From a virus (lineage: Duplodnaviria; Caudoviricetes), in IMG/VR virus record IMGVR_UViG_2772190672_000001, positions 1-64,000 of that record: a stretch of DNA of 64,000 bases, one strand, 5' to 3'. This document shows, piece by piece, positions 1-64,000 of this stretch. The translations under genes were made by a program, and so were the position numbers. The stretch's first letter is position 1. The number at the start of each line of letters is the position of its first letter. A model generated the notes under the pieces. The model was not told the origin of the DNA. It worked only from the letters and a program-made list of their open reading frames with translations, and searched no databases.

Positions 1-426
1 TCACGATGCCCCCCAACAAGTCCGCGCGGGCGGCTCCTGGCCTGGGTGGGTCTCGTTGAAGTGAGCGCGGATCGCATCCTCGATCCGCTGCTTACGCTCG
101 TCCTCACAGGCCGTCGCGTGCTCGGTCAAGATGCGCGAGCGCTCGACGGTGCCCGCGCTCACCGGGATCGGCGGCAGCGCCAGCGGTTCGGCACCCGGCC
201 ACTCCTCGTGGAACCAGCCACACGCCAGCGCACACGGGAACCGCAGCACCCCGGCCCTCGGGTGGTTCAGCGGGTACGGGGAGACGAACGGCGGGATGAT
301 GCTCGGCTCCGGTGGCGGCGCCTCCGGCGCCGCGCGGCGGACGGCTTCCAGCTCGGCGAACTGCTCAGCGGGAGTCGGCTTCAGCAGGGAAGCCAGCCAA
401 CCGTCGAGGTCCTTCAGATCGGGCAC
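1..426 (-). CDS. Hypothetical protein with CxxxCxW.H motif (possible Zn-binding)
   Basis: GTG at 426 with GGAGGA RBS; Pro-rich; FPCALACGWFH and HFNETH motifs. Confidence 0.55.
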   Translation of the reverse strand: MPDLKDLDGWLASLLKPTPAEQFAELEAVRRAAPEAPPPEPSIIPPFVSPYPLNHPRAGVLRFPCALACGWFHEEWPGAEPLALPPIPVSAGTVERSRILTEHATACEDERKQRIEDAIRAHFNETHPGQEPPARTCWGAS

Positions 427-631
427 GGTGCTCCTCCATGGAAGCGGCCCCGCCGACGGGGGGCAGCGGGGCCTGACGACAGTGTGACAGCAACCGGTCA
501 GGAGGCAGACAGGAATCCAGCATTCCGTATCGCCCCGACAGCCGGGCCGACTCCGGACGCCACGGCGGCCACGCCCAACCGCCACAGCACACCTCCTGTT
601 TCGGCGGCCGCACAGGATGCCACAAACGAGA

Positions 632-660
632 ACGGCCGCCCCCGGAGCTAGGGCGGCCGT
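632..660 (-). terminator. Intrinsic terminator-like hairpin after the lysis cassette
   Basis: ACGGCCGCCC/GGGCGGCCGT 10-bp stem followed on the minus strand by TCTCGTTTGT. Confidence 0.6.
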
Positions 661-678
661 CCGTTCGAGAAGGAGTCG

Positions 679-963
679 TCAGCGAGCGAACAGCGAGATC
701 ACCCCTGTTGCTGCGCCGGCGACCCCAGCGACGGCCCCGACCACGCCCAACGGCCAGCGCCTGAGCTTCAGCGCTTCGACCTCCGCCGACAGCATGGCGA
801 TCGACCTATCGGTCTCGTCGCGGAGCCGCGCCAAGTCCGCCTCCGTGCGTGTCGAGCGTTCCATGAGAACGCTCAGCGACCCTTTCACCTCAGCGAACCC
901 GGTGCTGACCGTGCCTCGCAGCCGCTCCAGTTCTACGGCGACCACCGGCTCCGACGTCGTCAT
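679..963 (-). CDS. Small coiled-coil membrane protein of the lysis cassette
   Basis: ATG 963 with AGGAAGG RBS; coiled coil then C-terminal hydrophobic helix (WPLGVVGAVAGVAGAATGVISLF). Confidence 0.65.
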   Translation of the reverse strand: MTTSEPVVAVELERLRGTVSTGFAEVKGSLSVLMERSTRTEADLARLRDETDRSIAMLSAEVEALKLRRWPLGVVGAVAGVAGAATGVISLFAR

Positions 964-965
964 GG

Positions 966-1226
966 TTAGACCTTCCTGGACAGACTGGCCGAGTTCGGGT
1001 CCCCGAACGCGCGGGCGACCATGCCCTTGATGAGCGCCAGGCCAGCGCCCACCCCGGCGCCGAGCGCGGAGTACCACATGCTGGCGTGAGTGGCCTCGGC
1101 CGGGACGAACGCCGCGGCGAAGCCGAACGCGGCGCTGGTGACGGCCCGCTCCACCAGGTCCTTGGCGTACGTCTCGGCGGTGCGCAGAACGGCCCCTCCG
1201 TCGGGGAGCTGGAAGCTGCTGCTCAT
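966..1226 (-). CDS. Holin (r1t-like, two TM helices)
   Basis: 86 aa; KDLVERAVTS motif; two hydrophobic helices; GDPNSASL C-terminus; directly after endolysin. Confidence 0.75.
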   Translation of the reverse strand: MSSSFQLPDGGAVLRTAETYAKDLVERAVTSAAFGFAAAFVPAEATHASMWYSALGAGVGAGLALIKGMVARAFGDPNSASLSRKV

Positions 1227-1229
1227 GGG

Positions 1230-2342
1230 TCAGGACTCCTTCCAGGCCAGCGCCGTCAGCACCGCGCTGGCCACCTCGATGTCGAACTTGCTCTGGTTGA
1301 GCAGCCGGACCCGCATGGAGCGGCCTGCGCCGATCCGCTTGACCAGCGGCACGAACCCATACGTGCCGCCGGGAGTGCCGACCACCTCGTGGATCGGGTG
1401 GACGGCCTTGAGGACGTCGCCTTCCCACTCGCTCATGCGTACCTGGACGACGTCGCCGACGGGCAGACCCTCGAAGCGGAGCGACAGGGAGCCTGTGAAC
1501 CGCGCGGCGCCGGCGGCGAACGTCTCGCCGCTGGCGGCGTGGTCTCCGGCTTCGTCGTCCCATTCCTGCGTGAACTGGATGTCTTCCCAGTTGCCGGGCG
1601 CCAGAGGGTAGGAGCGCACCAGGCCGAGGTTGATGTACGCGGGACCGGTCAACTTGACCTCCCTGGGCGGCGGCGGGCTCGCGGTGTCGGGGCTCCAGCT
1701 CGCCGGGTGCTTCAGCCGCTCGGCGACGTCCGCGCGCAGCTGGGTCATCGTGAACTGGAAGCGCCCGCGCGTGCCGTAGCCCTCGACGGGCCCAAGGGGG
1801 TCGATTTTGCCCTCGACGCTGGTCTCCAGGTGGCCGGCGCAACTCCCGGCCCCCCAGCCGTGATGGCGGCAGATCGCGGCATTCCACCGCACCCACGAGT
1901 CGTACTGGGCGCGCGAGTAGACGTCCTTGCCGTTGCCGAGGTTCTCCACCTCGATCCCGTACAACACGTCATTGCCATCGACGGTGCCGGTGCTCTTGTC
2001 CGGCTTCGGGATCGGCTTCTCGTTCAGGATCGCCTTGTACGAGTTCACGGCCGCCAGCCCGGCATGGTTGGCGCGGTGGCAGGACACCAGTACGGCCACG
2101 CCCGTCTTCGGCAAGAACGCATGACAGAGCGGCGAGGGCAAGTTCGGCGCCCCGTCCACTGCGACCGCGGCGAGGCTGTTCGACCCGGCCGTGTGGTGGT
2201 TCAACACCCCGTGCACGGGGCCGAAGACCTTGCCGGTGACGGCATCACGGCCGCGGGTCGTCCATCCGCTGTACTCCGTGAACCGCACGCCCTCCGCTTT
2301 GAGGGCTGTTCTCCACTGGTCGGGCGTCATCGGGTCGGACAA
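1230..2342 (-). CDS. Endolysin, N-acetylmuramoyl-L-alanine amidase (Amidase_2) with a beta-rich C-terminal domain
   Basis: VLNHHTAG, GIEVEN, GHLE...KIDP Zn-amidase motifs; TTG start 8 nt after GGAG. Confidence 0.85.
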   Translation of the reverse strand: MSDPMTPDQWRTALKAEGVRFTEYSGWTTRGRDAVTGKVFGPVHGVLNHHTAGSNSLAAVAVDGAPNLPSPLCHAFLPKTGVAVLVSCHRANHAGLAAVNSYKAILNEKPIPKPDKSTGTVDGNDVLYGIEVENLGNGKDVYSRAQYDSWVRWNAAICRHHGWGAGSCAGHLETSVEGKIDPLGPVEGYGTRGRFQFTMTQLRADVAERLKHPASWSPDTASPPPPREVKLTGPAYINLGLVRSYPLAPGNWEDIQFTQEWDDEAGDHAASGETFAAGAARFTGSLSLRFEGLPVGDVVQVRMSEWEGDVLKAVHPIHEVVGTPGGTYGFVPLVKRIGAGRSMRVRLLNQSKFDIEVASAVLTALAWKES

Positions 2343-2373
2343 GGGGACCACTCCGAAGAAGTGAGGATCCTTG

Positions 2374-2412
2374 CCCGGCCCAGAACCAGCGGCGTATCGC
2401 TCTTGGAGTCTA
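2374..2412 (-). promoter_or_regulatory. Late motif copy 1 (TAGACT + CGCCGCTGGTTCTGGGCCGGG) upstream of endolysin
   Basis: 21-mer at 2374-2394; TAnnnT at 2407-2412. Confidence 0.7.
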
Positions 2413-2775
2413 GCTTTCCCCGCTGCTGACGGCCTGCGCCTGCCCGGTGTAACTGGACAGGCGGCGGGCGACCGTTTCCGGGATGCCGACTGTGAGCAGC
2501 GCGGTGTAGTCCTGCATCTTCTGCGCCGCCTCGGCCGCCAGCAGTCCCGCCACACGCGCCTCCTGGTCGGCCAGCATCTTGGCCTGCAAGGTCAGGTACT
2601 CCGCCTCGGAGATCAGCCGGCCGGGGCGGGACAGCACCGGATCAATGCCGTCGCCGGTGACGGTGAGCTGGGAAATCACGCCGTCGTCGTACACCGCCCA
2701 GAAGTTGCGCGGCTGCGGCGCGGGCTGGTCGCCGCCGTCGTCGCCCGGCCACGGCCAGGGCAGGGAGTCCAGCAT
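2410..2775 (-). CDS. Small protein after fibre gene (possible fibre assembly chaperone)
   Basis: 121 aa; LISEAEY motif resembles those of 18930-19196 and 25126-25326. Confidence 0.5.
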   Translation of the reverse strand: MLDSLPWPWPGDDGGDQPAPQPRNFWAVYDDGVISQLTVTGDGIDPVLSRPGRLISEAEYLTLQAKMLADQEARVAGLLAAEAAQKMQDYTALLTVGIPETVARRLSSYTGQAQAVSSGES

Positions 2776-2785
2776 GGCGCGCTCC

Positions 2786-3619
2786 TCACAGGCTGATCAG
2801 CAGGACACGGAGGGTGAAGTAGATCGCGTAGTAGTAGGCGTTGGCCGCCCCGCGGCCGACTCCCGCCCCGAACCCGACCGGCATCGAGGAGCCTGCGGCG
2901 AGCGTCCCCCGGCCGAGGAGCTTGGTGTGCTGGGTGTGGATGCCACTCATCGTGGAGCTGCCCGTGTTGCGGATGTACTGCATCTCGTCACCGTCGAATC
3001 CGGTGGCGGCCGCTCCGCCGGCGGGCACGACGAGCCAGATGTCCACTTCCTGCTCAGCGAGCACCAGGGCCGGGCGGCATGTGTCCGGGTTCGTGACCGT
3101 CACCGAGTAGGTGTCCACGGTCGTCAGCCCCGAGGTCGGCACGGGGACGTCGTTGTATGACCGGTTCTCGAAGTAGTTGGTCAGCGACGCCTTGCCGCGC
3201 GGCTCGCTGCGCAGCACGCCGTTGCTGTCACAGGCCACCACACCGCCAGCGCTGTCCACGCTGCACGGGTAGGGCCAGGTGCCGGTGGCCACCTTGAGCG
3301 GGGTGCTGCCCGAGCCGTTGCCGGACAGGCCGCATCCCGTACTCACCGTGGCGGCACCGGTCGGCACGTACAGAGATCCGTCCGGCCGCGTGACGAGGTT
3401 GTTCCCGGCCTGCCCGGACACCTTGGCACCGATGGCACCGGTCGCCGGGTCGTAGCTCACGCCCGGCCCGGCCGACAAGCAGGATCGGACCGCCGCGCAG
3501 GGCACCTCGGCCGAGATGACATACGGGTTGGCCGCTGAACCTGAGCCGCTGACCGACGTGTTCGTGCCGGCCTGAACCGTGCAACTGCACTGACCTCCGC
3601 CGCACCCACAGCGCGCCAC
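2786..3619 (-). CDS. Tail fibre/receptor-binding-like protein, paralog of 19211-21139
   Basis: GTG 3619 (MARCGCGGGQCSC); shares GSGSAANPY, CxxVRxCxSAGxG, AGN..DGxLYxP and GCGLxGxGS modules. Confidence 0.6.
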   Translation of the reverse strand: MARCGCGGGQCSCTVQAGTNTSVSGSGSAANPYVISAEVPCAAVRSCLSAGPGVSYDPATGAIGAKVSGQAGNNLVTRPDGSLYVPTGAATVSTGCGLSGNGSGSTPLKVATGTWPYPCSVDSAGGVVACDSNGVLRSEPRGKASLTNYFENRSYNDVPVPTSGLTTVDTYSVTVTNPDTCRPALVLAEQEVDIWLVVPAGGAAATGFDGDEMQYIRNTGSSTMSGIHTQHTKLLGRGTLAAGSSMPVGFGAGVGRGAANAYYYAIYFTLRVLLISL

Positions 3620-3651
3620 TGCTCCCACCGTCCTCGGGGGTTGTGCTCGGG

Positions 3652-3686
3652 CCCGGCCCAGAACCAGCGGCGCGCCCCCGAGTCTA
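3652..3686 (-). promoter_or_regulatory. Late motif copy 2
   Basis: 21-mer 3652-3672; TAGACT 3681-3686. Confidence 0.7.
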
Positions 3687-3697
3687 TCGACGTGCCG

Positions 3698-3820
3698 CCC
3701 GGACAGTGTCCGGACAAGATCAGGACGCCTGTCCGGACAGCTCCCGGACACCCCGCCCGCCCATGCGCCGGCCTGCGCGGACACTGTCCGGACACGGTGC
3801 CCGGACAAGATCCGGACCAG
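3698..3820. repeat. Intergenic cluster of (C/T)CCGGACA / TGTCCGGACA short repeats
   Basis: About 8 GGAC(A) units in ~120 bp, including palindromic TGTCCGGACA. Confidence 0.65.
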
Positions 3821-3823
3821 GAG

Positions 3824-4555
3824 TCAGCCCCACAGCTCCACGATCACGATGCCGCTGCCTCCCCCGGTCCCGTTCGTCGTGTCACCGTCCCGCGCAAAAC
3901 CGCCCGCCCCGCCACCACCCCAGCCCCGGCCGGCGCCGCCGCCACCGGTCGAAGACCGCTGCCAACCCCCGTGCCCCATCCACGACTCGCCGCCCTCCCC
4001 CGACTGGCCCTCGTTGCCGCTGATCCGCAACGCCCCACCACCAGGGCCACCACCCTGGGCAATGTCACCGATGCCCGCGGCCGGGCCAGGCGTACCGGAA
4101 AGACACATCGGAGTGTTCCCGGAGGGCATCACAGCCTGCCCGCCCGCACCACCGTTCGCCGTGCACAAGCCACCGAACGAGGAGTTGCCGCCGTTGCCGC
4201 CGTCGGTGGTGGCCGTACCCGCTGCGCCGCCCGCGCCGACCACGATGGACTCCGTCGCCCCCAGCACGGAGACATCGATCAGCCGCTCCGAGTAGCCGCC
4301 GCCGGACCCGCCTGGCTGCGCCACCAACTGGCCGGCGCTCGCCCTCGCACCCGCGGCACCGCCACCGCCCGCCTGAACCATCACGCGGACCCTGGCGAGC
4401 CACGGGTAATCCGCCTTCTTGAACGTGTACGAGCCAGTCGTACCGAACGTGAGGACCTGGCGCAGGCCCTGCTGACCTGGGATCAGGCACAAGCGGCCGT
4501 CATCGCCGACGGTGAAGTAGTCGGAGCAAACGCATACAGACGCGATCGGACTCAC
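3824..4555 (-). CDS. Glycine-rich minor tail protein
   Basis: AGGGG, VVGAGG, GGNSSFG, GGGSGIVIVE motifs typical of the phage glycine-rich domain. Confidence 0.75.
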   Translation of the reverse strand: MSPIASVCVCSDYFTVGDDGRLCLIPGQQGLRQVLTFGTTGSYTFKKADYPWLARVRVMVQAGGGGAAGARASAGQLVAQPGGSGGGYSERLIDVSVLGATESIVVGAGGAAGTATTDGGNGGNSSFGGLCTANGGAGGQAVMPSGNTPMCLSGTPGPAAGIGDIAQGGGPGGGALRISGNEGQSGEGGESWMGHGGWQRSSTGGGGAGRGWGGGGAGGFARDGDTTNGTGGGSGIVIVELWG

Positions 4556-4574
4556 CCCTCGGGTGTGAAGTGAG

Positions 4575-4609
4575 CCCGGCCCAGAACCAGCGGCGCGACA
4601 ACGAGACTA
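4575..4609 (-). promoter_or_regulatory. Late motif copy 3
   Basis: 21-mer 4575-4595; TAGTCT 4604-4609. Confidence 0.7.
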
Positions 4610-5053
4610 GCCCGGCCGGCCCGCGTCCAAGGCGATCACGTGGACCAGCACGTCCGGCCCGGCCGGCTCGGCGACGCCGCTGCCACGCCGCCCGCGCGTG
4701 CGCCAGGCCCGTACGGTCACGCACCAGGCGGTGACCTCTTCGAGCGCCACGGTCACCGTGCGGTCGTCCTCATCCGGCGTCGGGTCGACCGCCACCGCGG
4801 TGACCGCCGGGGCCGACCCGTACGCCGTAGGGAACGTCCAGCGGGCGCGGCCGTCCTCGTCGGTGAGCAGCACCGTCCCAACCGGCCCGGCGGGCTCCAT
4901 CGGTGGCGCCTCGTGCGGCGGCGGGTCCTCCTCCACCGGCTGGCCGGACGTACGCCGTCGCGCTGCCGTCCGCGCACGGTGGTCGAGGTGGCCGAGCACC
5001 CCGGCCAGCGGGTTGCCGACGACCCGCCGCGCCGGTGATCCACGCATCGCCAT
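4607..5053 (-). CDS. Minor tail protein, beta-rich; related to 21226-21531
   Basis: Coupled to upstream gene (TGATG); TDxxGxAxxxxPxxxxxAPxVT...VHxxA pattern shared with 21226-21531. Confidence 0.55.
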   Translation of the reverse strand: MAMRGSPARRVVGNPLAGVLGHLDHRARTAARRRTSGQPVEEDPPPHEAPPMEPAGPVGTVLLTDEDGRARWTFPTAYGSAPAVTAVAVDPTPDEDDRTVTVALEEVTAWCVTVRAWRTRGRRGSGVAEPAGPDVLVHVIALDAGRPG

Positions 5054-6093
5054 CAGGCTGCCTCCGCCCCGGACGCCGCCACCTGCACCTGCACCGACTC
5101 CCGGCCGGGCGTGTTCTCGTCACCGCCCGTCTCCGAGACCTTCACCCCGACGATTTTCAGCCGCTGCGTGACCTTCCGGCACGTCTCCATACTTGTCACG
5201 TCCAGTGACCAGCCCGGCACCAGGCTGGGCACGTCGATGGCGGCCTCCGGGGAGATCGTCACCTCCTGCGTGTCGATGAACACGGGGACTGTCGCCGAGG
5301 TCCGCTGCCGGGCCTGCGCGGACTGCTCGGCCGACGCGTTGTCGGTGATCTCGGTCTGCTCGATGTACCGCTCGTGCAGCCCGTAGAAGGCGTCGGTGCC
5401 GCCCGCCTCGCCGATCGCTCCGCTGGTGTCGCTCCCGGCGACGATCCACCGTGTGATCAGTGAGTCGCCGTCCTCGGCGACCTGCAGGCCGTCGGGAAGG
5501 TCCGCGTCCGACAGGCGGCCCACGCTCTGCGTGTACGTCTCGGGCAGCAGCAGGATCTTCGACCCGATCGCCGTGTAGTCCAGGCCGGCCTCGGCGAGCT
5601 GCCGCAGCCAGTCGCCGGTCTGCCCGATGTCCTGGCTGTACGACCGCGAACCCGACACCCCGGCCTGGCCGATGACCTGGACGGTGTGGCCCGGGTCGTC
5701 GGGGCGGAACCCGTCATCGATGAGCCACTCGGCAACATCCATCAGGTCGACGTTCGTGAACGTTCTCGTCTCGTGGATGACGCGCCGGTCCAGCCAGGCG
5801 AGGACGTCCTTGGCGTTCAGCTCGATCCCGTCGAGCGCCCATGAGATGTTCGTGATCGGGCCGTCCCACACGTACTTGTCGTCCCGGAACAGCACCAGCC
5901 GGTTCCTCCAGCTGGAGACCCGACCCAGGCGCCCGCAGCAGTCGCCGTCCGGGTTGATGACCACCCGCGCCGTGCTGACGCCGTCCAGAACCCGGTTCCA
6001 TTCGACCTGGGTCAGCACGTTGGCGACGGCAACGATGGCGCCGCTCCTGTCGACCACCTGGGCGGTGTGGGTCCCGCACCCCGCTACGGCCAT
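5053..6093 (-). CDS. Minor tail protein (hub/Tal-like)
   Basis: ATG 6093; WNRVLDGVS, RDDKYVWDGPI motifs; second gene after tape measure. Confidence 0.7.
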   Translation of the reverse strand: MAVAGCGTHTAQVVDRSGAIVAVANVLTQVEWNRVLDGVSTARVVINPDGDCCGRLGRVSSWRNRLVLFRDDKYVWDGPITNISWALDGIELNAKDVLAWLDRRVIHETRTFTNVDLMDVAEWLIDDGFRPDDPGHTVQVIGQAGVSGSRSYSQDIGQTGDWLRQLAEAGLDYTAIGSKILLLPETYTQSVGRLSDADLPDGLQVAEDGDSLITRWIVAGSDTSGAIGEAGGTDAFYGLHERYIEQTEITDNASAEQSAQARQRTSATVPVFIDTQEVTISPEAAIDVPSLVPGWSLDVTSMETCRKVTQRLKIVGVKVSETGGDENTPGRESVQVQVAASGAEAA

Positions 6094-7418
6094 TACCGTC
6101 CCCGTCCCGACACGTTGATGGTCACCAGTGCATCCATGGCCGGCGGGTTCTCCACGTCCGTGCTGAGGCACACGCAGTAGCTCGCGCAGTCCAGCACGTT
6201 GAAGGACACCGGCATGCCGTCCATGCCGTAGACGTCGGACGAGCTCTCGCAGACACCGTTGCACTCGACGAGGGCTCGCCCGGTCTGGCCGTCCAGGGTG
6301 ACCGCACCTCCGGCCGGGACGAAGCCCACATGCCAGTAGCTGTGCGGATCGCACCGCTTGAAGTCGGCGAGGTCTTCGCAGGTCATGCCGACTTCGGTCT
6401 GCTCGTAGATCTCGATCGTCAGATTCCGCAGGTCCGTCGACCCGGACCGGACGGTGACGACCGGCACGTCCGACGACCAGGTCGGCCGGCTCGTCAGGTC
6501 CACCGTGTAGCAGGTCCGCTCGGTGGCCAGCGGCAGGCAGTAGCAGGTGTTCAACGGCGCCCCCGGCAGCGGCGGCTGCGCTGGCGCGCACCGGGTGTCG
6601 GCGCACGCCGCGGCGGGGTCGACGCAGGCCGCGAACCGGCAGCCGCCGGGGCACTGCTCCGTGGACCCGGCCGGGTGCAGGCACCAGCCGACACACGAGC
6701 CGTCCAGGTCCATCGGCGGCACGACTTCCAGCACCGGCATCGGGTCGGTGTACAGCCACGGCACCGCGGCCGTCAGCACGAATTCAACCGTCAAGATGTC
6801 GGCGCCGGACTGGCATTGACCCGCGCTGCAGCCGTCACCGGCCCGCGCGGTCACCTTCGGACCCTCGGTCAGGGCGACCCTGCGCAGGGTGCGCCGGTGC
6901 TTGGCGTTGAACTGGGCCGGGGTCAGGTCCGTCTCGCCGGGGCAGCAGTTGTACGTCACCAGGCAGTCGCCGTCGCAGTCGCCGCTGGCACAGCCCTGCA
7001 AGACCTGCGACAGCCAGTGCAGTCCGTAGTCCACGCCGCAGCAGGTGGAGCCGAGGACGAGCGCGGTCACGGTGATCGTGCGCGGGATCGCGCGGGCCGG
7101 ACCGATGGATCCGCCCCCGGCGATGCCGCCGGTCACCGACCGCTGCACCGGGTGATCCTCCATACCGGCGACATCCAGCACCATCAGCCCGGTGAACTCC
7201 GCCGACTCGGGCACGTCCGCGTCGTACCAGGGCGCCGGCGACGCCGGATCGCCGGGCGTGGTGTACGGCAGTTGCTCCAGGACCTCGTAGCCGAACGTGG
7301 GGCATCCGCAGCCGCTCCAGCCGGTCAGCGGCGACCCGACCGTCTCCAGGTAGGTGTTGAGCCGGGCGTGGTTCACCAGCTCCACCCCGCCGTACTCCAT
7401 GTACCAGTCGACCGCCAT
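6093..7418 (-). CDS. Minor tail protein (distal-tail-like), Cys-rich
   Basis: First gene after tape measure; YGGVELVNHAR, APWYD..PESAEF.G, RTITVTAL motifs. Confidence 0.7.
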   Translation of the reverse strand: MAVDWYMEYGGVELVNHARLNTYLETVGSPLTGWSGCGCPTFGYEVLEQLPYTTPGDPASPAPWYDADVPESAEFTGLMVLDVAGMEDHPVQRSVTGGIAGGGSIGPARAIPRTITVTALVLGSTCCGVDYGLHWLSQVLQGCASGDCDGDCLVTYNCCPGETDLTPAQFNAKHRRTLRRVALTEGPKVTARAGDGCSAGQCQSGADILTVEFVLTAAVPWLYTDPMPVLEVVPPMDLDGSCVGWCLHPAGSTEQCPGGCRFAACVDPAAACADTRCAPAQPPLPGAPLNTCYCLPLATERTCYTVDLTSRPTWSSDVPVVTVRSGSTDLRNLTIEIYEQTEVGMTCEDLADFKRCDPHSYWHVGFVPAGGAVTLDGQTGRALVECNGVCESSSDVYGMDGMPVSFNVLDCASYCVCLSTDVENPPAMDALVTINVSGRGR

Positions 7419-10400
7419 CAGCTCACTCCCGCCGCGAGGACCAGGCGGTTCAGCACCCGGTGTGCCGTCATGTGCGCGTCGCCCACCTCGTTGATCGTCC
7501 AGTAGTTCGTCATCTGCAGCCCGCCCCCGGCCGCCCGGGCGCCGCGCGCGGTGGCCGCCGCGGTGCCGTCGGCGGCGGCCTGGCGGGCGCGCTGCATCCG
7601 GGTCAACGGGATGACCACGCCGTCCCCGCCGCGCCCGCCGAGCCCGGTCAGCTGGGCGGTCACGCCGTCGGCGAGGTTGCGGGCCGCCACCCGCGAGGCG
7701 TCCTGCAAGCCGGCCAGCCGCCGCAGGAACCCGATGTGCAGGCCGAGGCCGGTCATGTCGCCGATGTGCATGAACACGCGGCTCGGGCTCTTGATGTGCA
7801 GGGCCGCCTTGATCGCGGTCTGCATGCCCTTCGCGATGTCGAGCATCAGTTTCTCGATGGCCTTCTGCTGGCCCTTCAACCCGGCCAAGAAGCCCTTCGC
7901 GGCCTGGGCGCCCGAGTCGTACAGCAGGTCCGCGCCGGTGTTGCCCAGCGTCGTGGATGCCTTCGACAGCTGGCCCTGCAGGTTGTTGAGCCGCTTCAGC
8001 TGATCCGACGTCGCCGACGACAGCGCGGCGGCGATGCTGGCGCCCTGCTCGGGACCGAGGCCGATGACCTGCTGAAGCAGGCTCTTGGACAGCCCCCGCT
8101 TGGCCAACCGGTTCACCTCGGCGGTGAACGTCTTCACCTGGTTCACCGCGCTCTGCAGGCCGGCCGTCAGGGTCGAGGCGGTGACCTTGTCGGCGCCCTG
8201 GGTCAGGCTTTGCAACGAGAACGCCTGTAGCGCCGTGTTCGTCGTGTCGGCGGCGAACTTTCGCGCGTCGGTGATCCGCTTCACGAGTGCGTCGCGCTGG
8301 GTGGCGAGCTTCTGCAGCTTCGTGTTGCCCGAGCTGAGCATGGCGACGAGCTGGTCATCGACCCGCGTCTTCTTGCCCTTGAAGGCGTCGGTGATGGCCT
8401 TGACCATCGCGTCCGTCGTGGACTTGATCTGCGCCGCCGTGCCGGTCAGGCCCTTGACGAAGCCCGCGCCGACCAGCTGCCCGATCTTGGCGAACACCTT
8501 GGACGGCGAGGCGATCTGCAGCGTGGTCTCCGCCGCGGTGACGGCTGTGCCGGCCATGTCCTGCGCGGCCGCCGCGACCAGCCCCTGGTTCTGGCGGATG
8601 CCGTCGACCATGCCCTGCACGACCTGGGCGCCGACCGTGTTCAGCAGGCTGGCGATGCCGGAGAGTGCCGCGCTCAGGCTGGACAGCACGCTGCTAGCGG
8701 CCGAGCCGCCCGCTGAGGCGGCCGTAGCGGTCGTCGCGGCGAGCGTGCGGGCCTGGCCGACGCCGAGCATGTCCAGCAGCCCGGAGCGGGCCGCCAGTTC
8801 GGCCGCCCGTTTCGGCCGGGTCAGCGGAATGACCACCTCCGGTCCGGCCTCGCCGATCAGGGCGTGGGTCGGCCCGTAGACGATGCCACCGGAGGCGAAC
8901 GGCAGGTACTTCCTGACCGAACTCGGCAGCCCGCTCTTGATCTTGCTCATGATCTGGCCGCCGACGTTGCCGATCGCGCCGACGATCCGCGAGCCCAGGC
9001 CGGAGAACAGCGAGACGACGCCCGAGATCAGGCTCGACACAGCGTTCTTGGCGGAGCTGGCCGCCGACCGGAAGGCGCCGGCGATCCTGGAGCCCACGGA
9101 CGACAGCGCGCTACCGATCCGGCCGGGCAGCCCGGAGAAGAACGACACCACCGCCGACCCGGCGGAGCTGGCCGCGCTCAGCGCCGACGAGCCGGCCGAC
9201 CGGAACAGGCTGGAGACGCGGCCCGGCAGCGCGGCCAGCGCGGAGCCGATCCGGCCGGGTAGCTGGGAGAAGAACGACGCCGCCGACGACAGGAACGAGG
9301 AGATCGCCGACGTCGCCGCGTTGAACCCGGAGACGAAGGCGTTCAGCAGGAACGTGCCCAGCGAGGCGAGGGCGCTCGCGATCCGGCCCGGCAGCTCGGT
9401 GAACGTGAAGACGATGCCCGCGAGCAGCGTCAGCAGGGCGATCGCGATGCCGGCGACCGCTGAGGTGAACAGGTTGAGCAGGAGTCCGGGCAGCGCCTGC
9501 AGCCCGGCGAGGATCATCCCTGGCAGCTGGGCGAAGAAGCCGACGACCGTCTGGAAGCCGGATACCACGAACTGGCCGATCGACGTGAACAGGCCGGTGA
9601 AGAACGAGGCCAGCATGGAGCCCAGCGCCGACAGCCCCGAGACGATCATCCCGGGCAGCTGGGCGATGAACGTGATCACCGACGTGATCCCGGAGATCAG
9701 GCCGGTCAGGACGCTGACGACGCCCTGGATGATCGGCACGACCAGGTTGATCGCCAGCCACGTGTCGAACGCGGCGCCGATCTGCGCGATCGGCCCGACG
9801 ATCCGCAGGAGCAGCACGGCCAGCGGAGCGACCGAAGCGACTAGCCCGGCCAGGGACGGCAGCAGCGGCAGGACCGCCTGGACCATCGCCGAGAACGCCG
9901 AGACCAGCCCGGGAAGCGTCGGCATCAGGGCGTTGACCAGCGCTGTGATCACCGGGGCCAGGGAGGCAGCGACCTGGCCCAGGGCGCCCGCCAGCGTCGT
10001 GAACAGAGGGGCCAGAGCGGCGAGCAGCTGCCCGATGGCCTGACCGATGCCGGTCGCTAGCGGCGTCAGCGCCTGCACCAGCACCGCGAACGCCTGAGCC
10101 AGCGGCGGCAGGACCGGCATCAGGGCTGCGACCAGCTCCTGGATGATCGGCTCGAACAACCCGGTCAGCAGCTGCAGGACGGGCGCCAGGGCGCCCGCCA
10201 GGACGGACACCACCTGCCCGACCAGTGGCAGCAGCGGCGTCAGCGCCGAGAGGACCTGGCCGACCGCGGCACCGACCGGTCCGAGCGCCGGGCCGATCAC
10301 CGCGAAGGCGGCAGCGAGCCCGTTCGCCACCTCCTGCAGAACGGGGGCAATCGCCGCCAGCGCGGGCCCCAACGCGTTGATCAACCCGGTGATCGCCGGG

Positions 10401-11866
10401 CCCAGGGCGACGAACACCGGGCCCAGGGCCGGCGCGATGGCCCCGAGCTGCGTGACCAGCGCCGACAGGATCGGCCCGAGCTGCGCCGCGATCTGGGCGA
10501 CCGTCTTGAAGACGTTGCCGATCGCGGTCTGACCGGCTGCGGTCTGGGCGAACTGGGCGAACGCGCCGGTGATCTGCTTGAGGTTGTTGAGGAGGCCCCC
10601 GCCGTTGACGTTGGCCGCCCTCCAAACGTTGGCGAGGATGCTGCCGACGTTCTGCGCGATCGCCCCGAGCTGCTGGAAGACCGTGAGCGCGCCCCTGACC
10701 AGGGACACCGCCCGACCGCTGTCGCCGAGCCGGGTCAGGAAGTTCCCGATCCGCGTGCCGACGTCCCCGATCGCCTGGCCGACCTGCGCACCAAACGCCG
10801 TGGCGACGCTGCTCGCGACGGACAGCAGGCCCCGCGCGAGCGGCTGAACCGCCGTGGACAGACCGCCGACCGCGTCCGACGTGCCCTTGACGATGCCCTG
10901 CAGACCGTTGAACGCCGTCTTCGACGTCGCGAACTTCAGCCCCTGGTCGGTGGCCCGGCCGAACCCGGCCGCGATCTTGTCGAGTCCAGAGCCGAGCGGC
11001 AGCAGGTTCCTGACCGCCGCGGTGACGTCGCCCGAGAACTGCTTGAAGAACGACTGCTGGACCGACTGCTGGACCTTCTTCAGCTGCGGCTGCAGATTCC
11101 GGATCGCCGTGACGGCCTTCTGCGCAGCCGGGGCCAGGTCCTCGATCGCCTTGCTGAACGCGTCGGCGTCGCCGGACAGCGCAGCCGACAAGGCGTCATC
11201 GACGCCCAGGACCGCCAGCTTCAGGGTGCCGAGCGCCGTCTGGAACCCGGCGATGGCGGCCGGGCCGGCGGCGATGGCCCCGGCCGCCGGTGCGAGTGCG
11301 GCCGTCAGCTTCGCGACGCCGCTGGCGGCGCCCGCCGCGGCGATCCCGTACGCGCCGAACTTCAGGCCAGTCCCCAGGACCTTGCCGACCCTCAGTGCGG
11401 CACTGCCGAGGCCGGCCAGGGACCGGGTCAGGCGGTCGTTGTCGACGTTGACGTTCGCATTGACCCGGACGTCCGGCGCGTTGTGCGCCCGGATACGGCG
11501 GTCCAGCTCGTCCAGGTCGGGGACGACCCGGATCGGGATCTCAACGTCGGCGAGGAGGGCGCGCAGCCGCTCCACGAACCCGGTGACGTCGGGCGCCACC
11601 GGGATGTTCAGCGAGTCGACCGAGCGGAGCCCGTTGAGGAGCTGCGCGTCGAACCAGCGCAGGTCCGGCTCGACGCGGACGGTGACCGCCTGGGCGTTCA
11701 GCCCGCGCTGGATCTGGCGGCGAATCTGGTCGCCGATGCGGCGCGTCGCATTCAGCAACGCCCGCTGGATCTGGGCGCCCGTCTGGCGGGCCTGGGCGTC
11801 CGTGCTCCCATCGTTGAGATCGATGGTGATGTGCGCCGAGCCGAAATCGACGTCCTCGCCGGCCAC
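7418..11866 (-). CDS. Tape measure protein
   Basis: 1482 aa, Ala/Gly/Leu-rich helical repeats; FASGGIV..PT.ALIGEAGPE; two I.SPS.VF motifs. Confidence 0.92.
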   Translation of the reverse strand: MAGEDVDFGSAHITIDLNDGSTDAQARQTGAQIQRALLNATRRIGDQIRRQIQRGLNAQAVTVRVEPDLRWFDAQLLNGLRSVDSLNIPVAPDVTGFVERLRALLADVEIPIRVVPDLDELDRRIRAHNAPDVRVNANVNVDNDRLTRSLAGLGSAALRVGKVLGTGLKFGAYGIAAAGAASGVAKLTAALAPAAGAIAAGPAAIAGFQTALGTLKLAVLGVDDALSAALSGDADAFSKAIEDLAPAAQKAVTAIRNLQPQLKKVQQSVQQSFFKQFSGDVTAAVRNLLPLGSGLDKIAAGFGRATDQGLKFATSKTAFNGLQGIVKGTSDAVGGLSTAVQPLARGLLSVASSVATAFGAQVGQAIGDVGTRIGNFLTRLGDSGRAVSLVRGALTVFQQLGAIAQNVGSILANVWRAANVNGGGLLNNLKQITGAFAQFAQTAAGQTAIGNVFKTVAQIAAQLGPILSALVTQLGAIAPALGPVFVALGPAITGLINALGPALAAIAPVLQEVANGLAAAFAVIGPALGPVGAAVGQVLSALTPLLPLVGQVVSVLAGALAPVLQLLTGLFEPIIQELVAALMPVLPPLAQAFAVLVQALTPLATGIGQAIGQLLAALAPLFTTLAGALGQVAASLAPVITALVNALMPTLPGLVSAFSAMVQAVLPLLPSLAGLVASVAPLAVLLLRIVGPIAQIGAAFDTWLAINLVVPIIQGVVSVLTGLISGITSVITFIAQLPGMIVSGLSALGSMLASFFTGLFTSIGQFVVSGFQTVVGFFAQLPGMILAGLQALPGLLLNLFTSAVAGIAIALLTLLAGIVFTFTELPGRIASALASLGTFLLNAFVSGFNAATSAISSFLSSAASFFSQLPGRIGSALAALPGRVSSLFRSAGSSALSAASSAGSAVVSFFSGLPGRIGSALSSVGSRIAGAFRSAASSAKNAVSSLISGVVSLFSGLGSRIVGAIGNVGGQIMSKIKSGLPSSVRKYLPFASGGIVYGPTHALIGEAGPEVVIPLTRPKRAAELAARSGLLDMLGVGQARTLAATTATAASAGGSAASSVLSSLSAALSGIASLLNTVGAQVVQGMVDGIRQNQGLVAAAAQDMAGTAVTAAETTLQIASPSKVFAKIGQLVGAGFVKGLTGTAAQIKSTTDAMVKAITDAFKGKKTRVDDQLVAMLSSGNTKLQKLATQRDALVKRITDARKFAADTTNTALQAFSLQSLTQGADKVTASTLTAGLQSAVNQVKTFTAEVNRLAKRGLSKSLLQQVIGLGPEQGASIAAALSSATSDQLKRLNNLQGQLSKASTTLGNTGADLLYDSGAQAAKGFLAGLKGQQKAIEKLMLDIAKGMQTAIKAALHIKSPSRVFMHIGDMTGLGLHIGFLRRLAGLQDASRVAARNLADGVTAQLTGLGGRGGDGVVIPLTRMQRARQAAADGTAAATARGARAAGGGLQMTNYWTINEVGDAHMTAHRVLNRLVLAAGVS

Positions 11867-11893
11867 TGGGCAACCTCACAGCTCGTGTGGTTG

Positions 11894-11925
11894 CCCGGCC
11901 CAAAACCAGCGGCGATCTCAGGTTA
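11894..11925 (-). promoter_or_regulatory. Late motif copy 4 upstream of tape measure gene
   Basis: 21-mer 11894-11914; TAACCT 11920-11925. Confidence 0.7.
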
Positions 11926-11931
11926 GTCGCT

Positions 11932-12290
11932 TCACCCCGCCCCGAGCTGGGCGTCCGTCGCGCCCCACTGCGCCATCAGGGCCTGCGCGTCCGCCATCGT
12001 CATCACCCCCCGCTGCACCTGCTGCGGCTGCTGGGGCTGTGGCGGTGCGGCCGCGCGAGTCCGTCGACGAGGCCGCCGCAGCGACACCGGCACCGCGTAC
12101 AGCCGCGCCTCGAGCCGCTTCCGCTCGGTCTCATCCTCGGCACTCATGTACATGGCTTGCTCCGCCGCGTTGATCAACGTGCGGAGCGTCCAGCGGTGGA
12201 GGTCGACCCCTTGGAGCGCGAGCTGCCCTTCCCAGGCGTCCCAGCCCTCCGCGACGCTCGCGAGGATCCGCTGGACGACGTAGTAGGGCG
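11932..12290 (-). CDS. Tail assembly chaperone, frameshifted C-terminal extension (gpT-like)
   Basis: Open -1 frame (PYYVVQRILAS...) overlapping the chaperone 3' end; no clear start of its own; just before tape measure. Confidence 0.6.
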
Positions 12291-12740
12291 GTCGCCACCC
12301 CCGTACAACTCGGTCGTCCACTCCAGCAGCTCCATCAGCACCCGGTCCGGGAGCCGCATGCTCCTGTCCTCGACGCGGACCGCGCCGGTCAGCTCGGCGG
12401 CGTGCTTGTCGGCCTCGGCCCGGGTCCGGAAGTGCGCCACGGACTTGCCGCCCTTGATGACCTCGAACCGCAGGAACCGGTCGGCGGACTCCGGAATCAT
12501 CAGCTTCGCCAGGAACTGGCGCATCGCCCCGTACACGCCGCGCAGGACGGCCGGGTCCATCTTGGTCAGGTCGGTGTCCTCCCCGAGCGCCTTCTGCGCC
12601 TCCTGAACCTGGCTGTAGCCCTCCAGGAACTCGTCCCCGAAGACCTCCGGGACGAATTCGAGCTTGCCCAGCTCGCCCAGGTTCGCGACGTGGTTCTCGG
12701 TACGGACTGCGAAGTCGCGTGTTGCCACGGGTGTGCCCAA
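12174..12740 (-). CDS. Tail assembly chaperone (gpG-like); start may be GTG 12728
   Basis: Position before tape measure; ends in low-complexity DRPTTSSSGSS tail. Confidence 0.7.
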   Translation of the reverse strand: MGTPVATRDFAVRTENHVANLGELGKLEFVPEVFGDEFLEGYSQVQEAQKALGEDTDLTKMDPAVLRGVYGAMRQFLAKLMIPESADRFLRFEVIKGGKSVAHFRTRAEADKHAAELTGAVRVEDRSMRLPDRVLMELLEWTTELYGGGDRPTTSSSGSSRASRRAGTPGKGSSRSKGSTSTAGRSAR

Positions 12741-12754
12741 TCTCCCGCGCTACG

Positions 12755-12790
12755 CCCGGCCTAACACCAGCGGCGTGCCGGGCAAGGGTA
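12755..12790 (-). promoter_or_regulatory. Late motif copy 5
   Basis: Variant 21-mer 12755-12775; TACCCT 12785-12790. Confidence 0.65.
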
Positions 12791-12859
12791 GCCGTGCACG
12801 GGCGCAAATGGCGCGGCGAACCACTACCGCAGTCGCCCAACCCTATGCAAGATCACAGC

Positions 12860-13657
12860 ATGGACCTCCAAGGTGTCGGAGCTGTAGCCGCTGCCGCTGT
12901 TGCAGCTCTCGCGGTGCCTGCCGCCCTAGTAACTGGCCGATGGTCGACGCGCGGCGCGCTTGCTCAGGCTGAAGCCACCTACAAAGCCGCTCTGGAAACA
13001 TCGCAAAACACGGACAAACAGTGGCGCAGGAGTGTGCGACGAGACAGTTACAGCACTTTCCTTCTGGCGTCGACGCAACTCCACATCAAGACAGAACGCA
13101 TGATGAGGACTAGACCTATCACCGCAACTACGTTAACCACAGCATTCGAGGAACTTAGTCGTTTGCGAGACGAACTGGAAGCGAAACTCACAGTAGTTGA
13201 ACTCGAAGGCCCTGATGCGGTGGCCGAGGCTGCGCGTAACCTCGCTTCGGCAGTTAACCGGTTCAGTGCCAGTCGCCGGAAATACGTCTCAATTGCGCAG
13301 GCTGAACAGAAGTTGAGGACTCTGATTCGAGAAGACACCCCCGCAAGGATCGGGTTATCCGCACTGCAAAGCGCACTCGACACTCTGCGTGGGACCATCT
13401 ACACCTGCCACTGGGAAGGGCCCGCCCCCTTCGAAATCGAGTCACTCGACAGCCCACTACCCGACGAAGTGGCGGAAGCGTTCGGACAGGCGCAACTGGC
13501 TTTCATGCGCCTACCTGCCGATACGTTCACCATGAGCGAAGAACGGGACCTGCTCCAAGGCACCTTCAAGCTTCAGCACAACCCGTCCGAAGAGATGCGC
13601 GAATGCACCCTGTCGAAGAGTGTATTTATTCAAGCCGCGCGCAGGACGCTCGGTTGA
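12860..13657 (+). CDS. Moron: hypothetical protein with N-terminal TM helix
   Basis: Opposite strand within tail operon; visibly lower GC; two in-frame TTA codons. Confidence 0.7.
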   Translation: MDLQGVGAVAAAAVAALAVPAALVTGRWSTRGALAQAEATYKAALETSQNTDKQWRRSVRRDSYSTFLLASTQLHIKTERMMRTRPITATTLTTAFEELSRLRDELEAKLTVVELEGPDAVAEAARNLASAVNRFSASRRKYVSIAQAEQKLRTLIREDTPARIGLSALQSALDTLRGTIYTCHWEGPAPFEIESLDSPLPDEVAEAFGQAQLAFMRLPADTFTMSEERDLLQGTFKLQHNPSEEMRECTLSKSVFIQAARRTLG

Positions 13658-13687
13658 GCAGAATGAGACCACGGCGATACAGCCGCC

Positions 13688-14065
13688 TCATCGCCCGAGA
13701 CGCAAAGCTCGCCCCAGGAAATTGTTGGGGCGCGTTCCCGGGTGGTGGACGACGCTCGCGAATACCGGCCGCCCGTCGACCTCGAACCGCAGGACTTTCG
13801 CGCGGCGCGGCCGGATGACGTGCGGGCGAGTGCCCTCGAGGACGTACAGCGTCGCCGGGTGGTCGCAGGTGACCACGCCCTGGAGGCCGCGCGGCCCCTC
13901 CTCGATGTGCCAGTTGATGTAGTCGGGCATCGACCCGGGCGCCAGACTGCGGGCGATGTCCGCCACACGTCGAGTGCGGGCCGCCAGCCGGCGTTCCACG
14001 ATCCCGCCGCGCAGCCGCAGCATCCGGGCGATACGGCCCGGGTCGATTCGCACGTCCACGCTCAT
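13688..14065 (-). CDS. Tail/neck component (HK97 gp10-like)
   Basis: YVLEGTRPHVIRP and V.HPGT.PN.FL motifs. Confidence 0.7.
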   Translation of the reverse strand: MSVDVRIDPGRIARMLRLRGGIVERRLAARTRRVADIARSLAPGSMPDYINWHIEEGPRGLQGVVTCDHPATLYVLEGTRPHVIRPRRAKVLRFEVDGRPVFASVVHHPGTRPNNFLGRALRLGR

Positions 14066-14643
14066 GACTCACCTCCAGCGGCACAGCCGCAGAACGGCAG
14101 GGCCACGGTCAGCCGCTGCTCGATGCCGACGCACTGCCCCTCGGGGCCGAGGGTCCGCAGCTGGCCCATCACGAACTGCTGGCCGCGCCGGGCGTCGCTG
14201 GTCTGCGGGAAACAGCACAGCAGCGCGTTGGTCACGCTGGCAGCGTCCACGTGCAGGACGCGGGCCGCCGCCGCCTGTTCCTCGCACGAGGGCGGGCAGC
14301 CCTGCTCGGTGTAGGTCGGCGCGCACCGCAGCAGCGTGATGACGTAGTCGGCGGCCTGGCGGACGGGCGCGCAGTTCCGGCTGCCGATGACGTCCTTCGT
14401 CTCCGTCGGGAACGCCGACGTCGGATAGATCCGGTCCAGGTTGACCGTGAGCTGGCCGACGGTCTGCGCGCCCGAGCAGTCGCCTGTGCAGTTGTCCCAG
14501 GCCGGCTTGCCGGGCACCACGCACGCCACGCACGGGCAGCCGGGTTGGCCGTCGACCCGCTCGGCCATCGTGGTCAGCTCGGCGCACACGCAGGCGAGTA
14601 GCATCTGCGCGATGTCGTCAACGATCAGCGGACTCAGGGCCAT
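14062..14643 (-). CDS. Probable tail terminator/neck protein
   Basis: ATG 14643; PAWD.C, GQLTV, P.G.CVG motifs; between adaptor and gp10-like gene. Confidence 0.6.
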   Translation of the reverse strand: MALSPLIVDDIAQMLLACVCAELTTMAERVDGQPGCPCVACVVPGKPAWDNCTGDCSGAQTVGQLTVNLDRIYPTSAFPTETKDVIGSRNCAPVRQAADYVITLLRCAPTYTEQGCPPSCEEQAAAARVLHVDAASVTNALLCCFPQTSDARRGQQFVMGQLRTLGPEGQCVGIEQRLTVALPFCGCAAGGES

Positions 14644-15437
14644 TGCTGCACCCTCGGCCTCTTGAAGTCCGGCGAGTACACTCGCGACGGCGACGTCAGC
14701 CGGTACGGGTTCACCACGCTCAGCCACAGGTCGGCCAGCGGCAGCCCGGTCCGACCCTCCTTGAAGATGACCGTCGGGTCCCCGAAGTCCAGGTCGACGC
14801 CCTGCCGGGACAGCCGCGTGATGTTCCGGTTCGCCCGGCAGCCGCACGAGCCGCCGCCGCAGCCCTGCAACAGGTGGCAGGTCAGCTCGGACACCGCGGC
14901 GATCGCCGCCTCGTCGAGCGGCAGTCCCCACCGGTACGTGACGGTGAACGTCCCCGGCTGCCCGGGCGCCGCCGCCATGTCCTGGCAGTCCGGCCAGCAC
15001 CCGCCGTCGGTGCGGACGAGCTTGCCGGGCGCGTCCACCCGGTAGGCGCCGGCCGGGAGGACATGACCGTCGACGTTGACCTCGGTCACGTCGTACACCG
15101 GGCCCGGCAGGTACACCACGCACAGCTCGCCGCAGGAGCAGTCCGACTGGCAGCCGCACACCGAAGCGTTGCGCCATGCCCCGTCCGCGCCGATGTATGG
15201 GATCCACGGACCCGTCGTGACACCGGCCTGGAAGGAGATGAACGGGGCGGACTCCAGACAGGCCCGGCGACACGGCCGCACGGTGACCAGGCACGGGCCA
15301 TACCGGCGGCCTGACAAGCCCCACAGGATCTGTGAAGCGACGAGCGTCCAGCGCTCCACGGCCGCCGGATCGGCCGAGGAGGTGTCACAGCACAGCTCTG
15401 TCGGCCACGCCTCGCACGGGCCTGTCTGGATTGGCAT
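14634..15437 (-). CDS. Head-to-tail adaptor
   Basis: LWGLSGRRYG.C, LSRQGV and TGL..ADLWL..VNP motifs of actinophage adaptors. Confidence 0.7.
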   Translation of the reverse strand: MPIQTGPCEAWPTELCCDTSSADPAAVERWTLVASQILWGLSGRRYGPCLVTVRPCRRACLESAPFISFQAGVTTGPWIPYIGADGAWRNASVCGCQSDCSCGELCVVYLPGPVYDVTEVNVDGHVLPAGAYRVDAPGKLVRTDGGCWPDCQDMAAAPGQPGTFTVTYRWGLPLDEAAIAAVSELTCHLLQGCGGGSCGCRANRNITRLSRQGVDLDFGDPTVIFKEGRTGLPLADLWLSVVNPYRLTSPSRVYSPDFKRPRVQQWP

Positions 15438-16147
15438 CAGAGCCTCCTGGTCGTCTCGTACGCCGACGGCTTCGCGAACTGGGCACGGATCAGCCGGCCG
15501 ACCTCGCCGTTGTCGAACGAGTCCGGCATGGTCGACAGGAACGGCGTCGACCGGTCGAAGCGCGGCCCGCGGTGCATGACCTTCACGTCCCGGATCTGCT
15601 CGCCACCGACCCGGCTCAGCACCCCGTACGCGGTCCGCTTGTGCAGCACGTCCAGGCGCTGCCCGACCTCCAAGGCGGACAGCATCCCCTGCTTGCCGAT
15701 CGCCATCGGCACGTGCAGCTCGTACGACAGCGGGTCCTCGTGCCCGTACTCAGCGAGCAGCTCCCTCGTCTCCCGCATCCCCCGCAGATAGACGCCCGAG
15801 GCATGCTCGGCGTACTGCCGCTCGACGTCGCGGACCGGCCCGCGGTGCAGCATCGGCATCCGGTCGAGCGGCTCCATGACGAACATGTCGTCGTTCGCCC
15901 ACAGGAACGGGTCGCTGATCTCCGCGCTCTGGCAGGCATGCCGCATGGCCAGCGTGGTGTTCGCGAACTTCGTCCCGCCCGTCTGCAGGGTCGGGACGAA
16001 GCCGACGCCGCCCACCCACGCCGGCCGGTAGCCGATAAGCCAGACGCGCCGGTGCGGGAGGTGGGCCTCCCAGGAGCGCAGGGCGTACCTGAGCTGCTGG
16101 TTGACCGCGCCCTCCCGCACCGGCACGACAAGGTCGGGGACCTCCAC
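15437..16147 (-). CDS. Stealth-like sugar-phosphate transferase / GT-A-like enzyme
   Basis: LRYALRS and FLWANDDMF motifs (Stealth CR2-like); YELHVPM; GTG 16147. Confidence 0.6.
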   Translation of the reverse strand: MEVPDLVVPVREGAVNQQLRYALRSWEAHLPHRRVWLIGYRPAWVGGVGFVPTLQTGGTKFANTTLAMRHACQSAEISDPFLWANDDMFVMEPLDRMPMLHRGPVRDVERQYAEHASGVYLRGMRETRELLAEYGHEDPLSYELHVPMAIGKQGMLSALEVGQRLDVLHKRTAYGVLSRVGGEQIRDVKVMHRGPRFDRSTPFLSTMPDSFDNGEVGRLIRAQFAKPSAYETTRRL

Positions 16148-16149
16148 CG

Positions 16150-16851
16150 TCAGGACGCCAGGCAGAGGTCGCCGGCGACCGTCGAGTACTCGCACGTCGG
16201 CTCAGGCGGCGCCACGTTCGTCAGGAACATGCGCTTGTGGCAGTTCGAGCCGATCGGGGTGAGCATGGGGCCCGCGGTGCCGGCCGCGTCGATCGGCATG
16301 ACGTCGTACGGACCGACGCCCCAGCCTCCGCCGGTGCGGGTGTTGCCGGTCATCTGCAGCGTGACCGCCTCCGAGCCGATTTCCACGTCGCCGAGGATTC
16401 CGTTGGTGATCCAGGGCAACAAGAAATACAGCCAGGCGCCGCCCGTGCCGTCGGTCTGGCAGACGTCGTCACCGAGGACCTCCGCCCAGAACTCCAGCGC
16501 GAAACCGGTCCGGCAGGCGATGCTGCAGTCGTCGTAGCCGATCGGCTTGCCGTCGAAGCCGTACACGACCGGGTTGCCGGTGGTGATCTCCAGGAACTCG
16601 GGCGAGACGCTGAAGAAGTTGATCTCCACGCCGAACGAGTTCAGGGTGGGGCAACCCTTCTTGAAGCCGCACACCTTGCCGTTCGCGGCCTTGTACTTGA
16701 TGTCGTCGCCGTCGTCCGTGTCCGGCTTGAGGGCGACGGACGCCAGGCAGTCGAAGACGAACGCGTTGTCGTCACCACACACGGGACGACCGCACTGGTC
16801 GACCCTGGTAACCCTGACCGTGTCCAGGTTGCTGATCAGCGGACATGTCAT
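16150..16851 (-). CDS. Major tail (tube) protein
   Basis: RVTRVDQCG, ANG.VC, FALEFW, Y.LLPW, WG.GPY motifs; 233 aa. Confidence 0.8.
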   Translation of the reverse strand: MTCPLISNLDTVRVTRVDQCGRPVCGDDNAFVFDCLASVALKPDTDDGDDIKYKAANGKVCGFKKGCPTLNSFGVEINFFSVSPEFLEITTGNPVVYGFDGKPIGYDDCSIACRTGFALEFWAEVLGDDVCQTDGTGGAWLYFLLPWITNGILGDVEIGSEAVTLQMTGNTRTGGGWGVGPYDVMPIDAAGTAGPMLTPIGSNCHKRMFLTNVAPPEPTCEYSTVAGDLCLAS

Positions 16852-16882
16852 TGGGCGTCAAACCTCCCCTGATGCAGAGAGG

Positions 16883-16919
16883 CCCGGCCCACAACCAGCG
16901 GCGCTACTCCACCAGCATA
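16883..16919 (-). promoter_or_regulatory. Late motif copy 6 upstream of major tail gene
   Basis: 21-mer 16883-16903; TATGCT 16914-16919. Confidence 0.7.
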
Positions 16920-16962
16920 GCCACGGGGCAGCGCCGCAACACCGGCCTATCGCACGGTGCCA

Positions 16963-18924
16963 TCAGCCAGTCACCAGGTCCTGCACGGCTTCCACCCACG
17001 CCTTCAGCTCGCTGTCGGCCTGGTCGGCGAGGAACGCGCTGCGCGCGAGCGCCGCCGCGGTGGCCTGGGTGCGGCGCTTGCCGTCGGCGTGCAGCTCCTC
17101 GATGGCGGCGGCCCACGCGTTCACGTCCTGGCGGTCGAGGAACAGGCCGGCGTCGCCGAGGGCTTCGCGCAGGCCGGGCGTGGGGTGGGCGATGACCGGG
17201 ATGCCGGAGGCGAGGGCCTCAACGGCGGCCATGCCGTACGACTCGTAGATGCTCGGGGCGAGCAAGGTGCGGGTCTTGGCCCACACGTCGCCGCGCATGT
17301 CCGAAGTCTGGCCCATGATCCGGGCGTTCGCCGGGTGCGGCTGCAGGATCTGCGGGCCGTGGGAGCCGGTGACGCCGAGGAAGGGCAGCTGCGGGAGCCG
17401 TTCGGCGGCGGCGTGCCAGGTGTCGACGCCCTTGTCCTGGTTGAGGTTGACGAGGGTGACGTGGTCGCCGGTGGCCGGCGCGCGGTGCTCGTCGGGGATG
17501 ACGGGCGGGTGGACGATCAGCGACGGAATGCGGCCGACTTCGGCGTAGCCGGGTGCCAGCGAGCCGACGATCCACCGGGTGTTGTAGACGACCAGGTCCG
17601 GACGCAGGCGCAGCGCGCAGGCGTTGCTCTCGAAGTCGGAGTGCAGCAGCAGCACCGACCGGGCGCGGATGCGGCGGGCCAGGGTGATGGAGCGCTCGGC
17701 GAACCCGTGGTGGGAGACGACCGTCTTCGGCCGCAGGGAGCGGATCAGGGCCGTCGCGGATGCCGGGTCCGCCTTGCGGTGCGGGACGCCATCGACGTCC
17801 CAGGAGGCGGGCGCCTCGGGCATCTGGGAGGCGATGACGAGGACTCGGAGCCCGGCGGTCTGCAGGGCGCGCATCATCGTCTGCAGCATGGTCTCGGAGC
17901 CCGCGCGCCGGTACGGGACGGTGTAGTGCACCCAGGCCACGACGTCCGGCCGCTGCAGCGGAGGCGGGGCGGGCCTTCGGTGGGCGGGCACCGGGTGCGC
18001 GGCGTGCAGGTCCTCGCAGGCTCCGGTGAACGCGCGCAGGTTGCCGTCGTAGTCGAGGGCTCGGACGTGAGCGCGGGCGGCCGTGGCCGCCGCGGTGTAC
18101 GCGCCCGGGTCGTCCAGGCGGCGGAGTTCGGCGGCCCACTGGGCGGTGTCGTCGCGGGGGACGTACACCGCGGCGTCGCCGAGCGCCTCGTGGATGCCGG
18201 GCAGCGGGGCGGCGATGACGGGGATGCCCGACAGCATCGCTTCGACGCCGACGCGGCCGTAGGACTCCCTGGCTGACGGCATCAGCAGGATGCGGGTCCG
18301 CCCGTACAGGGCGCGCGGGTCCATCCGGTCGACCAGCTCGACGTTCGGCAGGACGGGGCCACCCGTGTGCCCGTCCGACCGGACCATCAGGAACCGTGTC
18401 TCGGGCAGCTGTTCGGCGACGGCCGCGAGGACGTCGGCGCCCTTGCCCGCGGTGGAGCCGTTCAGGGTGACGAGCCGGCCGGGCGTGGCGCGGTACCGCT
18501 CCGGGTCGATCGGCGGGGGCAGGACGAGCGAGGGCCCGCGGTAGGCCAGGTAGTGGTCGCGGCATGCCTGCGACGGGAACCAGGCGAGCGTCGGCCGGCC
18601 GAGGTGCCGGTTCGCGGACATGCCGTGGACGAGGAGCAGGTGCGGCACACCGCGCACCTGGGCCTGGATGGCGGGTGCGCGGCGGTCGCCGTGATGGGAG
18701 ATGACGAGATCGGGTCGGCTGGTCTGCGCGGCACGCCACCAGTAGCCGAGCGGCCAGATCCTGACGCCGTCCTCGGTGCGGACGGCGGCGGGCTGGCCGC
18801 TGCTGGTGGTGACGACGTCGACCTGGTGGCCGGCGGCGACCAGGGCGCCCAGGTACTCGCGGGTGGTGACGTGGGCGCCGGTCGGCGTGGGCCCGTAGAC
18901 GGGCAGCAGGGCCAGGATGTGCAC
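16963..18924 (-). CDS. Tandem two-domain GT-B (GT4-like) glycosyltransferase
   Basis: Two EX7E motifs (ESYGRVGVEAMLSGIPVI; ESYGMAAVEALASGIPVI) in duplicated halves. Confidence 0.85.
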   Translation of the reverse strand: MHILALLPVYGPTPTGAHVTTREYLGALVAAGHQVDVVTTSSGQPAAVRTEDGVRIWPLGYWWRAAQTSRPDLVISHHGDRRAPAIQAQVRGVPHLLLVHGMSANRHLGRPTLAWFPSQACRDHYLAYRGPSLVLPPPIDPERYRATPGRLVTLNGSTAGKGADVLAAVAEQLPETRFLMVRSDGHTGGPVLPNVELVDRMDPRALYGRTRILLMPSARESYGRVGVEAMLSGIPVIAAPLPGIHEALGDAAVYVPRDDTAQWAAELRRLDDPGAYTAAATAARAHVRALDYDGNLRAFTGACEDLHAAHPVPAHRRPAPPPLQRPDVVAWVHYTVPYRRAGSETMLQTMMRALQTAGLRVLVIASQMPEAPASWDVDGVPHRKADPASATALIRSLRPKTVVSHHGFAERSITLARRIRARSVLLLHSDFESNACALRLRPDLVVYNTRWIVGSLAPGYAEVGRIPSLIVHPPVIPDEHRAPATGDHVTLVNLNQDKGVDTWHAAAERLPQLPFLGVTGSHGPQILQPHPANARIMGQTSDMRGDVWAKTRTLLAPSIYESYGMAAVEALASGIPVIAHPTPGLREALGDAGLFLDRQDVNAWAAAIEELHADGKRRTQATAAALARSAFLADQADSELKAWVEAVQDLVTG

Positions 18925-18929
18925 GCCGC

Positions 18930-19196
18930 CTACTTGCCGCCGTCGGGCTGGTCGCTACCGCCGATCGGTAGCTCGTCGACCGGGATGACGGGGGGTGGCG
19001 TCCCCTCGGGCGGGGGCGGCAGCTCGCCGTCAGCGGCCAAGAACTCGTCCGCGTGGGCGTCGGCCGCCGTGCGAGCCTCCGCGATCTGCGTCTGGTACTC
19101 CTCGGCGGTGATCTCCTCCCAGCCCTCCGGGGGCGAGAGCGGGCCGTCGCTGCGGGTCTGGAACCCGCCCGTGCCGTCTGTGAAGTAGCGCGTCAT
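18930..19196 (-). CDS. Small protein after fibre gene (XkdX-like ITxEEY motif)
   Basis: 88 aa; RYFT...WEEITAEEY. Confidence 0.6.
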   Translation of the reverse strand: MTRYFTDGTGGFQTRSDGPLSPPEGWEEITAEEYQTQIAEARTAADAHADEFLAADGELPPPPEGTPPPVIPVDELPIGGSDQPDGGK

Positions 19197-19210
19197 GGGT
19201 GGCCTCCAGG

Positions 19211-21139
19211 TCAGCCTTGCGTGGTGGTGTGGATCGTCGCGTCCGACGTCCAGCTGTTGATCGTGATGGTCCCGGCGATGACCCGGACCGCGACGAAGTA
19301 GTGCAGTGCCAAGGTGGACGAGGCCGGCTTGCCGAAACCGGCCTCCGAGACGCTGCCGGCGTAGCGCTCACGCCGGGCAGACCCGAACGCCGTCAGCACG
19401 CCCTCGATGGGCCGGGTCTGGAGGGCGCCGCCGTCCTCCTGGTAGATGTAGCCGAGTTCGAACGTCGCGGTCGAGCTGGCGCTGACGTCGATGGAGGCGT
19501 GGACGTGTGACGTGTACGACCACTGGCGGCACTGGTTGCCGAGGAAGTTCGCGGGGACATCGAACGCGACCACGGCCGGGTTGCCGCCGGGCGTGAGGAT
19601 CGCCCAGCCGCCAGTGGGCCCGATGTTGGAGACCACCGGGTTCATGTGCTCCTGGTAGAGGTGGTCGGCTGCCGTGTAGTGCTCGGGCGGCGTCCACAGC
19701 GAGCCCGTGTTCGGGTCGCACTTCAGCGTCGAGTACTGGCTGTCGGCGCAGGACCAGGTAGCTGCCCAGGCGGCGGACCCCGCGGCGGGCTTGGCGCGCA
19801 GCGGATTGGCCGCGCTGCCGTCGCCCTGGAGGCCGCAGCCGACCGTGTCCGGCGGCACGTATAGCCGGTTGTCGGCTCCGAACGCCAGCCGGTTGCCCGT
19901 GTCCGATGACGGGGCGACGAGGAGGCCGGACGGGGAGGCTTCGACGCCGTTCTGCTCGGGGGCCACGATGACGTCACCGGAGACGACATACGGGTCCGAG
20001 GCGGTCCCGGTGCCGGTCACCGTGGCGTTCAGCGTCGTGGTGTCGGCGGCCTGGACCACCGTCGCGGCCGGGGCCGGCGTGAAGATCCCACCATCCGTGC
20101 CGATCTTCGTCTGGTTGCCCGCATCACCGCTGATCTTCGCGGCGATCTCGCCGGTGGCCTGGTCGTAGGTGATGCCGTCACCGGCGGTGAAGCACCCCCG
20201 GACGTCCGCGCATTCGAGGTACAGGCCCTCGGGGCCCGACCCGATCAGGTTCGTCCCGCCCTGCGGCGGGGTGGGGTCGAGGATGACCGCCGCGCTCACC
20301 TTGTACGGGTCGGCCGCGCTGCCGGTGCCGTTCACGGTGACGTCCACGGTCGGCGAGTCCTTCGCCTGGACGATGGTCGTCCCGCCGCCGCTCGCCGGCG
20401 GCGCGTACAGGCCACCGTCGCTGCCGAAGGAGACGGAGTTCCCGGCATCTGTCGACAGGCGGGCCTCGACAACGCCGGTCGCCGGGTCGTAGCTCGCGCC
20501 CTCCCCTGCCGAGATGCAGCCGCGCACGTCGGCGCATTCCAGATACAGCCCTTCGGGCCCCGACCCGATCAGGTTCGTACCGCCCTGCGGCGGGGTGGGA
20601 TCGAGGATGACGGCCGCGCCCACCTCGTACGGGTCGGCGGCGGTTCCGGTGCCGGACACCGTGACGTCGACCGTCGTGGAGTCCTGCGCCTGGACGAGGG
20701 GGGAGCCCGCGGGGGTGTAAATCCCGCCGTCGCTGCCGATGCTCGTCTGGTTCCCGGCGTCGGTGGAGACCTTGGCGCCGATCTCGCCGGTAGACGCGTC
20801 GTAGGTCGCGCCATCGGTGGCTGAGAAGCAGGTCCGGACGTCAGCGCACTCGGCGTACACGCCGTTCGGGCCCTCGTGGAGGAGGTTGCTGCCACCACCG
20901 GGCGGCGCGGGGTCGAGGATGACGCTGCCGGTGATCTCGTACGGGTCGCCGGCCGTGCCGGTGCCCGTCAGGTCGAAGTCGATCGTCTCGCTGTCGGTGA
21001 CGGCGATCGCGGTTGCGCCGCCGCCTCCGGCCGCCGAGACGACGTACGGGTTGGCGGCGCTGCCGTTGCCGGTGACGGTCGTTCCCGTCCCAGCGGTGAC
21101 GCGGCAGTTGCAGGGGCTGACGCCGCAGCACTTGCTCAT
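19211..21139 (-). CDS. Repeat-containing fibre protein
   Basis: Three ~105-aa repeats (DSxTVD..GTG...DPY...ILDP..ECADVR.C..AGN); N-terminal MSKCCG. Confidence 0.75.
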   Translation of the reverse strand: MSKCCGVSPCNCRVTAGTGTTVTGNGSAANPYVVSAAGGGGATAIAVTDSETIDFDLTGTGTAGDPYEITGSVILDPAPPGGGSNLLHEGPNGVYAECADVRTCFSATDGATYDASTGEIGAKVSTDAGNQTSIGSDGGIYTPAGSPLVQAQDSTTVDVTVSGTGTAADPYEVGAAVILDPTPPQGGTNLIGSGPEGLYLECADVRGCISAGEGASYDPATGVVEARLSTDAGNSVSFGSDGGLYAPPASGGGTTIVQAKDSPTVDVTVNGTGSAADPYKVSAAVILDPTPPQGGTNLIGSGPEGLYLECADVRGCFTAGDGITYDQATGEIAAKISGDAGNQTKIGTDGGIFTPAPAATVVQAADTTTLNATVTGTGTASDPYVVSGDVIVAPEQNGVEASPSGLLVAPSSDTGNRLAFGADNRLYVPPDTVGCGLQGDGSAANPLRAKPAAGSAAWAATWSCADSQYSTLKCDPNTGSLWTPPEHYTAADHLYQEHMNPVVSNIGPTGGWAILTPGGNPAVVAFDVPANFLGNQCRQWSYTSHVHASIDVSASSTATFELGYIYQEDGGALQTRPIEGVLTAFGSARRERYAGSVSEAGFGKPASSTLALHYFVAVRVIAGTITINSWTSDATIHTTTQG

Positions 21140-21173
21140 GGGGCGCTCCTGGCTCGATGCGAGGGAGGAGACG

Positions 21174-21208
21174 CCCGGCCCACAACCAGCGGCGACATAG
21201 CGAGTTTA
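21174..21208 (-). promoter_or_regulatory. Late motif copy 7
   Basis: 21-mer 21174-21194; TAAACT 21203-21208. Confidence 0.7.
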
Positions 21209-21225
21209 GGTGGTTACGGCCGCCG

Positions 21226-21531
21226 CTACGGGGCGACAGCGTGCGCGTGAACGGTGATCCCGGCAGCGGGCGCGCCGACCGCGAGGACGCCGATGCCGAG
21301 CAGGGTCACGCCGGCCGCGACGAGAACGTTGACCGTGGTCGACGCCGCGGTGTTCGCGGTGATCGCGTGGGAGCGGAACGCCGTGCCTCCCTGGACGCCG
21401 ATGGTGACGACCGGCGGAGCGGCGAACGCGCCAGCGGGCCAGTTGAAGACCGCGTTGCCATTGGCGTCCGTCACCACGGTCTGGCGCTCCACTCGGGGCG
21501 CAGGCGCCGTGTAGCCGCCGGTGGTGGCCAT
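21226..21531 (-). CDS. Small beta-rich virion protein
   Basis: ATG 21531 coupled by TGATG; similar to 4607-5053. Confidence 0.6.
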   Translation of the reverse strand: MATTGGYTAPAPRVERQTVVTDANGNAVFNWPAGAFAAPPVVTIGVQGGTAFRSHAITANTAASTTVNVLVAAGVTLLGIGVLAVGAPAAGITVHAHAVAP

Positions 21532-22013
21532 CAGATCTCGCGCGTGGACAGGACGATGAAGTCCGCCCCTGCGACGCCGGTGACCACGAAGGCGTCGGCG
21601 AGCTTCTCGCCGTTCTTGCCGCCCTGGTCGACGGACCAGGTGCCCGTGCTGCCGGCCGGGAAGGCGACGGCCGGGTCCCCGCCGATGGCCACGGTGGGGG
21701 CGCCGGCGAACACGAGGAGCGTCACCGACCTCGCCCCCGCGGCGATGGTGACGGTGCCCGCGCCGGTCTGCCTCTGCGCCTTGCTGTCGATCTGCGGGTT
21801 CGGGTTGGTGCCGCACCGTACGACGCTGCCGTTCGGCGCGTACGGCGTGGTTCCGTCCAGCGCAGTGTCCGACACGGACGGGGCGCCGGTGCCGCTGGTG
21901 GTGTAGTGCCGCAGGAACGGCGTGCTCGTGCCGTCGGCCTGGACGTCGCACAGGATCTCGTACTCGGCATCGGCCGCGGCTGCTGCCGAGACGCTTCCGC
22001 TGGTTCCGGACAT
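21531..22013 (-). CDS. Short paralog of the Cys-repeat proteins
   Basis: One LCDVQADGTSTPFLR...LDGTTPY repeat plus a SVTL.V....TWSV.Q end domain shared with 25368-29384 and 29381-32509. Confidence 0.7.
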   Translation of the reverse strand: MSGTSGSVSAAAAADAEYEILCDVQADGTSTPFLRHYTTSGTGAPSVSDTALDGTTPYAPNGSVVRCGTNPNPQIDSKAQRQTGAGTVTIAAGARSVTLLVFAGAPTVAIGGDPAVAFPAGSTGTWSVDQGGKNGEKLADAFVVTGVAGADFIVLSTREI

Positions 22014-22040
22014 GGGGAGACCTCCGAGAGGGGTGAGGGG

Positions 22041-22511
22041 TTACGCGACGCGCGCGTATCGCAGGGTGGTGCGTTGGAGCGTGTCGGAGCCGATCCCGGC
22101 AACCTCGGTGGTGCCCGCGATGTCGGTTCGGGCGGCTTCGAGCCGGATCGTCCTCGGTGAAGTGGGTTTGTACTCGACGCTGATCGCGGCGGAGCTGTTC
22201 CACTGCAAGGCGGTCGCGGCACCCGTGGCGAACTCGGCGATCTGTACGACGATGGCCTGGCTGTCGGGGACGATGGCGCCCGCGGTGACGTCCCACAGTC
22301 GGGCGGTGATGAGCGCGTTCTCGCCCGTGCTCATCCTGCCGATGTTTCCCCGGACGACCGCGTCGAGGTGGTAGGTGCCAGCCGCGGGCAGCGCGAGGGA
22401 CAGCCCGAGATCAACCCATGCGCCGGAAGCGGCCGACGTGAGGTCGACGCCTGCCGGTAGGGCAGCGAAGCCGCTACCGCCTGTATCGATACTGGCGGCG
22501 GTTCCGGTCAT
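22041..22511 (-). CDS. Adhesin-like paralog 5 (head domain only)
   Basis: LPAAGTY, ARLWDVTAGA.VP, PRTIRLE motifs. Confidence 0.7.
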   Translation of the reverse strand: MTGTAASIDTGGSGFAALPAGVDLTSAASGAWVDLGLSLALPAAGTYHLDAVVRGNIGRMSTGENALITARLWDVTAGAIVPDSQAIVVQIAEFATGAATALQWNSSAAISVEYKPTSPRTIRLEAARTDIAGTTEVAGIGSDTLQRTTLRYARVA

Positions 22512-23140
22512 GCTGGGCTGTCTCCTTCCGGGGCGACCCAGTGGGCCGAGATGTATGTGCGGCCGTCGCCGTTGCTGACCACCGCGGCGCTGCCGGACGT
22601 GCCGAGGCGGTAGGCGCCGAGGCCCACCGTGTCCCCGGCGGCGAACGTGTGCATGAACTGCCGCGAGCCCGTCGCCTGGATCTGCTTGCCCTGGTCGCCT
22701 GCCGCCTCGCTGTGGTAGATGACCATGGCCTCTGTGCCGGGCACGAGGGCCCCGTTCTTGTACATGCCGACCACGACGCCTGTGTCGGTGGCCGCCGCGC
22801 CGGGCGCTGGGAGCGACGCGACACCGCGCACCTGGAAGTTGACCTCCCATACGCCGGCGCGCGGGATGGTCAGCAAAGGCACCTCGGGCACGGTCTCCCA
22901 CGCCCGGAGTGCCCCGGTGAGCGTGTGGAGGAAGTTGAGCGTGCCGTTTTGCACCCATGCCGCGTCCACGCCGATCCGCCACACCTGCGGGCAGGCCCCT
23001 GCGGCCGGTGGCGTGACGGTGAGGCCCGGGTCCACCTGGATCAGCACGCCCGGCACCAGGAGGCCGCTGGCCGAAGCGGTCAGCGCGTTGCACGGAGCAG
23101 GATCGGGCCGGGTGCCGATACCGGCTGCCGTTCCAGTCAT
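22508..23140 (-). CDS. Adhesin-like paralog 4
   Basis: DPAPCNALT..ASGLLVP...GACP..W N-module; IP.AGVW head. Confidence 0.7.
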   Translation of the reverse strand: MTGTAAGIGTRPDPAPCNALTASASGLLVPGVLIQVDPGLTVTPPAAGACPQVWRIGVDAAWVQNGTLNFLHTLTGALRAWETVPEVPLLTIPRAGVWEVNFQVRGVASLPAPGAAATDTGVVVGMYKNGALVPGTEAMVIYHSEAAGDQGKQIQATGSRQFMHTFAAGDTVGLGAYRLGTSGSAAVVSNGDGRTYISAHWVAPEGDSPA

Positions 23141-23829
23141 CAGTCGCTCACCTTCTGCCAGAGAATTCCCTGCTGGGGAATGCCGCCGGTCAGGTAGTGC
23201 TGGAGGTTGGCGTTGGCGAGCGTGCTCCCGTCGCCGGTGGCCCGCAGGGCTCGGATCTCGAACGTGGTCGGGGCGGCGATGGTGACGAACCCTTCGCAGA
23301 CCGCGTTCCCGCCGATGCTCTTGAGGCCGGTGTCCGAGTTCACCGTGCCGGGCTCGTCGTGGAGGAGCACCCACCGCGGGCTGCCGGGTACGAAGGCATT
23401 CGTCGTGGTGTTGACCCACAGGGCCGAGATGGACGCGATGTGCCTGCCGCTGAAGTTCCAGGTGGCGATGCCGAACAGGTGGGCGGTGAGCCGGTAGACG
23501 CCCGGCTCGGGCAACAGCACCTGACTGAACGGCAACACCACCTGCTGCCCCTGAGCCGACGTCCGCAGGTCCGCCATGCCGGCGTTCCGGGTCCCGAACA
23601 CTGGCGTGAGCCGCGCCCCAACCGTCCAGTTCGCCGGACACGCCCCGGTGGCCGGGGGTGTCACGTCCACGTCGACGGACCGCTCGGTGCCGACCGCCGT
23701 TCCGGGGGCGATGCCCGTGACCTCGGTGCGCGGCGTGAGGAGGCCGCTCGCGGTCTGCGACAGGCTGTTGCACGCTGCCGGGTCCAGCTTCGGGTCGATG
23801 CGGTACGTACGCCCGCAGGCCCCGGCCAT
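23140..23829 (-). CDS. Adhesin-like paralog 3
   Basis: MAGACG; same N-module; LPEPGVY; ends KVSD. Confidence 0.7.
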   Translation of the reverse strand: MAGACGRTYRIDPKLDPAACNSLSQTASGLLTPRTEVTGIAPGTAVGTERSVDVDVTPPATGACPANWTVGARLTPVFGTRNAGMADLRTSAQGQQVVLPFSQVLLPEPGVYRLTAHLFGIATWNFSGRHIASISALWVNTTTNAFVPGSPRWVLLHDEPGTVNSDTGLKSIGGNAVCEGFVTIAAPTTFEIRALRATGDGSTLANANLQHYLTGGIPQQGILWQKVSD

Positions 23830-24476
23830 CAGTCGGCCACCTTCTTGAAGCGGAAGTTCTGTGCCCAGACGGCTTCTCCGCTCGTGGTCCCGCTGTCGAC
23901 GTGCTTCAGGCCCTCGACTCGAATCGTTCTCGGCCCTGCCACCTGGTACAGCGCCGAGGCCGAGGCCGTGGCTTGAAGCGTGTGGACGCTGGCGGCGGGT
24001 GTCGCGGCGAATAGCAGGATGGTCCGCGTGGTGAGCGGGATGACGGCGTTGGCGGTGACGTCGAAGATCCGCGCCTGGATGATCGCGTTGGAGACGCTGC
24101 CGTTCATGATCACGCCGCCTTGACAGTCGGCGATCACTTCGTAGACGCCCGCCTCCGGAAGCGTCAACTGCGCCCCGGTGACGGGAATCCACGTGTCGAA
24201 CGGGGAACCTTGAATGCCGACAGCGCCGGACGTCTGCCCGCTCACCGGAGTGAGCCGGCCGCCGACCTGCCATGTCTCCGGGCACGCCCCGGCGGCGGGC
24301 GGCGTGACGTCGATGTCGACCGAGCGTTGCACCGACACCGCGCCGCCGGGGGCGACGCCCTGAAGGACGGTGTGCGGCACGAGGAGCCCGCCTGCCGTGC
24401 GGGTGAGGGCGTTGCACGGCGCAGGGTCCAGGGGCGCGTCGACGCGGTACGTACGACCGCAGCAGCTACCGGCCAT
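23829..24476 (-). CDS. Adhesin-like paralog 2
   Basis: MAGSCCG; same N-module; LPEAGVY; ends KVAD. Confidence 0.7.
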   Translation of the reverse strand: MAGSCCGRTYRVDAPLDPAPCNALTRTAGGLLVPHTVLQGVAPGGAVSVQRSVDIDVTPPAAGACPETWQVGGRLTPVSGQTSGAVGIQGSPFDTWIPVTGAQLTLPEAGVYEVIADCQGGVIMNGSVSNAIIQARIFDVTANAVIPLTTRTILLFAATPAASVHTLQATASASALYQVAGPRTIRVEGLKHVDSGTTSGEAVWAQNFRFKKVAD

Positions 24477-25126
24477 CAGTCGCTCACCTTCACGAAACCG
24501 AGGCGTGGGCTTCCGAGGACCGCCTGGGTGGAGTCGTTGAAGCCGACGTATTGCCGCAGGCCTTCCACGCGGATCGTCGTCGGCCCGGTGACGGTGAGGA
24601 AGGTGCTGAGGCTGCCAGCGTTCTGCAGCGACATGACCGTGCCACCGCCGGGATCGTTGATGTTGCCGAACTGGATGCGCCGGTTGGTGCCGGGCACGGG
24701 TGCCCCTGCGGTGACGTTGAACAGGCGGGCGTTGATCGCCACCGCCCACGGCGTGGTCGCGTTGATGTGGGAGTAGAAGTCGGCGGACAGGGCGTACGTC
24801 CCGGCCTCGGGAAGCACGGCCTGGGCGCTGGTCGCCACCCAGGTTCCGGAGGCCACGGCTTGCAGGTTCGCATCTGCTCCGAACACTTCACCGCTGACGG
24901 GGGTGAGGCGCGCCCCGACTGTCCAGGTCGCCGGGCAGGCGCCGGCGGCCGGCGCCTGTACGTCGACGTCGACCGAGCGGGTCGCCGAGACCGCGCCACC
25001 GGGGGCGATTCCGGCGACCTCGGCGTGTGGGACGAGGAGCCCGGCCGCCGCCTGTGTGAGCGCGTTGCACGGTGCCGGGTCCAGGCGCGGGACGACCCGG
25101 GCGGACCCGCAGCAGCTCCCCGCCAT
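24476..25126 (-). CDS. Adhesin-like paralog 1
   Basis: MAGSCCG; same N-module; LPEAGTY; ends KVSD. Confidence 0.7.
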   Translation of the reverse strand: MAGSCCGSARVVPRLDPAPCNALTQAAAGLLVPHAEVAGIAPGGAVSATRSVDVDVQAPAAGACPATWTVGARLTPVSGEVFGADANLQAVASGTWVATSAQAVLPEAGTYALSADFYSHINATTPWAVAINARLFNVTAGAPVPGTNRRIQFGNINDPGGGTVMSLQNAGSLSTFLTVTGPTTIRVEGLRQYVGFNDSTQAVLGSPRLGFVKVSD

Positions 25127-25326
25127 CAGTCACCTTCCGGGGCGGTGGGGAGCGGCGAGGCGAAGACGTCCGGCAGGCTCGCGAGGTAGGCAGCCTCGTC
25201 CACCTCCGTGTAGCCGAGCTCCAGGTACGGGGCGTCGTCACGCAGGTTGTAGACGACCTGCACGCCCTCGCCCTCCTTCGTGAAGTAGCGCGGGCCGGGC
25301 GTGGCCTCGGTCTTGTCGTCGCTCAT
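25126..25326 (-). CDS. Small acidic protein (paralog of 18930-19196); alternative start 25368
   Basis: AGGAGG RBS; RYFT...YTEVDEAAY. Confidence 0.6.
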   Translation of the reverse strand: MSDDKTEATPGPRYFTKEGEGVQVVYNLRDDAPYLELGYTEVDEAAYLASLPDVFASPLPTAPEGD

Positions 25327-25367
25327 CAGCGCCTCCTGGTCGGCGGTCTGGGGAAGGGGGACGGCCA

Positions 25368-28300
25368 TCAGCGGTACGTCCAGTTCAGGAGGTAGCTCGC
25401 TGCGGCCGTTGCCCCGGCGAAGGAGGCCGCGGCGAGGGCGGTGTCACTGTCCTGGGCGACGGACCACGTCATCGTGACCCCGGCCGGGACCGGGACGGCC
25501 GCGCCGTCCGACATGGTGACGTTGACCGCGCCGGCGAGCACGGTGAGGCTGACGCTCTGGACGCCGGGGAAGCTGCTCGCGATGTTTTGCGCCGCGGTTC
25601 CGGTCACCGCCCGTACGCCGGTGCTCAGCGGCCTCGGCAGCAGCTCTGCCGCAGTGCAGTCGACTGGCGCGGCCGGCGTGTACGGCTGGGTGAGGTCACC
25701 GTCGAGGAAGGTACCCAGCAGGGTCGGGGCGGCGCCGTTGCACGGGTCGACGGCCCACAGCTCGGTGTACTGGACGTCGCCGACGCCGTCGCCGGTGGTG
25801 TCATCGCAGCCGCACCGTTCCACCACCTGCTTGGCGCACGACTTGCTGCTGCCTGCCTCTCCGCCGCACGGCGCCAGGTGCCAGCCCTCCGGGATGGCGT
25901 CCTGACGCGCCCCGTCCTCGTCCAGGTAGTAGATCGTGCCGTCGCAGCAGATCATCCGCGTCCACGAGCGGGTCTCGGGAATGACCTCGTACGTGACCTT
26001 GAGGTGCACCATCAGGCCGGAGCCGCCGCCGACGGTCTCCTCCACGTCGAGGTAGAGGAAGTTCCGCCCGGCCTGGGCGCCCGGGATGGTGGCGGGACCG
26101 AAGGTGTACGTCGTCCCGTTGTGCGTGGCCGTCGCCGGGAGGCTCTGCCAGGCACCGCCGTTGAGCCGGAACGCCCTGCCGATCTGGTCGGCGTTGAGTA
26201 CGGTGGCCTGAATCTTGATCGTCGCGGGGTCGGCGTTGTCCGGCAGGTCGAAGAACGCGCGCGGGAACCAGTGGGCGTTGAGGAGCGACGGCCCCTCATT
26301 CGGCCTGGCCGGGCTCGACTGCGCCGAGGCGCCGGACGGGTGCGGCGAGACCCACCAGGCGGGGCGGGCGGTGTCGGAGTCCACGACCGACCAGGCCGTC
26401 GAGTACTGGAACTCGTACATGTCGTACCAGGGCGGGTTGGCCACGCTCAGGTTCGGCGTCCACTTCCACACCGGATCCACCGAGTTGTCGTTGAGGTGAC
26501 CCTCATTCGAGATGAACTCGACGCTCTGGGTGGTGTCCTGCTGGATGCAGACCTGGACCGGCTGGCAGCAGTCGTCATCGCACGTGACGGTCGCGTTCGC
26601 CGGGAGCGGCGCCCGTGTGTCCGCGTCAACGGTGGTGATGGCGCCCTCGCAGTCCGCCAGCTTGAGCGCCGTCCACGGCACCGTTTCGGCGACGACGCCG
26701 CACAGCCGCTCCATGTGCGGGGTCGGCGGGTCAGCGAAGTTCGTCGTCGTGACGGCCAGCCGGACCGGCGTGGAGAACTCGATCCTGAAGCGGTCCCCCG
26801 GGCTCACGGCTACCTGTGTGCCCTGGTTGATCACGCCGTCACCGGCAAGCACGCGCAGCGTGACCGTGACGCCGTTGAACGTGGCCGTGCCGACGTAGGG
26901 CGGGGGCGTCGGCGTCGGGGAGGCCGGCATGGCCGGCGTGAAGGCGGCGAAGGAGATAGCGCCGCCGAGGTCCGGGCTGGTGAACCCCATGTCGGACGGG
27001 GTGCCCGTGCTCGACTGGTAGGTGCCTTCCCAGGAGGTGACGCGGTCGCCGAAGGTGTATGTCGGGTTCGTGGCGGTGCCGAGCCAGCAGTCTGGGAAGC
27101 CGGTGTTGGCCGTGTCGAAGCCGGTCATGGTGTCGGGCAGGGAGTAGACGCACTCGCCCATGACCGTTGTGTCGCACTGTCGCGGTTCGGACGAGTCGCA
27201 CACCCCGGCGGTCCCGGCCACCGTGTAGGGGGTGATGCCGTCCAGGAGGGTGTCCGTGACGGTGGCGGTGCCGTCACAGGAGCGGCAGATCTGCCGCAGG
27301 AACGGGCCTCCGGGCACCACGGACACGGCGCCGGCCCAGTAGGTGAAGAACGTCCCGCACGAGGCGATGCGGCTGTTTGCTGCCGGGGCGGTGGTGAACG
27401 TGGTGACCGGGCCGGCGGTACGGAACCGGGCGCTGCTCGCGATCCGCGGGTCCGTGACGTACGAGCACGGGTCGATCGGTGCGGCGTCCGAGGTGCGGGT
27501 GAGGACTCCGGTGGTCTCGTCGTAGGTGTAGCCGTCCGGCAGGCTCACGACGTCCAGCCCTGGCGGGAGCTGCGCGTGGCTGATCGTCGGGTCCGGCGCG
27601 AAGTAGCGGACGTACACGGAGAATTCGACGGTCGAGGGCCGGGAGAACGTCCACTTCGTCGGCGCGGTGACGGAGTGGGGGAAGGAGTGCAGCCCCCACC
27701 AGGAGCCGTCTGTGTTGCTGAGGTTGGCCGCCATCGCCGTGTTGTTCGTGGCGCCGGTGGACGTCCAGCCGACGCCGTTGGACAGGGTGCCGGATGCGGC
27801 GGTCCCGCTGATGGTGACGGGTGCGCCGGTGGGCAGGTCGCACAGCACCAGCGTTTCGCAGTCCTTGCACGGCTTGGGCTGACAGACGCCCACGGTGCCC
27901 GTCGGGGTGTACGGGGCGGAGCCGTTGAGAACGTAGTCGGCATGGCCGGTGACAGTGCCAGCCACGTCGCGCTGGTAATCCCGAAGGAACGTCGTCACGC
28001 TGCCGTCCGCCTGGACGTCACACAGGACCGTCAGATCGCGCTCCGGCTGCGGCACGGGCTGGCAGTCGCCCACGGTGCCGGTCGGCGTGTAGGGAGAGCC
28101 GTCCAGGAGGTAGTCGGAGTGCCCGACGATGGCGCCTGTCTCGTCCCGCCGGTAGTCGCGCACCATCTGGGTGACAGTGCCGTCTGCGGCCGTGTCGCAG
28201 AGCTGGACGACGTCCTGTTCCGGCTGCTCGACGCCGACCGGGCAGGTGGTGACGGTTCCGGTCGGCGTGTAGGTGGCGCCGGTGGTGGCATCGACCAGGC

Positions 28301-29384
28301 GGACGGACGCGATCGTGCCGTCAGCGGCGTAGCTGTACTCGATCAGGACCAGGCCGGCGACTGTGCCGTCCGCCAGGACGTCGCAGAACGTTCCCGAGAC
28401 CTGCACGGACTGGGAGTTGCCGCAGGCGACGGTGCCGACCGGCGGCGCGCCCGCACTGTAGGCGCCGGTCTGGAGGTTGATCCATCCCTCGGAGGTCACC
28501 GTGCCGTTGCAGTCGCGGACGACGGTGACGGCGATCGGAGTGCCGTCCGGCAGGCACAGGCCGATGGTGGCCGTCGGGGTGGTCGGTGAGGCGCAGTCGC
28601 TGACGGGCAGGCAGGCACCGACGGTGCCAGTCGGGGTGTAGGCGGTCGTACCGTCCAGCTGGGTGTCGGTGTGGGTGGTGCCGGTGTCGTCGGTGGCGAA
28701 CGTCCGCAGGAACGGCGTGCTGGTGCCGTTGGCCTGAACGTCGCACAGCAGCTGGGCCGAGCGGTCGGCGGCGACCGGGCAGGGCACGATCGTCGGCGCG
28801 GTCAGCACGGCCCCGGTGGCGAGGTCGACGTAGGTGACGGCTGGGTCGGCGCATGCCTGGCACTTCAGGACCGCCGCGGTGCTGGTGCCGCCCCCGCTGG
28901 CCGTGTAGCAGACGGTGCCGAGGACGACGGGGGTGTCCGGGGCGTCGACAGGGCACGGGGCGGCCGAGGTCGGCGTGTAGGAGCTGGTGAAGTCCCCGGC
29001 GAGGTAGGTGCCCACCAGCTGGGGTGCGCCTCCGTCGCACGGGTCCAGCGACCACACCTCGACGTACTCGGTGTCACCGACGCCGTCACCGGTCGTGTCG
29101 TCGCAGCGGGTCACCTGCGTGACCTGCCGGGCGCAGTCGGCCGGCGGCTGGCACACGGTGAGCGTGCCGGTCGGCGTGTAGGTGGCGCCCGTCGTCGGGT
29201 TGACGATGCGCGTGCTCAGCCGGGCGCCGGTGTTCGCGTCGTAGATGGACTCGACCTGCGCGACCCCGGCGACCGTACCGTCCGGCAGGACGTCGCACAG
29301 GAGCAGCGGCTCGACGTCCACGCGGGCGGTCGGTACGGCGGCCGAGCTGACGATCACGGGCCCCTGCCCGCAGCATCCGCTCAC
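25368..29384 (-). CDS. Large Cys/Thr-rich repeat fibre protein (~1338 aa) with inserted beta-sandwich domains
   Basis: GTG 29384 (MSGCCGQG); many LCD..ADG...YTPTGTV..C repeats; two CDDTTGDG motifs. Confidence 0.75.
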   Translation of the reverse strand: MSGCCGQGPVIVSSAAVPTARVDVEPLLLCDVLPDGTVAGVAQVESIYDANTGARLSTRIVNPTTGATYTPTGTLTVCQPPADCARQVTQVTRCDDTTGDGVGDTEYVEVWSLDPCDGGAPQLVGTYLAGDFTSSYTPTSAAPCPVDAPDTPVVLGTVCYTASGGGTSTAAVLKCQACADPAVTYVDLATGAVLTAPTIVPCPVAADRSAQLLCDVQANGTSTPFLRTFATDDTGTTHTDTQLDGTTAYTPTGTVGACLPVSDCASPTTPTATIGLCLPDGTPIAVTVVRDCNGTVTSEGWINLQTGAYSAGAPPVGTVACGNSQSVQVSGTFCDVLADGTVAGLVLIEYSYAADGTIASVRLVDATTGATYTPTGTVTTCPVGVEQPEQDVVQLCDTAADGTVTQMVRDYRRDETGAIVGHSDYLLDGSPYTPTGTVGDCQPVPQPERDLTVLCDVQADGSVTTFLRDYQRDVAGTVTGHADYVLNGSAPYTPTGTVGVCQPKPCKDCETLVLCDLPTGAPVTISGTAASGTLSNGVGWTSTGATNNTAMAANLSNTDGSWWGLHSFPHSVTAPTKWTFSRPSTVEFSVYVRYFAPDPTISHAQLPPGLDVVSLPDGYTYDETTGVLTRTSDAAPIDPCSYVTDPRIASSARFRTAGPVTTFTTAPAANSRIASCGTFFTYWAGAVSVVPGGPFLRQICRSCDGTATVTDTLLDGITPYTVAGTAGVCDSSEPRQCDTTVMGECVYSLPDTMTGFDTANTGFPDCWLGTATNPTYTFGDRVTSWEGTYQSSTGTPSDMGFTSPDLGGAISFAAFTPAMPASPTPTPPPYVGTATFNGVTVTLRVLAGDGVINQGTQVAVSPGDRFRIEFSTPVRLAVTTTNFADPPTPHMERLCGVVAETVPWTALKLADCEGAITTVDADTRAPLPANATVTCDDDCCQPVQVCIQQDTTQSVEFISNEGHLNDNSVDPVWKWTPNLSVANPPWYDMYEFQYSTAWSVVDSDTARPAWWVSPHPSGASAQSSPARPNEGPSLLNAHWFPRAFFDLPDNADPATIKIQATVLNADQIGRAFRLNGGAWQSLPATATHNGTTYTFGPATIPGAQAGRNFLYLDVEETVGGGSGLMVHLKVTYEVIPETRSWTRMICCDGTIYYLDEDGARQDAIPEGWHLAPCGGEAGSSKSCAKQVVERCGCDDTTGDGVGDVQYTELWAVDPCNGAAPTLLGTFLDGDLTQPYTPAAPVDCTAAELLPRPLSTGVRAVTGTAAQNIASSFPGVQSVSLTVLAGAVNVTMSDGAAVPVPAGVTMTWSVAQDSDTALAAASFAGATAAASYLLNWTYR

Positions 29385-32300
29385 AGCTGGACTCCTGTCG
29401 TGAAGGTGATGGTTACGGTGCCGGTGTCCGGCGTGATGGCCAGCGGGCCGATGAGGCGGGCGTCGTCGTCCCGCGCGATGCTCCACGTGGCGGCTTCGCC
29501 CTGGTGCAAGGTCGAGGAGCCGTCGCCGGTCGTGATGCGGCCAGTGCCGCTGTGGGCGACCGCGGTGACGGACTGGAGAGTCGGCCACGAGTCGGCCGTC
29601 CACGTGCCACCGCCTGTCAGTTCCACGCGGTGAGCCTGGACACCGAACGCGGGCGGAGCGCCCGCGGTGTCGTCCAGCGTGCTGCAGTCGACCGGGGAGA
29701 CCGGCGTGTACGGGGCGGCGAGATCCTCGGTGTAGGTGCCGAGGCTGGTCAGGGCGCCGGTGCAGTCGGCGCCGAGGATTTCGACGTAGCCGACTTCCGG
29801 CAGTCCGTCGCCGTCGGTGTCGTCGCACCGGCAGACCTCGATGACGTTCTGCGCCGGGCAGGGCTGCTCGGGGCAGCAGGCGCCGCCCCCGACCGCCGTG
29901 CACTGGCCGGCCTGCCCGGTGACCGTGTACGGCTGGCCGTCCAGGGTCGTGTCGGTGACGGCGGTGACGGCGCCGGTCTCGCAGTCGGTGATGACGTTGC
30001 GGAGGAACTGGCGTGCGCATCCGGTCTGGTCGTAGACCGTCGTCGCGGTGAAGGCGGACAGCTGCCATGCGGTGTGGCGCGGCGGCGGGCAGGTCGCGCC
30101 GCTGTCGTCGTAGGCGTCGAACGCGACCACGACAACGATGTGCCCGGCGGCGAGATCGGCGGCCGGGACGTCGGCCTCGGCGGTGAGCGTTCCGGCCCAC
30201 CCGACGGGGGTGTCGGGTGGGGCCAGCGCGAGGGCCACCCGGTTGGCGTCGCCGGGGCCGTTGTAGAGGCCGAGGAACCCGGTGGCACGGCATCCGGCGT
30301 CGGGGCCGAGCTGGGTGACGTCGACCTGCACCTTCACGTGCGCGGTGCCGGCGTCACAGGCGGGCCGCGGGGCCTGGATGACCGCCGCGGCGGTTCGTAC
30401 GGTGCCGCCCGTGCCCGGCTGCGGGCCTGCTGCGGCCGGGAGGTTCAACGTGCCGCCATCCCACAGGGCTTGCGCCCCTGGGGTGGCCACGCCTGTGGTG
30501 TACGGGTAGTACGGCCCGCCGGGGGTGTCCGTGACGGTCGGGGCCGGGGCGCCGTCGGTGGGCAGGTCGCACAGCAGCAGCGAGCTGGAGTTGCGGCACG
30601 GCTCGGGTGGGGAGGCGCACACTCCGACGGTGCCGGCCGGCGTGTACGGGGTGCCGTCGAGGCGGTAGTCGCTGTGGCCGGTGATCGTGCCGTGCTCGTC
30701 GCGGGCGAAGTCCCGTACGAACGGGGTGGAGGTGCCGTCAGCTGCGACGTCGCAGAGCTGCACCAGGTCGCGTTCGGGCTGGGCGATTCCGGCCGGGCAG
30801 GTCGTCACCTCGCCTTGCGGGGTGTAGGTGGTGCCGGTGGTGGCGTCGACCAGGCGTACGGAAGCGATCGAGCCGTCGGCGGCGTAGGAGTACTCGACCA
30901 GGACCAGGCCGAGGACATCGCCGGTGGCCGGGTCGACATCGCAGAAAGTGCCGGACACCTGGATGGAGCGGCTGTCGCCGCATGCGGTGGTCCCGGCGGG
31001 CGGGTCACCGGCCGCGTAGGCGCCGGTCGCGAGGTTGAGCCAGCCGTCCTGGGTGAGCGTGCCGTCGCAGTCGCGGGTGACGACCACGGCGATCGGTGTG
31101 CCGTCGGCGAGGCACAGGCCGAGCGTGGCGGCCGGGGTGGTCTGCTCGGCGCACGGGGTGGCGGGGCTGCCTCCGTCGCCGGTGCACACCCCGACGGTGC
31201 CGTTGATGACGTGCGGGGTCTGGCCGTCCAGGGCGACGTCATCGTAGGTGACTGCGCCGTTGACCCAGGTGAAGCGGCGCAGGAAGGGGCCGCTGGCGTC
31301 GCACAGGGTCACCGTCTCGGTGTCGGCGTACCCCAGCGTGCAGGCGACCGGGGCGACGGGCGTGTACGGGACGGACGGGTCGTCCTGGTAGGTGAGGAGG
31401 AGGCTGGCGCTGCCGTCCGGCTTGATGCACCACAGCTCGCTGTAGGCGGCGTCCGCTACGCCGTCGCCGTCGGTGTCGTCACACAGCTGGCGGCACACGG
31501 TGTCGACGCAGCCCGCGGTGCACGGCTCGGCGTCGGCCGGGGGCGGGCCGGCGGTGAACACGCCCGCGGTGTCGAGCCATCCGGCGATGACCGGATTGGC
31601 GGGGGTCGAGCCGCAGTCGGCGCAGCCGGAGCGGACGACCAGGAGCACGGTGGTGCCGTCGGCGCGGCACAGCGCGGTGGACGTGATCGAGGGGGCGCAG
31701 CAGGCGTCTCGAGCGGGGCCGCCGCTACCGCTGCATGCGCCGACGGTGCCGGTGACGACGTGCGGGGTCTGCCCGTCGATTGCGACGTCCTCGTAGGAGG
31801 CTGTCCCGGCGAGGAAGGTGTACCGGCGCAGGAAGGGGCCGCTGTCGTCGCACAGCATCACCGTTTCGGACTGGGGGCAGTCGTAGGTGCAGTCGACCGG
31901 CGAGGTCGGCGTGTACGGGACGGACGGGTCGTCCTGGTAGGTGAGGACGAGGGTGGCGGTGCCGTCGGCCTTGATGCACCACAGCTCGCTGTAGGTGGCG
32001 TCTGCTACGCCGTCGCCGTCGGTGTCGTCGCAGCGTTGGCGGCAGACGGTGTCGATGCAGTCGGTGGTGCAGGGGCCCGCGTCAGCCGGGGCCGGTCCCG
32101 GCATGAACATGCCCGTAAGCGGGTTGACCCATCCGACGACAACCGGGTCCGGAGCCTGGGTGTCGCAGTCCGCGCAGTCCGACCGGACCACGACCAGGAT
32201 CGTCGTCCCGTCCGCCCGGCACAGCGGCGCCGTCGTGATGGACGGCGAGCAGCTGCAGCCCAGCGTGCACGGCCCGGCGTCGGCCGGTGCCGCGCCGGGC

Positions 32301-32509
32301 GTGTAGGTGCCGGTCGCCGGGTCGATCCAGCCGACGACGGCCGGATCGGCGGCCGGGCTGCCGCAGGTGGCGCATTCGGAGCGGATGACGAGGAGAACGG
32401 TCGTGCCGTCGTCGCGGCACAGTGGCGCGGAGGCGATCGACGGCGCGCAGGCGCAGGTGCCTGGCGTGCCTCCCTCGCCGGGCGCGCAGGGGATCGGCTC
32501 GACCGGCAC
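29381..32509 (-). CDS. Large Cys-rich repeat fibre protein (1042 aa)
   Basis: Three APSI..LCR.DGTT repeats; three CDDTDGDG motifs; repeats shared with the downstream gene. Confidence 0.75.
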   Translation of the reverse strand: MPVEPIPCAPGEGGTPGTCACAPSIASAPLCRDDGTTVLLVIRSECATCGSPAADPAVVGWIDPATGTYTPGAAPADAGPCTLGCSCSPSITTAPLCRADGTTILVVVRSDCADCDTQAPDPVVVGWVNPLTGMFMPGPAPADAGPCTTDCIDTVCRQRCDDTDGDGVADATYSELWCIKADGTATLVLTYQDDPSVPYTPTSPVDCTYDCPQSETVMLCDDSGPFLRRYTFLAGTASYEDVAIDGQTPHVVTGTVGACSGSGGPARDACCAPSITSTALCRADGTTVLLVVRSGCADCGSTPANPVIAGWLDTAGVFTAGPPPADAEPCTAGCVDTVCRQLCDDTDGDGVADAAYSELWCIKPDGSASLLLTYQDDPSVPYTPVAPVACTLGYADTETVTLCDASGPFLRRFTWVNGAVTYDDVALDGQTPHVINGTVGVCTGDGGSPATPCAEQTTPAATLGLCLADGTPIAVVVTRDCDGTLTQDGWLNLATGAYAAGDPPAGTTACGDSRSIQVSGTFCDVDPATGDVLGLVLVEYSYAADGSIASVRLVDATTGTTYTPQGEVTTCPAGIAQPERDLVQLCDVAADGTSTPFVRDFARDEHGTITGHSDYRLDGTPYTPAGTVGVCASPPEPCRNSSSLLLCDLPTDGAPAPTVTDTPGGPYYPYTTGVATPGAQALWDGGTLNLPAAAGPQPGTGGTVRTAAAVIQAPRPACDAGTAHVKVQVDVTQLGPDAGCRATGFLGLYNGPGDANRVALALAPPDTPVGWAGTLTAEADVPAADLAAGHIVVVVAFDAYDDSGATCPPPRHTAWQLSAFTATTVYDQTGCARQFLRNVITDCETGAVTAVTDTTLDGQPYTVTGQAGQCTAVGGGACCPEQPCPAQNVIEVCRCDDTDGDGLPEVGYVEILGADCTGALTSLGTYTEDLAAPYTPVSPVDCSTLDDTAGAPPAFGVQAHRVELTGGGTWTADSWPTLQSVTAVAHSGTGRITTGDGSSTLHQGEAATWSIARDDDARLIGPLAITPDTGTVTITFTTGVQL

Positions 32510-33034
32510 TTACGCCTCCGGGTGTGCCTGGCGGCGGTGGGTGTCCCGGCCGCGCTCGGACTTGAAGGGGCGGCTGCAGACGTCGCAGGTGAACTCGCCG
32601 CCGTCGCCCTGGTCGTCGTTGCCGTCGGCCTGGTCGCTTGAGTCGCTGCCCTCGCCCGGCTGGGCGTCCTCGAGCGCCGTGGTGTCGGCGGCCGGGGTCG
32701 GCTCAGCGCCGGCCGGGTACGCCTCGGCGGGCACCTCGGGCAGCGGCTCGCCGGGGATCCCCTCCCGCTCCGGCAGGCCCACGCCGAGAAGTTCGGCGCC
32801 GCCGCTGTCGGCTGGCTCCTTCTGCGCCTGGTCCTCGTCGGGGCTGACGTAGCGGTGGCCGTCCACGACGGAGCCGATCAGCAGGTGCTCGGGCATGTGG
32901 ATGAACTGGTCGGCTGGCACCGCGAAGTCGTAGTGCGACGCGGTCCGCACCTTCGGGTTCTGGGCGACCGCCCATAGGGCGAACTCGCGGCGCAGCGCGG
33001 CGGTGGGCTGGACACGGATCAGCTCGGGTGGCAT
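32510..33034 (-). CDS. Hypothetical protein with C-terminal C2H2 zinc finger
   Basis: FTCDVCSRPFKSERGRDTHRRQAH. Confidence 0.7.
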   Translation of the reverse strand: MPPELIRVQPTAALRREFALWAVAQNPKVRTASHYDFAVPADQFIHMPEHLLIGSVVDGHRYVSPDEDQAQKEPADSGGAELLGVGLPEREGIPGEPLPEVPAEAYPAGAEPTPAADTTALEDAQPGEGSDSSDQADGNDDQGDGGEFTCDVCSRPFKSERGRDTHRRQAHPEA

Positions 33035-33042
33035 GGCGGTCC

Positions 33043-33897
33043 TCACGGGCAGGTGGTGACGAGCACCGCGCACACGGTGCAGGTGGTCGCGGGTACGTAG
33101 GTGCGCTCGGCGAGTACGCGCCGGGTGTTGACCCTCCGGTCGATGGAGGCGCCCGCGTTGTCGGGGATGAGGTCGATCGGGCCGCGGCGCACCACGACGG
33201 GCCCGGAGATGTACAGCCAGGCCGTGCCGGGCGGGGCCGGCGTTCCGTCGGGCCCGGAGTTCGCGGCCGAGTATCCGGAGCCGACCACGACGCAGTTCCC
33301 GGCGAGCGTGGACAGCCGGTTGCCGTCGACGTAGGCGATGTTGCAGCAGCCCAGCAGCGCGGCTGCGCCCGTCGGGACGTGGAGAGTGCCCATGCCGCCG
33401 TAGATCTCGGCGAGGCAGCCTTCCAGCGCGGCCACGCCCTGCGCGATCGACACCGGCCCCTGCGAGGGGGTCAGGTCGATCGCGCGCGGGGCGAGGGTGT
33501 ACCGCATGAACGCCGACTCGACGGCCTGCTGCTCCCCCAGCTCCAGCGACATCCGGACGTGGTCGATGGCCTCCTGGTACGACCAGCCGATGGTCGAGCA
33601 GATCGCCCCGGCGTAGATCGTGACCGGATCGGCCTCTTCGTGGATCGGCGGATAGAACTCCTTCTGGCCCGGTAGAGGGCCTGGCGACTCGCCCGGGGAC
33701 TGGTCACCGGGGGACTCGCCGGGCGGGCACCAGTCGGTGTCACGGACTGGGGAGCAGCCCAGTGCCATCCACTCGACACCAAGCAGCTCGTGCTCGTCGG
33801 TGACGTCGATGACGTTCGTGCAGCCGCCGAGGATCCCGTACGGCAACGGCGTGCCTGGGATGGCCTCGACGCGGCGTCGCATGCCGGCGGGTGGCAC
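33043..33897 (-). CDS. Second capsid protein (pentamer/decoration-type)
   Basis: Directly follows major capsid; EQ.AVE, G.LH, VGSGY, AERTYV motifs recall actinophage second capsid proteins. Confidence 0.6.
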   Translation of the reverse strand: MPPAGMRRRVEAIPGTPLPYGILGGCTNVIDVTDEHELLGVEWMALGCSPVRDTDWCPPGESPGDQSPGESPGPLPGQKEFYPPIHEEADPVTIYAGAICSTIGWSYQEAIDHVRMSLELGEQQAVESAFMRYTLAPRAIDLTPSQGPVSIAQGVAALEGCLAEIYGGMGTLHVPTGAAALLGCCNIAYVDGNRLSTLAGNCVVVGSGYSAANSGPDGTPAPPGTAWLYISGPVVVRRGPIDLIPDNAGASIDRRVNTRRVLAERTYVPATTCTVCAVLVTTCP

Positions 33898-33919
33898 CTG
33901 CCCACCTCCTCATACTGTG

Positions 33920-33951
33920 CGCGCCGAGCCCGCCGGGGGCGGGTCTCGGCG
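33920..33951. terminator. GC-rich hairpin after major capsid gene (attenuator or mRNA-stability element)
   Basis: GCGCCGAG-CCCGCC / GGCGGG-T-CTCGGCGC inverted repeat. Confidence 0.45.
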
Positions 33952-33967
33952 CTGGGGCGGGTGTGGG

Positions 33968-35599
33968 TCAGGCGATCGGGCAGGCGATGCCGAGCTGCTC
34001 GCCGGTGCGGCCGTCGGGGCAGACCGGGACGGTCACGACGCGGGACTCGGGGCCGCGGGCGATGAGCGCCACGCACTCCTCGGAGAAGGCCGCCGTGTAG
34101 TCGTTGGTCTGGAACTTGGTCGAGTCGTGGATCACGCCCAGCGAGATCTCGCCGCCGCGGCCGATCTGGAACGTGCCCGCCGGGTGGATCAGGAACGGGA
34201 TGCTGTCCGGCCAGTCGGTGGCCGGGGTCGGGCCGCCGATCTGGGTCGGGACGTTCGGCGACAGGCCGCGCGCCCACTGCACGCGGACACCGAGGGTGGC
34301 GAACGCGTTGATGATGCAGGACTCGTCGATCTCGTCGCAGGCGACGCCGTTACGGCGGGCGATGTCGGCGAGGAACATCGCCTTGCTCCACCACGGGAAG
34401 ACGACCTCGATCGAGATCGACTCACACAGGGAGTGCCGCTCGACCATGTCGGCGGCTTGCAGGGCGACCGCCGCGAAGATCGCGGAGAACGCGCCGAACG
34501 TCTTGGCGATGGTGACCGGCGTGGACGCGGCCACGGCCTGGTCGAAGAGGACCTGACGGACGCGCAGCTCGTGGGCGACCATCGTGTTCCGCTGGTACCA
34601 GGCGACCAGCTCGGGGAAATGCCTCTGGGTCAGGATGCCGGCCTCCAGGCAGACACCGACCGCGTCACAGCGGATCTCGTCCGGCTCCGGGCAGGGGATC
34701 TTGAAGCACGGCTTGACCGCACCGGAGATGTCGTCGGCCTCGGTGTGGACGAACGTCATCGAGCCGACGTCCAGCGACGGGATCTTGAAGAACCGCAGGC
34801 CGCCACGGGCGAGCTGGATCTCGGGCGCGTCCCACAGCATCTCGGGGCACGCGATGTCGGTCAGCGTGTAGACGGTCTCGGACGGGGCGCACCAGCCGCC
34901 GGAGGCGACGATGTTGCCCTGCGGCAGGCGGGACTGGTCGGCGGCCAGCAGGACCGCCCGGGTGCCCTCGGTGCCCGACGAGCTGTCGTTGATGATGAGG
35001 TTGTTGTCGAACGGCAGCCGGTACGAGGCGCACAGGCCGACGCCGCCGCCTGCGGTCTTGAGGGCGTTCGCGCGGCGGATGATGCCCTCGGTGACGCCCT
35101 CCATGTCGAGCGGCTGGCCGGGCTGGTAGCCGGGCACGTCGACGGACGCGGTGATCTCGGGGCGCGGGTTCGGGTCCGGGGGCAGTACACGCGGCTGGTG
35201 CACGCGGACGCGGGACAGGTCGAGGGCACGGGACTTGGCGACCGCACCTGAAGCGGTGATCGGCTTCTCGGGCTCGGGCTCGACGGCCGGCTCGGGCTCG
35301 GCCGGCTCCTCCGGCTCGGTCGCCGCGGCGGTGGCCTCCTCGCCGTCGTCGCCGCGCACTGCGGCGGCCAGCTGCTCGATCTCGGCCGCGGCCTGCTCGG
35401 CGGCCTCGATGCGCTCGGCCTTCTCCGCGCGGATGTCGTTGACGGCGGTCGCCAGCTCGCGGAGCTTGGCGAGGTCGTCGGTGGTGACGGTGCTGCTGCC
35501 CGCCTTGGCGTCGAAGGCCTTCACGGCGCCGTCGAGCAGGGTGTCCAGTTCCTCGTCGCTGAGGGCGGTGATGTCCTCGGGAAGGGAGAACTCGTCCAT
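33968..35599 (-). CDS. Major capsid protein with N-terminal scaffold-like coiled coil
   Basis: ASGGWCAPSETVY, RGGL.F, D..GVCL..GIL, N.YTA.F.EE motifs of actinophage capsids. Confidence 0.85.
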   Translation of the reverse strand: MDEFSLPEDITALSDEELDTLLDGAVKAFDAKAGSSTVTTDDLAKLRELATAVNDIRAEKAERIEAAEQAAAEIEQLAAAVRGDDGEEATAAATEPEEPAEPEPAVEPEPEKPITASGAVAKSRALDLSRVRVHQPRVLPPDPNPRPEITASVDVPGYQPGQPLDMEGVTEGIIRRANALKTAGGGVGLCASYRLPFDNNLIINDSSSGTEGTRAVLLAADQSRLPQGNIVASGGWCAPSETVYTLTDIACPEMLWDAPEIQLARGGLRFFKIPSLDVGSMTFVHTEADDISGAVKPCFKIPCPEPDEIRCDAVGVCLEAGILTQRHFPELVAWYQRNTMVAHELRVRQVLFDQAVAASTPVTIAKTFGAFSAIFAAVALQAADMVERHSLCESISIEVVFPWWSKAMFLADIARRNGVACDEIDESCIINAFATLGVRVQWARGLSPNVPTQIGGPTPATDWPDSIPFLIHPAGTFQIGRGGEISLGVIHDSTKFQTNDYTAAFSEECVALIARGPESRVVTVPVCPDGRTGEQLGIACPIA

Positions 35600-35633
35600 G
35601 GGGCCGGGCTCCAAAAGATCGATCTTGGAGTCG

Positions 35634-35672
35634 CTCGGCCCAAAACCAGCAGCGCGCTGATAGCACAGCATA
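35634..35672 (-). promoter_or_regulatory. Late motif copy 8 upstream of major capsid gene
   Basis: 21-mer 35634-35654; TATGCT 35667-35672. Confidence 0.7.
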
Positions 35673-36128
35673 GCCATGGATCAGTACGCGCTGCCGGTGT
35701 CGTTACGTACGGTCATCCGGCCGGCGGACCGGGACGGAGCATGTGACTTGGCCCCCACCCGAATTCCACGAGCGTGTGTACTCGGTCACACGGAACGCTC
35801 TTGCAAGGTGCTAGGGCTTGCCGACTCTACCGAGACGCCACCTGTTGACCGAGCGGGCATCGATGCACTTCGGAGAGGCCGCACACCGCCCGACGGGACG
35901 TCAAGAAACGGCGACACGCCCGGGGTTCGGTACTGCCCTCAAGGCGTTGTGGCCGAGATCACCTTTGTTGCCTGTCAAATGGCCGAAGTGCCTCACTTGT
36001 TCCAGCGCCCCAACCGGGGTTCTCCCACAGGCTTTTAGCCGCAGTCGTGCCCCTGGCATGACTGCGGCCCCCTGATGGCACAGGGGGCCGCCGGGTCATT
36101 GCGCGAGACCAAGAAGGTCAGGTAACCC

Positions 36129-36386
36129 GTGTTCCACCGTAATAGCGACCGCTCCGAGCGCAAAGGGCACGAGACGCGGCTCACTCCGGGCCGGCGGCGT
36201 CTCCTCGCTGCTGCAGCCGTCTCCACGGCCGGTCTGGGCCTCGGCTTCTGCGTGGTCGTTCACGCCGTCACCCCGGACGAGGCGACCGCCTTGTCCAAGG
36301 TCGGCAGCTCGGCTGCGTACGTCGTGGCGCTCGTGATGCGCCGCGGCCCCGGCTCGGGTCCGGGCGGCGTCGCCCTCGGTAAGTAG
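36129..36386 (+). CDS. Small putative membrane protein (opposite strand)
   Basis: Two hydrophobic stretches; ends at a strong hairpin. Confidence 0.4.
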   Translation: MFHRNSDRSERKGHETRLTPGRRRLLAAAAVSTAGLGLGFCVVVHAVTPDEATALSKVGSSAAYVVALVMRRGPGSGPGGVALGK

Positions 36387-36393
36387 CACCGCC

Positions 36394-36436
36394 CGCGGTG
36401 AGGGGCTCGGACGCCACGCCTCAGCCCCTCACCGCG
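36394..36436. terminator. Bidirectional hairpin between convergent ORFs
   Basis: CGCGGTGAGGGGCT / AGCCCCTCACCGCG 14-bp perfect stem. Confidence 0.65.
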
Positions 36437-36448
36437 TAGCCGGCCCAC

Positions 36449-36682
36449 TCACTGCGTGGTGGCGGACTGCTTGGTCGAGGTGTGCACGATGCGACCGCTG
36501 GACTGCTCACGGACCTGCGCGTCCAGGTACCGGTTGGCGATGGCTTTCACGGTCTCGACGTTGGAGTGCTTGAAGACGACCTTGCCGCCGGGGATGACGG
36601 CCTCGAACATCTCGGGCTTCGGCACGCTGCTGGTGTCGCCGTTCTGGCGGGCCTGGCGGTTCTTGCCGCAGTTGCATCCCAT
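36449..36682 (-). CDS. Small protein beginning MGCNCGK
   Basis: Coupled to upstream gene (TGATG) with AGGAG RBS; MxCxCG proteins are common beside actinophage capsid genes. Confidence 0.65.
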   Translation of the reverse strand: MGCNCGKNRQARQNGDTSSVPKPEMFEAVIPGGKVVFKHSNVETVKAIANRYLDAQVREQSSGRIVHTSTKQSATTQ

Positions 36683-39600
36683 CAGTCGTTCTCCTTCGGT
36701 GTCGCGGCGCTTGCGGTGATCTCTTCGGGGGTGATGGCGAGGGAGGCCTGCAGGGCTTCGATCTCGGCGCGGCGGGCCGCCTCCCGCTCGGCCATCGCGT
36801 CGAGGAGCCGGTCCACGAACGAGTCGGTCAGCAGGGCTGCGGCCAGCTCGTCACCGGTCGGGGCCGGCGGCTGTCCGGACACGCTGTCCGGACGCTGTCC
36901 CGGCAGGTCAACGCCGTTGTCCGGGCCGGGCTCGGACGCTGTCCGGGCGGTGTCCTGATCTTGTCCGGGCACGGTGTCCGTGGCGGGCAGGAGGCCGGCG
37001 GCCGACGCGGCGAGGGCGAGTTCGGCGCGCTCGGCAACGGCGTGCATCGCGGCGAGCAGCGGCGTGGAGTGGCCGGGCACCGGCACCGTCAGGACCGCGC
37101 GGAGCTGCCACTTGCCGTCCCGGCCCTGCTTCAGGTGGTAGCTGGGCTGGCAGGCCGCGAACACCGACCGGTCCCACTCAGACAGCCACGGCGCCGCTGC
37201 GCCCGAGAACCACAGGCCGCGCGAGCTGAGGCCGACCGTGACGATCGCCCCGACGGTCCTCGTGTCATCGAACTGGCAGGACGCGGTCTCGCATTCGGCC
37301 CCGTCCCTGTGATGGCCCACGTTCATGGTCATCGCACCGACGCGCACGGTGGTGCCGTCGTCCAGCTGCCTCTTGGCGCGCAGGAAGTGCGTCAGGTCCA
37401 GGCCCTGCGCGGACAGCTTGCGCACGGTCAGGTTCTTGCCGGGGTAGCCGGCGTGCGGCTCGTCCATCGTGGCCACGAACCCGAACACGCGGCCGTCCTT
37501 GTAGTGGACGCCTCCGGAGCCGTCGGGCAGCTCCTCGACGGTCGGCTCCTGGAACCAGGCGGCGGGCATCGGCGGCATCTGCTGCAGGGCGTGCCACGCC
37601 GAGGCTTCGATCTCCGGGGGCAGGCCGAGCGAGGCGGTCTCGTCGGCCCACGGCGGGCGGATCGAGTCGTCCTTGTACGCCTTGGCGAGTGCCGCGTACA
37701 GCTTGTCCGCCTGGTCGCGCAGGTCGGGGATCTCGTCCTCGGGGATGTCGGCGCCGCCCATGCTGCCCTGCAGGACACCGGCGGCCGCGTACACGCCGTT
37801 GGCGACGATCTCCAGGCGCGGACTGCCGCCGTTGTCGAAGACGTCGGCGTAGCCCAGCTTGTACGCGTCGGCGGTGGCGGGGTCGCCTTCCGGGTCGCGG
37901 TACAGGAACGCCGACCCGAGCTTGTCCGCATCGACGTTGCCCTGGTCGTCGGTGGCCCAGTCCAGGACGCGGCTGCGCGCCTGGTCGCCCTCCCACTTCG
38001 CCTCGCGGTCCTCGTGGACCGGCAGGTCGGTGCTGCCCGAGACGGCCGCGCTGACCTCGCCCTCGGGCAGGTCGGAGGCGCCGACGTACTGGCCGGGCGC
38101 GAGCCGGACGATCCGCCCGTTCTTCGCGGCCCGCCCGAGGTGCCCGCGCGCCGACTGCATGCTGATGTCCAGGGCGTTGGCGACCTCTCGGGCGCCGACC
38201 GCGACCGGGGACGTGCACACGTAGGTGACGACCCGCTCGTGCGTCTCGGAGGCCGCTGTGAGGACGACCGCCGGGGCCGCCGACGCCGCCTCCTGCACCG
38301 GGTCGAGGACGATCCGGGCCCGGTTGTAGGCCGGCATCGCCACGAGGGTGGCGCCGCGCAGCCTGGCCTTGGTGATGCGGATCAGGAAGTCGCCGGACTT
38401 CTCCGAGTGCACGACCAGGCCCTCGTCGGGGTTGTCGGGGTCGCCGGCCGCCGCGGTGAGCGCACCGGAGCGGGCGAACGCGGTGCGGATCGTGGCCGCG
38501 TTGACGACGCCGCCGGGGCCGGTGATGACCTGCAGGTCGAACCGGTTGCGGGCGATGTGGCCGCCGGTCGAGGCGGTCCACTCGGGGCGGGTGGCGCCGG
38601 ACAGCATGATCGAGCCGTCCTCCATGCGCAGCACGCTCGCCTCGGCGAGGTGCGCGGAGGCGAACAGCCAGTCGGCGTCTTCCGGGGTGAGGGTCTTGTC
38701 CACGAACTCCACGTCGACGTCGTCCAGGTCGACGCTCACGCCGAGCGGTGCCTCCTGCTCCAGCAGCATTACCGCGTCCTGCCCGGTGTGCCGGTTCAGG
38801 TACAGGACCCCGGCCGCCGTGATCCGGTTGCCGTCGCGCATGACCGTGTTGATGGCGCCGCACAGCTCGGCGCCGTCATGGCCCATGCCCATTTCCTCGG
38901 CGTACTGCAGCGGCTTGGGATCGCGGTCCCAGTACAGCGAGCCGGGCGTGAACACGCGGCCGTCGCCGGTCTGCTCGTTCTCGAACGCGATGGCCGTATC
39001 ACCGGGCGTCGACCACGCACGCGTCGTGATCGGCTCGGCCATGACGTCGGCCTGAGCGGTTGCGGGCATGGTGTCTTCCTCCTGCTGGGGGCCGAGAGGG
39101 ATGTCCGTGTACTCGCCGGCGAAGGCGACCCGCACACGGTCGAAGGTGACTGCGCCGAGGCGGTCTTCGAGTTCGGCGAGCAGGTCGCCGTCGCCGTACG
39201 CGGCGGTGACGTGGGCGACCCACGGGGAGTGCTGGGCGGGGACCTGCTCGTCGTCCAGCTCGCTCTGGCGGATGGCGTACCCGGCGACGTTGCGCACCTC
39301 GTGCAGGTACGGGCTGGCCTCGGGCCGGTCGTCGCCGGTGTCGTCGCTGACGGCCCACACCCAGCACGGTTCGTCGCCGTTGCCGTTCCACCGGTTCACG
39401 CCGAAGATCCGGCCGGGGACCGGGCCGAGCCCGCGGTCCTGCAGCTCCTGGCGGAGCAGGTCGATGAGGCTGGCCTGCTGGTGGGCGGGGAAGGCGTCGG
39501 CCTTGCCGAGGAAGTACAGCGTGCAATGCAGCTCCTCGGCGGGTTCGCCGCCGTCGACGGCGAGGCGGGCCAGGTCTGCGTCGGACGGGACGAGCGCGAT

Positions 39601-40551
39601 CATCGCGCCGGTGTGGCCGCCCGCCGCGGTGACCGTCTCGGGCCCGCTGGGCACCAGCTCGTAGTCGGCACGGGTCGTGGACATGGCGCGGCGCACGGCA
39701 TCCTGCACAATCCGCCCCATTGCCTTCAAATCGAAGACTTCGCCGCGCGGGCTGTCCTGCGATTCCAAGGCGGAGGCGCGTACCTGCGGGTGGACGGCGA
39801 GGACGCACCGGCAGTTGACGACCTGATTGGCCGGGGCGGTCGGGTCGTGCGGAGCATCCATCGGGATACCGCCGACGGTGAACTGCTCGTCGAGGAGGCG
39901 GATCTGCCCGTTCGCTTCCTTGTGGGCGTGCCGTACGCGGTCGTCGCGCTGGCTGATCCACTGCTTCACGATCGGGGCGTCCGTGCCGGTCACGGCCCGT
40001 GCTGCTCCGAGCGTGGCCGTGTTCCACGCCCGGCCGGCCTCGGTGCGGGCGATGCGCTCCTCGCGGGCGTCACCGAGCTGCGCGCCCTCGCGGGCGAACC
40101 GCTCCCGCAGCCGGGCCCGCAGCTGCTCGATGCTGTCGCCGGCGTCGACCCCGGCGGCCAGCTCCTGGCGGGCGGCCTCGGCCAGCCGGTCACCGACCGC
40201 GCGCATCAGGTGCTCGGTCGTCGTGACGTAGCTGGACATGGCCGGGGGCAGGCCGCGGCCGTCGTCGTACCGGCCTGGCAGGTCGTTCCACTCCTCGGGC
40301 AGCTCGCCGCCGGTGTCGTCGGCGGCCTGCTGCGCGGCGGTCTCGGAGACCCGCAGGAGGCGGCGCACGATGCGCGGCATCCGGTCGGTGAACATGCGGG
40401 CGATCCGGGAGACGGAGAAGCGGGCCGCGACCAGCTCGGTGGCGTCGGCGAGCTGCTGGGCGAACTCGTCGGCCACCTCGGTCAGGACGGCGCTCACCTC
40501 CTGGGCGACGTCCTCCTCCGCCTGGTCGAGGAGCGCATGCAGGTCAGCCAC
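36682..40551 (-). CDS. Head morphogenesis polyprotein: MuF + 2H phosphoesterase + capsid maturation protease-like + wHTH
   Basis: RIARTE..KQW..DDRVRHAH..NCRC (MuF); HCTL and HVTA (2H); TGDGRVF..GHDGA (protease-like); AREVANALDISMQSARGHL (wHTH). Confidence 0.8.
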   Translation of the reverse strand: MADLHALLDQAEEDVAQEVSAVLTEVADEFAQQLADATELVAARFSVSRIARMFTDRMPRIVRRLLRVSETAAQQAADDTGGELPEEWNDLPGRYDDGRGLPPAMSSYVTTTEHLMRAVGDRLAEAARQELAAGVDAGDSIEQLRARLRERFAREGAQLGDAREERIARTEAGRAWNTATLGAARAVTGTDAPIVKQWISQRDDRVRHAHKEANGQIRLLDEQFTVGGIPMDAPHDPTAPANQVVNCRCVLAVHPQVRASALESQDSPRGEVFDLKAMGRIVQDAVRRAMSTTRADYELVPSGPETVTAAGGHTGAMIALVPSDADLARLAVDGGEPAEELHCTLYFLGKADAFPAHQQASLIDLLRQELQDRGLGPVPGRIFGVNRWNGNGDEPCWVWAVSDDTGDDRPEASPYLHEVRNVAGYAIRQSELDDEQVPAQHSPWVAHVTAAYGDGDLLAELEDRLGAVTFDRVRVAFAGEYTDIPLGPQQEEDTMPATAQADVMAEPITTRAWSTPGDTAIAFENEQTGDGRVFTPGSLYWDRDPKPLQYAEEMGMGHDGAELCGAINTVMRDGNRITAAGVLYLNRHTGQDAVMLLEQEAPLGVSVDLDDVDVEFVDKTLTPEDADWLFASAHLAEASVLRMEDGSIMLSGATRPEWTASTGGHIARNRFDLQVITGPGGVVNAATIRTAFARSGALTAAAGDPDNPDEGLVVHSEKSGDFLIRITKARLRGATLVAMPAYNRARIVLDPVQEAASAAPAVVLTAASETHERVVTYVCTSPVAVGAREVANALDISMQSARGHLGRAAKNGRIVRLAPGQYVGASDLPEGEVSAAVSGSTDLPVHEDREAKWEGDQARSRVLDWATDDQGNVDADKLGSAFLYRDPEGDPATADAYKLGYADVFDNGGSPRLEIVANGVYAAAGVLQGSMGGADIPEDEIPDLRDQADKLYAALAKAYKDDSIRPPWADETASLGLPPEIEASAWHALQQMPPMPAAWFQEPTVEELPDGSGGVHYKDGRVFGFVATMDEPHAGYPGKNLTVRKLSAQGLDLTHFLRAKRQLDDGTTVRVGAMTMNVGHHRDGAECETASCQFDDTRTVGAIVTVGLSSRGLWFSGAAAPWLSEWDRSVFAACQPSYHLKQGRDGKWQLRAVLTVPVPGHSTPLLAAMHAVAERAELALAASAAGLLPATDTVPGQDQDTARTASEPGPDNGVDLPGQRPDSVSGQPPAPTGDELAAALLTDSFVDRLLDAMAEREAARRAEIEALQASLAITPEEITASAATPKEND

Positions 40552-41029
40552 GATCGGACTCCTTGAACTCGTCCAGGGCGGTGATGGTCGGGCACGGGTA
40601 CGGCACGAAGTCCTCGCGGGTGCAGTGCGCGCAGCCGCCGAAGTCGTCCGTGTGCAGGGCCCGCAGACGGGCGACGGCGGCGATCAGGCCGGCGTGCTCC
40701 CAGCACGGGTGCGGCAGGGCGTCGCAGTGCAGGCAGACCGCCCAGCCACCGGCCGGCTTGGGCCCGTCGTCGTCACGGACCTGCGCGGTGACGACCATGA
40801 GGGCTTCACGGCCGCACTCGGGGCACAGCTGCTCGTGGGCCACGGTGACGTCTGTCTCCGGGGCGGGCGTGACGACGTGCTTCGACACCTCGTAGCGGTC
40901 GTTCTCGTGGTGGCGCCAGGCGGCCATCTCCTCAACCGGGTAGCGGCCCGGGCAGTGGGAGCACCAGCCGTGCACGCGGTGGGAGGCCACCGAGTGCCCG
41001 AGCGGCGCCTGGTACTGGGGGTCAGCCAC
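40544..41029 (-). CDS. Hypothetical Zn-binding protein (four CxxC)
   Basis: CSHC, CPEC, CLHC, CAHC; YPCPT; overlaps neighbours. Confidence 0.6.
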   Translation of the reverse strand: MADPQYQAPLGHSVASHRVHGWCSHCPGRYPVEEMAAWRHHENDRYEVSKHVVTPAPETDVTVAHEQLCPECGREALMVVTAQVRDDDGPKPAGGWAVCLHCDALPHPCWEHAGLIAAVARLRALHTDDFGGCAHCTREDFVPYPCPTITALDEFKESDRG

Positions 41030-41219
41030 GGCTCACCTCTCGGTCGTCGGGATCGGAACAGATCTCGCACCACGACCAGTCGCCGACCGTGGAGACGCCG
41101 TCAGCGGTGAGGACCACGACGTGGCCCACGAGGCGGGTGTAGGCCTTGCAGGCCGGGCACCAGTCCTCGCGTGGCGTGCCGGGGTCGATGGCGACGGTGA
41201 GCGGTGCCGGTTGCGGCAT
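41022..41219 (-). CDS. Small Zn-ribbon protein
   Basis: CPAC...CEIC. Confidence 0.55.
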   Translation of the reverse strand: MPQPAPLTVAIDPGTPREDWCPACKAYTRLVGHVVVLTADGVSTVGDWSWCEICSDPDDREVSRG

Positions 41220-41241
41220 GGCGGGTCTCCCTGCGCGGCGG

Positions 41242-42999
41242 TCATGCGGCCAGCCCCAGGCACGAGGTGAGGACGCCGGGCACCACGTCGTAGGAGTGCT
41301 CGATACCGGCGGCGATCAGCTCCCGGGCGTAGGAGTCGAGCGAGGCGGTCAGGCAGTCCGGGCTGAGGCCGTATCGTGCGGCGATCTCGGGGACGCGCCG
41401 CCATGCGCCGTCCAGGAGCCGGTACTGCTCGACCTGGCCGGGCTCGACCTTCCACACGGTGTGGAGGGCGGCGGGCTGGAGGTCCCGGGCCCTCGCCCGC
41501 TCGGGGCGCGGGCAGACGGGAGTCCGCATCAGCTTCTCCCCCGCTGAGGACAGGGCGGCCCAGATCAGGCCGTCTGCAGCGGCGAGGAGGCCCTCGCGGG
41601 GGCGGCCTGCGGCCGAAGCGGGCAGGGTGCCCGGCTCGTCGGCGGTCTCGTCCACCGGCAGGTCCGGCCTGGTCGGCGGGTTCTGCTCTTGGCCCTGCTG
41701 CTGGTCCTGCTGTGTCTGGTCGGCGGTCTGCTTCTGCCGCGCGGCGATCTCCTCCGGGGTGGGGGCGTCGTCGTCGGTGAAGCCGGTCTCCCGGCGGAGG
41801 GCGTCGGCGGAGATGACGCCCCGGTCGAAGGCCTGCAGGGCCGTCTCGGAGCGGTTGGTGCGCACGCGCAGCGGGGCGGTGTCGAACCAGACCAGCCAGC
41901 GATGCCAGTCGTCGATGTTCTCGGCCTGCAGGAGCGGGCGCAGCCACTGCTGCGTCAGCGCGTAGGAGACGGTGGCGAGCTTGGGCTCGATGCCCATGCG
42001 GATGGCTTCACTCGTGAGCATCCAGGCGCCCCAGTGGTTGGCGTCACCGAGGCCGAGGAGGATCTCGGCGGGGATCTCCAGCGAGTTCGCGAACCGCTTG
42101 ATGGCTTCCTCGCGGAGCTTCAGCGCCAGCTCATCGAAGTTCGATTCGAACGTGAGGAGCTTGAAGTCGGCGATCGAGTCGGCGGGGACCTCAAGGACGA
42201 TCGGGACCGTGGCGGCGGCCGACTCGGGTTCGCGGATGGCGGTCTCGGCGACCGTCATCAGGATCTCGATCAGGTCGTCCTCGGCGTCGTTCTGCGTCGG
42301 GGTGGTCGGGAACCTGGTGCCCTTGGGGACGAGGAGGATGCCGCGCCCGGTCAGCCGGGAGCGGGCGATCGCCTTGACGGCAGCGTTCAGCAGAAGCAGT
42401 TCTTCCAGCAGGTCGAGGCTGGAGCGGACGGGGCTGTCGGCTTCGATGGCCCGCTCGGGGTCGGGCTCCCACACGCGGAGGGCTACGGGGCCGTCCGGGT
42501 CGAGGTTCTCGGGGTCGCCGGCCGGAATCACGATGTCGTCGCCGTCGACTTCGGCGGTGAGCTTCCCGGACTGCTGGCGGATCTCGCGGGTGGACAGCAC
42601 CCGCCAGTCATGGCCGTCCTCGGGCGAGTCCGGCGAGAGGACTTCGTCGTTCGGGCGGATGACGATCCAGCCTTCGCCGGGCACGGTCAGGTGCTTGCCG
42701 AACGTGCCGAGGAGCTTGGACTGTCCGTCGGGGCCGCCCGCGATCTGAGCAACGATCTCCGAGGCGCGGTGGTTGTCGGGGGCGCGTTCGATCGAGCCGT
42801 CTTCGGCGCGGCGGCCAGCGTAGAGGACGGCGCCGGACATGGCGTTGCCGATGTAGTTGGCGGCAAACCGGACTTCGGGTACCAGGTGGTACAGGTCCCA
42901 GGCGCGGTTCTGCCATCCCTGGTCGGTGGCGGTGGCCTTGCCGCGTCCGACCTTCCTGTCGATGTAGCGGGACGCTGCCGCTGCGATCTCGCCGCGCAT
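41242..42999 (-). CDS. Portal protein
   Basis: WQ.RAW..Y....E.RF, VPGEGW, ADSP.R, P.E.LLG....NHW.AW motifs; between terminase and MuF genes. Confidence 0.8.
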   Translation of the reverse strand: MRGEIAAAASRYIDRKVGRGKATATDQGWQNRAWDLYHLVPEVRFAANYIGNAMSGAVLYAGRRAEDGSIERAPDNHRASEIVAQIAGGPDGQSKLLGTFGKHLTVPGEGWIVIRPNDEVLSPDSPEDGHDWRVLSTREIRQQSGKLTAEVDGDDIVIPAGDPENLDPDGPVALRVWEPDPERAIEADSPVRSSLDLLEELLLLNAAVKAIARSRLTGRGILLVPKGTRFPTTPTQNDAEDDLIEILMTVAETAIREPESAAATVPIVLEVPADSIADFKLLTFESNFDELALKLREEAIKRFANSLEIPAEILLGLGDANHWGAWMLTSEAIRMGIEPKLATVSYALTQQWLRPLLQAENIDDWHRWLVWFDTAPLRVRTNRSETALQAFDRGVISADALRRETGFTDDDAPTPEEIAARQKQTADQTQQDQQQGQEQNPPTRPDLPVDETADEPGTLPASAAGRPREGLLAAADGLIWAALSSAGEKLMRTPVCPRPERARARDLQPAALHTVWKVEPGQVEQYRLLDGAWRRVPEIAARYGLSPDCLTASLDSYARELIAAGIEHSYDVVPGVLTSCLGLAA

Positions 43000-43343
43000 C
43001 AGCGGGCCGTGAGGTCGCCGAGCGTGTCGTCCACGCGGTTCAGGAAGACGGAGGCGCCAGCGACCGCCAGCCACTCCAGGCCGTGGACGAGCAGCGGGCT
43101 GTCGTCCCACTGACCGGAGGCGAGGAGCCAGGTCACGAGGGTGGCGCCGCTGATCCACCAGCCCATGCAGTACACGCAGCTGATGAGGGAGACGACCCAC
43201 TCGCGGGGCTTGCTGTCGGGCTTGCGGGTCTGCCAGTCGAAGACGGCGCCGCGCGCCGGTTCCAGGATGGCGTCGTGGACGGCCAGCTGCGTTGCCCGGT
43301 ACCCGGCGGCAGCGAGGACGACTAGCTCCGGAACGCCGATCAT
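42999..43343 (-). CDS. DUF1360-like membrane protein
   Basis: YR.T.L...D.I..P.R and LI.C.YC.GWW motifs. Confidence 0.7.
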   Translation of the reverse strand: MIGVPELVVLAAAGYRATQLAVHDAILEPARGAVFDWQTRKPDSKPREWVVSLISCVYCMGWWISGATLVTWLLASGQWDDSPLLVHGLEWLAVAGASVFLNRVDDTLGDLTAR

Positions 43344-43697
43344 TCCCAACCCCTTGCTGAAGATCCTTCGGAATGCGGCGGCTCACTATAGGCATACGCC
43401 GTAAATCCTGCTCTAAAACTGATCTTCCACCGCAATACTTTGATCATCAGCCAGGTTTATACATCCCGTGCCGGTCTGTCTGCTCTGCTACGGTTCGGCC
43501 TCCGTCCTCCTCGGCCGGGAGTGACGTTCACGGGCGTCGGCGGCTATGCCGCTACAGCGTCCGGACGGCAGGTGTCGCGCAACCCCAGCCGCCGACGCCC
43601 TCTTCACACATCCGCTCGCGTAGTCAATTTCCGTACAGTCACCTGGGCTTTCCTGGGATCCTTCGTGCTGAGTCACGAGGTGGACAGGAGCCGAAGC

Positions 43698-44954
43698 GTG
43701 ATCATTCTTGATGCGTGCATTCTTCGCGGATCCGGCCTGAACAGCAGCAGCACGGATGTCCTGCGGGCCATACGCACTGCTGGTGTCGAGGGCGTCGCGG
43801 TCCCGTGGATGGTCATGGAGGAGCTTTCCGCGCAGCAGGCGATCAAGTACCGCAAGCAGTACGAGGCGGCGGCACAGGCGATCGAGTCCCTGGGCAAGCT
43901 GACGCCGTGGGGGCTGGGCTACCCGATGCCGGACATGGACCTTGACCGACTCCGGGAGCACTGGCGTAAGCAGTGGTCGAGCGTTGTCGATGTGATCCCC
44001 ACCAGCGAAGCCGCGCTTCGGGAGGGGGCGTTCCGCGAGGCGAACGGGTTGGCTCCTTGCAGGGACGACGGGAGAAAGACCGGGGCACGGGACGCGGCCA
44101 TATGGCTGTCGGCCGTCGAGTACGCCAAGGAACACGCGGATCAGACCGTCTACTTCGTCAGCGACAACACCCGGGACTTCGGGGACGGCACGAGCTACGC
44201 GGATCCGATGCGCACTGACATCGCCGAACTTGGGGAGCGGTTCGTCCACCTGACCGGCCTGGGCGAGGTCATCGACCGATTCACGGAATCCACGACCGTC
44301 GAGCAAGACGTCATCCAGCGCGCCGTGGAGTCCGAGGCTGCCCTCAGCGCCATCAGTCGTCTCGCGCACACCCTTGGAGGCGGCGGGAAGAGCACTGCCT
44401 GGCTCCAGGCGATCGGCGGCAGCGCGTTCCCGTGCAAGGTGGCTGATGAGAATCAGGAGCCCATTCACGTCAGCGCAGACGGCTGGCTCCACGATGCGTT
44501 GAGGACTCGGCCCACCACGATCAGCGACGTGGAGTCGTACCGCGTCGGCGATCATGTCTGGTGCACGGCTACCGTCCGATGGCTTGTCTATGGCACCGCT
44601 CTCTTCGGCAGCTTCCCGAAGATGGCGGCTTGCGCCTTCGAGGCACGGGTTCTGTTCGCTCCAGACAATGACGACCCCCGCCTGACGGTCCTCCGCCACT
44701 CCCCCTTCGAGCCCGCTACGGACGCCGAGTTCACCGAGCTGAAACCCGTACTGACGTGGAACTTTCTGCTGAGCGCGGACGAGTTGCGGGCACGCACGGG
44801 GGTGGACCAAGCCGCGCTCGCCAAGATCGTCGCGGATGGGGACACGAAGCTGTGGATGAGGGTCCTGGCAGCTACCACGATGCTGACCACCGGACTTTCC
44901 AAACCGCTGTCGGCCATCTCCGACATCCACATGGGCGAGACCCACGAAGGCTGA
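43698..44954 (+). CDS. PIN-domain ribonuclease-like protein (moron)
   Basis: IILDACIL, VMEEL, RDAAIWLS, FVSDNTRDF acidic tetrad; AGGAG RBS; opposite strand. Confidence 0.75.
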   Translation: MIILDACILRGSGLNSSSTDVLRAIRTAGVEGVAVPWMVMEELSAQQAIKYRKQYEAAAQAIESLGKLTPWGLGYPMPDMDLDRLREHWRKQWSSVVDVIPTSEAALREGAFREANGLAPCRDDGRKTGARDAAIWLSAVEYAKEHADQTVYFVSDNTRDFGDGTSYADPMRTDIAELGERFVHLTGLGEVIDRFTESTTVEQDVIQRAVESEAALSAISRLAHTLGGGGKSTAWLQAIGGSAFPCKVADENQEPIHVSADGWLHDALRTRPTTISDVESYRVGDHVWCTATVRWLVYGTALFGSFPKMAACAFEARVLFAPDNDDPRLTVLRHSPFEPATDAEFTELKPVLTWNFLLSADELRARTGVDQAALAKIVADGDTKLWMRVLAATTMLTTGLSKPLSAISDIHMGETHEG

Positions 44955-45071
44955 ACAGGGCGCGTGTCACGGGCTCAGACCGTCGCGTGGCAGCGCACAC
45001 AGGTACTGCCGCCGGTCACCGTTGCCTCACACTGGCACTCCGACCTACCCACCACAGCGGAAGGACCCTGC

Positions 45072-45275
45072 ATGGCCGCCAGCGATATCGCACAGAACAT
45101 CTTCGGCGAGGGCGAGAAGGTCTACTACGCCGAGGGCGACGAGCTGAAGGTGGGCGAGGTGCTGGAGATAACGGTCGACGGCGACGTCAAGATCGCCTCG
45201 CAGTTCGCGGACAGCATCCTCACCCGCCACGAAAAGCATGTACTGGCGGTCCAGCCCTACGCTGAGAAGGGCTGA
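45072..45275 (+). CDS. Small acidic hypothetical protein
   Basis: GAAGGA RBS; 67 aa; GC-biased third positions. Confidence 0.5.
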   Translation: MAASDIAQNIFGEGEKVYYAEGDELKVGEVLEITVDGDVKIASQFADSILTRHEKHVLAVQPYAEKG

Positions 45276-45298
45276 TCACCCGGCAGGTGTACGCCGGG

Positions 45299-45568
45299 TC
45301 AGAACAGCGCCACGGTGCCCAACGGGCCGACCGGCATCTCGTCCAGCTCCTGGCCCTCCCCGGCCTCCATGAACTCCAGCTGCTCGGCCGGACGCGGCAG
45401 GTCCACGATGGCCAACGAGCCGGGGCAGGACACCAGGGAGTCCCCGTAGCGGGCGCGCCGGTCGGGCGGGTCGTGCCGACACAGCCGGCCCTTGCTGAGA
45501 CTTCCGGCTACCGGCCCGGCCGCGATCGGCCGCTGGCACTCCCTGCAGTGGACTCGGGGCAGTTTCAC
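45299..45568 (-). CDS. Hypothetical Zn-binding protein
   Basis: CREC...RH...CPGS motif. Confidence 0.55.
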   Translation of the reverse strand: MKLPRVHCRECQRPIAAGPVAGSLSKGRLCRHDPPDRRARYGDSLVSCPGSLAIVDLPRPAEQLEFMEAGEGQELDEMPVGPLGTVALF

Positions 45569-45739
45569 ACCGGTTAGTGTGCCGATGCCCGGCCTGCCGC
45601 GTACAGCAGACCGGGCACCCGGGCCCGTGCGGGCCGGCGTACCTCTACGGGATCCAGCGGCAGAACCACAGGTAGTCGGCCCCGCTGCGGTAGCTGTCGC
45701 GGACGTCTCGCAGCAGGCGGTAGATGCGTTCTGTCATGC

Positions 45740-47326
45740 TCACTTGCCGATCCTCCGTCCGTACGCCTGGGCCGGGCCGCCCGGCCGGCCGGTGCGCCCG
45801 TACTGGCCGGGCTGCGGCGCGGTCGGCAGCGGGGCGTGCACGATAGCGCCCTGGTTGACCTCCGGGATCAGGCCGTACACCAGGACACAGGAGGCGTCGA
45901 TCCGGCCAGGGCTGTCGGAGTCGGTGGGCTGCCACGTCGCCCATTCGTTCTCCAGGTCCACGAACGCGCCGCGCAGCCGGATGCGGTCCTCGACCATCTG
46001 CTGGGCGATCGGCTCCGCCCTGAGCAACTTGCCTTGCTTGGCGCTGACGGCGTCGATCATCGGCATCAGCTTGCCCTTGGGGATGCGGCCCTCATCCTGA
46101 AGCGCCTGCCAGGCGGTGCTGATTGCCAACGTGCACATGTCTCGGCCGTAGTTCCACTCGACGTAGATCACGCCGGCGTTTGTCTCGTGCGCGAGCAGGC
46201 AGGCGGTGCGGGACCACTCGGCCGACGACATCGCCTTCGTCTTGTCGTGCGTGATCCACACCCGGTTGTCGGCGCCGAGGAAGCCGCCGATGACGCCCGC
46301 GGTGTCCCGGCCACCGCCGGACGGGTCGATCGACACGGCGATCTTCTGCGGCTCCACCACGGTGATGCCGTCGCGGATCGACCGCAGCAGGTCCCGGGAG
46401 ACGAGCGCGCCCTCGGACGGCTGCGGGTCGCCCTGCGACAGGGCGTGCCAGTCCCGCACCGTCGACGTCCGCTTCACGTCGCTCCACCAGGCCAGCAGCG
46501 CCCGCCGGTTCCTCGTGGGGATCTTCGGGTGCGGCAGCGGGTCGCCGTCCTGCCGGCCGAGCGGATCCGGCCCGAACTTCGATGGGTTGGCGATCGCCGG
46601 GAGGTGGACGACCTTCCACCGGCCGCCCTCCTCCAGCCGGCCGTCCTCCTCCAGCCGGCGGCCCGCGAAATCGTCCGGGTGCCAGCGGGTCTGGATCGCC
46701 ACCACCGCGTTGCGGTCCGGCTGCAGACGCTTCAGCGCGGCCGACGACCACCAGTCGTGGACGCGTTCGCGCATCTTCTTCGACTCGGCCTCGGCACGGT
46801 CCTTGTGCGGGTCGTCCACGACCAGCAGGTTCACGGAGAAGCCGGTGAGGCCCGCGCCGAGGGACACCGAGCGGACGCCGCCGCCCTGGTTCGTGTCGTA
46901 GTCCTGTGCGGCCTCCGACCCGGGCAGCAGGGACAGCCCGAACTCGCCGCCGTACTCGCCGATGTACTGCCGGATCGTCTTGCCTCGGCGCAGCGCCAGG
47001 TCGTCGGAGTACGAGGTGACCGCCACCCGGTCCTCGCCGTGCAGACACAGCCACCAGAACGGGAACCACTCGGCCGTCGTGGTGCTCTTGCCCACCTGCG
47101 CCGGGGTGATCACGAGGAGCCGGTCGTACTCGCCGCGCTCCAGGTCCACGAGCGCATCGCTGATGACCTTCAGGTGCGGGCGCATCCGGTAGCTGGGGTC
47201 CAGGCCGCGCGCGAGCGTCGCGGGGTCCCGCAGCAGGTCCCGGGCGGCTGCCCGCTTCGCGGCCTGCAGCCGCGCGTACACCGCGGCGTCGTTCAGGTGG
47301 CCCAGCTCCGGGGCGAGCGTGGTCAT
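45740..47326 (-). CDS. terL: Terminase large subunit
   Basis: PAQVGKST Walker A, LLVVDDPHKD Walker B, QTRWH.DD, SIDPS nuclease domain, K..RA.P. Confidence 0.92.
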   Translation of the reverse strand: MTTLAPELGHLNDAAVYARLQAAKRAAARDLLRDPATLARGLDPSYRMRPHLKVISDALVDLERGEYDRLLVITPAQVGKSTTTAEWFPFWWLCLHGEDRVAVTSYSDDLALRRGKTIRQYIGEYGGEFGLSLLPGSEAAQDYDTNQGGGVRSVSLGAGLTGFSVNLLVVDDPHKDRAEAESKKMRERVHDWWSSAALKRLQPDRNAVVAIQTRWHPDDFAGRRLEEDGRLEEGGRWKVVHLPAIANPSKFGPDPLGRQDGDPLPHPKIPTRNRRALLAWWSDVKRTSTVRDWHALSQGDPQPSEGALVSRDLLRSIRDGITVVEPQKIAVSIDPSGGGRDTAGVIGGFLGADNRVWITHDKTKAMSSAEWSRTACLLAHETNAGVIYVEWNYGRDMCTLAISTAWQALQDEGRIPKGKLMPMIDAVSAKQGKLLRAEPIAQQMVEDRIRLRGAFVDLENEWATWQPTDSDSPGRIDASCVLVYGLIPEVNQGAIVHAPLPTAPQPGQYGRTGRPGGPAQAYGRRIGK

Positions 47327-48012
47327 GACTCACCGCTGTCTTCGTCCACCGGCTCCGCGCCCCGCTCGCCGGCCGCCTCGCCTGGCTCGTCGTCGTCCTG
47401 GTCGTCGCCGGGGTCGTACGTGCCGTCATCCTCGTCGTCGGTGTCGTCCAGGGCGTGCGCGCGGCGGGCGACCGTCGCGGCCAGCTCGGCGAGCCGTACG
47501 CGCCGCTGCTCCGGGGGCAGCTTCTGGAACTCCTCGACCTGGACCGTCAGCGGGTCGCCGCCGGGCCCGGTGACCGCGATCGTCTCCGTCGGGTCGCCGA
47601 ACAGGTTCCGGCGCAGCCGCATCGTGGTCTCCACGAACCGCGTGAACTCCATGACGGTCATCGAGCCGACCTGCTGCTGGATGTGGGGCAGCGCCTGGCC
47701 GACCATGCCGGTCATGATCCGCAGGATCTTCGCGTCGTCGCGGGCGGACTTGCGGCGCTCCTCTTCCATCTCGGCGGTGTACTGCTGCTGCTGGTGGGCG
47801 TCCCAGGCTGCGGCCCGGTCCTGCCAGCGGTACTGGGCGGCGAGGGCTCGGACGTGGCTGTACGAAAGTGCTAGCTGGTCTGACGCTTTTGCAAGGGTTC
47901 TGGTGAGGCCGAGGTCGCGGAAGACGAGGAAGCGGGAGTGCCGCTTGGGGGTCTCGCCGGGCTGTCGCTCCCACGGGTCGAGGGTGGGGTCGAGGGTGAT
48001 GCGGTCGCTCAT
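47323..48012 (-). CDS. Terminase small subunit (probable)
   Basis: WERQPGET...F..FRDLG..R.L...W..RA.AWD HTH-like motif; VTGPGGDPL; overlaps terL start. Confidence 0.7.
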   Translation of the reverse strand: MSDRITLDPTLDPWERQPGETPKRHSRFLVFRDLGLTRTLAKASDQLALSYSHVRALAAQYRWQDRAAAWDAHQQQQYTAEMEEERRKSARDDAKILRIMTGMVGQALPHIQQQVGSMTVMEFTRFVETTMRLRRNLFGDPTETIAVTGPGGDPLTVQVEEFQKLPPEQRRVRLAELAATVARRAHALDDTDDEDDGTYDPGDDQDDDEPGEAAGERGAEPVDEDSGES

Positions 48013-48145
48013 GGGTGCTCACGGTCCTTCTGTCCCGGCCCGGGGGGGGTGGGCGGGTGCTCCGGTGGTAGGCGCGAGCCCGCAAAGCCGGTGTGGGGGT
48101 GGGGGCTTTGCGGGCTGTGGCCATGCGTGGGTGCGTCGGGCGTGG

Positions 48146-48976
48146 CTAGGCCGTGGTGTCGGCCTTGGCGGCTTCCTCGGCTTCCTTGGCGGCTTGCTCG
48201 ACTTCGCGGCGGGCGATGTCGGTGAGGAGGGCGATCATGGTGGTGAAGTTGCGGACGTCTTTGCAGCGGCCGAAGGCGTACACCGCGGCGGCGAAGTCCT
48301 CGAACATCTCGACGGGGGCGGCGCCGACGAGGTCGGTGCCGTTGGCGATGGCGGTGATGGCGTCCTTGAAGTCCTCCATCTGGTGCGGGAGGAACATGAG
48401 GGTGGCGGAGCGCCAGTCGAACTCGCCGTGTGGGATGGCCAGCTTGGTGTCGTCGGGTTCGACGGTGGGGAGCTGGTTCTCGTCCAGGCCGGTGGCGATC
48501 AGGTCGTCCACGTTGTCGATCATGGAGACGAGCTGTGCGAGGACGTCCTTGTCGGGATCGCCGTGCAGCTCGTTGTGGGCAATCTGCTTGGCGATGACCT
48601 CGGAGCGGCGCATCGTGCGGGTGTCGATGATGGCGGGGATCTGCTGGAGGCCGGCGGCGCGTGCGGCGCGGGAGCGGTGGTGGCCGGAGATGACCTCGAT
48701 CGGGCCGGTTCCGCCGGGCTGGTGGCAGTAGGGCAGGGACTCGACCATGCCGCGCTTGCGGATGTTGCCGGTGAGCCGCTCGAAGTGGCGGGGCTGCATG
48801 ACCTGGGCGTTGATGTCCTGCTCACGGAGGGAGGCGACGTCGACCCAGCGGATGAACAGGTCCTCCCCGATCTGCATGACGTCGCGGGCCGGGTTCTCGG
48901 TGCTCCAGGACATGCCGGTCGGGTCGGGGTCCGGGGCCTGGGCCGGCTCCTGGTCCTGGGGGGCCGGGGTGGTCAC
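48146..48976 (-). CDS. ParB/Srx N-terminal-domain protein
   Basis: GTG 48976 overlapping upstream stop; NA..M, VISGHHRSRAA, IAHN.L.G. Confidence 0.8.
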   Translation of the reverse strand: MTTPAPQDQEPAQAPDPDPTGMSWSTENPARDVMQIGEDLFIRWVDVASLREQDINAQVMQPRHFERLTGNIRKRGMVESLPYCHQPGGTGPIEVISGHHRSRAARAAGLQQIPAIIDTRTMRRSEVIAKQIAHNELHGDPDKDVLAQLVSMIDNVDDLIATGLDENQLPTVEPDDTKLAIPHGEFDWRSATLMFLPHQMEDFKDAITAIANGTDLVGAAPVEMFEDFAAAVYAFGRCKDVRNFTTMIALLTDIARREVEQAAKEAEEAAKADTTA

Positions 48977-50430
48977 TTCTTCTTCGCCTTGCTGCGGCTT
49001 GCGCGCCATGCCTGCTCCTTGGTGATGAACGCGGTGAGGGTGGTGGGGATGTCGGTGGTGGACCAGTCGGCGCGGTACGACAGCTTGTAGCCGTCCGGGT
49101 GCTTGGCCCGCGATTCCAGCTGCATGAGCCCGCGCAGGCCCTTGGCCTCGGGGTGGCGGGTGTACTCGACGGTGACGAGGCCGTTCGATGCTGCCAGCAG
49201 GATCTCCGAGGCGCCGGTGAACACGAGCTTGGCGCTGTCGCGGCGCAGCGCGAGCATCGTCGCCAGGCGGGTCAGGCGGAGCTCGTAGTGGGGGGCGCCG
49301 AACGCGAACCGCATCAGCAGGTGCGTCGTGTACTTCGTGGCGCCGGGGTACGGGCGGGTCATCGTCTCCGCGCCGTAGCCGATGACGCCGGCGACGAAGC
49401 CGTCCACGATGACGAGCATGTTGTACGAGCCGGGCGCCGCGGCGAGCCGGTGCATCCACAGGTCGCGGTAGTAGTCCACCTCGGTGCCCTTGGCGGGGAC
49501 GACCTCGACGCGGGACTGGTCGGTGACCTGGTGGTCCGGGGGGATGATCGGTAGAGAGGTAGGCGCGGTGGACCGGGACATGCCCAGGGCGACCTTGGGC
49601 CCTCCGGTGAGCTTGAAGATCTCCTCCGGCCGGTTGCTGATGACGAAGGCGCGGGCGACGTCGCCGAGCGGGTGCGCGAACACCGGGGTCTCGTGGGCCG
49701 CGATGCCGGAGCGCTCCTCCTGCAGGAACATCAGCAGGGCGGCCTTGTCCCGCATGTGGTCGGCGAGCCGCTGCATGTCGACGTCGGGGTCGAACACCGA
49801 GTAGGGGGGCTCGTTCCACTCGACGCGGCCGCCGGTGTCGAAGAACTTCTCGAAGCCGGCCTTGTACGTCGGCGGGGCGGCGATGATGATCGCGTGCGGG
49901 TCGTCCTCGGCCTCGGCGATGTGGTCCCACATGCACTTCGGGGTGAACTTGACGCCGGGGAGACGGTCTGCGATCTGCTGGAGCGAGCCGACCAGGCGGG
50001 CCTTGTGCTCGTCTTCCCGCTCGATCATGTCGGTGACGAGGTTCGTCCAGTAGTCCACCTCGGGCTTGGCCTGCATGCGCGCGAGCCAGTGGACGTACAG
50101 GAGGTGCGCGGCCTGCTCCACGATCGGGGCGTCGGGCAGCTCGACCGGCTCGCCGTCCAGGGTCATGCCCAGCGACGTGAGGTCGCCGCCTGACACGCAG
50201 GTGCCGACGATGCCGGTGTAGAGGGTGACGTCGGACGTCTCCATGCACGACGGTGGGATGCCCGCGTTGGCGGCGACGAGCGCCGCGGCGAACGAGCCCA
50301 CGCCGACCTCGACGTAGCGGGTGTACTGGTCGCGGGGGAGCCTGTTGAAGACCTGCCGGTAGAAGGCGCGGTCTGGCGCTGAGGAGTTGCCGGCGAACAG
50401 CACTCCGGGTGCGGCGAATCCTGCGGGCAT
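48973..50430 (-). CDS. Putative DNA-modification protein: degenerate adenine-MTase fold plus C-terminal domain
   Basis: YVEVGVGSFA (motif I-like) and AAPPTY (motif IV-like); coupled to ParB-N ahead of terminase. Confidence 0.55.
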   Translation of the reverse strand: MPAGFAAPGVLFAGNSSAPDRAFYRQVFNRLPRDQYTRYVEVGVGSFAAALVAANAGIPPSCMETSDVTLYTGIVGTCVSGGDLTSLGMTLDGEPVELPDAPIVEQAAHLLYVHWLARMQAKPEVDYWTNLVTDMIEREDEHKARLVGSLQQIADRLPGVKFTPKCMWDHIAEAEDDPHAIIIAAPPTYKAGFEKFFDTGGRVEWNEPPYSVFDPDVDMQRLADHMRDKAALLMFLQEERSGIAAHETPVFAHPLGDVARAFVISNRPEEIFKLTGGPKVALGMSRSTAPTSLPIIPPDHQVTDQSRVEVVPAKGTEVDYYRDLWMHRLAAAPGSYNMLVIVDGFVAGVIGYGAETMTRPYPGATKYTTHLLMRFAFGAPHYELRLTRLATMLALRRDSAKLVFTGASEILLAASNGLVTVEYTRHPEAKGLRGLMQLESRAKHPDGYKLSYRADWSTTDIPTTLTAFITKEQAWRASRSKAKKK

Positions 50431-50459
50431 GCCTGTCCCTGGGGGAAGGTGGCGGATCG

Positions 50460-50493
50460 CTCGGCCCACAACCAGCAGCGTCGGGCAAGGGTA
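50460..50493 (-). promoter_or_regulatory. Late motif copy 9, at the head of the modification/packaging operon
   Basis: 21-mer 50460-50480; TACCCT 50488-50493. Confidence 0.7.
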
Positions 50494-51281
50494 GTCGCTG
50501 ACCTGCTAGGGGCTGGTGGCCATGGTTCGCGACAATGTTGCACCCGAGCTTCGCCGGAGTGCCCCAGTAGCCGTCGTTGTTTCGGCTGGTCCAGTCCGTG
50601 ATGGTTTCCGGGATGAGATCCGCGATGCTGTTCGCAGTCTTCGGTGCAGCAGTTGGATGCAAACTACGCACCCGACCAACTGTCTCGTGTCTCCAAGAAT
50701 TGCGGTAGTCTCGGAAGCACTTCCTGATTACGTCTTCTGAATGCGTAATCCGTGAAACGACCAAGGCCCCGCCCTCCCGTAGGTTGCGACCCTACGGATC
50801 GCGAGGACGAGGCCCTGGCTTGGTGGTGTGAGCCCTGGCCGAGCTGAGTGCTCAGCTGGGGCTCACGCGTTTCACGTACGGTGCTCGATGAGCCACGCGA
50901 CCACGAGGAAGACCTCGCAGCTCGCGCTCACACGCTCCGAGGAGACGTGCGCACGTACGTGTTTCTCCCACCGATCTTTCAGCCACCGAAACAGCTTCAA
51001 GATCGGCTCCCTTCGGCGAAGCCGGGTTTACCCCGGCACCACAAGGGACGCGGTCGCGCCCCCACGTGTCGGGTGCGGTCCGTCATCCCCCTGAAGGAGT
51101 AAGCAGCAATGTACAGCGCGGCCTGGACGAATCCCCAATCTTCGGTGCTCATCCGGAAGTTGCGGCAACAGCCGTTCCATAATCGGATCAAAATCGATCA
51201 GAATTGGCTACATATCGAAAGCTCTAGTCTCGGTTGCCGGCTTCCATCGATCCAGGCCGGCTCGTTACCGGGCATGCGAAC

Positions 51282-51314
51282 GCCCCCTGCCCCGGAAGCG
51301 GGGTCACAGGGGGC
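51282..51314 (-). terminator. Hairpin immediately downstream of the tRNA
   Basis: GCCCCCTG...CAGGGGGC arms with inner CCCCG/CGGGG. Confidence 0.55.
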
Positions 51315-51322
51315 GAACCATA

Positions 51323-51399
51323 TGGACCGCGAGGGAGGACTCGAACCTCCAACCTTCACCTTCGAGAGGTGATGCTCCATCCAATCGAGCTGCTCGCGG
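51323..51399 (-). tRNA. Atypical tRNA-Arg(UCG) with encoded CCA
   Basis: CCGCGAG/CTCGCGG acceptor; GCTC/GAGC D-stem; TCACC-TCTCGAA-GGTGA anticodon arm; GGAGG-TTCGAGT-CCTCC T-arm; ends TCCA. Confidence 0.8.
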
Positions 51400-51531
51400 A
51401 CAGTGGGGGGATGGTAGCAGTTCAACCGGTCTGCCGGGTATGCCCTCTTGGCGGCCTCTGGGCGGCGGTGTGACCGAGGGCCGGGGGAAGGTGATGCTCC
51501 CCCGACCCTCGGTCGGTGCGGTGCCCCGCGG

Positions 51532-52044
51532 TCAGAACAGGGTCTGTGGTGGCGTGGCCGTCGGCTTCGGGGCCGTCGGCCGGCGCGTTCCGCCCGGGTT
51601 GGGGAGTTCGAGGACCTCCCAGCCGTAGCGCTGCTGGAACCACTCGGCCGCCCACTGCCGATGGCAGGCTTCCCCGGCGTTGACGTTCTCGAAGCACATC
51701 AGGACGCCGGGCAGGTTCGGGTACGACTGGGCGACCTCGTCCAGCGCGGCCAGGATTTCGGCCTCGTGGCGTACGAGCCGCTGCCGGTACACCCGGCGCT
51801 CGATGGGGATGTTGTCGATGCCCTTGAGGGGCGGTTTCATCAGCTCCCACGGGGCTAGGGCCTTGATCTGGATGAAGTTGTAGCGGACGAAGCGGGGCCG
51901 TCCCACGGTGATCCCGATAGGGATTCCGGCGTCTTCCTGCCAGTTCTGGTAACGGCTGGTCACCAGCTCCAGCGGCTGGGCGACTTGGATGCGTTCCACG
52001 TCCGGTTCGGGCCCGTCGAGGCCGAGGCTCTTGAGGTCGATCAC
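51532..52044 (-). CDS. DUF488-like protein
   Basis: TS.Y, LAP, LMCFE.....CHR...AEW motifs. Confidence 0.6.
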   Translation of the reverse strand: MIDLKSLGLDGPEPDVERIQVAQPLELVTSRYQNWQEDAGIPIGITVGRPRFVRYNFIQIKALAPWELMKPPLKGIDNIPIERRVYRQRLVRHEAEILAALDEVAQSYPNLPGVLMCFENVNAGEACHRQWAAEWFQQRYGWEVLELPNPGGTRRPTAPKPTATPPQTLF

Positions 52045-52084
52045 TGGTCTTGCCTTTCTGTGGTGGTGTGTCCTGCTTTCATTC

Positions 52085-52132
52085 TTGACCAACCGGCCGG
52101 GTTTACCCTCGTGTCCCGACTGGCTTGGCCCA
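52085..52132. repeat. Early dyad repeat copy h (degenerate)
   Basis: TTGACC..GGG..CTC..TCCCG..TTGGCC with GGTGGTGTGTC flank. Confidence 0.55.
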
Positions 52133-52169
52133 GGGGCCCCGACTGGTGCGGGGCCCTTGCGCCACTACG

Positions 52170-53333
52170 TCAGGAGGCGCTGGTCTTGGGGGTGTTGGTG
52201 GCCTCCGCCTCGGGGGCGACCCGGAGCGCTCCCGCCAGGACGGTGGCCGCGGTGGCGGCCTTGGCCAGGTTCTGGGCGGCCTTCGTGGCGACCTGCCGCA
52301 GGTGGTCGATCCGCATCTTGTTGCCGGGGATGCCACCGTGCGCCCCGGAGAGGAGGAGCGCCAGCGTGTCGGGATCCAGGTCGGCGATCTCCTGGAGGAT
52401 CTTGCCCGCGTCCTCCAGCCTGCCGATCTTGCCGACGAGCTTCTTGCGGTCGGCCACGATCTGCTCGCGCTTGTCGACGTCCACGGCCAGCTCGGGGAAC
52501 ATGCTGTCGTCGACCTTGTCGGCGCCGGGGGCGTCCTCGGCCAGGACGAACATGACGCTCTGGCTGGCCGCTTCCTGCTCCTCGTTGCGGACCCTCGTGC
52601 AGAACATCTCGGCCTCGCGGGGGCTGTTGAACTGGCCGCGGGTCCAGCGGGCGATGAACGCGTTCTGGTTGGCCGGGCTGATCTGCGAGGCGTACCAGGC
52701 CAGGCCGACCGGCAGGTGGCCCTTGAGCAGCGCCTCCTGCACGGCGGGCACGAGCTTGAGGAGGGAGAGTCGCAGGTCCACGTAGTTCCAGCTCTTGCCG
52801 ACCCGCTTGGCGACCGCTTCGGGGGTCAGCCCGAAGTCCATCAGCTTCTTGAAGGCCCGCGCCTCCTCCAGCGGGGTCATGTTCTCGCGGCTGAGGTTCT
52901 CCGCCACCGACCGCTCGAAGCCCTCCAGCGTCTCCGAGCCGCCCTCCAGGCCGTGGGTCACCATCGCCGGGATGTCGGCCTTGCCTGCGATCTGGGAGGC
53001 CCTCCACCGGCGCTCGCCCGCGATCAGCATGTACCGCTTGGTGCCCCGGATGTAGCGGAGGCTGACCGCCTGCTGGACGCCGATCTCCTTGATGCTGGCG
53101 GCCAGCTCCTCCAGCTTCTCCTGGTCGAAGACTTCGCGAGGCTGGTTCGGGTCGCGGTCGATCCGGTCGAGCGGGACCGTCTTGAACGCCGTCTTGACCG
53201 CGGCCGGCGCCGCCGGGGCCGGGGCCGCCGCCTTCTTGGTCGGGGCCTTGCGGGTGGTCGGCTTCTTCGCCGCGTCCTTATTGGCGGGGGCCTTCGCGGT
53301 GGCCTTCTTGATGGTGGCGGTGGTGGCGGTCAT
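52170..53333 (-). CDS. parB: ParB/RepB/Spo0J family protein
   Basis: QPR..FD...L.ELA.SI...GV.Q, IAGERRWRA, ENL.RE.M.PLEEA, HTH; Lys/Ala-rich N-tail. Confidence 0.9.
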   Translation of the reverse strand: MTATTATIKKATAKAPANKDAAKKPTTRKAPTKKAAAPAPAAPAAVKTAFKTVPLDRIDRDPNQPREVFDQEKLEELAASIKEIGVQQAVSLRYIRGTKRYMLIAGERRWRASQIAGKADIPAMVTHGLEGGSETLEGFERSVAENLSRENMTPLEEARAFKKLMDFGLTPEAVAKRVGKSWNYVDLRLSLLKLVPAVQEALLKGHLPVGLAWYASQISPANQNAFIARWTRGQFNSPREAEMFCTRVRNEEQEAASQSVMFVLAEDAPGADKVDDSMFPELAVDVDKREQIVADRKKLVGKIGRLEDAGKILQEIADLDPDTLALLLSGAHGGIPGNKMRIDHLRQVATKAAQNLAKAATAATVLAGALRVAPEAEATNTPKTSAS

Positions 53334-53380
53334 GGCGCCCTCCGTGGTGAGTGGATGGGTGGTGTGTCGCGCAGTCATCA

Positions 53381-53455
53381 TTGACCAAAGCTCTCGGGGT
53401 AACCTCGGTGTGCCAATGGATTTGGCCGTACAGTTGGCAAGCGTGCCCAGGTCAG
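53381..53455. repeat. Early dyad repeat copy g
   Basis: TTGACCAAA..CGGGGTAAC-CTC..; ends CAGGTCAG. Confidence 0.65.
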
Positions 53456-53501
53456 AGCCCTGCCGGAGGCCCACGCCGAGAGGGCGCGGGCCGGGTGTTC
53501 G

Positions 53502-53816
53502 CTAGATGAAGGGGGCCAGCGCCAGGGCCCCGCGGGTGATGACGTCGTCGCCGCCACCCCGGAGGAGGGCGCGGGTGGCAGCCATCAGGTCGCGGCGGGC
53601 CTGCTCGCGGTGCTGGATGACCCTCTGGCGGAGCGTCTCACCGGAGGCGATCAGCTTCTCGTGGTCCAGCTCGCCCTTGCGGACGCTCCGGCGGATCTCG
53701 ATCGCCCATTCCACCTGCTCGGTGCGGAGCAGTCGCTTCACGAGGTCGAGTGCGTCACCCGCGTCGCCCGCGCCGGCGATCAGCTCGATTTCCTCGGTGA
53801 GGGCCGTGATGTCCAT
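53502..53816 (-). CDS. Hypothetical helical protein
   Basis: ATG 53816 with GGGAG RBS after repeat f. Confidence 0.6.
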   Translation of the reverse strand: MDITALTEEIELIAGAGDAGDALDLVKRLLRTEQVEWAIEIRRSVRKGELDHEKLIASGETLRQRVIQHREQARRDLMAATRALLRGGGDDVITRGALALAPFI

Positions 53817-53860
53817 CGCTCGCTCCCTGGGGGGGTTGGTGGTATGTCGTGCATTCATCC

Positions 53861-53936
53861 TTCCGCCAGCCCACCTGGCCAACCTCGTTGTCCCGGTGGA
53901 TTTGGTCAAAGGATCGTCAGGAAACCCGCAGGTCAG
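53861..53936. repeat. Early dyad repeat copy f
   Basis: CAAC-CTC-GTTG core; TTTGGTCAAAGGATCGTCAGGAAA..CAGGTCAG. Confidence 0.7.
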
Positions 53937-54261
53937 CCGGTGGGCGACGGTTGACGTGCACGTGGAGGGTGCCGGGCTCCAGGACGGGTGACGGGTCCCC
54001 GTCGGCCCGCACCAGCTCGGGCCGCAGCTGCTCCAGCCAGGGCCACAGGATGCCGGGGGCGAACGTGACCGCCAGGTGGGTGGCGCCGCCGAGCCGGGCC
54101 GACAGGTCCGCGGCGGTCGTCCTGCGGCGGGGCTCGCGGCGGGGCCTCGCCGTCTGCTGGCGGCCCAGCTCGCCGACCGGCGCGGGCACGAACCGGGGGG
54201 CCAGCGGGGAGACGGGCGCGGCACCGAAGAGGGCGATCTGTCCGGCCGGGGTCTCAGGCAT
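53917..54261 (-). CDS. Hypothetical protein
   Basis: Overlaps upstream stop; begins MPETPAGQIALF. Confidence 0.4.
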   Translation of the reverse strand: MPETPAGQIALFGAAPVSPLAPRFVPAPVGELGRQQTARPRREPRRRTTAADLSARLGGATHLAVTFAPGILWPWLEQLRPELVRADGDPSPVLEPGTLHVHVNRRPPADLRVS

Positions 54262-54985
54262 CGGCGGGCTCCAGCGTGGCGAACAGCTCGGCCTGTACCG
54301 GCTCGGGCGCCGCCGCTGCGGCGGGCCGGGCATGGACCAGGTGCTCGGCGACCGTCCAGTCCACCCACTCCCATCCCGGGAGCAGTGGGCGGCCGTCCCG
54401 GGCGGGGCCGCACAGCGTCGTCATCCCGGCCGCGCGGGCGGCCTGGCGGGCAGCGGTTCCTTCGAGGATGAGGTGATCGGCCAGCACCTGGTGCACGGTG
54501 CCGTCGCAGTGCAGCCAGACCTCGCACTTCGGGGTGCCGAGGGCGGTCACCATGGCGAAGCGGTGGATGTCGCCCCAGCCGGGGTGTAGGCCACCTGGTT
54601 TCACCCAGACCCACGTGCCGGGTGCGATGTCGCCGGGTCCGGCCGGTGTGTACTGGTAGGGCGGCTCCTGCCGACGGCGCCGACTGGGCTTGGGCGGGTA
54701 GAAGTGGCTCGGCGGGTAGCTGGCGGGGCGGGCTGCGCTCAGTTCGGCGGCTTGGGCCATGACAACGTCGGCGGCGGTGTAGCAGCTGGGGCCGACGTGC
54801 CAGTTCCGGGGGCCGCGTTTCTCCCACCAGGTGGGGGCGCCGCACTGGCAGCGGCCTTCGGTGAGGTGCTCGGCGGCGGTCGCGCAGGGCCAGGCGGTGC
54901 CACAGGACCGGCAAGTGGGCCCGTCGTCCAGGCCGCGGGGAAGGTGGGCGTCGGGGAGGCGGATGATGAGCGGCTTCCAGTCCAT
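54254..54985 (-). CDS. Hypothetical Zn-binding protein
   Basis: C..C...WPC and CQCG..H...C motifs; GAAAGG RBS. Confidence 0.6.
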   Translation of the reverse strand: MDWKPLIIRLPDAHLPRGLDDGPTCRSCGTAWPCATAAEHLTEGRCQCGAPTWWEKRGPRNWHVGPSCYTAADVVMAQAAELSAARPASYPPSHFYPPKPSRRRRQEPPYQYTPAGPGDIAPGTWVWVKPGGLHPGWGDIHRFAMVTALGTPKCEVWLHCDGTVHQVLADHLILEGTAARQAARAAGMTTLCGPARDGRPLLPGWEWVDWTVAEHLVHARPAAAAAPEPVQAELFATLEPADA

Positions 54986-55067
54986 CGGTGCGCCCTTTCT
55001 TGGGTGTCGGGTGGAGGATGAGAGCGGGCCGGGGAGCGCTGCCTGCTCCCCGGCCCGCCGGCGGCTG

Positions 55068-56294
55068 CTACTTGGCCAGGACGTGGACGTTGCTGCTGGC
55101 CGTCTTGGGGCCGGTGCAGATGTACTCGCCCCACTCGTCGTGCAGCCGGTTGCCGGTGCCGTCCCAGATCAGCGGCTTCTCGCACTGGGCGCACGGGCCG
55201 GCGTCCTCCCCCGGCGTCCCGTGCGGCCGGGCCTCGTCTGCGGGGGTGGTGGTGTCGGCGTGCATCTCCTCGAGGAAGTCGACCGCTGCCGCGAGGTTGT
55301 TCGCGCCGACCACGGTGACGTCCTCGTTCTGGCTGGCCTCGTCGAAGTCGTCGGCGGCCACGATGAACTTCCGGTATCCGGCGGTCTGGGCGGTGCGGAT
55401 GAGGGCGGTGACGTCCTCCACGTAGCGGACCCGGCCGTCGAGCCCCAGCTCGCCGATCAGGACCACCCCGTTCAGTGCGGCCGGGTCGAAGGCGCCCGCG
55501 GCGGCGAGTGCGGTGCAGGCGAACGCCAGGTCGGAGGCGGAGCCGAAGCGCAGCGCCGGCCACTCGGCTGCGATGTCCATCGCGCCGGGCTCCCATCCCA
55601 GGTCGCTGTTGACGATGGCCGCGCGGATGCGATCGCGGGTCTCGCGGGCCTGGTCGCGGGTTTCGCGGACGAAGGGGGAGGCCGGGTTGTCGGTGATCTG
55701 GATGGCCGCGGTGGCGCCCCGGTGGTACTCGGCGCGGATCGAGGCCATGCCCCTGGGGGTGGGGAACGAGGTGGCCGCGGTGCGCCTGCCGGTGACGTCG
55801 ACCGTGGGCAGGGTCACCGACCGGTACGGCTCGCCTTCGGCTGCGACCTCCCAGCCGGCCGCGAGGAGGCCGCCGAAGGGGAACGCCTCCGCGAGCAGGT
55901 GGTCGATGTCGTCGGCGTAGCTGTCGGTGAGGGGGCTGGTCGAGAGGTACCTGTCGTCGGTGTGGAAGAGGGTCTTGCCGTTGCCGTCGCGGACCTCGTG
56001 CAGCTCGCATGCTTCGGTGTCTGCGGTGATCGTGGTCGCGTCGGGCAGGGCCTCGCGGATGAGGCGGGCGACGTATTCGAGGGTCCTGCGGTGGAGGACG
56101 GTGCGGGCGCGCGCGGCGTTGTCCAGCGCGTTGTTGGCGGCGTGGGAGAGGGCGGCGGTCGTGGAGTCGGTCCGGGTGGTGTGGGCCGAGTGGTCGGTGG
56201 CCAGGACCGGTGGACGGGCGGGGATGCCGGTGATCGACTCGCTCGGCGTGTAGCTCGGCGGCTGGCGGTCGGTCATGCGGGGCTCGTAGCTCAT
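55068..56294 (-). CDS. ComM/YifB N-terminal (Lon-like) domain fusion without AAA+ domain
   Basis: ETRDRIRAAIVNS, GS..DL..A...LAA, LIGELGLDGRVR; C-terminal CxxC. Confidence 0.75.
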   Translation of the reverse strand: MSYEPRMTDRQPPSYTPSESITGIPARPPVLATDHSAHTTRTDSTTAALSHAANNALDNAARARTVLHRRTLEYVARLIREALPDATTITADTEACELHEVRDGNGKTLFHTDDRYLSTSPLTDSYADDIDHLLAEAFPFGGLLAAGWEVAAEGEPYRSVTLPTVDVTGRRTAATSFPTPRGMASIRAEYHRGATAAIQITDNPASPFVRETRDQARETRDRIRAAIVNSDLGWEPGAMDIAAEWPALRFGSASDLAFACTALAAAGAFDPAALNGVVLIGELGLDGRVRYVEDVTALIRTAQTAGYRKFIVAADDFDEASQNEDVTVVGANNLAAAVDFLEEMHADTTTPADEARPHGTPGEDAGPCAQCEKPLIWDGTGNRLHDEWGEYICTGPKTASSNVHVLAK

Positions 56295-56327
56295 GGTCGA
56301 TTCCCTCGGTGGGTTGTGGAGTGCCGG

Positions 56328-56416
56328 GGTGGCGGCTCCGGGGCGGGCGGCGCGCACCGGGCCGAGGCCCGTCGCGCTGCCCGCTCCGGGGGCGGCCGGC
56401 TGGCCGCCCGGCCGGG
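56328..56416. repeat. GC-rich intergenic repeat B, copy 1
   Basis: GGTGGCGG.TCCGGGGCGGGCGGCGCGCACCGGGC..GGCCCGTCGCGC, near-identical to 57571-57658. Confidence 0.7.
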
Positions 56417-56635
56417 TCAGAAGCCGAACTCGCAGTACTCGCAGAACGCCGTCCGCACCTCCCCCTTGTTGTTGGTGAGCGCCACCAGCTCCGACCTGCA
56501 GTCCTCGCACTCGCCGAGGCCCGTTGCCGGGATGGGGGTGGTGACCGGCTTTGCGGGGGTGAGGACGGGCGCGGGGCTGGCGTTGACCGTCGCGGTGACC
56601 GAGCCGGTGCTGTTGCTGATGAGGAGGATCGCCAT
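56417..56635 (-). CDS. Small Zn-ribbon protein
   Basis: CEDC...CEYC; GGAG RBS. Confidence 0.6.
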   Translation of the reverse strand: MAILLISNSTGSVTATVNASPAPVLTPAKPVTTPIPATGLGECEDCRSELVALTNNKGEVRTAFCEYCEFGF

Positions 56636-56678
56636 CGTGTGCTCCCTGGAGGTGAGGTGGTGTGTCGCACTTCATTCA

Positions 56679-56753
56679 TTGACCAAACCTCCCGGTTTAC
56701 TCTCCCTGCACCGGTGGGTTTGGTCAAAGAAGCGGCAGGAAAGCCGCTGGTCA
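56679..56753. repeat. Early dyad repeat copy e
   Basis: Perfect outer arms TTGACCAAACC/GGTTTGGTCAA; GAAAGCCGCTGGTCA tail. Confidence 0.75.
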
Positions 56754-57551
56754 GGCCCGGCCCGCCAGCTCCGCCAGGGCCCGGAGGGCGGTAACCGCCG
56801 CAGCGAGGTCTCGGACGGCGATCACGTTGAGATCGAGGCCGAGGGCGCGGACGTCGTGAGCCTGACGGGCGGGGACGAGGACGGTGCGGTGGCCGTTGAT
56901 GTGCGCGGTGCGGGCCGCGTCGGTGACGCCGGGGAGACCGTTGATCGCCCCGTCGAAGCCGCGCAGCTCGCCGAGGAGCACGACCTGGCCGAGCACGCGG
57001 GAGTCGAGCTGGCCGCTGGCGGCGAGGACGGTGCAGGCTGTCGCGAGGTCGAGCGTGCTGGTCACGTTATGGTGGTCGTTGATCCGGACCGTCACCGCGC
57101 CGTCGGGGAAGGTGAAGCCGCTGCTGACGATCGCGCCGTGGATCCGCCCTTCCGGCGCGGTGTCGAAGGTGTGCCATCCGGTGATCCGGAAGCTGTCCGG
57201 GCCGGGCCAGACCGTGGCCTCGACCAGCACCATCCCGGTGCTGGCGGCGCCGTTGGTGTGGGCGGAGGTGGCGGCCAGGTTGCTGAGGTTGCTGGTCGGG
57301 GCGAGCGCGTAGTCGGGGTTGCCGGATGCCCGCCGCAGGCCGTCGATGAAGCTGTCGAGGGCCTCGGCCCCTGTGGCGCCCTGGATGATGTCCACCTGGC
57401 CGAGGGCGTCGCCCGCTTCGACGTCCAGCTCCTCGACCGCCCTGCGCCTGCGAATGAGGTCGGCCGGCGCGGGGGCGATGTCCCACAGGGTGTAGCTGGC
57501 GGCGTCCCTGCGGCCGACGATGATGAACTCGGGGGTGCGGGTGGTGATCAT
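56751..57551 (-). CDS. Second ComM/YifB N-terminal domain fusion without AAA+ domain
   Basis: RI.GAIVSSGFTFP, LDLA.AC.VLAA, LLGEL..DG....PGV. Confidence 0.7.
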   Translation of the reverse strand: MITTRTPEFIIVGRRDAASYTLWDIAPAPADLIRRRRAVEELDVEAGDALGQVDIIQGATGAEALDSFIDGLRRASGNPDYALAPTSNLSNLAATSAHTNGAASTGMVLVEATVWPGPDSFRITGWHTFDTAPEGRIHGAIVSSGFTFPDGAVTVRINDHHNVTSTLDLATACTVLAASGQLDSRVLGQVVLLGELRGFDGAINGLPGVTDAARTAHINGHRTVLVPARQAHDVRALGLDLNVIAVRDLAAAVTALRALAELAGRA

Positions 57552-57570
57552 GGCTTTCTCCCTGGGGTGA

Positions 57571-57658
57571 GGTGGCGGTTCCGGGGCGGGCGGCGCGCAC
57601 CGGGCTCGGGGCCCGTCGCGCCGCCTGCGCCGGAGGCAGCCGCCCGGCCGCCCGGCCG
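57571..57658. repeat. GC-rich intergenic repeat B, copy 2
   Basis: Near-identical to 56328-56416. Confidence 0.7.
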
Positions 57659-57931
57659 TCAGGACTTGCGGCGGTTGATGGTGTGGAGGGTGACGCCCTC
57701 GGCGGCCAGGGCCCGGCAGATGTTGCCGCGCACCCACCCGCCCCAGCCGTCCGACTCGTACTCGGCGAGGAACTGGCGCCGCTTCGGGTGCGCCGCGTTC
57801 GGGCTGAACGTGGCAGCCAGCTCGTAGGCCAGGGTCCGGGTGTTCCACGGGCCCTCGAACAGCCCGTCGGAGATGTCGCTGTCCTCCAGGTCCCAGTACA
57901 GATGGAGGAGGGGGGTCCGGGTCTGGTCCAT
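57659..57931 (-). CDS. Hypothetical protein
   Basis: 90 aa; GGAG RBS after repeat d. Confidence 0.6.
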   Translation of the reverse strand: MDQTRTPLLHLYWDLEDSDISDGLFEGPWNTRTLAYELAATFSPNAAHPKRRQFLAEYESDGWGGWVRGNICRALAAEGVTLHTINRRKS

Positions 57932-57979
57932 GTCTGGCGCTCCGTCCCTGATGGGTGGTGGTGTGTCCTGCCTTCATCT

Positions 57980-58053
57980 TTCCGCAAACAAGCCGGGATA
58001 ACCTCGCTATCCCGGCTGAATTGGTCAAGGATTGTCAGGAAAGCCGCTGGTCA
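57980..58053. repeat. Early dyad repeat copy d
   Basis: GCCGGGATAAC-CTC-GCTATCCCGGC; TTGGTCAA; GAAAGCCGCTGGTCA. Confidence 0.75.
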
Positions 58054-59847
58054 GGCGGCCAGGTCGTAGCGGTCGATCTCCTCGCCGGTGATGCACTCGG
58101 CGAGCATGCAGATCAGGACCTCCGAGACGTTCGGGGTGACCGCGTTGCCCAGCTGGCGCACCCGGTCGCGCTTCGAGCCCAGCACCACGTAGTCGTCGGC
58201 GAAGGCCATCGCGCGCTGGATCTCGTGCGGCTGGAGCATCCGGAACAGGACGTCTTCGATCTTGATGTCCCCCTGGACCAGGGCGAAGCGGTCACGGGTG
58301 GAGATCGCGCCGACGGGCTCGCTGACCGGGCGCGGGGTCCCGTTGCCGTAGTACGGGGCCAGGAAGGGTTCCCAGGTGACGAGGGACTGGTGGCCGGTGG
58401 TGGTGAGGGTCCGCATCGGCTCGGCCAGGTCGGTGCAGTGCTCGCCGCCGTCGCCGGTGGAGCCGTTGTTCCGCATCATCATGCCCGGCATCGGGACCGC
58501 GGCCAGGCCGTGGTGATTGCCGCTGGCGCAGACCGTCGCGAGCGGGTCGCTGATCGCGCGGACGTCGCTGCTGCCGCCCCGGATCTCGGTGATGAACGGC
58601 AGCCACGCGAGCCCGGCCTCGGCCCTGGCGGTCTGGGTCTGCATCGGCCCGTAGACCGTGCGGGCGTTCTTGCCTTCGCGGCCGTCGCACGGGACGAGCA
58701 GCGGCGGTACCGCCAGCGCGTCATTCTCGCGGGTGGTGCGGGTCGGCATCGGGTCGAGGAGGTCGGTGGCCGAGTCCCGCCAGGTGCCGCCGGTGGGCAC
58801 CATCAGCGGGCGGGCGAACTTGTCCAGCCCGGCCTGGATGCGCCGCATCGTCTTCTCGGCCAGCGGGGTCTTGCGGTCGCCGATCCGACCGCCCGCGATC
58901 GACCAGTCGATGGCCGCCGCCGCGGGGAGCGTCTCGGGTTCCACGATCTGGTGGCCACACTTCGTGTTCGGGCACCGGTAGTCGTACTGGCTCTTGTACC
59001 GGCCCATGTCGACGCCGGGCTTCCGGAAGACCTGCCGGGCCTTGACCATCTGGTCGCAGCCGGTGCAGAACGCTGAGGGGGCGAGCCACTTCTCGAAGTT
59101 CGGGGTGCGGCCGAGGCTCTGGTGCCAGTAGACCAGGTAGAGACGGTCGCGGGACTGCGGGGCGCGGTGCACCGAGCGCGGCTCGGCGTGCATCGAGTTC
59201 AGCGCGACCAGCCGGGTCCGGTAGCCCATCTTGTGGAACTCCGCGATCCAGCGGTCCCACTCGGCCCACTGCCGGACGTCGACCACGTTCTCGACCACGC
59301 CCGCCTTGACCAGGCCGCCGCGCTCGATTACGCCTCGCAGGTAGAGCGGGATCTCTTCCATCAGCGCCCGACTGGCCTCATCCTCCGCCGTCGGGCCGCT
59401 GTCCCTCTCGTCCTCCGTCTGGAACTTATCCGCCTCCAGGTCTGCGTACAGGTCGAGCAGGTCGCCCTGGACGGCCTTGGCGAAGTCCCGCTTTTTGCCC
59501 TGGGCAATGCTCCACCGAGTGCACTCGGGCGAGCCCCAGTGGATGTCGGTGATCGGCCAGGCCCAGACCGGGGCCTTGCGGATGTCGCCGATGTAGTGGG
59601 CGACGCCGGGGAAGTTCCGCTCGTGACTCTCGATCGCCCGCCGCCAGTGGTTCGCGGCCCGGGTCACCTTGACGTTCGGGACGGCGTCCGCGCCCTGGGT
59701 GGAGCCACCCGCCCCGCAGAACCAGTCCATGACCGACAGCTCGGTGCCGTCGTGCCTGTACGCCTTGGTTCGCCGGCGCAGGGCGTAGGTCTGGGCCGAG
59801 CTGGAGGCCGAGGCCATCGCGCGGGTGGTGGAGGAGATGTAGGGCAT
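58051..59847 (-). CDS. Orphan DNA (cytosine-5) methyltransferase
   Basis: DWFCGAGG (I), GSPEC (IV), VENV (VI), PQSRDR (VIII), QLGNAV (X). Confidence 0.9.
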   Translation of the reverse strand: MPYISSTTRAMASASSSAQTYALRRRTKAYRHDGTELSVMDWFCGAGGSTQGADAVPNVKVTRAANHWRRAIESHERNFPGVAHYIGDIRKAPVWAWPITDIHWGSPECTRWSIAQGKKRDFAKAVQGDLLDLYADLEADKFQTEDERDSGPTAEDEASRALMEEIPLYLRGVIERGGLVKAGVVENVVDVRQWAEWDRWIAEFHKMGYRTRLVALNSMHAEPRSVHRAPQSRDRLYLVYWHQSLGRTPNFEKWLAPSAFCTGCDQMVKARQVFRKPGVDMGRYKSQYDYRCPNTKCGHQIVEPETLPAAAAIDWSIAGGRIGDRKTPLAEKTMRRIQAGLDKFARPLMVPTGGTWRDSATDLLDPMPTRTTRENDALAVPPLLVPCDGREGKNARTVYGPMQTQTARAEAGLAWLPFITEIRGGSSDVRAISDPLATVCASGNHHGLAAVPMPGMMMRNNGSTGDGGEHCTDLAEPMRTLTTTGHQSLVTWEPFLAPYYGNGTPRPVSEPVGAISTRDRFALVQGDIKIEDVLFRMLQPHEIQRAMAFADDYVVLGSKRDRVRQLGNAVTPNVSEVLICMLAECITGEEIDRYDLAA

Positions 59848-59891
59848 TCGGTCCGTCCCTTCCGGGTGGGTGGGTGTGTCGTCCTCTTTCA

Positions 59892-59966
59892 TTGACCCCA
59901 CCCCTCGGGATAACCTCGTTATCCCGATGGGTTTGGTCAAAGAATCGTCAGTGAAGCCGCGGGTCA
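59892..59966. repeat. Early dyad repeat copy c
   Basis: TTGACC-N8-CGGGATAAC-CTC-GTTATCCCG-N8-GGTCAA. Confidence 0.8.
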
Positions 59967-60848
59967 GATGCCGTCCGGCCGGAACGGGATCAGGGGGAAA
60001 AGGTCCCGGTCGAGCGCGTACCAGCCCCACTCGTGGCCGCCGATGGCGTACCGGCCGTCGGCGTTGGGGTGGAGGACCTCGACCGCCTGCTCGCGCCGCT
60101 CGCCGGCGAGGTGCATCCAGCAGGTGACGATGACGACCGCGTGCCGGGTGCGGTTGACCCTGCCGCTCAGGACGTGAACGGTGTCGATCGAGCCGTGCCC
60201 GTACCTGGCGGCGTCTCGCTGGGTGTCGGCGGCGATCCGGCGGACGGTGCGGAGGTCGAGCCAGGGCCGCACGTAGCCGTCGCGCTGGTCAGCGGGGTCG
60301 ATGAGCGCCGGGTAGTGGTCGCGGTCGTTGGCACACACCAGGACTTCGACCATCGAGCCGGGGGCGGCTTCCGGGGCGGCCGGGCTGGGCGGGTCGAGGG
60401 TGAGGGAGGCGGCCCGCATGAGGTCGAGGGTGAAGGCGGGTCGGCCGTAGCGGTCGGGCAGTTCGTCGCACAGTGGGCGCCAGACACCTCGGGTGTTGTC
60501 GTCCAGGTATGCCGTCCAGCCACTGAGGTCGTGCAGGGCGTTCCCGGCCTCGGTCTGGCCGACGTCGTCGGTGAAGGTGCGCTCGGCGCCGGCCGTCGTC
60601 CAGTAGCGGCCGGTGGGAAACAGCGAGTCCTCGCCTGCGACCAGTTCGAGGCGGGCGGCATCGAAGGGGGCGCCGGGCTGGTGGCCGGTGAGGATGTCGC
60701 GGACGGCCGCGGCGGTGACGACGAGCATGACGCGGCCGAGCTGCTCGTGCGCGGTCTGGTTGTCGTTCAGGGCCTGGTCGACGGCTGCGCCGAGCGCGCT
60801 GCTGGCGGGCAGTTCGTAGGCGGGGCGAGAAGGGGGCTGGCGGTCCAT
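59964..60848 (-). CDS. Hypothetical two-domain protein (domain shared with 61879-62982)
   Basis: G.V.P.......AA.TQ, DTVHV, GRY.IGG.EW.W. Confidence 0.7.
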   Translation of the reverse strand: MDRQPPSRPAYELPASSALGAAVDQALNDNQTAHEQLGRVMLVVTAAAVRDILTGHQPGAPFDAARLELVAGEDSLFPTGRYWTTAGAERTFTDDVGQTEAGNALHDLSGWTAYLDDNTRGVWRPLCDELPDRYGRPAFTLDLMRAASLTLDPPSPAAPEAAPGSMVEVLVCANDRDHYPALIDPADQRDGYVRPWLDLRTVRRIAADTQRDAARYGHGSIDTVHVLSGRVNRTRHAVVIVTCWMHLAGERREQAVEVLHPNADGRYAIGGHEWGWYALDRDLFPLIPFRPDGI

Positions 60849-60891
60849 GCCGGGTCCGTTCTGTGTGTGGTGGGTGTTGCATCCTCGATCA

Positions 60892-60965
60892 TTGACCCCA
60901 CCATCCGGGGTAACCTCGTTACCCCGGCCGATTTGGTCAAAGAAGCGTCAGGAAGTCGCTGGTCA
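60892..60965. repeat. Early dyad repeat copy b
   Basis: TTGACC-N8-CGGGGTAAC-CTC-GTTACCCCG-N8-GGTCAA. Confidence 0.8.
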
Positions 60966-61850
60966 GGCCGTGATGCCGTCGGCCAGGTACGAGCCACCGT
61001 CAGCCACACGCAGGGCGAATACCTCGGCCTTCGGGCCGCGCTCGGCGCGCAGGGCGCCGTGCCAGCGGTATCCGTCGAAGTCGGGCCGTCGGCCGCCTTC
61101 GTTCTGCCAGTGCAGCTGCCATCCGGGCCAACCCGGCTTGCTGGAGTCGCTCAGCCCGCCGGCGAACCCGAGCGAGCAGACGAGCAGCCGCAGCCCGACC
61201 ATGAACGCCTTGGAGTGCATGCGCACCTGGTTCCGCTCACGGTGCGGGGCGCCGTGGACGAGGCCCACGAGGAACGCGATCCGCAGCGTCTCGGGCATCG
61301 TCAGCGCCCAGGCCGGGAAGCGGCGTCCGGCCCCGTACTGGCCGAAGTGCTCGGCGAGCCAGTCGACCAGCTCGGGCCGCAGTGCCGCCGCGGCTGAGCC
61401 CTTGAGCCGGATCATGGCCCCGGCCGTGCGGAAGACGTCCACGGGGTCGGCGTCGGCGAGGGGGGCGGGCAGGTCGGGGATCGCCAGCGGATCCCCGAAG
61501 TGGAGGGGTGAGGCCAGCCGGTGTCGGTCGGTCAGGTCGCGGACCCTGGTCCAGCCCGCAGCTGACAGCTCACCGGCCGGGCCACCGTCCAGCAGGACGG
61601 GCGCGGTTCGCGCGTGGAACGGGTGGTCGGCCGTCGTGACGAGGCCGGTGGCGAGCGTGGCGCAGTGGACGCGGACAGTGTCGGCGATGGCGCTCATAGT
61701 CTCGGTGACCGGCTGCCACCGGCGCTCGTGGGTGAACACCTCATCCCCGGCGGTGACGGTTTCGATGGGGGTGAGGCCGCGCAGAGTCAGGATCATCGTT
61801 CCGGCGGCGAAGCCCTCGGGGGCGGGCTCCAGGGGGGTCTGGTTGCTCAT
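60963..61850 (-). CDS. Stand-alone intein-derived protein (Hint + degenerate LAGLIDADG)
   Basis: Block A GFAAGTMILT.RG, block B TTADHPF, AFLVGL, block F/G VFALRV...SYLADGI. Confidence 0.75.
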   Translation of the reverse strand: MSNQTPLEPAPEGFAAGTMILTLRGLTPIETVTAGDEVFTHERRWQPVTETMSAIADTVRVHCATLATGLVTTADHPFHARTAPVLLDGGPAGELSAAGWTRVRDLTDRHRLASPLHFGDPLAIPDLPAPLADADPVDVFRTAGAMIRLKGSAAAALRPELVDWLAEHFGQYGAGRRFPAWALTMPETLRIAFLVGLVHGAPHRERNQVRMHSKAFMVGLRLLVCSLGFAGGLSDSSKPGWPGWQLHWQNEGGRRPDFDGYRWHGALRAERGPKAEVFALRVADGGSYLADGITA

Positions 61851-61878
61851 GTGGCGTCCTTGTCTCGTCGGGCGGGGG

Positions 61879-62982
61879 TCAGAGGGTGGGGAAGGTGATT
61901 CGGTAGACGTTGGCGGACCGCTCGTCCGGGATGTGCTCCCAGCCGGGTGCCGCCGCCAGGTCGGCCGGCTCGCTGCTGTCGATGGCGTGATGCAGGTAGG
62001 CGTCTGCGGCGCCGAGGGTCTCGGTGTCGAAGACGCCGCCGTCGTCGGCCGTGTCGAGCTCCGTGTCTCCGGCGTAGACCTGGACGATGTGGGGGCGGCC
62101 TTCGTGGATGTCGATCAGCGCCGAGGTCGCCGACGGGGCCAGCCGCCGCAGGGCGGCCGCGGCCGTCCAGCGGGCGATCTCCAGGGGTGCGGTCGGCTGG
62201 TGGTCGCGGGTGAGGCCGCACCAGCACCGCTCGTGCCAGTCGGAGTACCGGCCGCACACGCAGTTCCAGTGGGCGTAGCTCCAGCACCACTCCCAACCGC
62301 CGATGCTGTACCGGCCTTCGTCGTCGGGCTCGATGATGAGGGTGGACTGCTCGGCGCCCTCGTCCTCCATGTACGTCCAGGAGACCCGCAGGACGAACGC
62401 CAGCGGCTTGCCGTCGTGGTCCTTCGCGCCGCAGTCGATGACGTGCACGGTGTCGACGCCGTCGCCGTTGAACTCTTCGGCCAGCTGCTGGGTCTGGGCG
62501 GCCAGTTGGAGGGCGGCGTCCAGGGTGAAGCGGGGCGAGACGAAGCCGTTCCAGAGGTTGTGCGGGTCGACCTTGGCGTCGAGGGGGCCGAGGGTGTCGT
62601 CGATGCAGACCTTGGTGTCGACGGTGCGGAGGCGGGAGGCGATCCGGTAAATCTCGGCCTGCCGGTGCTCCCCCTCCCAGCTGTCGCCGTCGAAGTCGAG
62701 TTCGTCGGCCAGGGTCCGGGAGAGCTGCCGGTAGAGCGCTTTGCGGTGCGGGAGGCTGCCGTCCTCGCGGGCGGCCTGCCATGCCTTCATCCAGGCGTGC
62801 CTGTCGAAGCGGGCGGCGGGCGGCATGCCGGCGGCTGCTTGGAGGCAGACCCTGCGGTCGAGGTGGACGGTGGCGTTGGGGTCGCCGGTGGCCTGCATGG
62901 CGCGGGCCTGGGCGATCCGGGCCACGATGACGAGGGCTGCGGCCAGTTCGGTCTGGGTGACGTCTGGGGTCGTGCTGGTCAT
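61879..62982 (-). CDS. Hypothetical multidomain protein
   Basis: WNGFVSPRF, DTVHV, GRYSIGGWEWCW, CxC..CxC; GAGGT RBS. Confidence 0.7.
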   Translation of the reverse strand: MTSTTPDVTQTELAAALVIVARIAQARAMQATGDPNATVHLDRRVCLQAAAGMPPAARFDRHAWMKAWQAAREDGSLPHRKALYRQLSRTLADELDFDGDSWEGEHRQAEIYRIASRLRTVDTKVCIDDTLGPLDAKVDPHNLWNGFVSPRFTLDAALQLAAQTQQLAEEFNGDGVDTVHVIDCGAKDHDGKPLAFVLRVSWTYMEDEGAEQSTLIIEPDDEGRYSIGGWEWCWSYAHWNCVCGRYSDWHERCWCGLTRDHQPTAPLEIARWTAAAALRRLAPSATSALIDIHEGRPHIVQVYAGDTELDTADDGGVFDTETLGAADAYLHHAIDSSEPADLAAAPGWEHIPDERSANVYRITFPTL

Positions 62983-63049
62983 GACGGTGGTACCTCTCGT
63001 GGGGTGGATGGTGGGGGCTCCGCCGGGCGGGCGGGGCGCCGTGGGTGGT

Positions 63050-63346
63050 TCAGCCGGTGAAGAGGGCCAGCCACTCGTTCGCGCGGGCCGGGAGGCGCGT
63101 GTCCTTGCCCGCCCAGGCCATCTCGTCGTCGATCTGGCGGGCGAGCAGCTCGAACCGCTCGGGGGTGAAGTGCTCGCCCCGCTCCAGCGCCTGGGCCAGG
63201 GAGTGGGCCTTGATGGCGGCCGCCCGCATCGCTTCCTTCTCGCAGCCGAAGCCGAGGAGGTCGGCGCGGGCGCCGGCGACCGTGCCGTAGCCGGTCAGGG
63301 CCACGGCCGTTGCCTGGGCCTCGGTGGTGACGGTGATGGTGGCCAT
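63050..63346 (-). CDS. Hypothetical protein
   Basis: 98 aa; GGAG RBS after repeat a. Confidence 0.6.
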   Translation of the reverse strand: MATITVTTEAQATAVALTGYGTVAGARADLLGFGCEKEAMRAAAIKAHSLAQALERGEHFTPERFELLARQIDDEMAWAGKDTRLPARANEWLALFTG

Positions 63347-63388
63347 GCCGGGCTCCCTGGGTGATGGTGGGTGGTGACACCTTCTTCA

Positions 63389-63464
63389 TTGACCCCACCT
63401 GCCGGGATAACCTCGATATCCCGGTTGATTTGGTCAGGGAATCGACAATGAAGCCGCTGGTTCA
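63389..63464. repeat. Early dyad repeat copy a
   Basis: TTGACC-N8-CGGGATAAC-CTC-GATATCCCG-N8-GGTCAG. Confidence 0.8.
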
Positions 63465-63998
63465 GGCCATCGCGAACAGGTCGAGCTGGAACGGCTGGCG
63501 CTGGTGCCAGCCGTGGGTGGGGAGGGTGCCGTCAGGGTCGGCATCCAGGCACAGGAGGACGGTCCTGACGTCCGCCCCGGACGGCTTGAACGCGTCGTCG
63601 GGCAGCGGGACGATCTCGCCCTCGTTGTCGGCGATCAGCTTGCGGAACTCCTGCGCGGGCCGGTCGAGGTGCCAGGTGATCGACTCGGGCATGACGGCCA
63701 CGAGGGTGCCACCGTCCTTCAGGAAGCCCAGGGCGTGCATGACGTGGGCGGTGGCGTTGCCGAAGGGCGGGTTCATCAGGATGCGGTCGTACGGCTCATC
63801 GATGGCGAGCGGGTCGAGGTCGAGGAAGTCGCCCTGGACGACCTGGCGGGCGATGCCGAGCTCCCGGAGGACGTGGGCTCGGCGGGGGTCGATCTCGACG
63901 CAGTCCACGATGCCCATCTCCTCGGCGGCCCGCTTGGCGAGCGAGCCGACACCGGCCGACGGTTCCAGCACCGTGTGGCCGACTCGGATCGAGGCGTG
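63462..63998 (-). CDS. Amino (N6-adenine-type) DNA methyltransferase, 5' partial
   Basis: VLEPSAGVG (motif I) and ILMNPPF (motif IV); frame stays open to the window edge. Confidence 0.85.
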   Translation of the reverse strand, partial: HASIRVGHTVLEPSAGVGSLAKRAAEEMGIVDCVEIDPRRAHVLRELGIARQVVQGDFLDLDPLAIDEPYDRILMNPPFGNATAHVMHALGFLKDGGTLVAVMPESITWHLDRPAQEFRKLIADNEGEIVPLPDDAFKPSGADVRTVLLCLDADPDGTLPTHGWHQRQPFQLDLFAMA

Positions 63999-64000
63999 CT

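Follow-up and report, generated by a model that had tools for sequence, protein, structure and literature searches.

The late genes of this Streptomyces provirus are headed by nine copies of a 22-nt element, and the comparison of its copies points to a sense-strand RNA stem-loop rather than a DNA site. The element may serve as a leader RNA operator, through which the translation and/or the stability of late mRNAs would be set by a putative conserved partner; we rate the chances of this reading as about even. Every copy is intergenic, lies on the coding strand and heads the first gene of a late unit (virion, packaging or lysis).

The window analyzed here is a stretch of 64,000 nucleotides from a provirus of 111,280 bp. 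Searching the window for a minus-strand 21-mer recovered it without mismatches at positions 2374, 3652, 4575, 11894, 16883, 21174, 35634 and 50460, and with two mismatches at 12755. These nine same-strand copies compare with a chance expectation of 0.07, and none of 100 shuffles reached this number. A covariance model applied to the whole provirus returned exactly the same nine matches (31-39 bits), and neither the model nor the sequence search found a further copy in the remainder of the genome. The nine-copy element described in the first-pass annotation is thus borne out, although it is one base longer than the 21-mer owing to a conserved C22. A tenth match at 44506 was attributed to chance or decay, because it has three mismatches, was missed by the covariance model and lacks both a TAnnnT hexamer and a well-placed start codon. 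The hexamers and spacings noted earlier are correct (Table 1), and the genes that had been named downstream proved right or nearly so in Pfam and PHROGs scans; the 277-aa protein that had been called a fibre has no family match.

Table 1. Late modules and terminator-like hairpin of the provirus, in window coordinates; spacing is the hexamer-to-motif distance.
Feature	Span	Strand	-10-like hexamer	Spacing (nt)	Motif	Start codon	First gene or remark
Late module 1	50430..50493	-	TACCCT 50488-50493	7	50459-50480 (U4-A20 variant)	ATG 50430 (28-nt leader)	DAM-like/GNAT-like enzyme; then small and large terminase genes
Late module 2	35599..35672	-	TATGCT 35667-35672	12	35633-35654 (U4-A20 variant)	ATG 35599	Major head protein (phrog_777)
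Late module 3	21139..21208	-	TAAACT 21203-21208	8	21173-21194	ATG 21139	642-aa virion-region protein, Cys-rich N-terminus; no family match
Late module 4	16851..16919	-	TATGCT 16914-16919	10	16882-16903	ATG 16851	Major tail protein (phrog_792)
Late module 5	12728..12790	-	TACCCT 12785-12790	9	12754-12775 (G11/A14 variant, 31 bits)	GTG 12728	184-aa protein in tail-assembly-chaperone position (phrog_12617)
Late module 6	11866..11925	-	TAACCT 11920-11925	5	11893-11914	GTG 11866	Tape measure protein
Late module 7	4546..4609	-	TAGTCT 4604-4609	8	4574-4595	Probably ATC 4546, 27 nt past motif; alternative GTG 4555	Fibre-like protein (phrog_863)
Late module 8	3619..3686	-	TAGACT 3681-3686	8	3651-3672	GTG 3619 (or 3628)	277-aa protein; no family match
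Late module 9	2342..2412	-	TAGACT 2407-2412	12	2373-2394	TTG 2342	Endolysin (phrog_880)
Intrinsic-terminator-like hairpin	630..662	-					13-bp stem and T-rich tail; sole strong one in late arm, after lysis genes

The hairpin that follows the lysis genes probably marks the end of late transcription. A search of the late arm found no canonical terminators between the late units, and intrinsic-terminator-like sites were not found inside them either. The earlier proposal of a distributed late switch is plausible but unproven, and the missing terminators mean that read-through from upstream units is also possible.

The predicted structure would consist of a lower stem (G2-C22, C3-G21, Y4-R20), a small bulge above it (G5, C6), an invariant upper stem (U7.G19 or C6-G19, followed by G8-C18 and G9-C17) and a UNUG loop as cap, with U10.G15 as its closing pair and N12 as the one position that would be free to vary. 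In about 370 further copies, changes at 2-22, 3-21 and 4-20 are coordinated in such a way that base pairing is maintained (C-G, U-A, U-G; never C-A). Pair 4-20 is C-G in 186 copies, U-G in 43, U-A in 20 and C-A in none, counts that overstate the number of separate events, as copies at orthologous sites are not independent. Among the 61 distinct motif types, pair 3-21 is U-A seven times, and pair 2-22 is A-U twice and G-U twice. Over these three adjacent pairs, 99.5% of the cells are paired and 24 cells carry double changes, compared with 7.9 +/- 3.3 in shuffles, none of 500 shuffles reaching the score; sliding the registers by one to three columns collapses the pairing signal. When C6-G19 is included in the model, a double change is seen in a fourth pair as well. 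Within the loop, U11>G is never seen without G14>A or vice versa, so that the UNUG is exchanged for a GYUA tetraloop, and the Woodruffvirus form additionally has U10>C, resulting in a C10-G15 pair. Pairing is thus kept by compensatory changes, as is generally found in structured cis-regulatory RNAs, and 15 interior bases are invariant across host families. By itself, the hairpin has little thermodynamic stability and does not surpass shuffled sequences, and in minimum-free-energy folds of whole leaders it usually gives way to pairs formed with sequence further downstream. A second, variable hairpin follows the motif; hairpins between the motif and the start codon are not more stable than control regions.

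Actinobacterial promoters of the sigma-70 family include -10-only forms of the TANNNT type, for which a -35 element is dispensable. A TAnnnT hexamer is present 5-13 nt upstream of the motif, mostly at 5-9 nt, in 319 of 372 copies (86%), compared with roughly 3% expected from base composition. TAGACT is the commonest of these -10-like hexamers, and position 5 is C in 91% of the 319 aligned copies. Upstream of the hexamer, this alignment contains no sequence conservation, and the absence of a common -35 reported earlier therefore holds and extends to any other upstream signal. In most of the remaining copies, the hexamer is 16-45 nt away, with the gap taken up by an additional hairpin or by another copy of the motif; altogether, about 10% of the copies have another hairpin or motif copy 5' of the element. 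The distance from the motif to the start codon, in contrast, peaks at 27-28 nt, with an interquartile range of 25-29 nt over the 372 copies. The motif contains no Shine-Dalgarno core, the ribosome site being outside it, and C is enriched in the 5 nt that directly precede the start codon, relative to 702 control genes. Most likely, a -10-only TAnnCT promoter is located 5-9 nt upstream, from which host RNA polymerase would start. At the common hexamer spacings, the predicted start is 0-3 nt ahead of the first paired base; judged from the hexamer alone, each late mRNA would thus begin with the hairpin or no more than about 2 nt away from it.

Beyond the nine copies in these 111 kb, hundreds of related phages carry the motif. 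Copies are found in prophages of Streptomyces, Kitasatospora, Embleya, Nonomuraea and Planomonospora and in one isolated phage, TurkishDelight, and the sequence is nearly invariant across prophages of several genera. As many as 296 of 358 outside copies precede homologues of the motif-led late genes of the window, although the intergenic DNA around them is not the same, and major tail and tape-measure genes can be preceded by copies in tandem. In each of five complete host genomes, all exact copies fall within a single prophage. The lytic Woodruffvirus phages contain a variant of the motif before the capsid, major tail and tape-measure genes only, and their other late genes have bare -10-only leaders. 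This suggests that the promoter works without the motif, which would be an add-on for particular genes. A WhiB-like gene is common to the phages with the motif and is among the few non-virion genes that they share with Woodruffvirus. Scanning the whole window with Rfam 15 at the gathering threshold detected only a tRNA at 51326-51399, and a scan with a permissive E-value over 2200-4700, a region with three copies, found nothing at the motif. Pfam or PHROGs matches to RNA-binding, antiterminator or sigma domains were not found in about 70 ORFs.

The first-pass annotation had offered a choice between a signal in the transcribed 5' leader and an activator or operator site in the DNA downstream. 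The former is favored by the compensatory changes, because three consecutive pairs compensate on the sense strand with G-U tolerated and C-A not, and by the spacing, because the distance to the hexamer varies while that to the start codon stays fixed. A DNA operator of the stoperator type, where a repressor or late activator on the 22-bp site downstream of the late promoters blocks or enables RNA polymerase, would agree with an asymmetric, intergenic site that is oriented with transcription and overlaps the expected start site, and a temperate phage must silence nine -10-only promoters. The palindromic GCY...RGC ends also fit, but T...G is seen 43 times and C...A not once, and a DNA dyad would not give rise to such an asymmetry. 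Moreover, one common immunity is impossible for hundreds of prophages from several genera in which the motif is nearly invariant, and a variant is present in Woodruffvirus, where no integrase or repressor was found in the first 45-50 kb inspected. We consider such an operator very improbable. The cluster A stoperator in particular is a 13-14 bp asymmetric site that is bound by the immunity repressor and specific for the immunity group; the element departs from it in the 22-nt length, the near-invariance across genera, the Woodruffvirus variant and the RNA-type covariation.

In the favored reading as a leader RNA operator, the hairpin would be a common post-transcriptional operator at a fixed distance of 27 +/- 2 nt ahead of the first start codon of each unit. 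By binding the hairpin, a putative, highly conserved partner, which might come from the host or be encoded in the virion-gene module, would set translation initiation and/or mRNA stability for all late messages together, probably in a positive manner. An alternative pairing partner for the 3' half of the motif (GGGCCGGGC) could be the C-rich segment that separates the Shine-Dalgarno sequence from the start codon; hairpin formation or binding would then free the ribosome-binding site, as Com does on the mom mRNA of phage Mu. Pairing of the 3' half with the -13..+3 region reaches -9.6 kcal/mol, compared with -8.3 kcal/mol in controls (p=4e-9), and the Shine-Dalgarno sequence is slightly less often unpaired (probability 0.32) than when the spacer is shuffled (0.385); both effects are small. 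It is also conceivable, though unlikely, that the hairpin is a dedicated docking signal for invariant host machinery, namely RNA polymerase or the 30S subunit together with a ribosomal protein of its own, and not for a phage protein. This would fit the near-invariance across host families and the linkage to the virion module instead of to any regulator gene; tests for complementarity to, or mimicry of, the rRNA operon were negative. With such docking, late phage mRNAs would enjoy privileged translation in actinomycetes, which would make the hairpin the bacterial equivalent of a viral translational enhancer, common to a whole virion-gene module that is passed between temperate and lytic phages.

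Antitermination, a promoter-downstream element and the DNA operator all appear less likely than the leader RNA operator. A nut- or put-type signal for processive antitermination or anti-pausing, which in the nascent RNA would load a factor or bind RNA polymerase directly so that late units of up to 14 kb are completed, would explain why a promoter-proximal RNA hairpin heads each late unit, why the long tape-measure gene retains the motif even in Woodruffvirus and why tandem copies exist, and the variable second hairpin downstream recalls the two-stem put RNAs. Nevertheless, there are no terminator-like sites for it to overcome inside or between the units, very short units of 0.6-1.2 kb (chaperone and fibre genes) also carry the motif, and neither a boxA-like sequence nor an N-, Q- or NusG-like protein was detected among the scanned ORFs. 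The tight start-codon distance would have no role in this process and favors a function tied to the ribosome-binding region; antitermination thus seems a rather doubtful explanation.

The predicted start so close to the first paired base, and the high expression of the late genes concerned, would also suit a passive 5'-terminal stabilizer against 5'-end-dependent RNases (RNase E or J), for which no specific partner is needed. Such a stabilizer is an unlikely explanation, as it does not require the invariant interior bases and leaves the fixed start-codon distance unexplained; the hairpin is weak by itself, and in roughly one-tenth of the copies it is not terminal. The motif could further be the downstream part of a special late promoter, with the initially transcribed DNA (duplex or non-template strand) being read by an RNA polymerase modified by a phage factor. 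One candidate factor is the WhiB-like protein of all these phages, which could free sigma from the -35 requirement, and its presence among the few genes shared with Woodruffvirus, together with the -10-only promoters and their unusual C at hexamer position 5, is in line with this proposal. In addition, a repeated motif of Microbacterium cluster EC phages starts with TAGaCT (PMC7302621). However, the spacing between hexamer and motif ranges from 5-13 nt up to 45 nt, the covariation follows Watson-Crick and G-U rules on one strand, and Woodruffvirus has the same kind of promoter without the motif, which makes a special promoter improbable.

Several clusters of actinobacteriophages are reported to have repeated intergenic motifs for which no mechanism has been given, and the element represents a further case of these leader motifs, itself without an Rfam family. 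It offers a concrete handle on how actinobacteriophages time and boost late gene expression, namely a 22-nt RNA structure that is supported by covariation and follows a clear positional rule. Because cultivable carriers exist, TurkishDelight for the motif and Woodruffvirus/BG-cluster phages for the variant form, mutagenesis, 5' end mapping and pull-downs are feasible. The motif also aids annotation by predicting start codons, such as the probable ATC in the window or the misplaced start of TurkishDelight gene 33, and it could possibly be used as a compact expression part for Streptomyces engineering.

Among known systems, phage Mu provides a precedent for the proposed mechanism: the zinc-finger protein Com binds a hairpin in the leader of the mom mRNA, opens the ribosome-binding site and activates translation. 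The element likewise is a small hairpin just 5' of a structure that would occlude a late-gene ribosome-binding site, a sequestration that is modestly supported here. In Mu, one gene is controlled through a single site and the partner is known, whereas at least nine sites per genome are present here, and no Com-like protein was identified among the scanned ORFs. Lambdoid nut sites comprise a boxA consensus followed by a boxB hairpin, are located upstream of terminators and act with an N-like protein. Like nut sites and the HK022 put RNAs, the element would be a cis-acting, promoter-proximal leader hairpin at more than one operon; unlike them, it has no boxA, a different type of hairpin, no downstream terminators, nine copies instead of two and a fixed start-codon distance, and no antiterminator family was found among the scanned ORFs. 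The late promoters of T4 consist of a -10-type element only, TATAAATA, are recognized by the phage's own sigma gp55 and have no conserved leader hairpin. The many late units with only a -10-type promoter element are common to both systems; in the provirus, a leader hairpin is present and no phage sigma was detected among the scanned ORFs.

Parallels are also found in actinophages. The start-associated sequences (SAS/ESAS) of cluster K mycobacteriophages and cluster EF Microbacterium phages differ in that the SAS, which includes AGGAG as ribosome site, is only 3-7 bp away from the start codon and precedes non-structural genes only, and in that the inverted repeats of the ESAS give no support for RNA pairing (PMC3203893; PMC7302621). 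The element is instead 25-29 nt upstream and excludes the ribosome site and its AGGAG; the genes it heads are those for the virion, packaging and lysis, a -10 hexamer comes before it, and its base pairs co-vary. Both are short, asymmetric and highly conserved, occur repeatedly (10-20 times per actinophage genome for SAS/ESAS) in one orientation, fit into narrow gaps between genes and keep a constant, small distance from the start codon that follows. Neither belongs to the host genome, and a role in translation is suspected for both. In Microbacterium cluster EC, an 18-bp motif, 5'-TAGaCTATaGGTgTaAgC, is asymmetric and intergenic and occurs 12 times per genome, 22-30 bp before the start codon (PMC7302621). 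EC phages encode a sigma factor, whereas none was found here among the scanned ORFs, and the sequences past the hexamer are unrelated. In the EC motif, hexamer and remainder form one fixed block, while here they are separable and variably spaced; the TAGACT with which the EC motif starts is, however, the same hexamer that most often precedes the element.

According to the first-pass annotation, nine minus-strand copies of a 21-mer lie downstream of -10-like hexamers and ahead of late genes, and a pattern search together with a covariance model bore out the copies and their places; the hexamers and the downstream genes were likewise confirmed. Eight copies in the window are exact and one carries two changes, against 0.07 matches expected by chance for the 21-mer pattern. 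The provirus (G+C 70.7%) is 111,280 bp long; its first 64 kb constitute the window, and the pattern search found no copy in the remaining 47 kb. On the whole provirus, the covariance model retrieved exactly nine sites with scores of 31-39 bits and no other site above 20 bits; a tenth site with three mismatches was not recovered. The motif is one base longer than the 21-mer, with a conserved C at position 22. All window copies are intergenic; a TAnnCT hexamer precedes each by 5-12 nt, and a start codon follows after 25-33 nt.

Positions of the element, of motif-led genes and of neighbouring features (window or provirus coordinates unless stated)
Feature	Position	Remark
Element copies, minus strand	2374, 3652, 4575, 11894, 12755 (variant), 16883, 21174, 35634, 50460	
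Three-mismatch site	44506	
DAM-like/GNAT-like enzyme		motif-led; ahead of terminase genes
Major head protein		motif-led
642-aa protein of unknown function		motif-led
Major tail protein		motif-led
Chaperone-position protein		motif-led
Tape measure		motif-led
Fibre-like protein	4546 (minus)	motif-led (4575 copy); probable ATC start
277-aa unknown protein		motif-led
Endolysin		motif-led
Genes with Cys-rich N-termini	21139, 3619, 4546, 16851	
Strong terminator	662-630	after lysis genes
GTCCGG(A/G)C words	3690-3730	upstream of TAGACT hexamer of 3652 unit
Region of ~850 bp	50481-51325	
tRNA gene	51326-51399 (minus)	
186-aa protein, phrog_2450	51532-52092 (minus)	last gene before late arm
WhiB-like protein gene	100004-100225	
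ADP-ribosyltransferase-like and PP2C-type genes	98491-98802 region and 75305-76285; gp70 and gp114 of TurkishDelight	
TurkishDelight (NC_073473) gene 33, tailspike	30557 (annotated start); region 30546-30600	start inside motif

A scan of IMG/VR revealed the motif in at least 116 loci, many of which contain two to five copies. Among the matches listed, with one genome per prokaryote species, the hosts are Streptomyces, Kitasatospora, Embleya, Nonomuraea, Planomonospora, Planotetraspora and Sphaerisporangium; single matches in Rhodobacterales are unrelated, and all those listed fall within one conserved coding sequence. The closest relatives of the window are plasmid-prophages of about 100 kb from Streptomyces. 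In the complete genomes of five hosts (7-10 Mb), exact copies are confined to a single 10-25 kb cluster per genome, corresponding to one prophage, which rules out the common host intergenic repeat that had been considered earlier. Of 50,697 deposited phage genomes, only that of Streptomyces phage TurkishDelight contains the motif. Its eleven copies precede genes for the capsid, the major tail protein (a tandem pair), the chaperone, the tape measure (two variant copies) and the tailspike, as well as two minor tail or membrane genes, and none is present in the non-structural arm. The deposited start of the tailspike gene is probably about 35 nt too early, because the spacing rule and a Shine-Dalgarno sequence indicate an ATG about 23 nt after the motif. 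Outside the window, 296 of 358 copies precede homologues of the window's own motif-led genes; thus, orthologous sites retain the element even as the intergenic sequence around it changes.

Within the motif, positions 5-19 are almost invariant except for N12, while positions 2-4 and 20-22 co-vary. Pair 4-20 is C-G in 186 cases, U-G in 43 and U-A in 20, and C-A is never observed. Among 61 distinct motif types, pair 3-21 is U-A seven times, pair 2-22 occurs as both A-U and G-U, and standard pairs occupy 99.5% of the cells. Double-change cells number 24 in this set, compared with 7.9 +/- 3.3 after shuffling, and none of 500 shuffles reached this value; since the pattern search tolerated two mismatches at most, the sample is biased against double changes and not towards them. 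Pairing collapses when the stem register is slid by one to three columns. C6 and G19 are changed together in one copy, and a one-base insertion after G5 is tolerated. The changes U11>G and G14>A always occur together, and the form found in Woodruffvirus phages additionally carries U10>C, consistent with a UNUG (or GYUA) tetraloop that is closed by U10.G15 (or C10-G15). Variation is absent from the upper stem, so that covariation neither supports nor contradicts its pairing. In folding calculations the isolated hairpin is no more stable than shuffled sequence, suggesting that formation of the predicted hairpin depends on a partner or on a wider context. A coding reading, in which N12 would be a wobble position, is ruled out by stop codons and by the promoter hexamer immediately upstream. 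That the element acts as RNA at all appears highly probable to us.

Among the 372 copies for which a downstream gene could be recognised, C22 most often lies 27-28 nt from the start codon (interquartile range 25-29). For 86% of copies, the last base of a TAnnnT hexamer is found 5-13 nt ahead of position 1, compared with about 3% expected by chance from base composition, and C is the fifth hexamer base in 91%. When the hexamer lies 16-45 nt away, the gap is filled by another small hairpin, typically before tape-measure genes, or by a second motif copy, often of the type-2 form (CGYUA, as opposed to UUNUG in type 1) and typically before major tail genes; in about ten copies no hexamer could be recognised. 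The element is thus closely linked to the start codon and loosely to the promoter. In sigma-70-type promoters the start site usually lies 6-7 nt from the -10 hexamer, a spacing by which transcription would be predicted to start within about 2 nt of the hairpin. Upstream of the hexamer, the aligned copies share nothing conserved, neither a -35 box nor an activator-like box. The GTCCGG(A/G)C words repeated ahead of the 3652 unit (e.g., tgtccggacactgtccggg) are also kept at orthologous sites in three related loci (L102, L112 and L006), and may be a separate protein-binding site specific to that promoter.

Several motif-led virion proteins have Cys-rich N-termini (MSKCCGVSPCNC, MARCGCGG, MASVCVCSDY and MSCPLIAN) that are conserved in the orthologues of relatives. 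The fibre-like protein probably starts 27 nt past the motif with I-A-S-V-C-V-C, and its orthologues read M-A-S-V-C-V-C with an ATG or GTG start. ATC is apparently the start codon in five of the 372 motif-led genes.

Consensus scans found no sigma-70-type promoter with both boxes and no terminator-like sites between the late units. As the one strong terminator follows the lysis genes, transcription of the late arm may start at nine internal promoters and may also arise by read-through. The provirus encodes a WhiB-like protein, and no phage sigma factor was detected in it (no match to Sigma70_r2 or r4_2). Just upstream of the terminase unit, between a tRNA gene and the first late promoter, a region of lower G+C content (about 65%) has no convincing ORF; it may serve as a cos/packaging region or an origin, or may specify a non-coding RNA.

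The lytic Woodruffvirus phages Mischief19 and Xkcd426 share the whole virion module with this phage, and no integrase was found in the first 45-50 kb inspected. Most of their late genes have bare TAGACT, TAAGCT or similar hexamers and leaders of 35-45 nt, which indicates that the predicted -10-only promoters work without the motif. The type-2 motif (GCYGCTGGCGTTAGGCCGGGT, or a shortened form) is limited to three genes, namely capsid, major tail and tape measure, and lies 26-28 nt from their start codons. Its occurrence in these phages argues that the motif is not a lysogeny operator. A positive role is suggested by the persistence of the motif at the two most abundant virion proteins and by the tandem copies upstream of major tail genes.

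We consider a leader RNA operator acting on translation or stability the most likely reading, with about an even chance of being correct. Through such an operator, a single factor would govern all late messages at the level of translation and/or stability, and its effect would probably be enhancing, possibly by freeing the ribosome-binding region. An antitermination signal is unlikely, as no antiterminator domain was found in about 70 ORFs searched with Pfam and PHROGs, which also yielded no RNA-binding or sigma domain. A passive 5' stabiliser, a role for the hairpin itself, seems less likely still. Considering the loose tie to the hexamer, we regard a downstream promoter element as improbable. 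Least likely, and very improbable, is a DNA operator, because tolerance of G-U together with the absence of C-A is predicted by a sense-strand RNA helix and not by a symmetric DNA site.

On visual inspection, the stretch of 25-30 nt separating the motif from the start codon looks like a variable hairpin that hides the Shine-Dalgarno sequence, but this striking pattern is only weakly above background in this G+C-rich DNA. The segment folds no better than that of 702 other genes, and the Shine-Dalgarno sequence is somewhat more paired (unpaired probability 0.32 versus 0.385 with shuffled spacers). The five bases before the start codon are C-richer than in these controls, and the 3' half of the motif pairs slightly better with the start-codon region than with control starts. 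Since this half usually pairs downstream and not within the motif in minimum-energy folds of the whole leader, we hypothesise that two alternative foldings are possible.

Although orthologous proteins of these phages share only 45-70% identity, the motif hardly varies among them, which argues that the partner is very conserved and belongs either to the host machinery or to the virion module. Gene sharing among TurkishDelight, the provirus, three distant prophages and the two Woodruffviruses does not extend beyond the virion module, WhiB and an HNH endonuclease; a ParB/DUF3560 group and the 186-aa DUF488-like protein are restricted to the temperate ones among them. In a search for a partner by co-occurrence, ParB/DUF3560, the DUF488-like protein, WhiB and the HNH endonuclease were the only recurring candidates apart from the virion module, and none was present in all lineages. 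The 186-aa protein has a DUF488-like C..E...CHR signature; conserved counterparts occur in three distant motif-bearing prophages, and none was detected in TurkishDelight. The provirus and TurkishDelight have few non-structural genes in common, among them genes for an ADP-ribosyltransferase-like protein and a PP2C-type phosphatase, either of which could modify the host transcription or translation machinery. Three further candidates were rejected: the phage genome offers no trans-acting antisense RNA beyond the opposite strands of the copies themselves, pairing with 16S rRNA is not better than for shuffled motifs (p about 0.1-0.17), and no similarity to any part of the rRNA operon was found.

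The element matched no Rfam family, and in the searchable literature we found no report of the motif sequence or on TurkishDelight. Among described elements, the closest are the start-associated sequences found in mycobacteriophages of cluster K and Microbacterium phages of cluster EF (PMC3203893; PMC7302621), together with an 18-bp TAGaCT... repeat from phages of cluster EC (PMC7302621); all are of unknown function. The element reported here differs from them in sequence and lies 25-29 nt upstream of the start codon, whereas the start-associated sequences are found at the ribosome site. Unlike them, it heads virion, packaging and lysis genes, and it is further set apart by its base-pair covariation.

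Follow-up and report, generated by a model that had tools for sequence, protein, structure and literature searches.

A recurrent intergenic unit with promoter-like hexamers inside a dyad separates the accessory-gene cassettes of a Streptomyces prophage

About 15 blocks of accessory genes in a Streptomyces prophage, a temperate, integrated dsDNA element with a record of 111,280 bp, are parted by copies of one intergenic unit of ~120 bases. The window analysed here comprises the first 64,000 nucleotides of that record, and the array spans 52-77 kb, with 14 strong copies and at least one (one or two) decayed copy, all oriented with the genes on the minus strand and each occupying the entire gap between two genes. 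The eight copies that a sequence-only reading had located in the window are confirmed, all in the same orientation and in minus-strand intergenic gaps (Table 1). The array does not stop at 63464 as that reading had it, however, because nhmmer and a covariance model place further copies at centres 64835, 66801, 69976, 71968, 72733 and 75227, and the array reaches about 76.7 kb with a decayed copy at around 76.68 kb. With a strict 49-bp consensus and at most 3 mismatches, only units f, g and h are found (0 matches in shuffles), and the five more degenerate window copies are recovered by nhmmer and the covariance model with E = 1e-9 to 1e-22. The units, which are the main repeated dyad family noted in the genome, occur in a single phage lineage; a search of 150 other Streptomyces genomes and of the rest of this genome returned none. 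The GC-rich hairpin that follows the last cassette gene probably marks the end of array transcription.

Table 1. Units of the array within the window and the hairpin that follows them.
Feature	Positions	Strand	Dyad	-35 and -10 hexamers	Neighbouring genes	Scores and remarks
Unit h	63347-63464	-	63389-63437	CTGACC, 17 nt, GAGGTT	Stop TGA 63462-63464 of methyltransferase-like ORF; next start 63346	103 bits; z -4.1
Unit g	60849-60965	-	60892-60940	TTGACC 60935-60940; GAGGTT 60912-60917	Stop of Hint-domain ORF 60963-60965; next start 60848	z -5.1; compensated GGGGTAAC/GTTACCCC arms
Unit f	59848-59966	-	59892-59940	TTGACC 59935-59940; 17-nt spacer; GAGGTT 59912-59917	Stop 59964-59966; putative promoter of C5 cytosine methyltransferase gene (58051-59847)	Best copy; 0 mismatches to strict consensus; 108 bits; -32 kcal/mol; z -6.3
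Unit e	57932-58053	-	57980-58028	TTGACC 58023-58028	Methyltransferase stop 58051-58053; then 90-aa ORF and ChlI/Lon-like ORF	Right outer arm decayed to GCGGAA
Unit d	56636-56753	-	56679-56727	TTGACC 56722-56727; GAGAGT	Stop 56751-56753; then 72-aa ORF, ChlI/Lon-like paralogue, two further ORFs	z -5.0; inner arms decayed, outer 10 bp perfect
Unit c	53817-53919	-	53861-53909		Upstream ORF stop 10 nt before TTGACC, outside the tail TGA; then 104-aa ORF	z -1.7
Unit b	53334-53504	-	53381-53429	ACGGCC at -35	Then ParB-type gene 52170-53333	Degenerate; 79 bits; z -1.8
Unit a	52045-52172	-	52085-52132	TGGGCC, GAGGGT	Then 170-aa ORF 51532-52044	Last and most degenerate window copy; 53 bits; z -2.7; tail holds additional GC-rich hairpin
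GC-rich hairpin	51455-51531	-			Directly after last cassette gene	34-nt arms; unlike unit dyads

Read along the gene strand, the unit consists of a TGA in a conserved tail (CTGACCwGCGG, then yTGnCGA), TTGACC, 17 nt, GAGGTT, an ATGA(W)GAA box, a C/A-rich leader of roughly 60 nt, a GGGAG-type RBS and a start codon, with a 49-bp dyad enclosing both hexamers and the spacer between them. Spacing is fixed, with 25-27 nt from the stop to the -35 and 88-98 nt from the -35 to the start codon. As had been claimed, the TGA of the upstream ORF lies within the tail, at that distance from TTGACC, in units d to h; this arrangement is seen in 9/14 units of the whole array, and in 11/18 and 3/7 units of two relatives, G001 and G003. 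Two properties described as invariant turn out to be looser: the dyad measures 48-51 nt, and the central CTC, read as GAG from the gene strand, although kept in 8/8 window copies, shows G in 90%, A in 79% and G in 97% of the 39 copies from this genome, G001 and G003.

Pairing within the dyad is kept under constraint. The stem is nearly constant (23 bp, imperfect, with a 3-nt loop), its centre is A/T-rich and flanked by G/C clamps, and a GAG centre puts A at the loop tip. Six of the eight window copies are more stable than shuffles (z -2.7 to -6.3), in agreement with the hairpin suggested for them, but two are weak (z about -1.7), and pairing is poor in many copies, whose folding energies are -7 to -15 kcal/mol. 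The compensatory pair GGGGTAAC/GTTACCCC reported earlier is present at 60907-60925. Covariation is also present in the larger alignment, where double changes occur at 14/23 dyad pairs (53 cells vs 23.9 +/- 4.1 in shuffles, with every slid register lower), and there are 12 pair-to-pair double changes among orthologous units.

Unit copies number 18 in G001 and 7 in G003, the most distant relative, in which the inner dyad has decayed while TTGACCAAA, GGATAA, NANNNT (5/7) and TTGGTCAATGATGAAGGTG persist. The gap that precedes the methyltransferase in plasmid pSITFR-21c, orthologous to the one here, retains the hairpin and the ATGATGAA box, but its outer arm, TTTCCC/GGGAAA, has changed on both sides so that pairing is kept and the -35 is lost. 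Only GC-rich hairpins are present in most of the remaining gaps of this plasmid. The differences between the relatives are gains, losses and tandem duplications of cassette size; several of the breakpoints lie at unit edges and others inside genes or at microhomologies, one being flanked by a 12-nt direct repeat. These indels and unit-edge breakpoints are consistent with the proposal that the units are recombination points for cassette exchange, but there is no evidence of shuffling or site-specific exchange, because gene order is collinear in the three elements, the breakpoints are mixed, and orthologous units are mostly closer to each other than to paralogues. By recurring many times, the same ~120 nt would provide homology for cassette duplication and loss.

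The labels "early" and "counter-defence" given to the cargo are not established, since most of it has no Pfam or PHROG match. The array encodes a 387-aa ParB homologue with an N-terminal domain and an HTH (E = 1e-29 to ParB structures and 2e-15 to KorB), and small HTH_ParB paralogues occur in all three elements. No ParA-type ATPase, canonical parS or Noc site was found in this genome, and no RHH protein was detected here. The sole recombinase found, a tyrosine integrase of ordinary type, lies at the far prophage end beside the immunity region.

From these features we tentatively read the unit as a self-contained expression unit, in which a host-sigma-type promoter and leader are combined with a dyad acting as operator or insulator, an interpretation that seems to us quite possible if somewhat short of probable. 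The principal-sigma consensus of Streptomyces is TTGACN / TAGRRT, and a GAGnnT hexamer stands 17 nt downstream of the near-invariant TTGACC on the gene strand only. TTGACC-N17-NANNNT, including the -11 A and -7 T that had been ascribed to every copy, is exact in five window units, but units a, b and h depart from it at the -35. The pattern has 7 window matches vs 0.42 expected, 5/7 of them units, and 11/19 minus-strand TTGACC hexamers in the whole 111 kb lie within units. TTGACC carries 10.2 bits and GGTCAA, with which it pairs in the dyad, 8.9; for the adjoining AAA and TTT the values are 5.5 and 2.4, and GAGGTT carries 7.8, with its innermost GT at 2.3 vs 0.65 for the mirror AC. The greater conservation of the left hexamers indicates that the gene-strand reading is itself under selection, over and above symmetry. 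A sigma-70 region 2 or 4 domain was not detected in the phage, nor was an N4- or T7-type polymerase, the latter in a search whose control likewise found nothing, which makes the host polymerase the likely reader. The late genes carry a different repeated signal (TAnnCT and a 22-nt element), suggesting two promoter classes.

The promoter/operator regulon of the sequence-only reading therefore fits the anatomy in its hexamers, asymmetric conservation, fixed RBS/start spacing and lack of a phage sigma factor, but the -10 is non-canonical, GAGGTT matching TATAAT at 2/6 positions, and a distant relative is without the -35. A strict sigma-70 scan also calls no promoter, the -11 A is absent in 5/18 G001 units (centre GCG or GTG), and the ATGA(W)GAA box and 5' tail are left unaccounted for. 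A compensatory change in the "variable" N5-N8 stretch would be unusual for a plain protein operator, and the obvious repressor is not the binder, since the immunity-region operators are unrelated to the dyad. If the reading is correct, a complete expression unit would be reiterated before about 15 cassettes, and host RNA polymerase would read a principal-sigma-type promoter (TTGACC, 17 nt, GAGGTT) with a predicted TSS in CCCGG right after the -10. The dyad would form a second, separable layer around the -35, spacer and -10, most likely as the target of a symmetric phage regulator through which all cassettes would be switched in concert; its hairpin in read-through RNA may instead, or as well, insulate adjacent cassettes. 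Reading it as an intrinsic terminator is disfavoured.

The main rival explanation, conceivable although unlikely, is that the units hold no promoter and are intercistronic RNA hairpins in long polycistronic transcripts, serving as processing or stability sites for RNase III or RNase E. The upstream message would then end in a hairpin that protects its 3' end and the downstream one would begin with a defined 5' leader, the 23-bp hairpin being followed by a single-stranded A/U-rich stretch (AAUGAUGAA), and TTGACC would be conserved only as the hairpin base. Between its early genes phage T7 has RNase III sites, imperfect but conserved hairpins about two helical turns in length, which act on RNA and have no promoter-like hexamers; the unit hairpin is likewise of about that length and lies between consecutive genes. 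The start of the hairpin at a fixed distance past the stop, its near-constant stem and loop, the stability of most window copies and the compensatory changes all agree with this explanation, as do the hairpins in almost every pSITFR-21c gap, one orthologous copy having hairpin and box without TTGACC. The coding-strand fold is slightly the more stable (-21.4 vs -19.7 kcal/mol, p = 0.025). Selection on one RNA strand should favour G.U, however, and the wobble counts (57 G.U vs 49 A.C cells) show no such bias. Moreover, the hairpin is mostly lost in G003 whereas TTGACCAAA and the box are retained, the left arm and GAGGTT exceed their pairing partners in conservation, and the unit has no Rfam match.

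Less probable again is that the units are multi-box sites for the orphan ParB/KorB/Noc-type protein and its HTH-only paralogues, the boxes being the TGAC(C/G) heptamers, which lie in the tail and in the outer arms, and the GGGATAA/TTATCCC inner arms. ParB, whether bound or sliding, would then keep the whole region silent during lysogeny and lift this silencing upon entry or induction. A true ParB homologue encoded in the array, paralogues across the three elements, and a prominent dyad family in a genome without ParA, parS or Noc sites are in keeping with this idea, but co-location is the sole link between protein and sites. The units have no sequence similarity to parS, their half-sites face outwards, 5 bp apart, whereas parS half-sites abut, and covariation in the variable stretch is not expected under base-specific recognition. 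We consider it very improbable that the dyads work as structure-dependent DNA, namely supercoil-extruded cruciform or hairpin promoters (N4- or Frpo-like) presenting the -11 A in the 3-nt loop, even though the A/T-rich centre, the clamps and the A at the loop tip would suit such a role and the symmetric G.U/A.C counts fit a constraint on both strands. The Frpo comparison made earlier is disfavoured because the prophage is dsDNA and because an ssDNA template with the polarity of the genes would read CTCGTT at the -10 position, with no A at -11; the weak folding of many copies and the empty polymerase search, with its equally empty control, also speak against it. We give least credence to site-specific recombination sites of the integron attC kind, or to a selfish REP/MITE-like repeat with no expression role. 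Like attC sites, the units are imperfect palindromes whose centres vary; they sit at the 3' ends of cassette ORFs, sometimes with the stop codon inside, in an array of one orientation, and cassette-sized indels occur among relatives. In contrast to attC arrays, no IntI/attI/Pc platform accompanies the units, their conserved AAC/GTT boxes sit against the loop rather than at the outer ends, the cassettes bear their own putative expression signals, and gene order is fixed; the distant tyrosine integrase, the heterogeneous breakpoints and the absence of copies from the 150 other Streptomyces genomes and from the rest of this one are further arguments against this explanation.

As a putative expression unit, the repeat appears to resemble regulatory repeats known from other phages, the closest being the PeSLs of T4-type phages, the ESAS/SAS of Cluster K mycobacteriophages, and the CUP/ArdK and Reg576 regulons. 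PeSL cassettes (PMC2839356, PMC4122927) are likewise repeated composite elements that fill the space from upstream stop to downstream ATG, unite a host-sigma-type promoter and a stem-loop, cluster in a region of small ORFans, and are tied to insertions, deletions and replacements between close relatives. In PeSLs, however, a GGGG...CCCC stem-loop shown to terminate lies beside a strong canonical sigma-70 promoter with A/T-rich upstream sequence (PMC2839356, PMC4122927), whereas the unit, which belongs to a temperate, integrating actinobacterial prophage, has its putative -35 and non-canonical -10 inside the dyad and no U-tract. Like the unit, ESAS/SAS (PMC3203893; function still unverified in PMC12699233) occur in actinobacteriophages as 11-19 same-orientation copies in the non-structural arm only, and place imperfect inverted repeats ahead of a conserved motif near the start codon, the left one being nearer consensus than the right. 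Their arms are 17 bp with a variable 4-13-bp spacer and a 13-bp GGGATAGGAGCCC motif at the RBS (PMC3203893), whereas the unit has 23-bp arms, a fixed 3-nt centre, a -35-like hexamer and a stop-codon tail; the GGGATAGGAGCCC motif has no unit-associated match, and its single near-match (1 mismatch, 55587) is within chance expectation. The CUP/ArdK (IncN plasmids) and Reg576 (p576) regulons (PMC6289460, PMC6294495) place the same promoter-operator-type sequence at several transcription units of establishment or anti-restriction genes, and in them a small locally encoded repressor allows an expression burst on entry (zygotic induction). These are conjugative plasmids with demonstrated repressors, unlike the prophage unit, and in Reg576 the boxes are arranged as direct repeats with 2 bp between them whereas the unit arms are inverted, but the inner arm of the unit has exactly the sequence of the Reg576 box, TTATCCC, perhaps by chance.

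The repeat is a real, well-defined, lineage-specific intergenic unit of expression or regulation. All eight copies proposed in the sequence-only reading were recovered as one family by a repeat search, and their alignment on the gene strand shows that homology extends beyond the 49-bp dyad to span the entire intergenic gap. Each unit begins with CTGACCwGCGG, which holds the stop codon, followed by a yTGnCGA box and TTGACCAAA; its core comprises five variable bases, CGGGATAAC-GAG-GTTATCCCG, a variable stretch and GGTCAA; and its 3' part runs from an ATGA(W)GAA box through a C/A-rich tract with CACC at its end to a GGGAG-type RBS, followed by the start codon. The dyad has 23-bp arms around a fixed 3-nt centre, and the start codon follows TTGACC at 88-98 nt. 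Across the complete genome, a profile search recovers 14 strong copies, every one of them minus-strand and at 52.0-75.3 kb. A decayed copy is present near 76.7 kb, so that the array covers about 25 kb and holds about 15 units, eight of them inside the window. The earlier proposal that the tail supplies the previous gene's stop codon applies to part of the family: in 9 of this genome's 14 units the tail TGA, placed 25-27 nt ahead of TTGACC, is exactly where the upstream gene stops, and a stop falls within the tail in 23/39 units when all copies are considered. A 5' stem-loop pairing the right arm (GGTGGGG) with the leader (CCCACC) is present in one subfamily only. An upstream ORF or N-terminal extension starting at the box ATG was rejected because only ~45% of units have this ATG in the reading frame of the gene and, in the DH12 contig described below, the frame stops after 3-4 codons.

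The source record (111,280 bp) is classed by IMG/VR as a complete provirus; its first 64 kb make up the window, which has 70% G+C and whose relatives are Streptomyces elements. Nearly all genes are carried on the minus strand, and the array forms an accessory region that, along the direction of transcription, immediately precedes the packaging genes. Coding signal is absent from the ~850 bp past the last cassette (50680-51531), a region that could hold a cos/pac site because of its position just upstream of the packaging genes.

Coordinates of the units and associated features (record positions unless another accession is named)
Feature	Position	Strand	Remarks
Unit dyads a-h (starts)	52085, 53381, 53861, 56679, 57980, 59892, 60892, 63389	minus	
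Late-gene signal	2374, 3652, 4575, 11894, 12755, 16883, 21174, 35634, 50460	minus	
Small and large terminase genes	45.7-48.0 kb		
Dam-like/GNAT gene	49.0-50.4 kb		structural genes below
tRNA-Arg(TCG) gene	51323-51399	minus	
GC-rich hairpin	51455-51531		34-nt arms; closes array, separate from unit dyads
Orphan ParB/Noc/KorB-type protein	52170-53333		N-terminal domain and HTH; E = 1e-29 to ParB structures
HTH_ParB-only smaller paralogue (131 aa)	64367-64762 (L008:367-762)		
Divergent HTH gene pair	107.9-108.5 kb		far end of prophage
Four CTTGCGYGnRCGCAAG copies	107,990-108,340		between divergent HTH_31 genes (L046/L047); outside window
Tyrosine integrase	110.1-110.6 kb		far end of prophage, beside immunity region
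Related accessory array of plasmid pSITFR-21c	8000-27000 of NZ_CP134608.1		103-kb circular Streptomyces plasmid

Scans with exact patterns and with a covariance model (R1), the latter suggested in the sequence-only reading, located the unit in just two further elements. The Streptomyces sp. Act143 provirus (G001/G002; 118.9 kb) has 18 units, and a contig from Streptomyces sp. DH12 (G003; 118 kb) has 7. Exact-pattern scans of viral and genome collections confine it to this lineage, megablast against the phage collection returned no matches, none of 150 other Streptomyces genomes sampled contains it, and no score in an Rfam search came near any gathering threshold. On the strength of the genome sample and the Rfam result, the unit is a lineage-specific phage signal and not a host repeat; a REP/MITE-like genomic repeat, which would be dispersed through host genomes in both orientations, is likewise rejected by its absence from those 150 genomes and by the confinement of all copies to one 25-kb stretch on one strand. 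A more distant array on plasmid pSITFR-21c encodes a C5 methyltransferase, an Mg-chelatase-domain protein, ParB-N proteins and a 1014-aa ParB. The gap before its orthologous methyltransferase retains a 16-bp hairpin and the ATGATGAA box, with outer arms of TTTCCC/GGGAAA, a compensated change that removes the -35. Most of the plasmid gaps (80-160 nt) hold only perfect GC-rich hairpins, and approximately six contain a 'B-type' unit with tail and leader as in the prophage and a different, CCGGTACC-centred dyad core. Across lineages, then, the frame of tail, hairpin and leader would be older than the TTGACC-type core.

Covariation in a larger alignment, a check named beforehand, is present. In the model-fitted alignment of 39 units, 75% of cells pair and changes occur on both sides in 14 of 23 pairs; a MAFFT alignment of this genome's 14 units gives the same picture. 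Doubly changed cells number 53, compared with 23.9 +/- 4.1 in shuffles (0/500), and all slid registers fall far below this. Orthologous units of this genome and the Act143 provirus differ by 28 double changes, 12 of them pair-to-pair. Given this excess and these pair-to-pair changes, the pairing potential of the dyad is constrained. An intercistronic RNA hairpin, the main rival to a promoter with a dyad, is a less likely role for the unit. Against a purely RNA-level hairpin, G.U cells (57) are not in excess of A.C cells (49), folding of the coding strand has only a marginal advantage over that of the antisense strand, and in the DH12 contig the inner dyad has largely decayed while TTGACCAAA, GGATAA and TTGGTCAATGATGAAGGTG persist, together with an NANNNT hexamer at 17 nt in 5/7 units. 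An intrinsic (rho-independent) terminator was rejected, there being no terminator-like gene-strand site at any unit. The sequence after the unit hairpin is TGATGAAGG and a U-tract is absent; U-less hairpins are also, as the title of PMC3993855 has it, poor intrinsic terminators for actinobacterial polymerase.

On the gene strand, TTGACC fits the -35 consensus, and GAGGTT, which is closer to the Streptomyces-type -10 (TAGRRT) than to TATAAT, lies 17 nt downstream with A at -11 and T at -7 kept. A strict E. coli-style sigma-70 consensus scan called no promoter at the units, although a relaxed promoter pattern is enriched. The right arm is less informative than TTGACC and its AAA flank; GAGGTT has 7.8 bits, with its left-side mirror bases almost free; and the central GAG presents an A on the gene strand only; this asymmetry of conservation runs as a promoter predicts. 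Domain searches of the phage found no sigma-70 region 2 or 4, and a search for a T7-type polymerase gave no match, as did its control. Late genes (structural, lysis and packaging) are preceded by a second repeated signal, TAnnCT followed after ~9 nt by a ~22-nt element (CGCCGCTGGTTnTGGGCCGGGC), which lacks a -35 and resembles a separate promoter for late genes or a signal of the antitermination type. Because of the asymmetric conservation, the lack of a phage sigma-70 or polymerase match, the different late signal and the separate hairpin that closes the array, a promoter for the host polymerase with a conserved leader is the best single reading, though not a secure one. Two observations run against it, namely GCG or GTG centres in five Act143 units and the removal of the -35 in the plasmid methyltransferase gap. 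We hold a promoter with a control dyad only tentatively as the mechanism, slightly short of an even chance. Other promoter readings were rejected: an alternative -10 within the ATGA(W)GAA box yields no consistent hexamer (6/14 units here have A in place of the T at -7), and by inspection the hexamers and spacing do not fit a SigB-type or ECF-type promoter. The Frpo/ssi single-strand promoter proposed earlier would need a hairpin in transferred ssDNA that restores -35 and -10 with transcription directed out of it to the genes. It is disfavoured by a gene-templating strand that reads CTCGTT at the -10 position and by the nature of the element, an integrated dsDNA prophage.

What might bind the dyad was also considered. 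The HTH_31 pair at the far end of the prophage is a predicted classical immunity switch, and its repressor was rejected as the binder because its operators, 16-bp palindromes, are unrelated to the dyad; neither GGGATAAC nor TTGACCAAA occurs in the divergent HTH pair region. The 11-mer of the unit tail, TTGACCTGCGG, also occurs on the rightward side of this switch. The inner arm TTATCCC (59918-59924 and the equivalent in other units) matches exactly the operator box determined by experiment for Reg576, the RHH repressor of Bacillus plasmid p576, whose establishment genes are controlled by zygotic induction (PMC6294495). No RHH_1 match was found in the genome, and ten small ORFs gave no Pfam hints; since an RHH protein was not detected here, a Reg576-like repressor was set aside and the identity is provisionally treated as coincidence. 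ParB-family proteins occur in all three elements. Because the array encodes a ParB-type protein and a paralogue, in a genome in which no ParA-type ATPase was found and no parS (16-bp) or Noc-site (14-bp) palindrome within 2-3 mismatches, this family is the only named candidate binder, by co-location alone. The dyads might be loading or operator sites for this orphan ParB/KorB-like protein of the CTP type and for its paralogues with only the HTH, all of them encoded within the array, as a clamp-type regulator that would silence ~15 promoters in the lysogen and release them jointly on entry or induction, with the units providing homology for cassette duplication and loss; this phage form of KorB/CUP-style zygotic induction is, in our estimation, quite improbable.

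The named cargo includes a C5 methyltransferase, a small-domain methyltransferase, the ParB-type protein, two ChlI/Lon-like proteins, a Hint-domain ORF, a PP2C phosphatase and two DUF3560 proteins, with about two thirds of ORFs lacking a Pfam or PHROG match; a counter-defence function, as first suggested, is plausible only for the methyltransferases. By Pfam and PHROG matches, the Hint ORF (60963-61850) has only the first ~40 residues of the Hint (intein-type) domain and lacks a recognisable extein. Mapped by protein family, the three arrays are collinear. The arrays differ by whole cassettes (three extra units with genes in the Act143 provirus; ~eleven families and many units missing from the DH12 contig), by single genes inserted immediately upstream of a unit tail, and by tandem paralogues (two cassettes of a small ORF and a ChlI/Lon-like ORF, ParB-HTH paralogues, two DUF3560 proteins). 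The ChlI/Lon cassettes are neighbours (55068-56635 and 56751-57931) and have a further intergenic repeat of 52 nt in common (56363-56414 and 57607-57658; 85% identical), and these paralogous ORFs and shared repeat indicate tandem duplication of a cassette with its unit. Between this genome and the Act143 provirus, ~4/7 breakpoints fall at unit edges; one junction is a 'mini-unit' of TGACC, C/A-rich leader and RBS; one insertion is bounded by a 12-nt direct repeat, and other breakpoints lie within genes. Orthologous units are ~23% diverged, similar to their flanks, and are usually reciprocal best matches; concerted evolution was rejected, the orthologue being the best match in 10/14 cases. The evidence supports duplication and loss aided by repeated homology, as proposed for PeSLs. 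Site-specific recombination and shuffling of cassettes find no such support, and this part of the earlier proposal is weakened, since the sequence-only reading had itself named fixed gene order in relatives as evidence against it.

Repeated intergenic promoter/hairpin units are already known from T4-type phages (PeSL; PMC2839356, PMC4122927) and, as putative signals, from Cluster K mycobacteriophages (ESAS/SAS; PMC3203893). The composite organization of PeSLs, from upstream stop to downstream start, is matched here by the stop-bearing tail and the start at a short distance from the -35. PeSL promoters are strong, canonical and sigma-70-like with -35, -10 and an A/T-rich upstream region; the unit combines a near-perfect -35 with GAGGTT. 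The PeSL stem-loop adjoins its promoter and terminates upstream transcription; the unit also has a hairpin, which overlaps the predicted promoter and is U-tract-free. PeSL indels between close relatives are bounded by the elements, with mini-circles; here the breakpoints lie partly at unit edges and partly in genes or at microhomology. The 13-bp SAS of Cluster K (GGGATAGGAGCCC), located just upstream of start codons, is absent from the units; with 2 mismatches allowed, the 64 kb contain a single match (2.2 expected by chance), and it is off-unit. In ESAS, 17-bp arms form an imperfect inverted repeat around a spacer that varies from 4 to 13 bp, in one orientation in the non-structural arm; the units agree in orientation and location but differ in arm length and fixed centre. 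Integron attC sites were rejected, since attC has outer R''/L''...L'/R' boxes with GTTRRRY, whereas the AAC/GTT boxes of the unit flank the loop, and since IntI and attI adjoin attC, whereas the only integrase found in this element lies beside the immunity region. If they are active, the units would give Streptomyces engineering a set of compact and portable signals for co-regulated expression. They offer a clean test case for the way in which a phage keeps a large number of accessory genes with promoters of their own (methyltransferases, a ParB-type protein, many ORFans) in step, and could reveal whether such units drive cassette turnover. Their design is unusually compact, with the predicted -35 and -10 within one 49-bp dyad, the previous stop inside the unit and a conserved leader. 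The unit is a variant akin to PeSL, ESAS/SAS, CUP- and Reg576-type regulons, and provides a third, unrelated version of such repeated units in a large temperate Streptomyces prophage.
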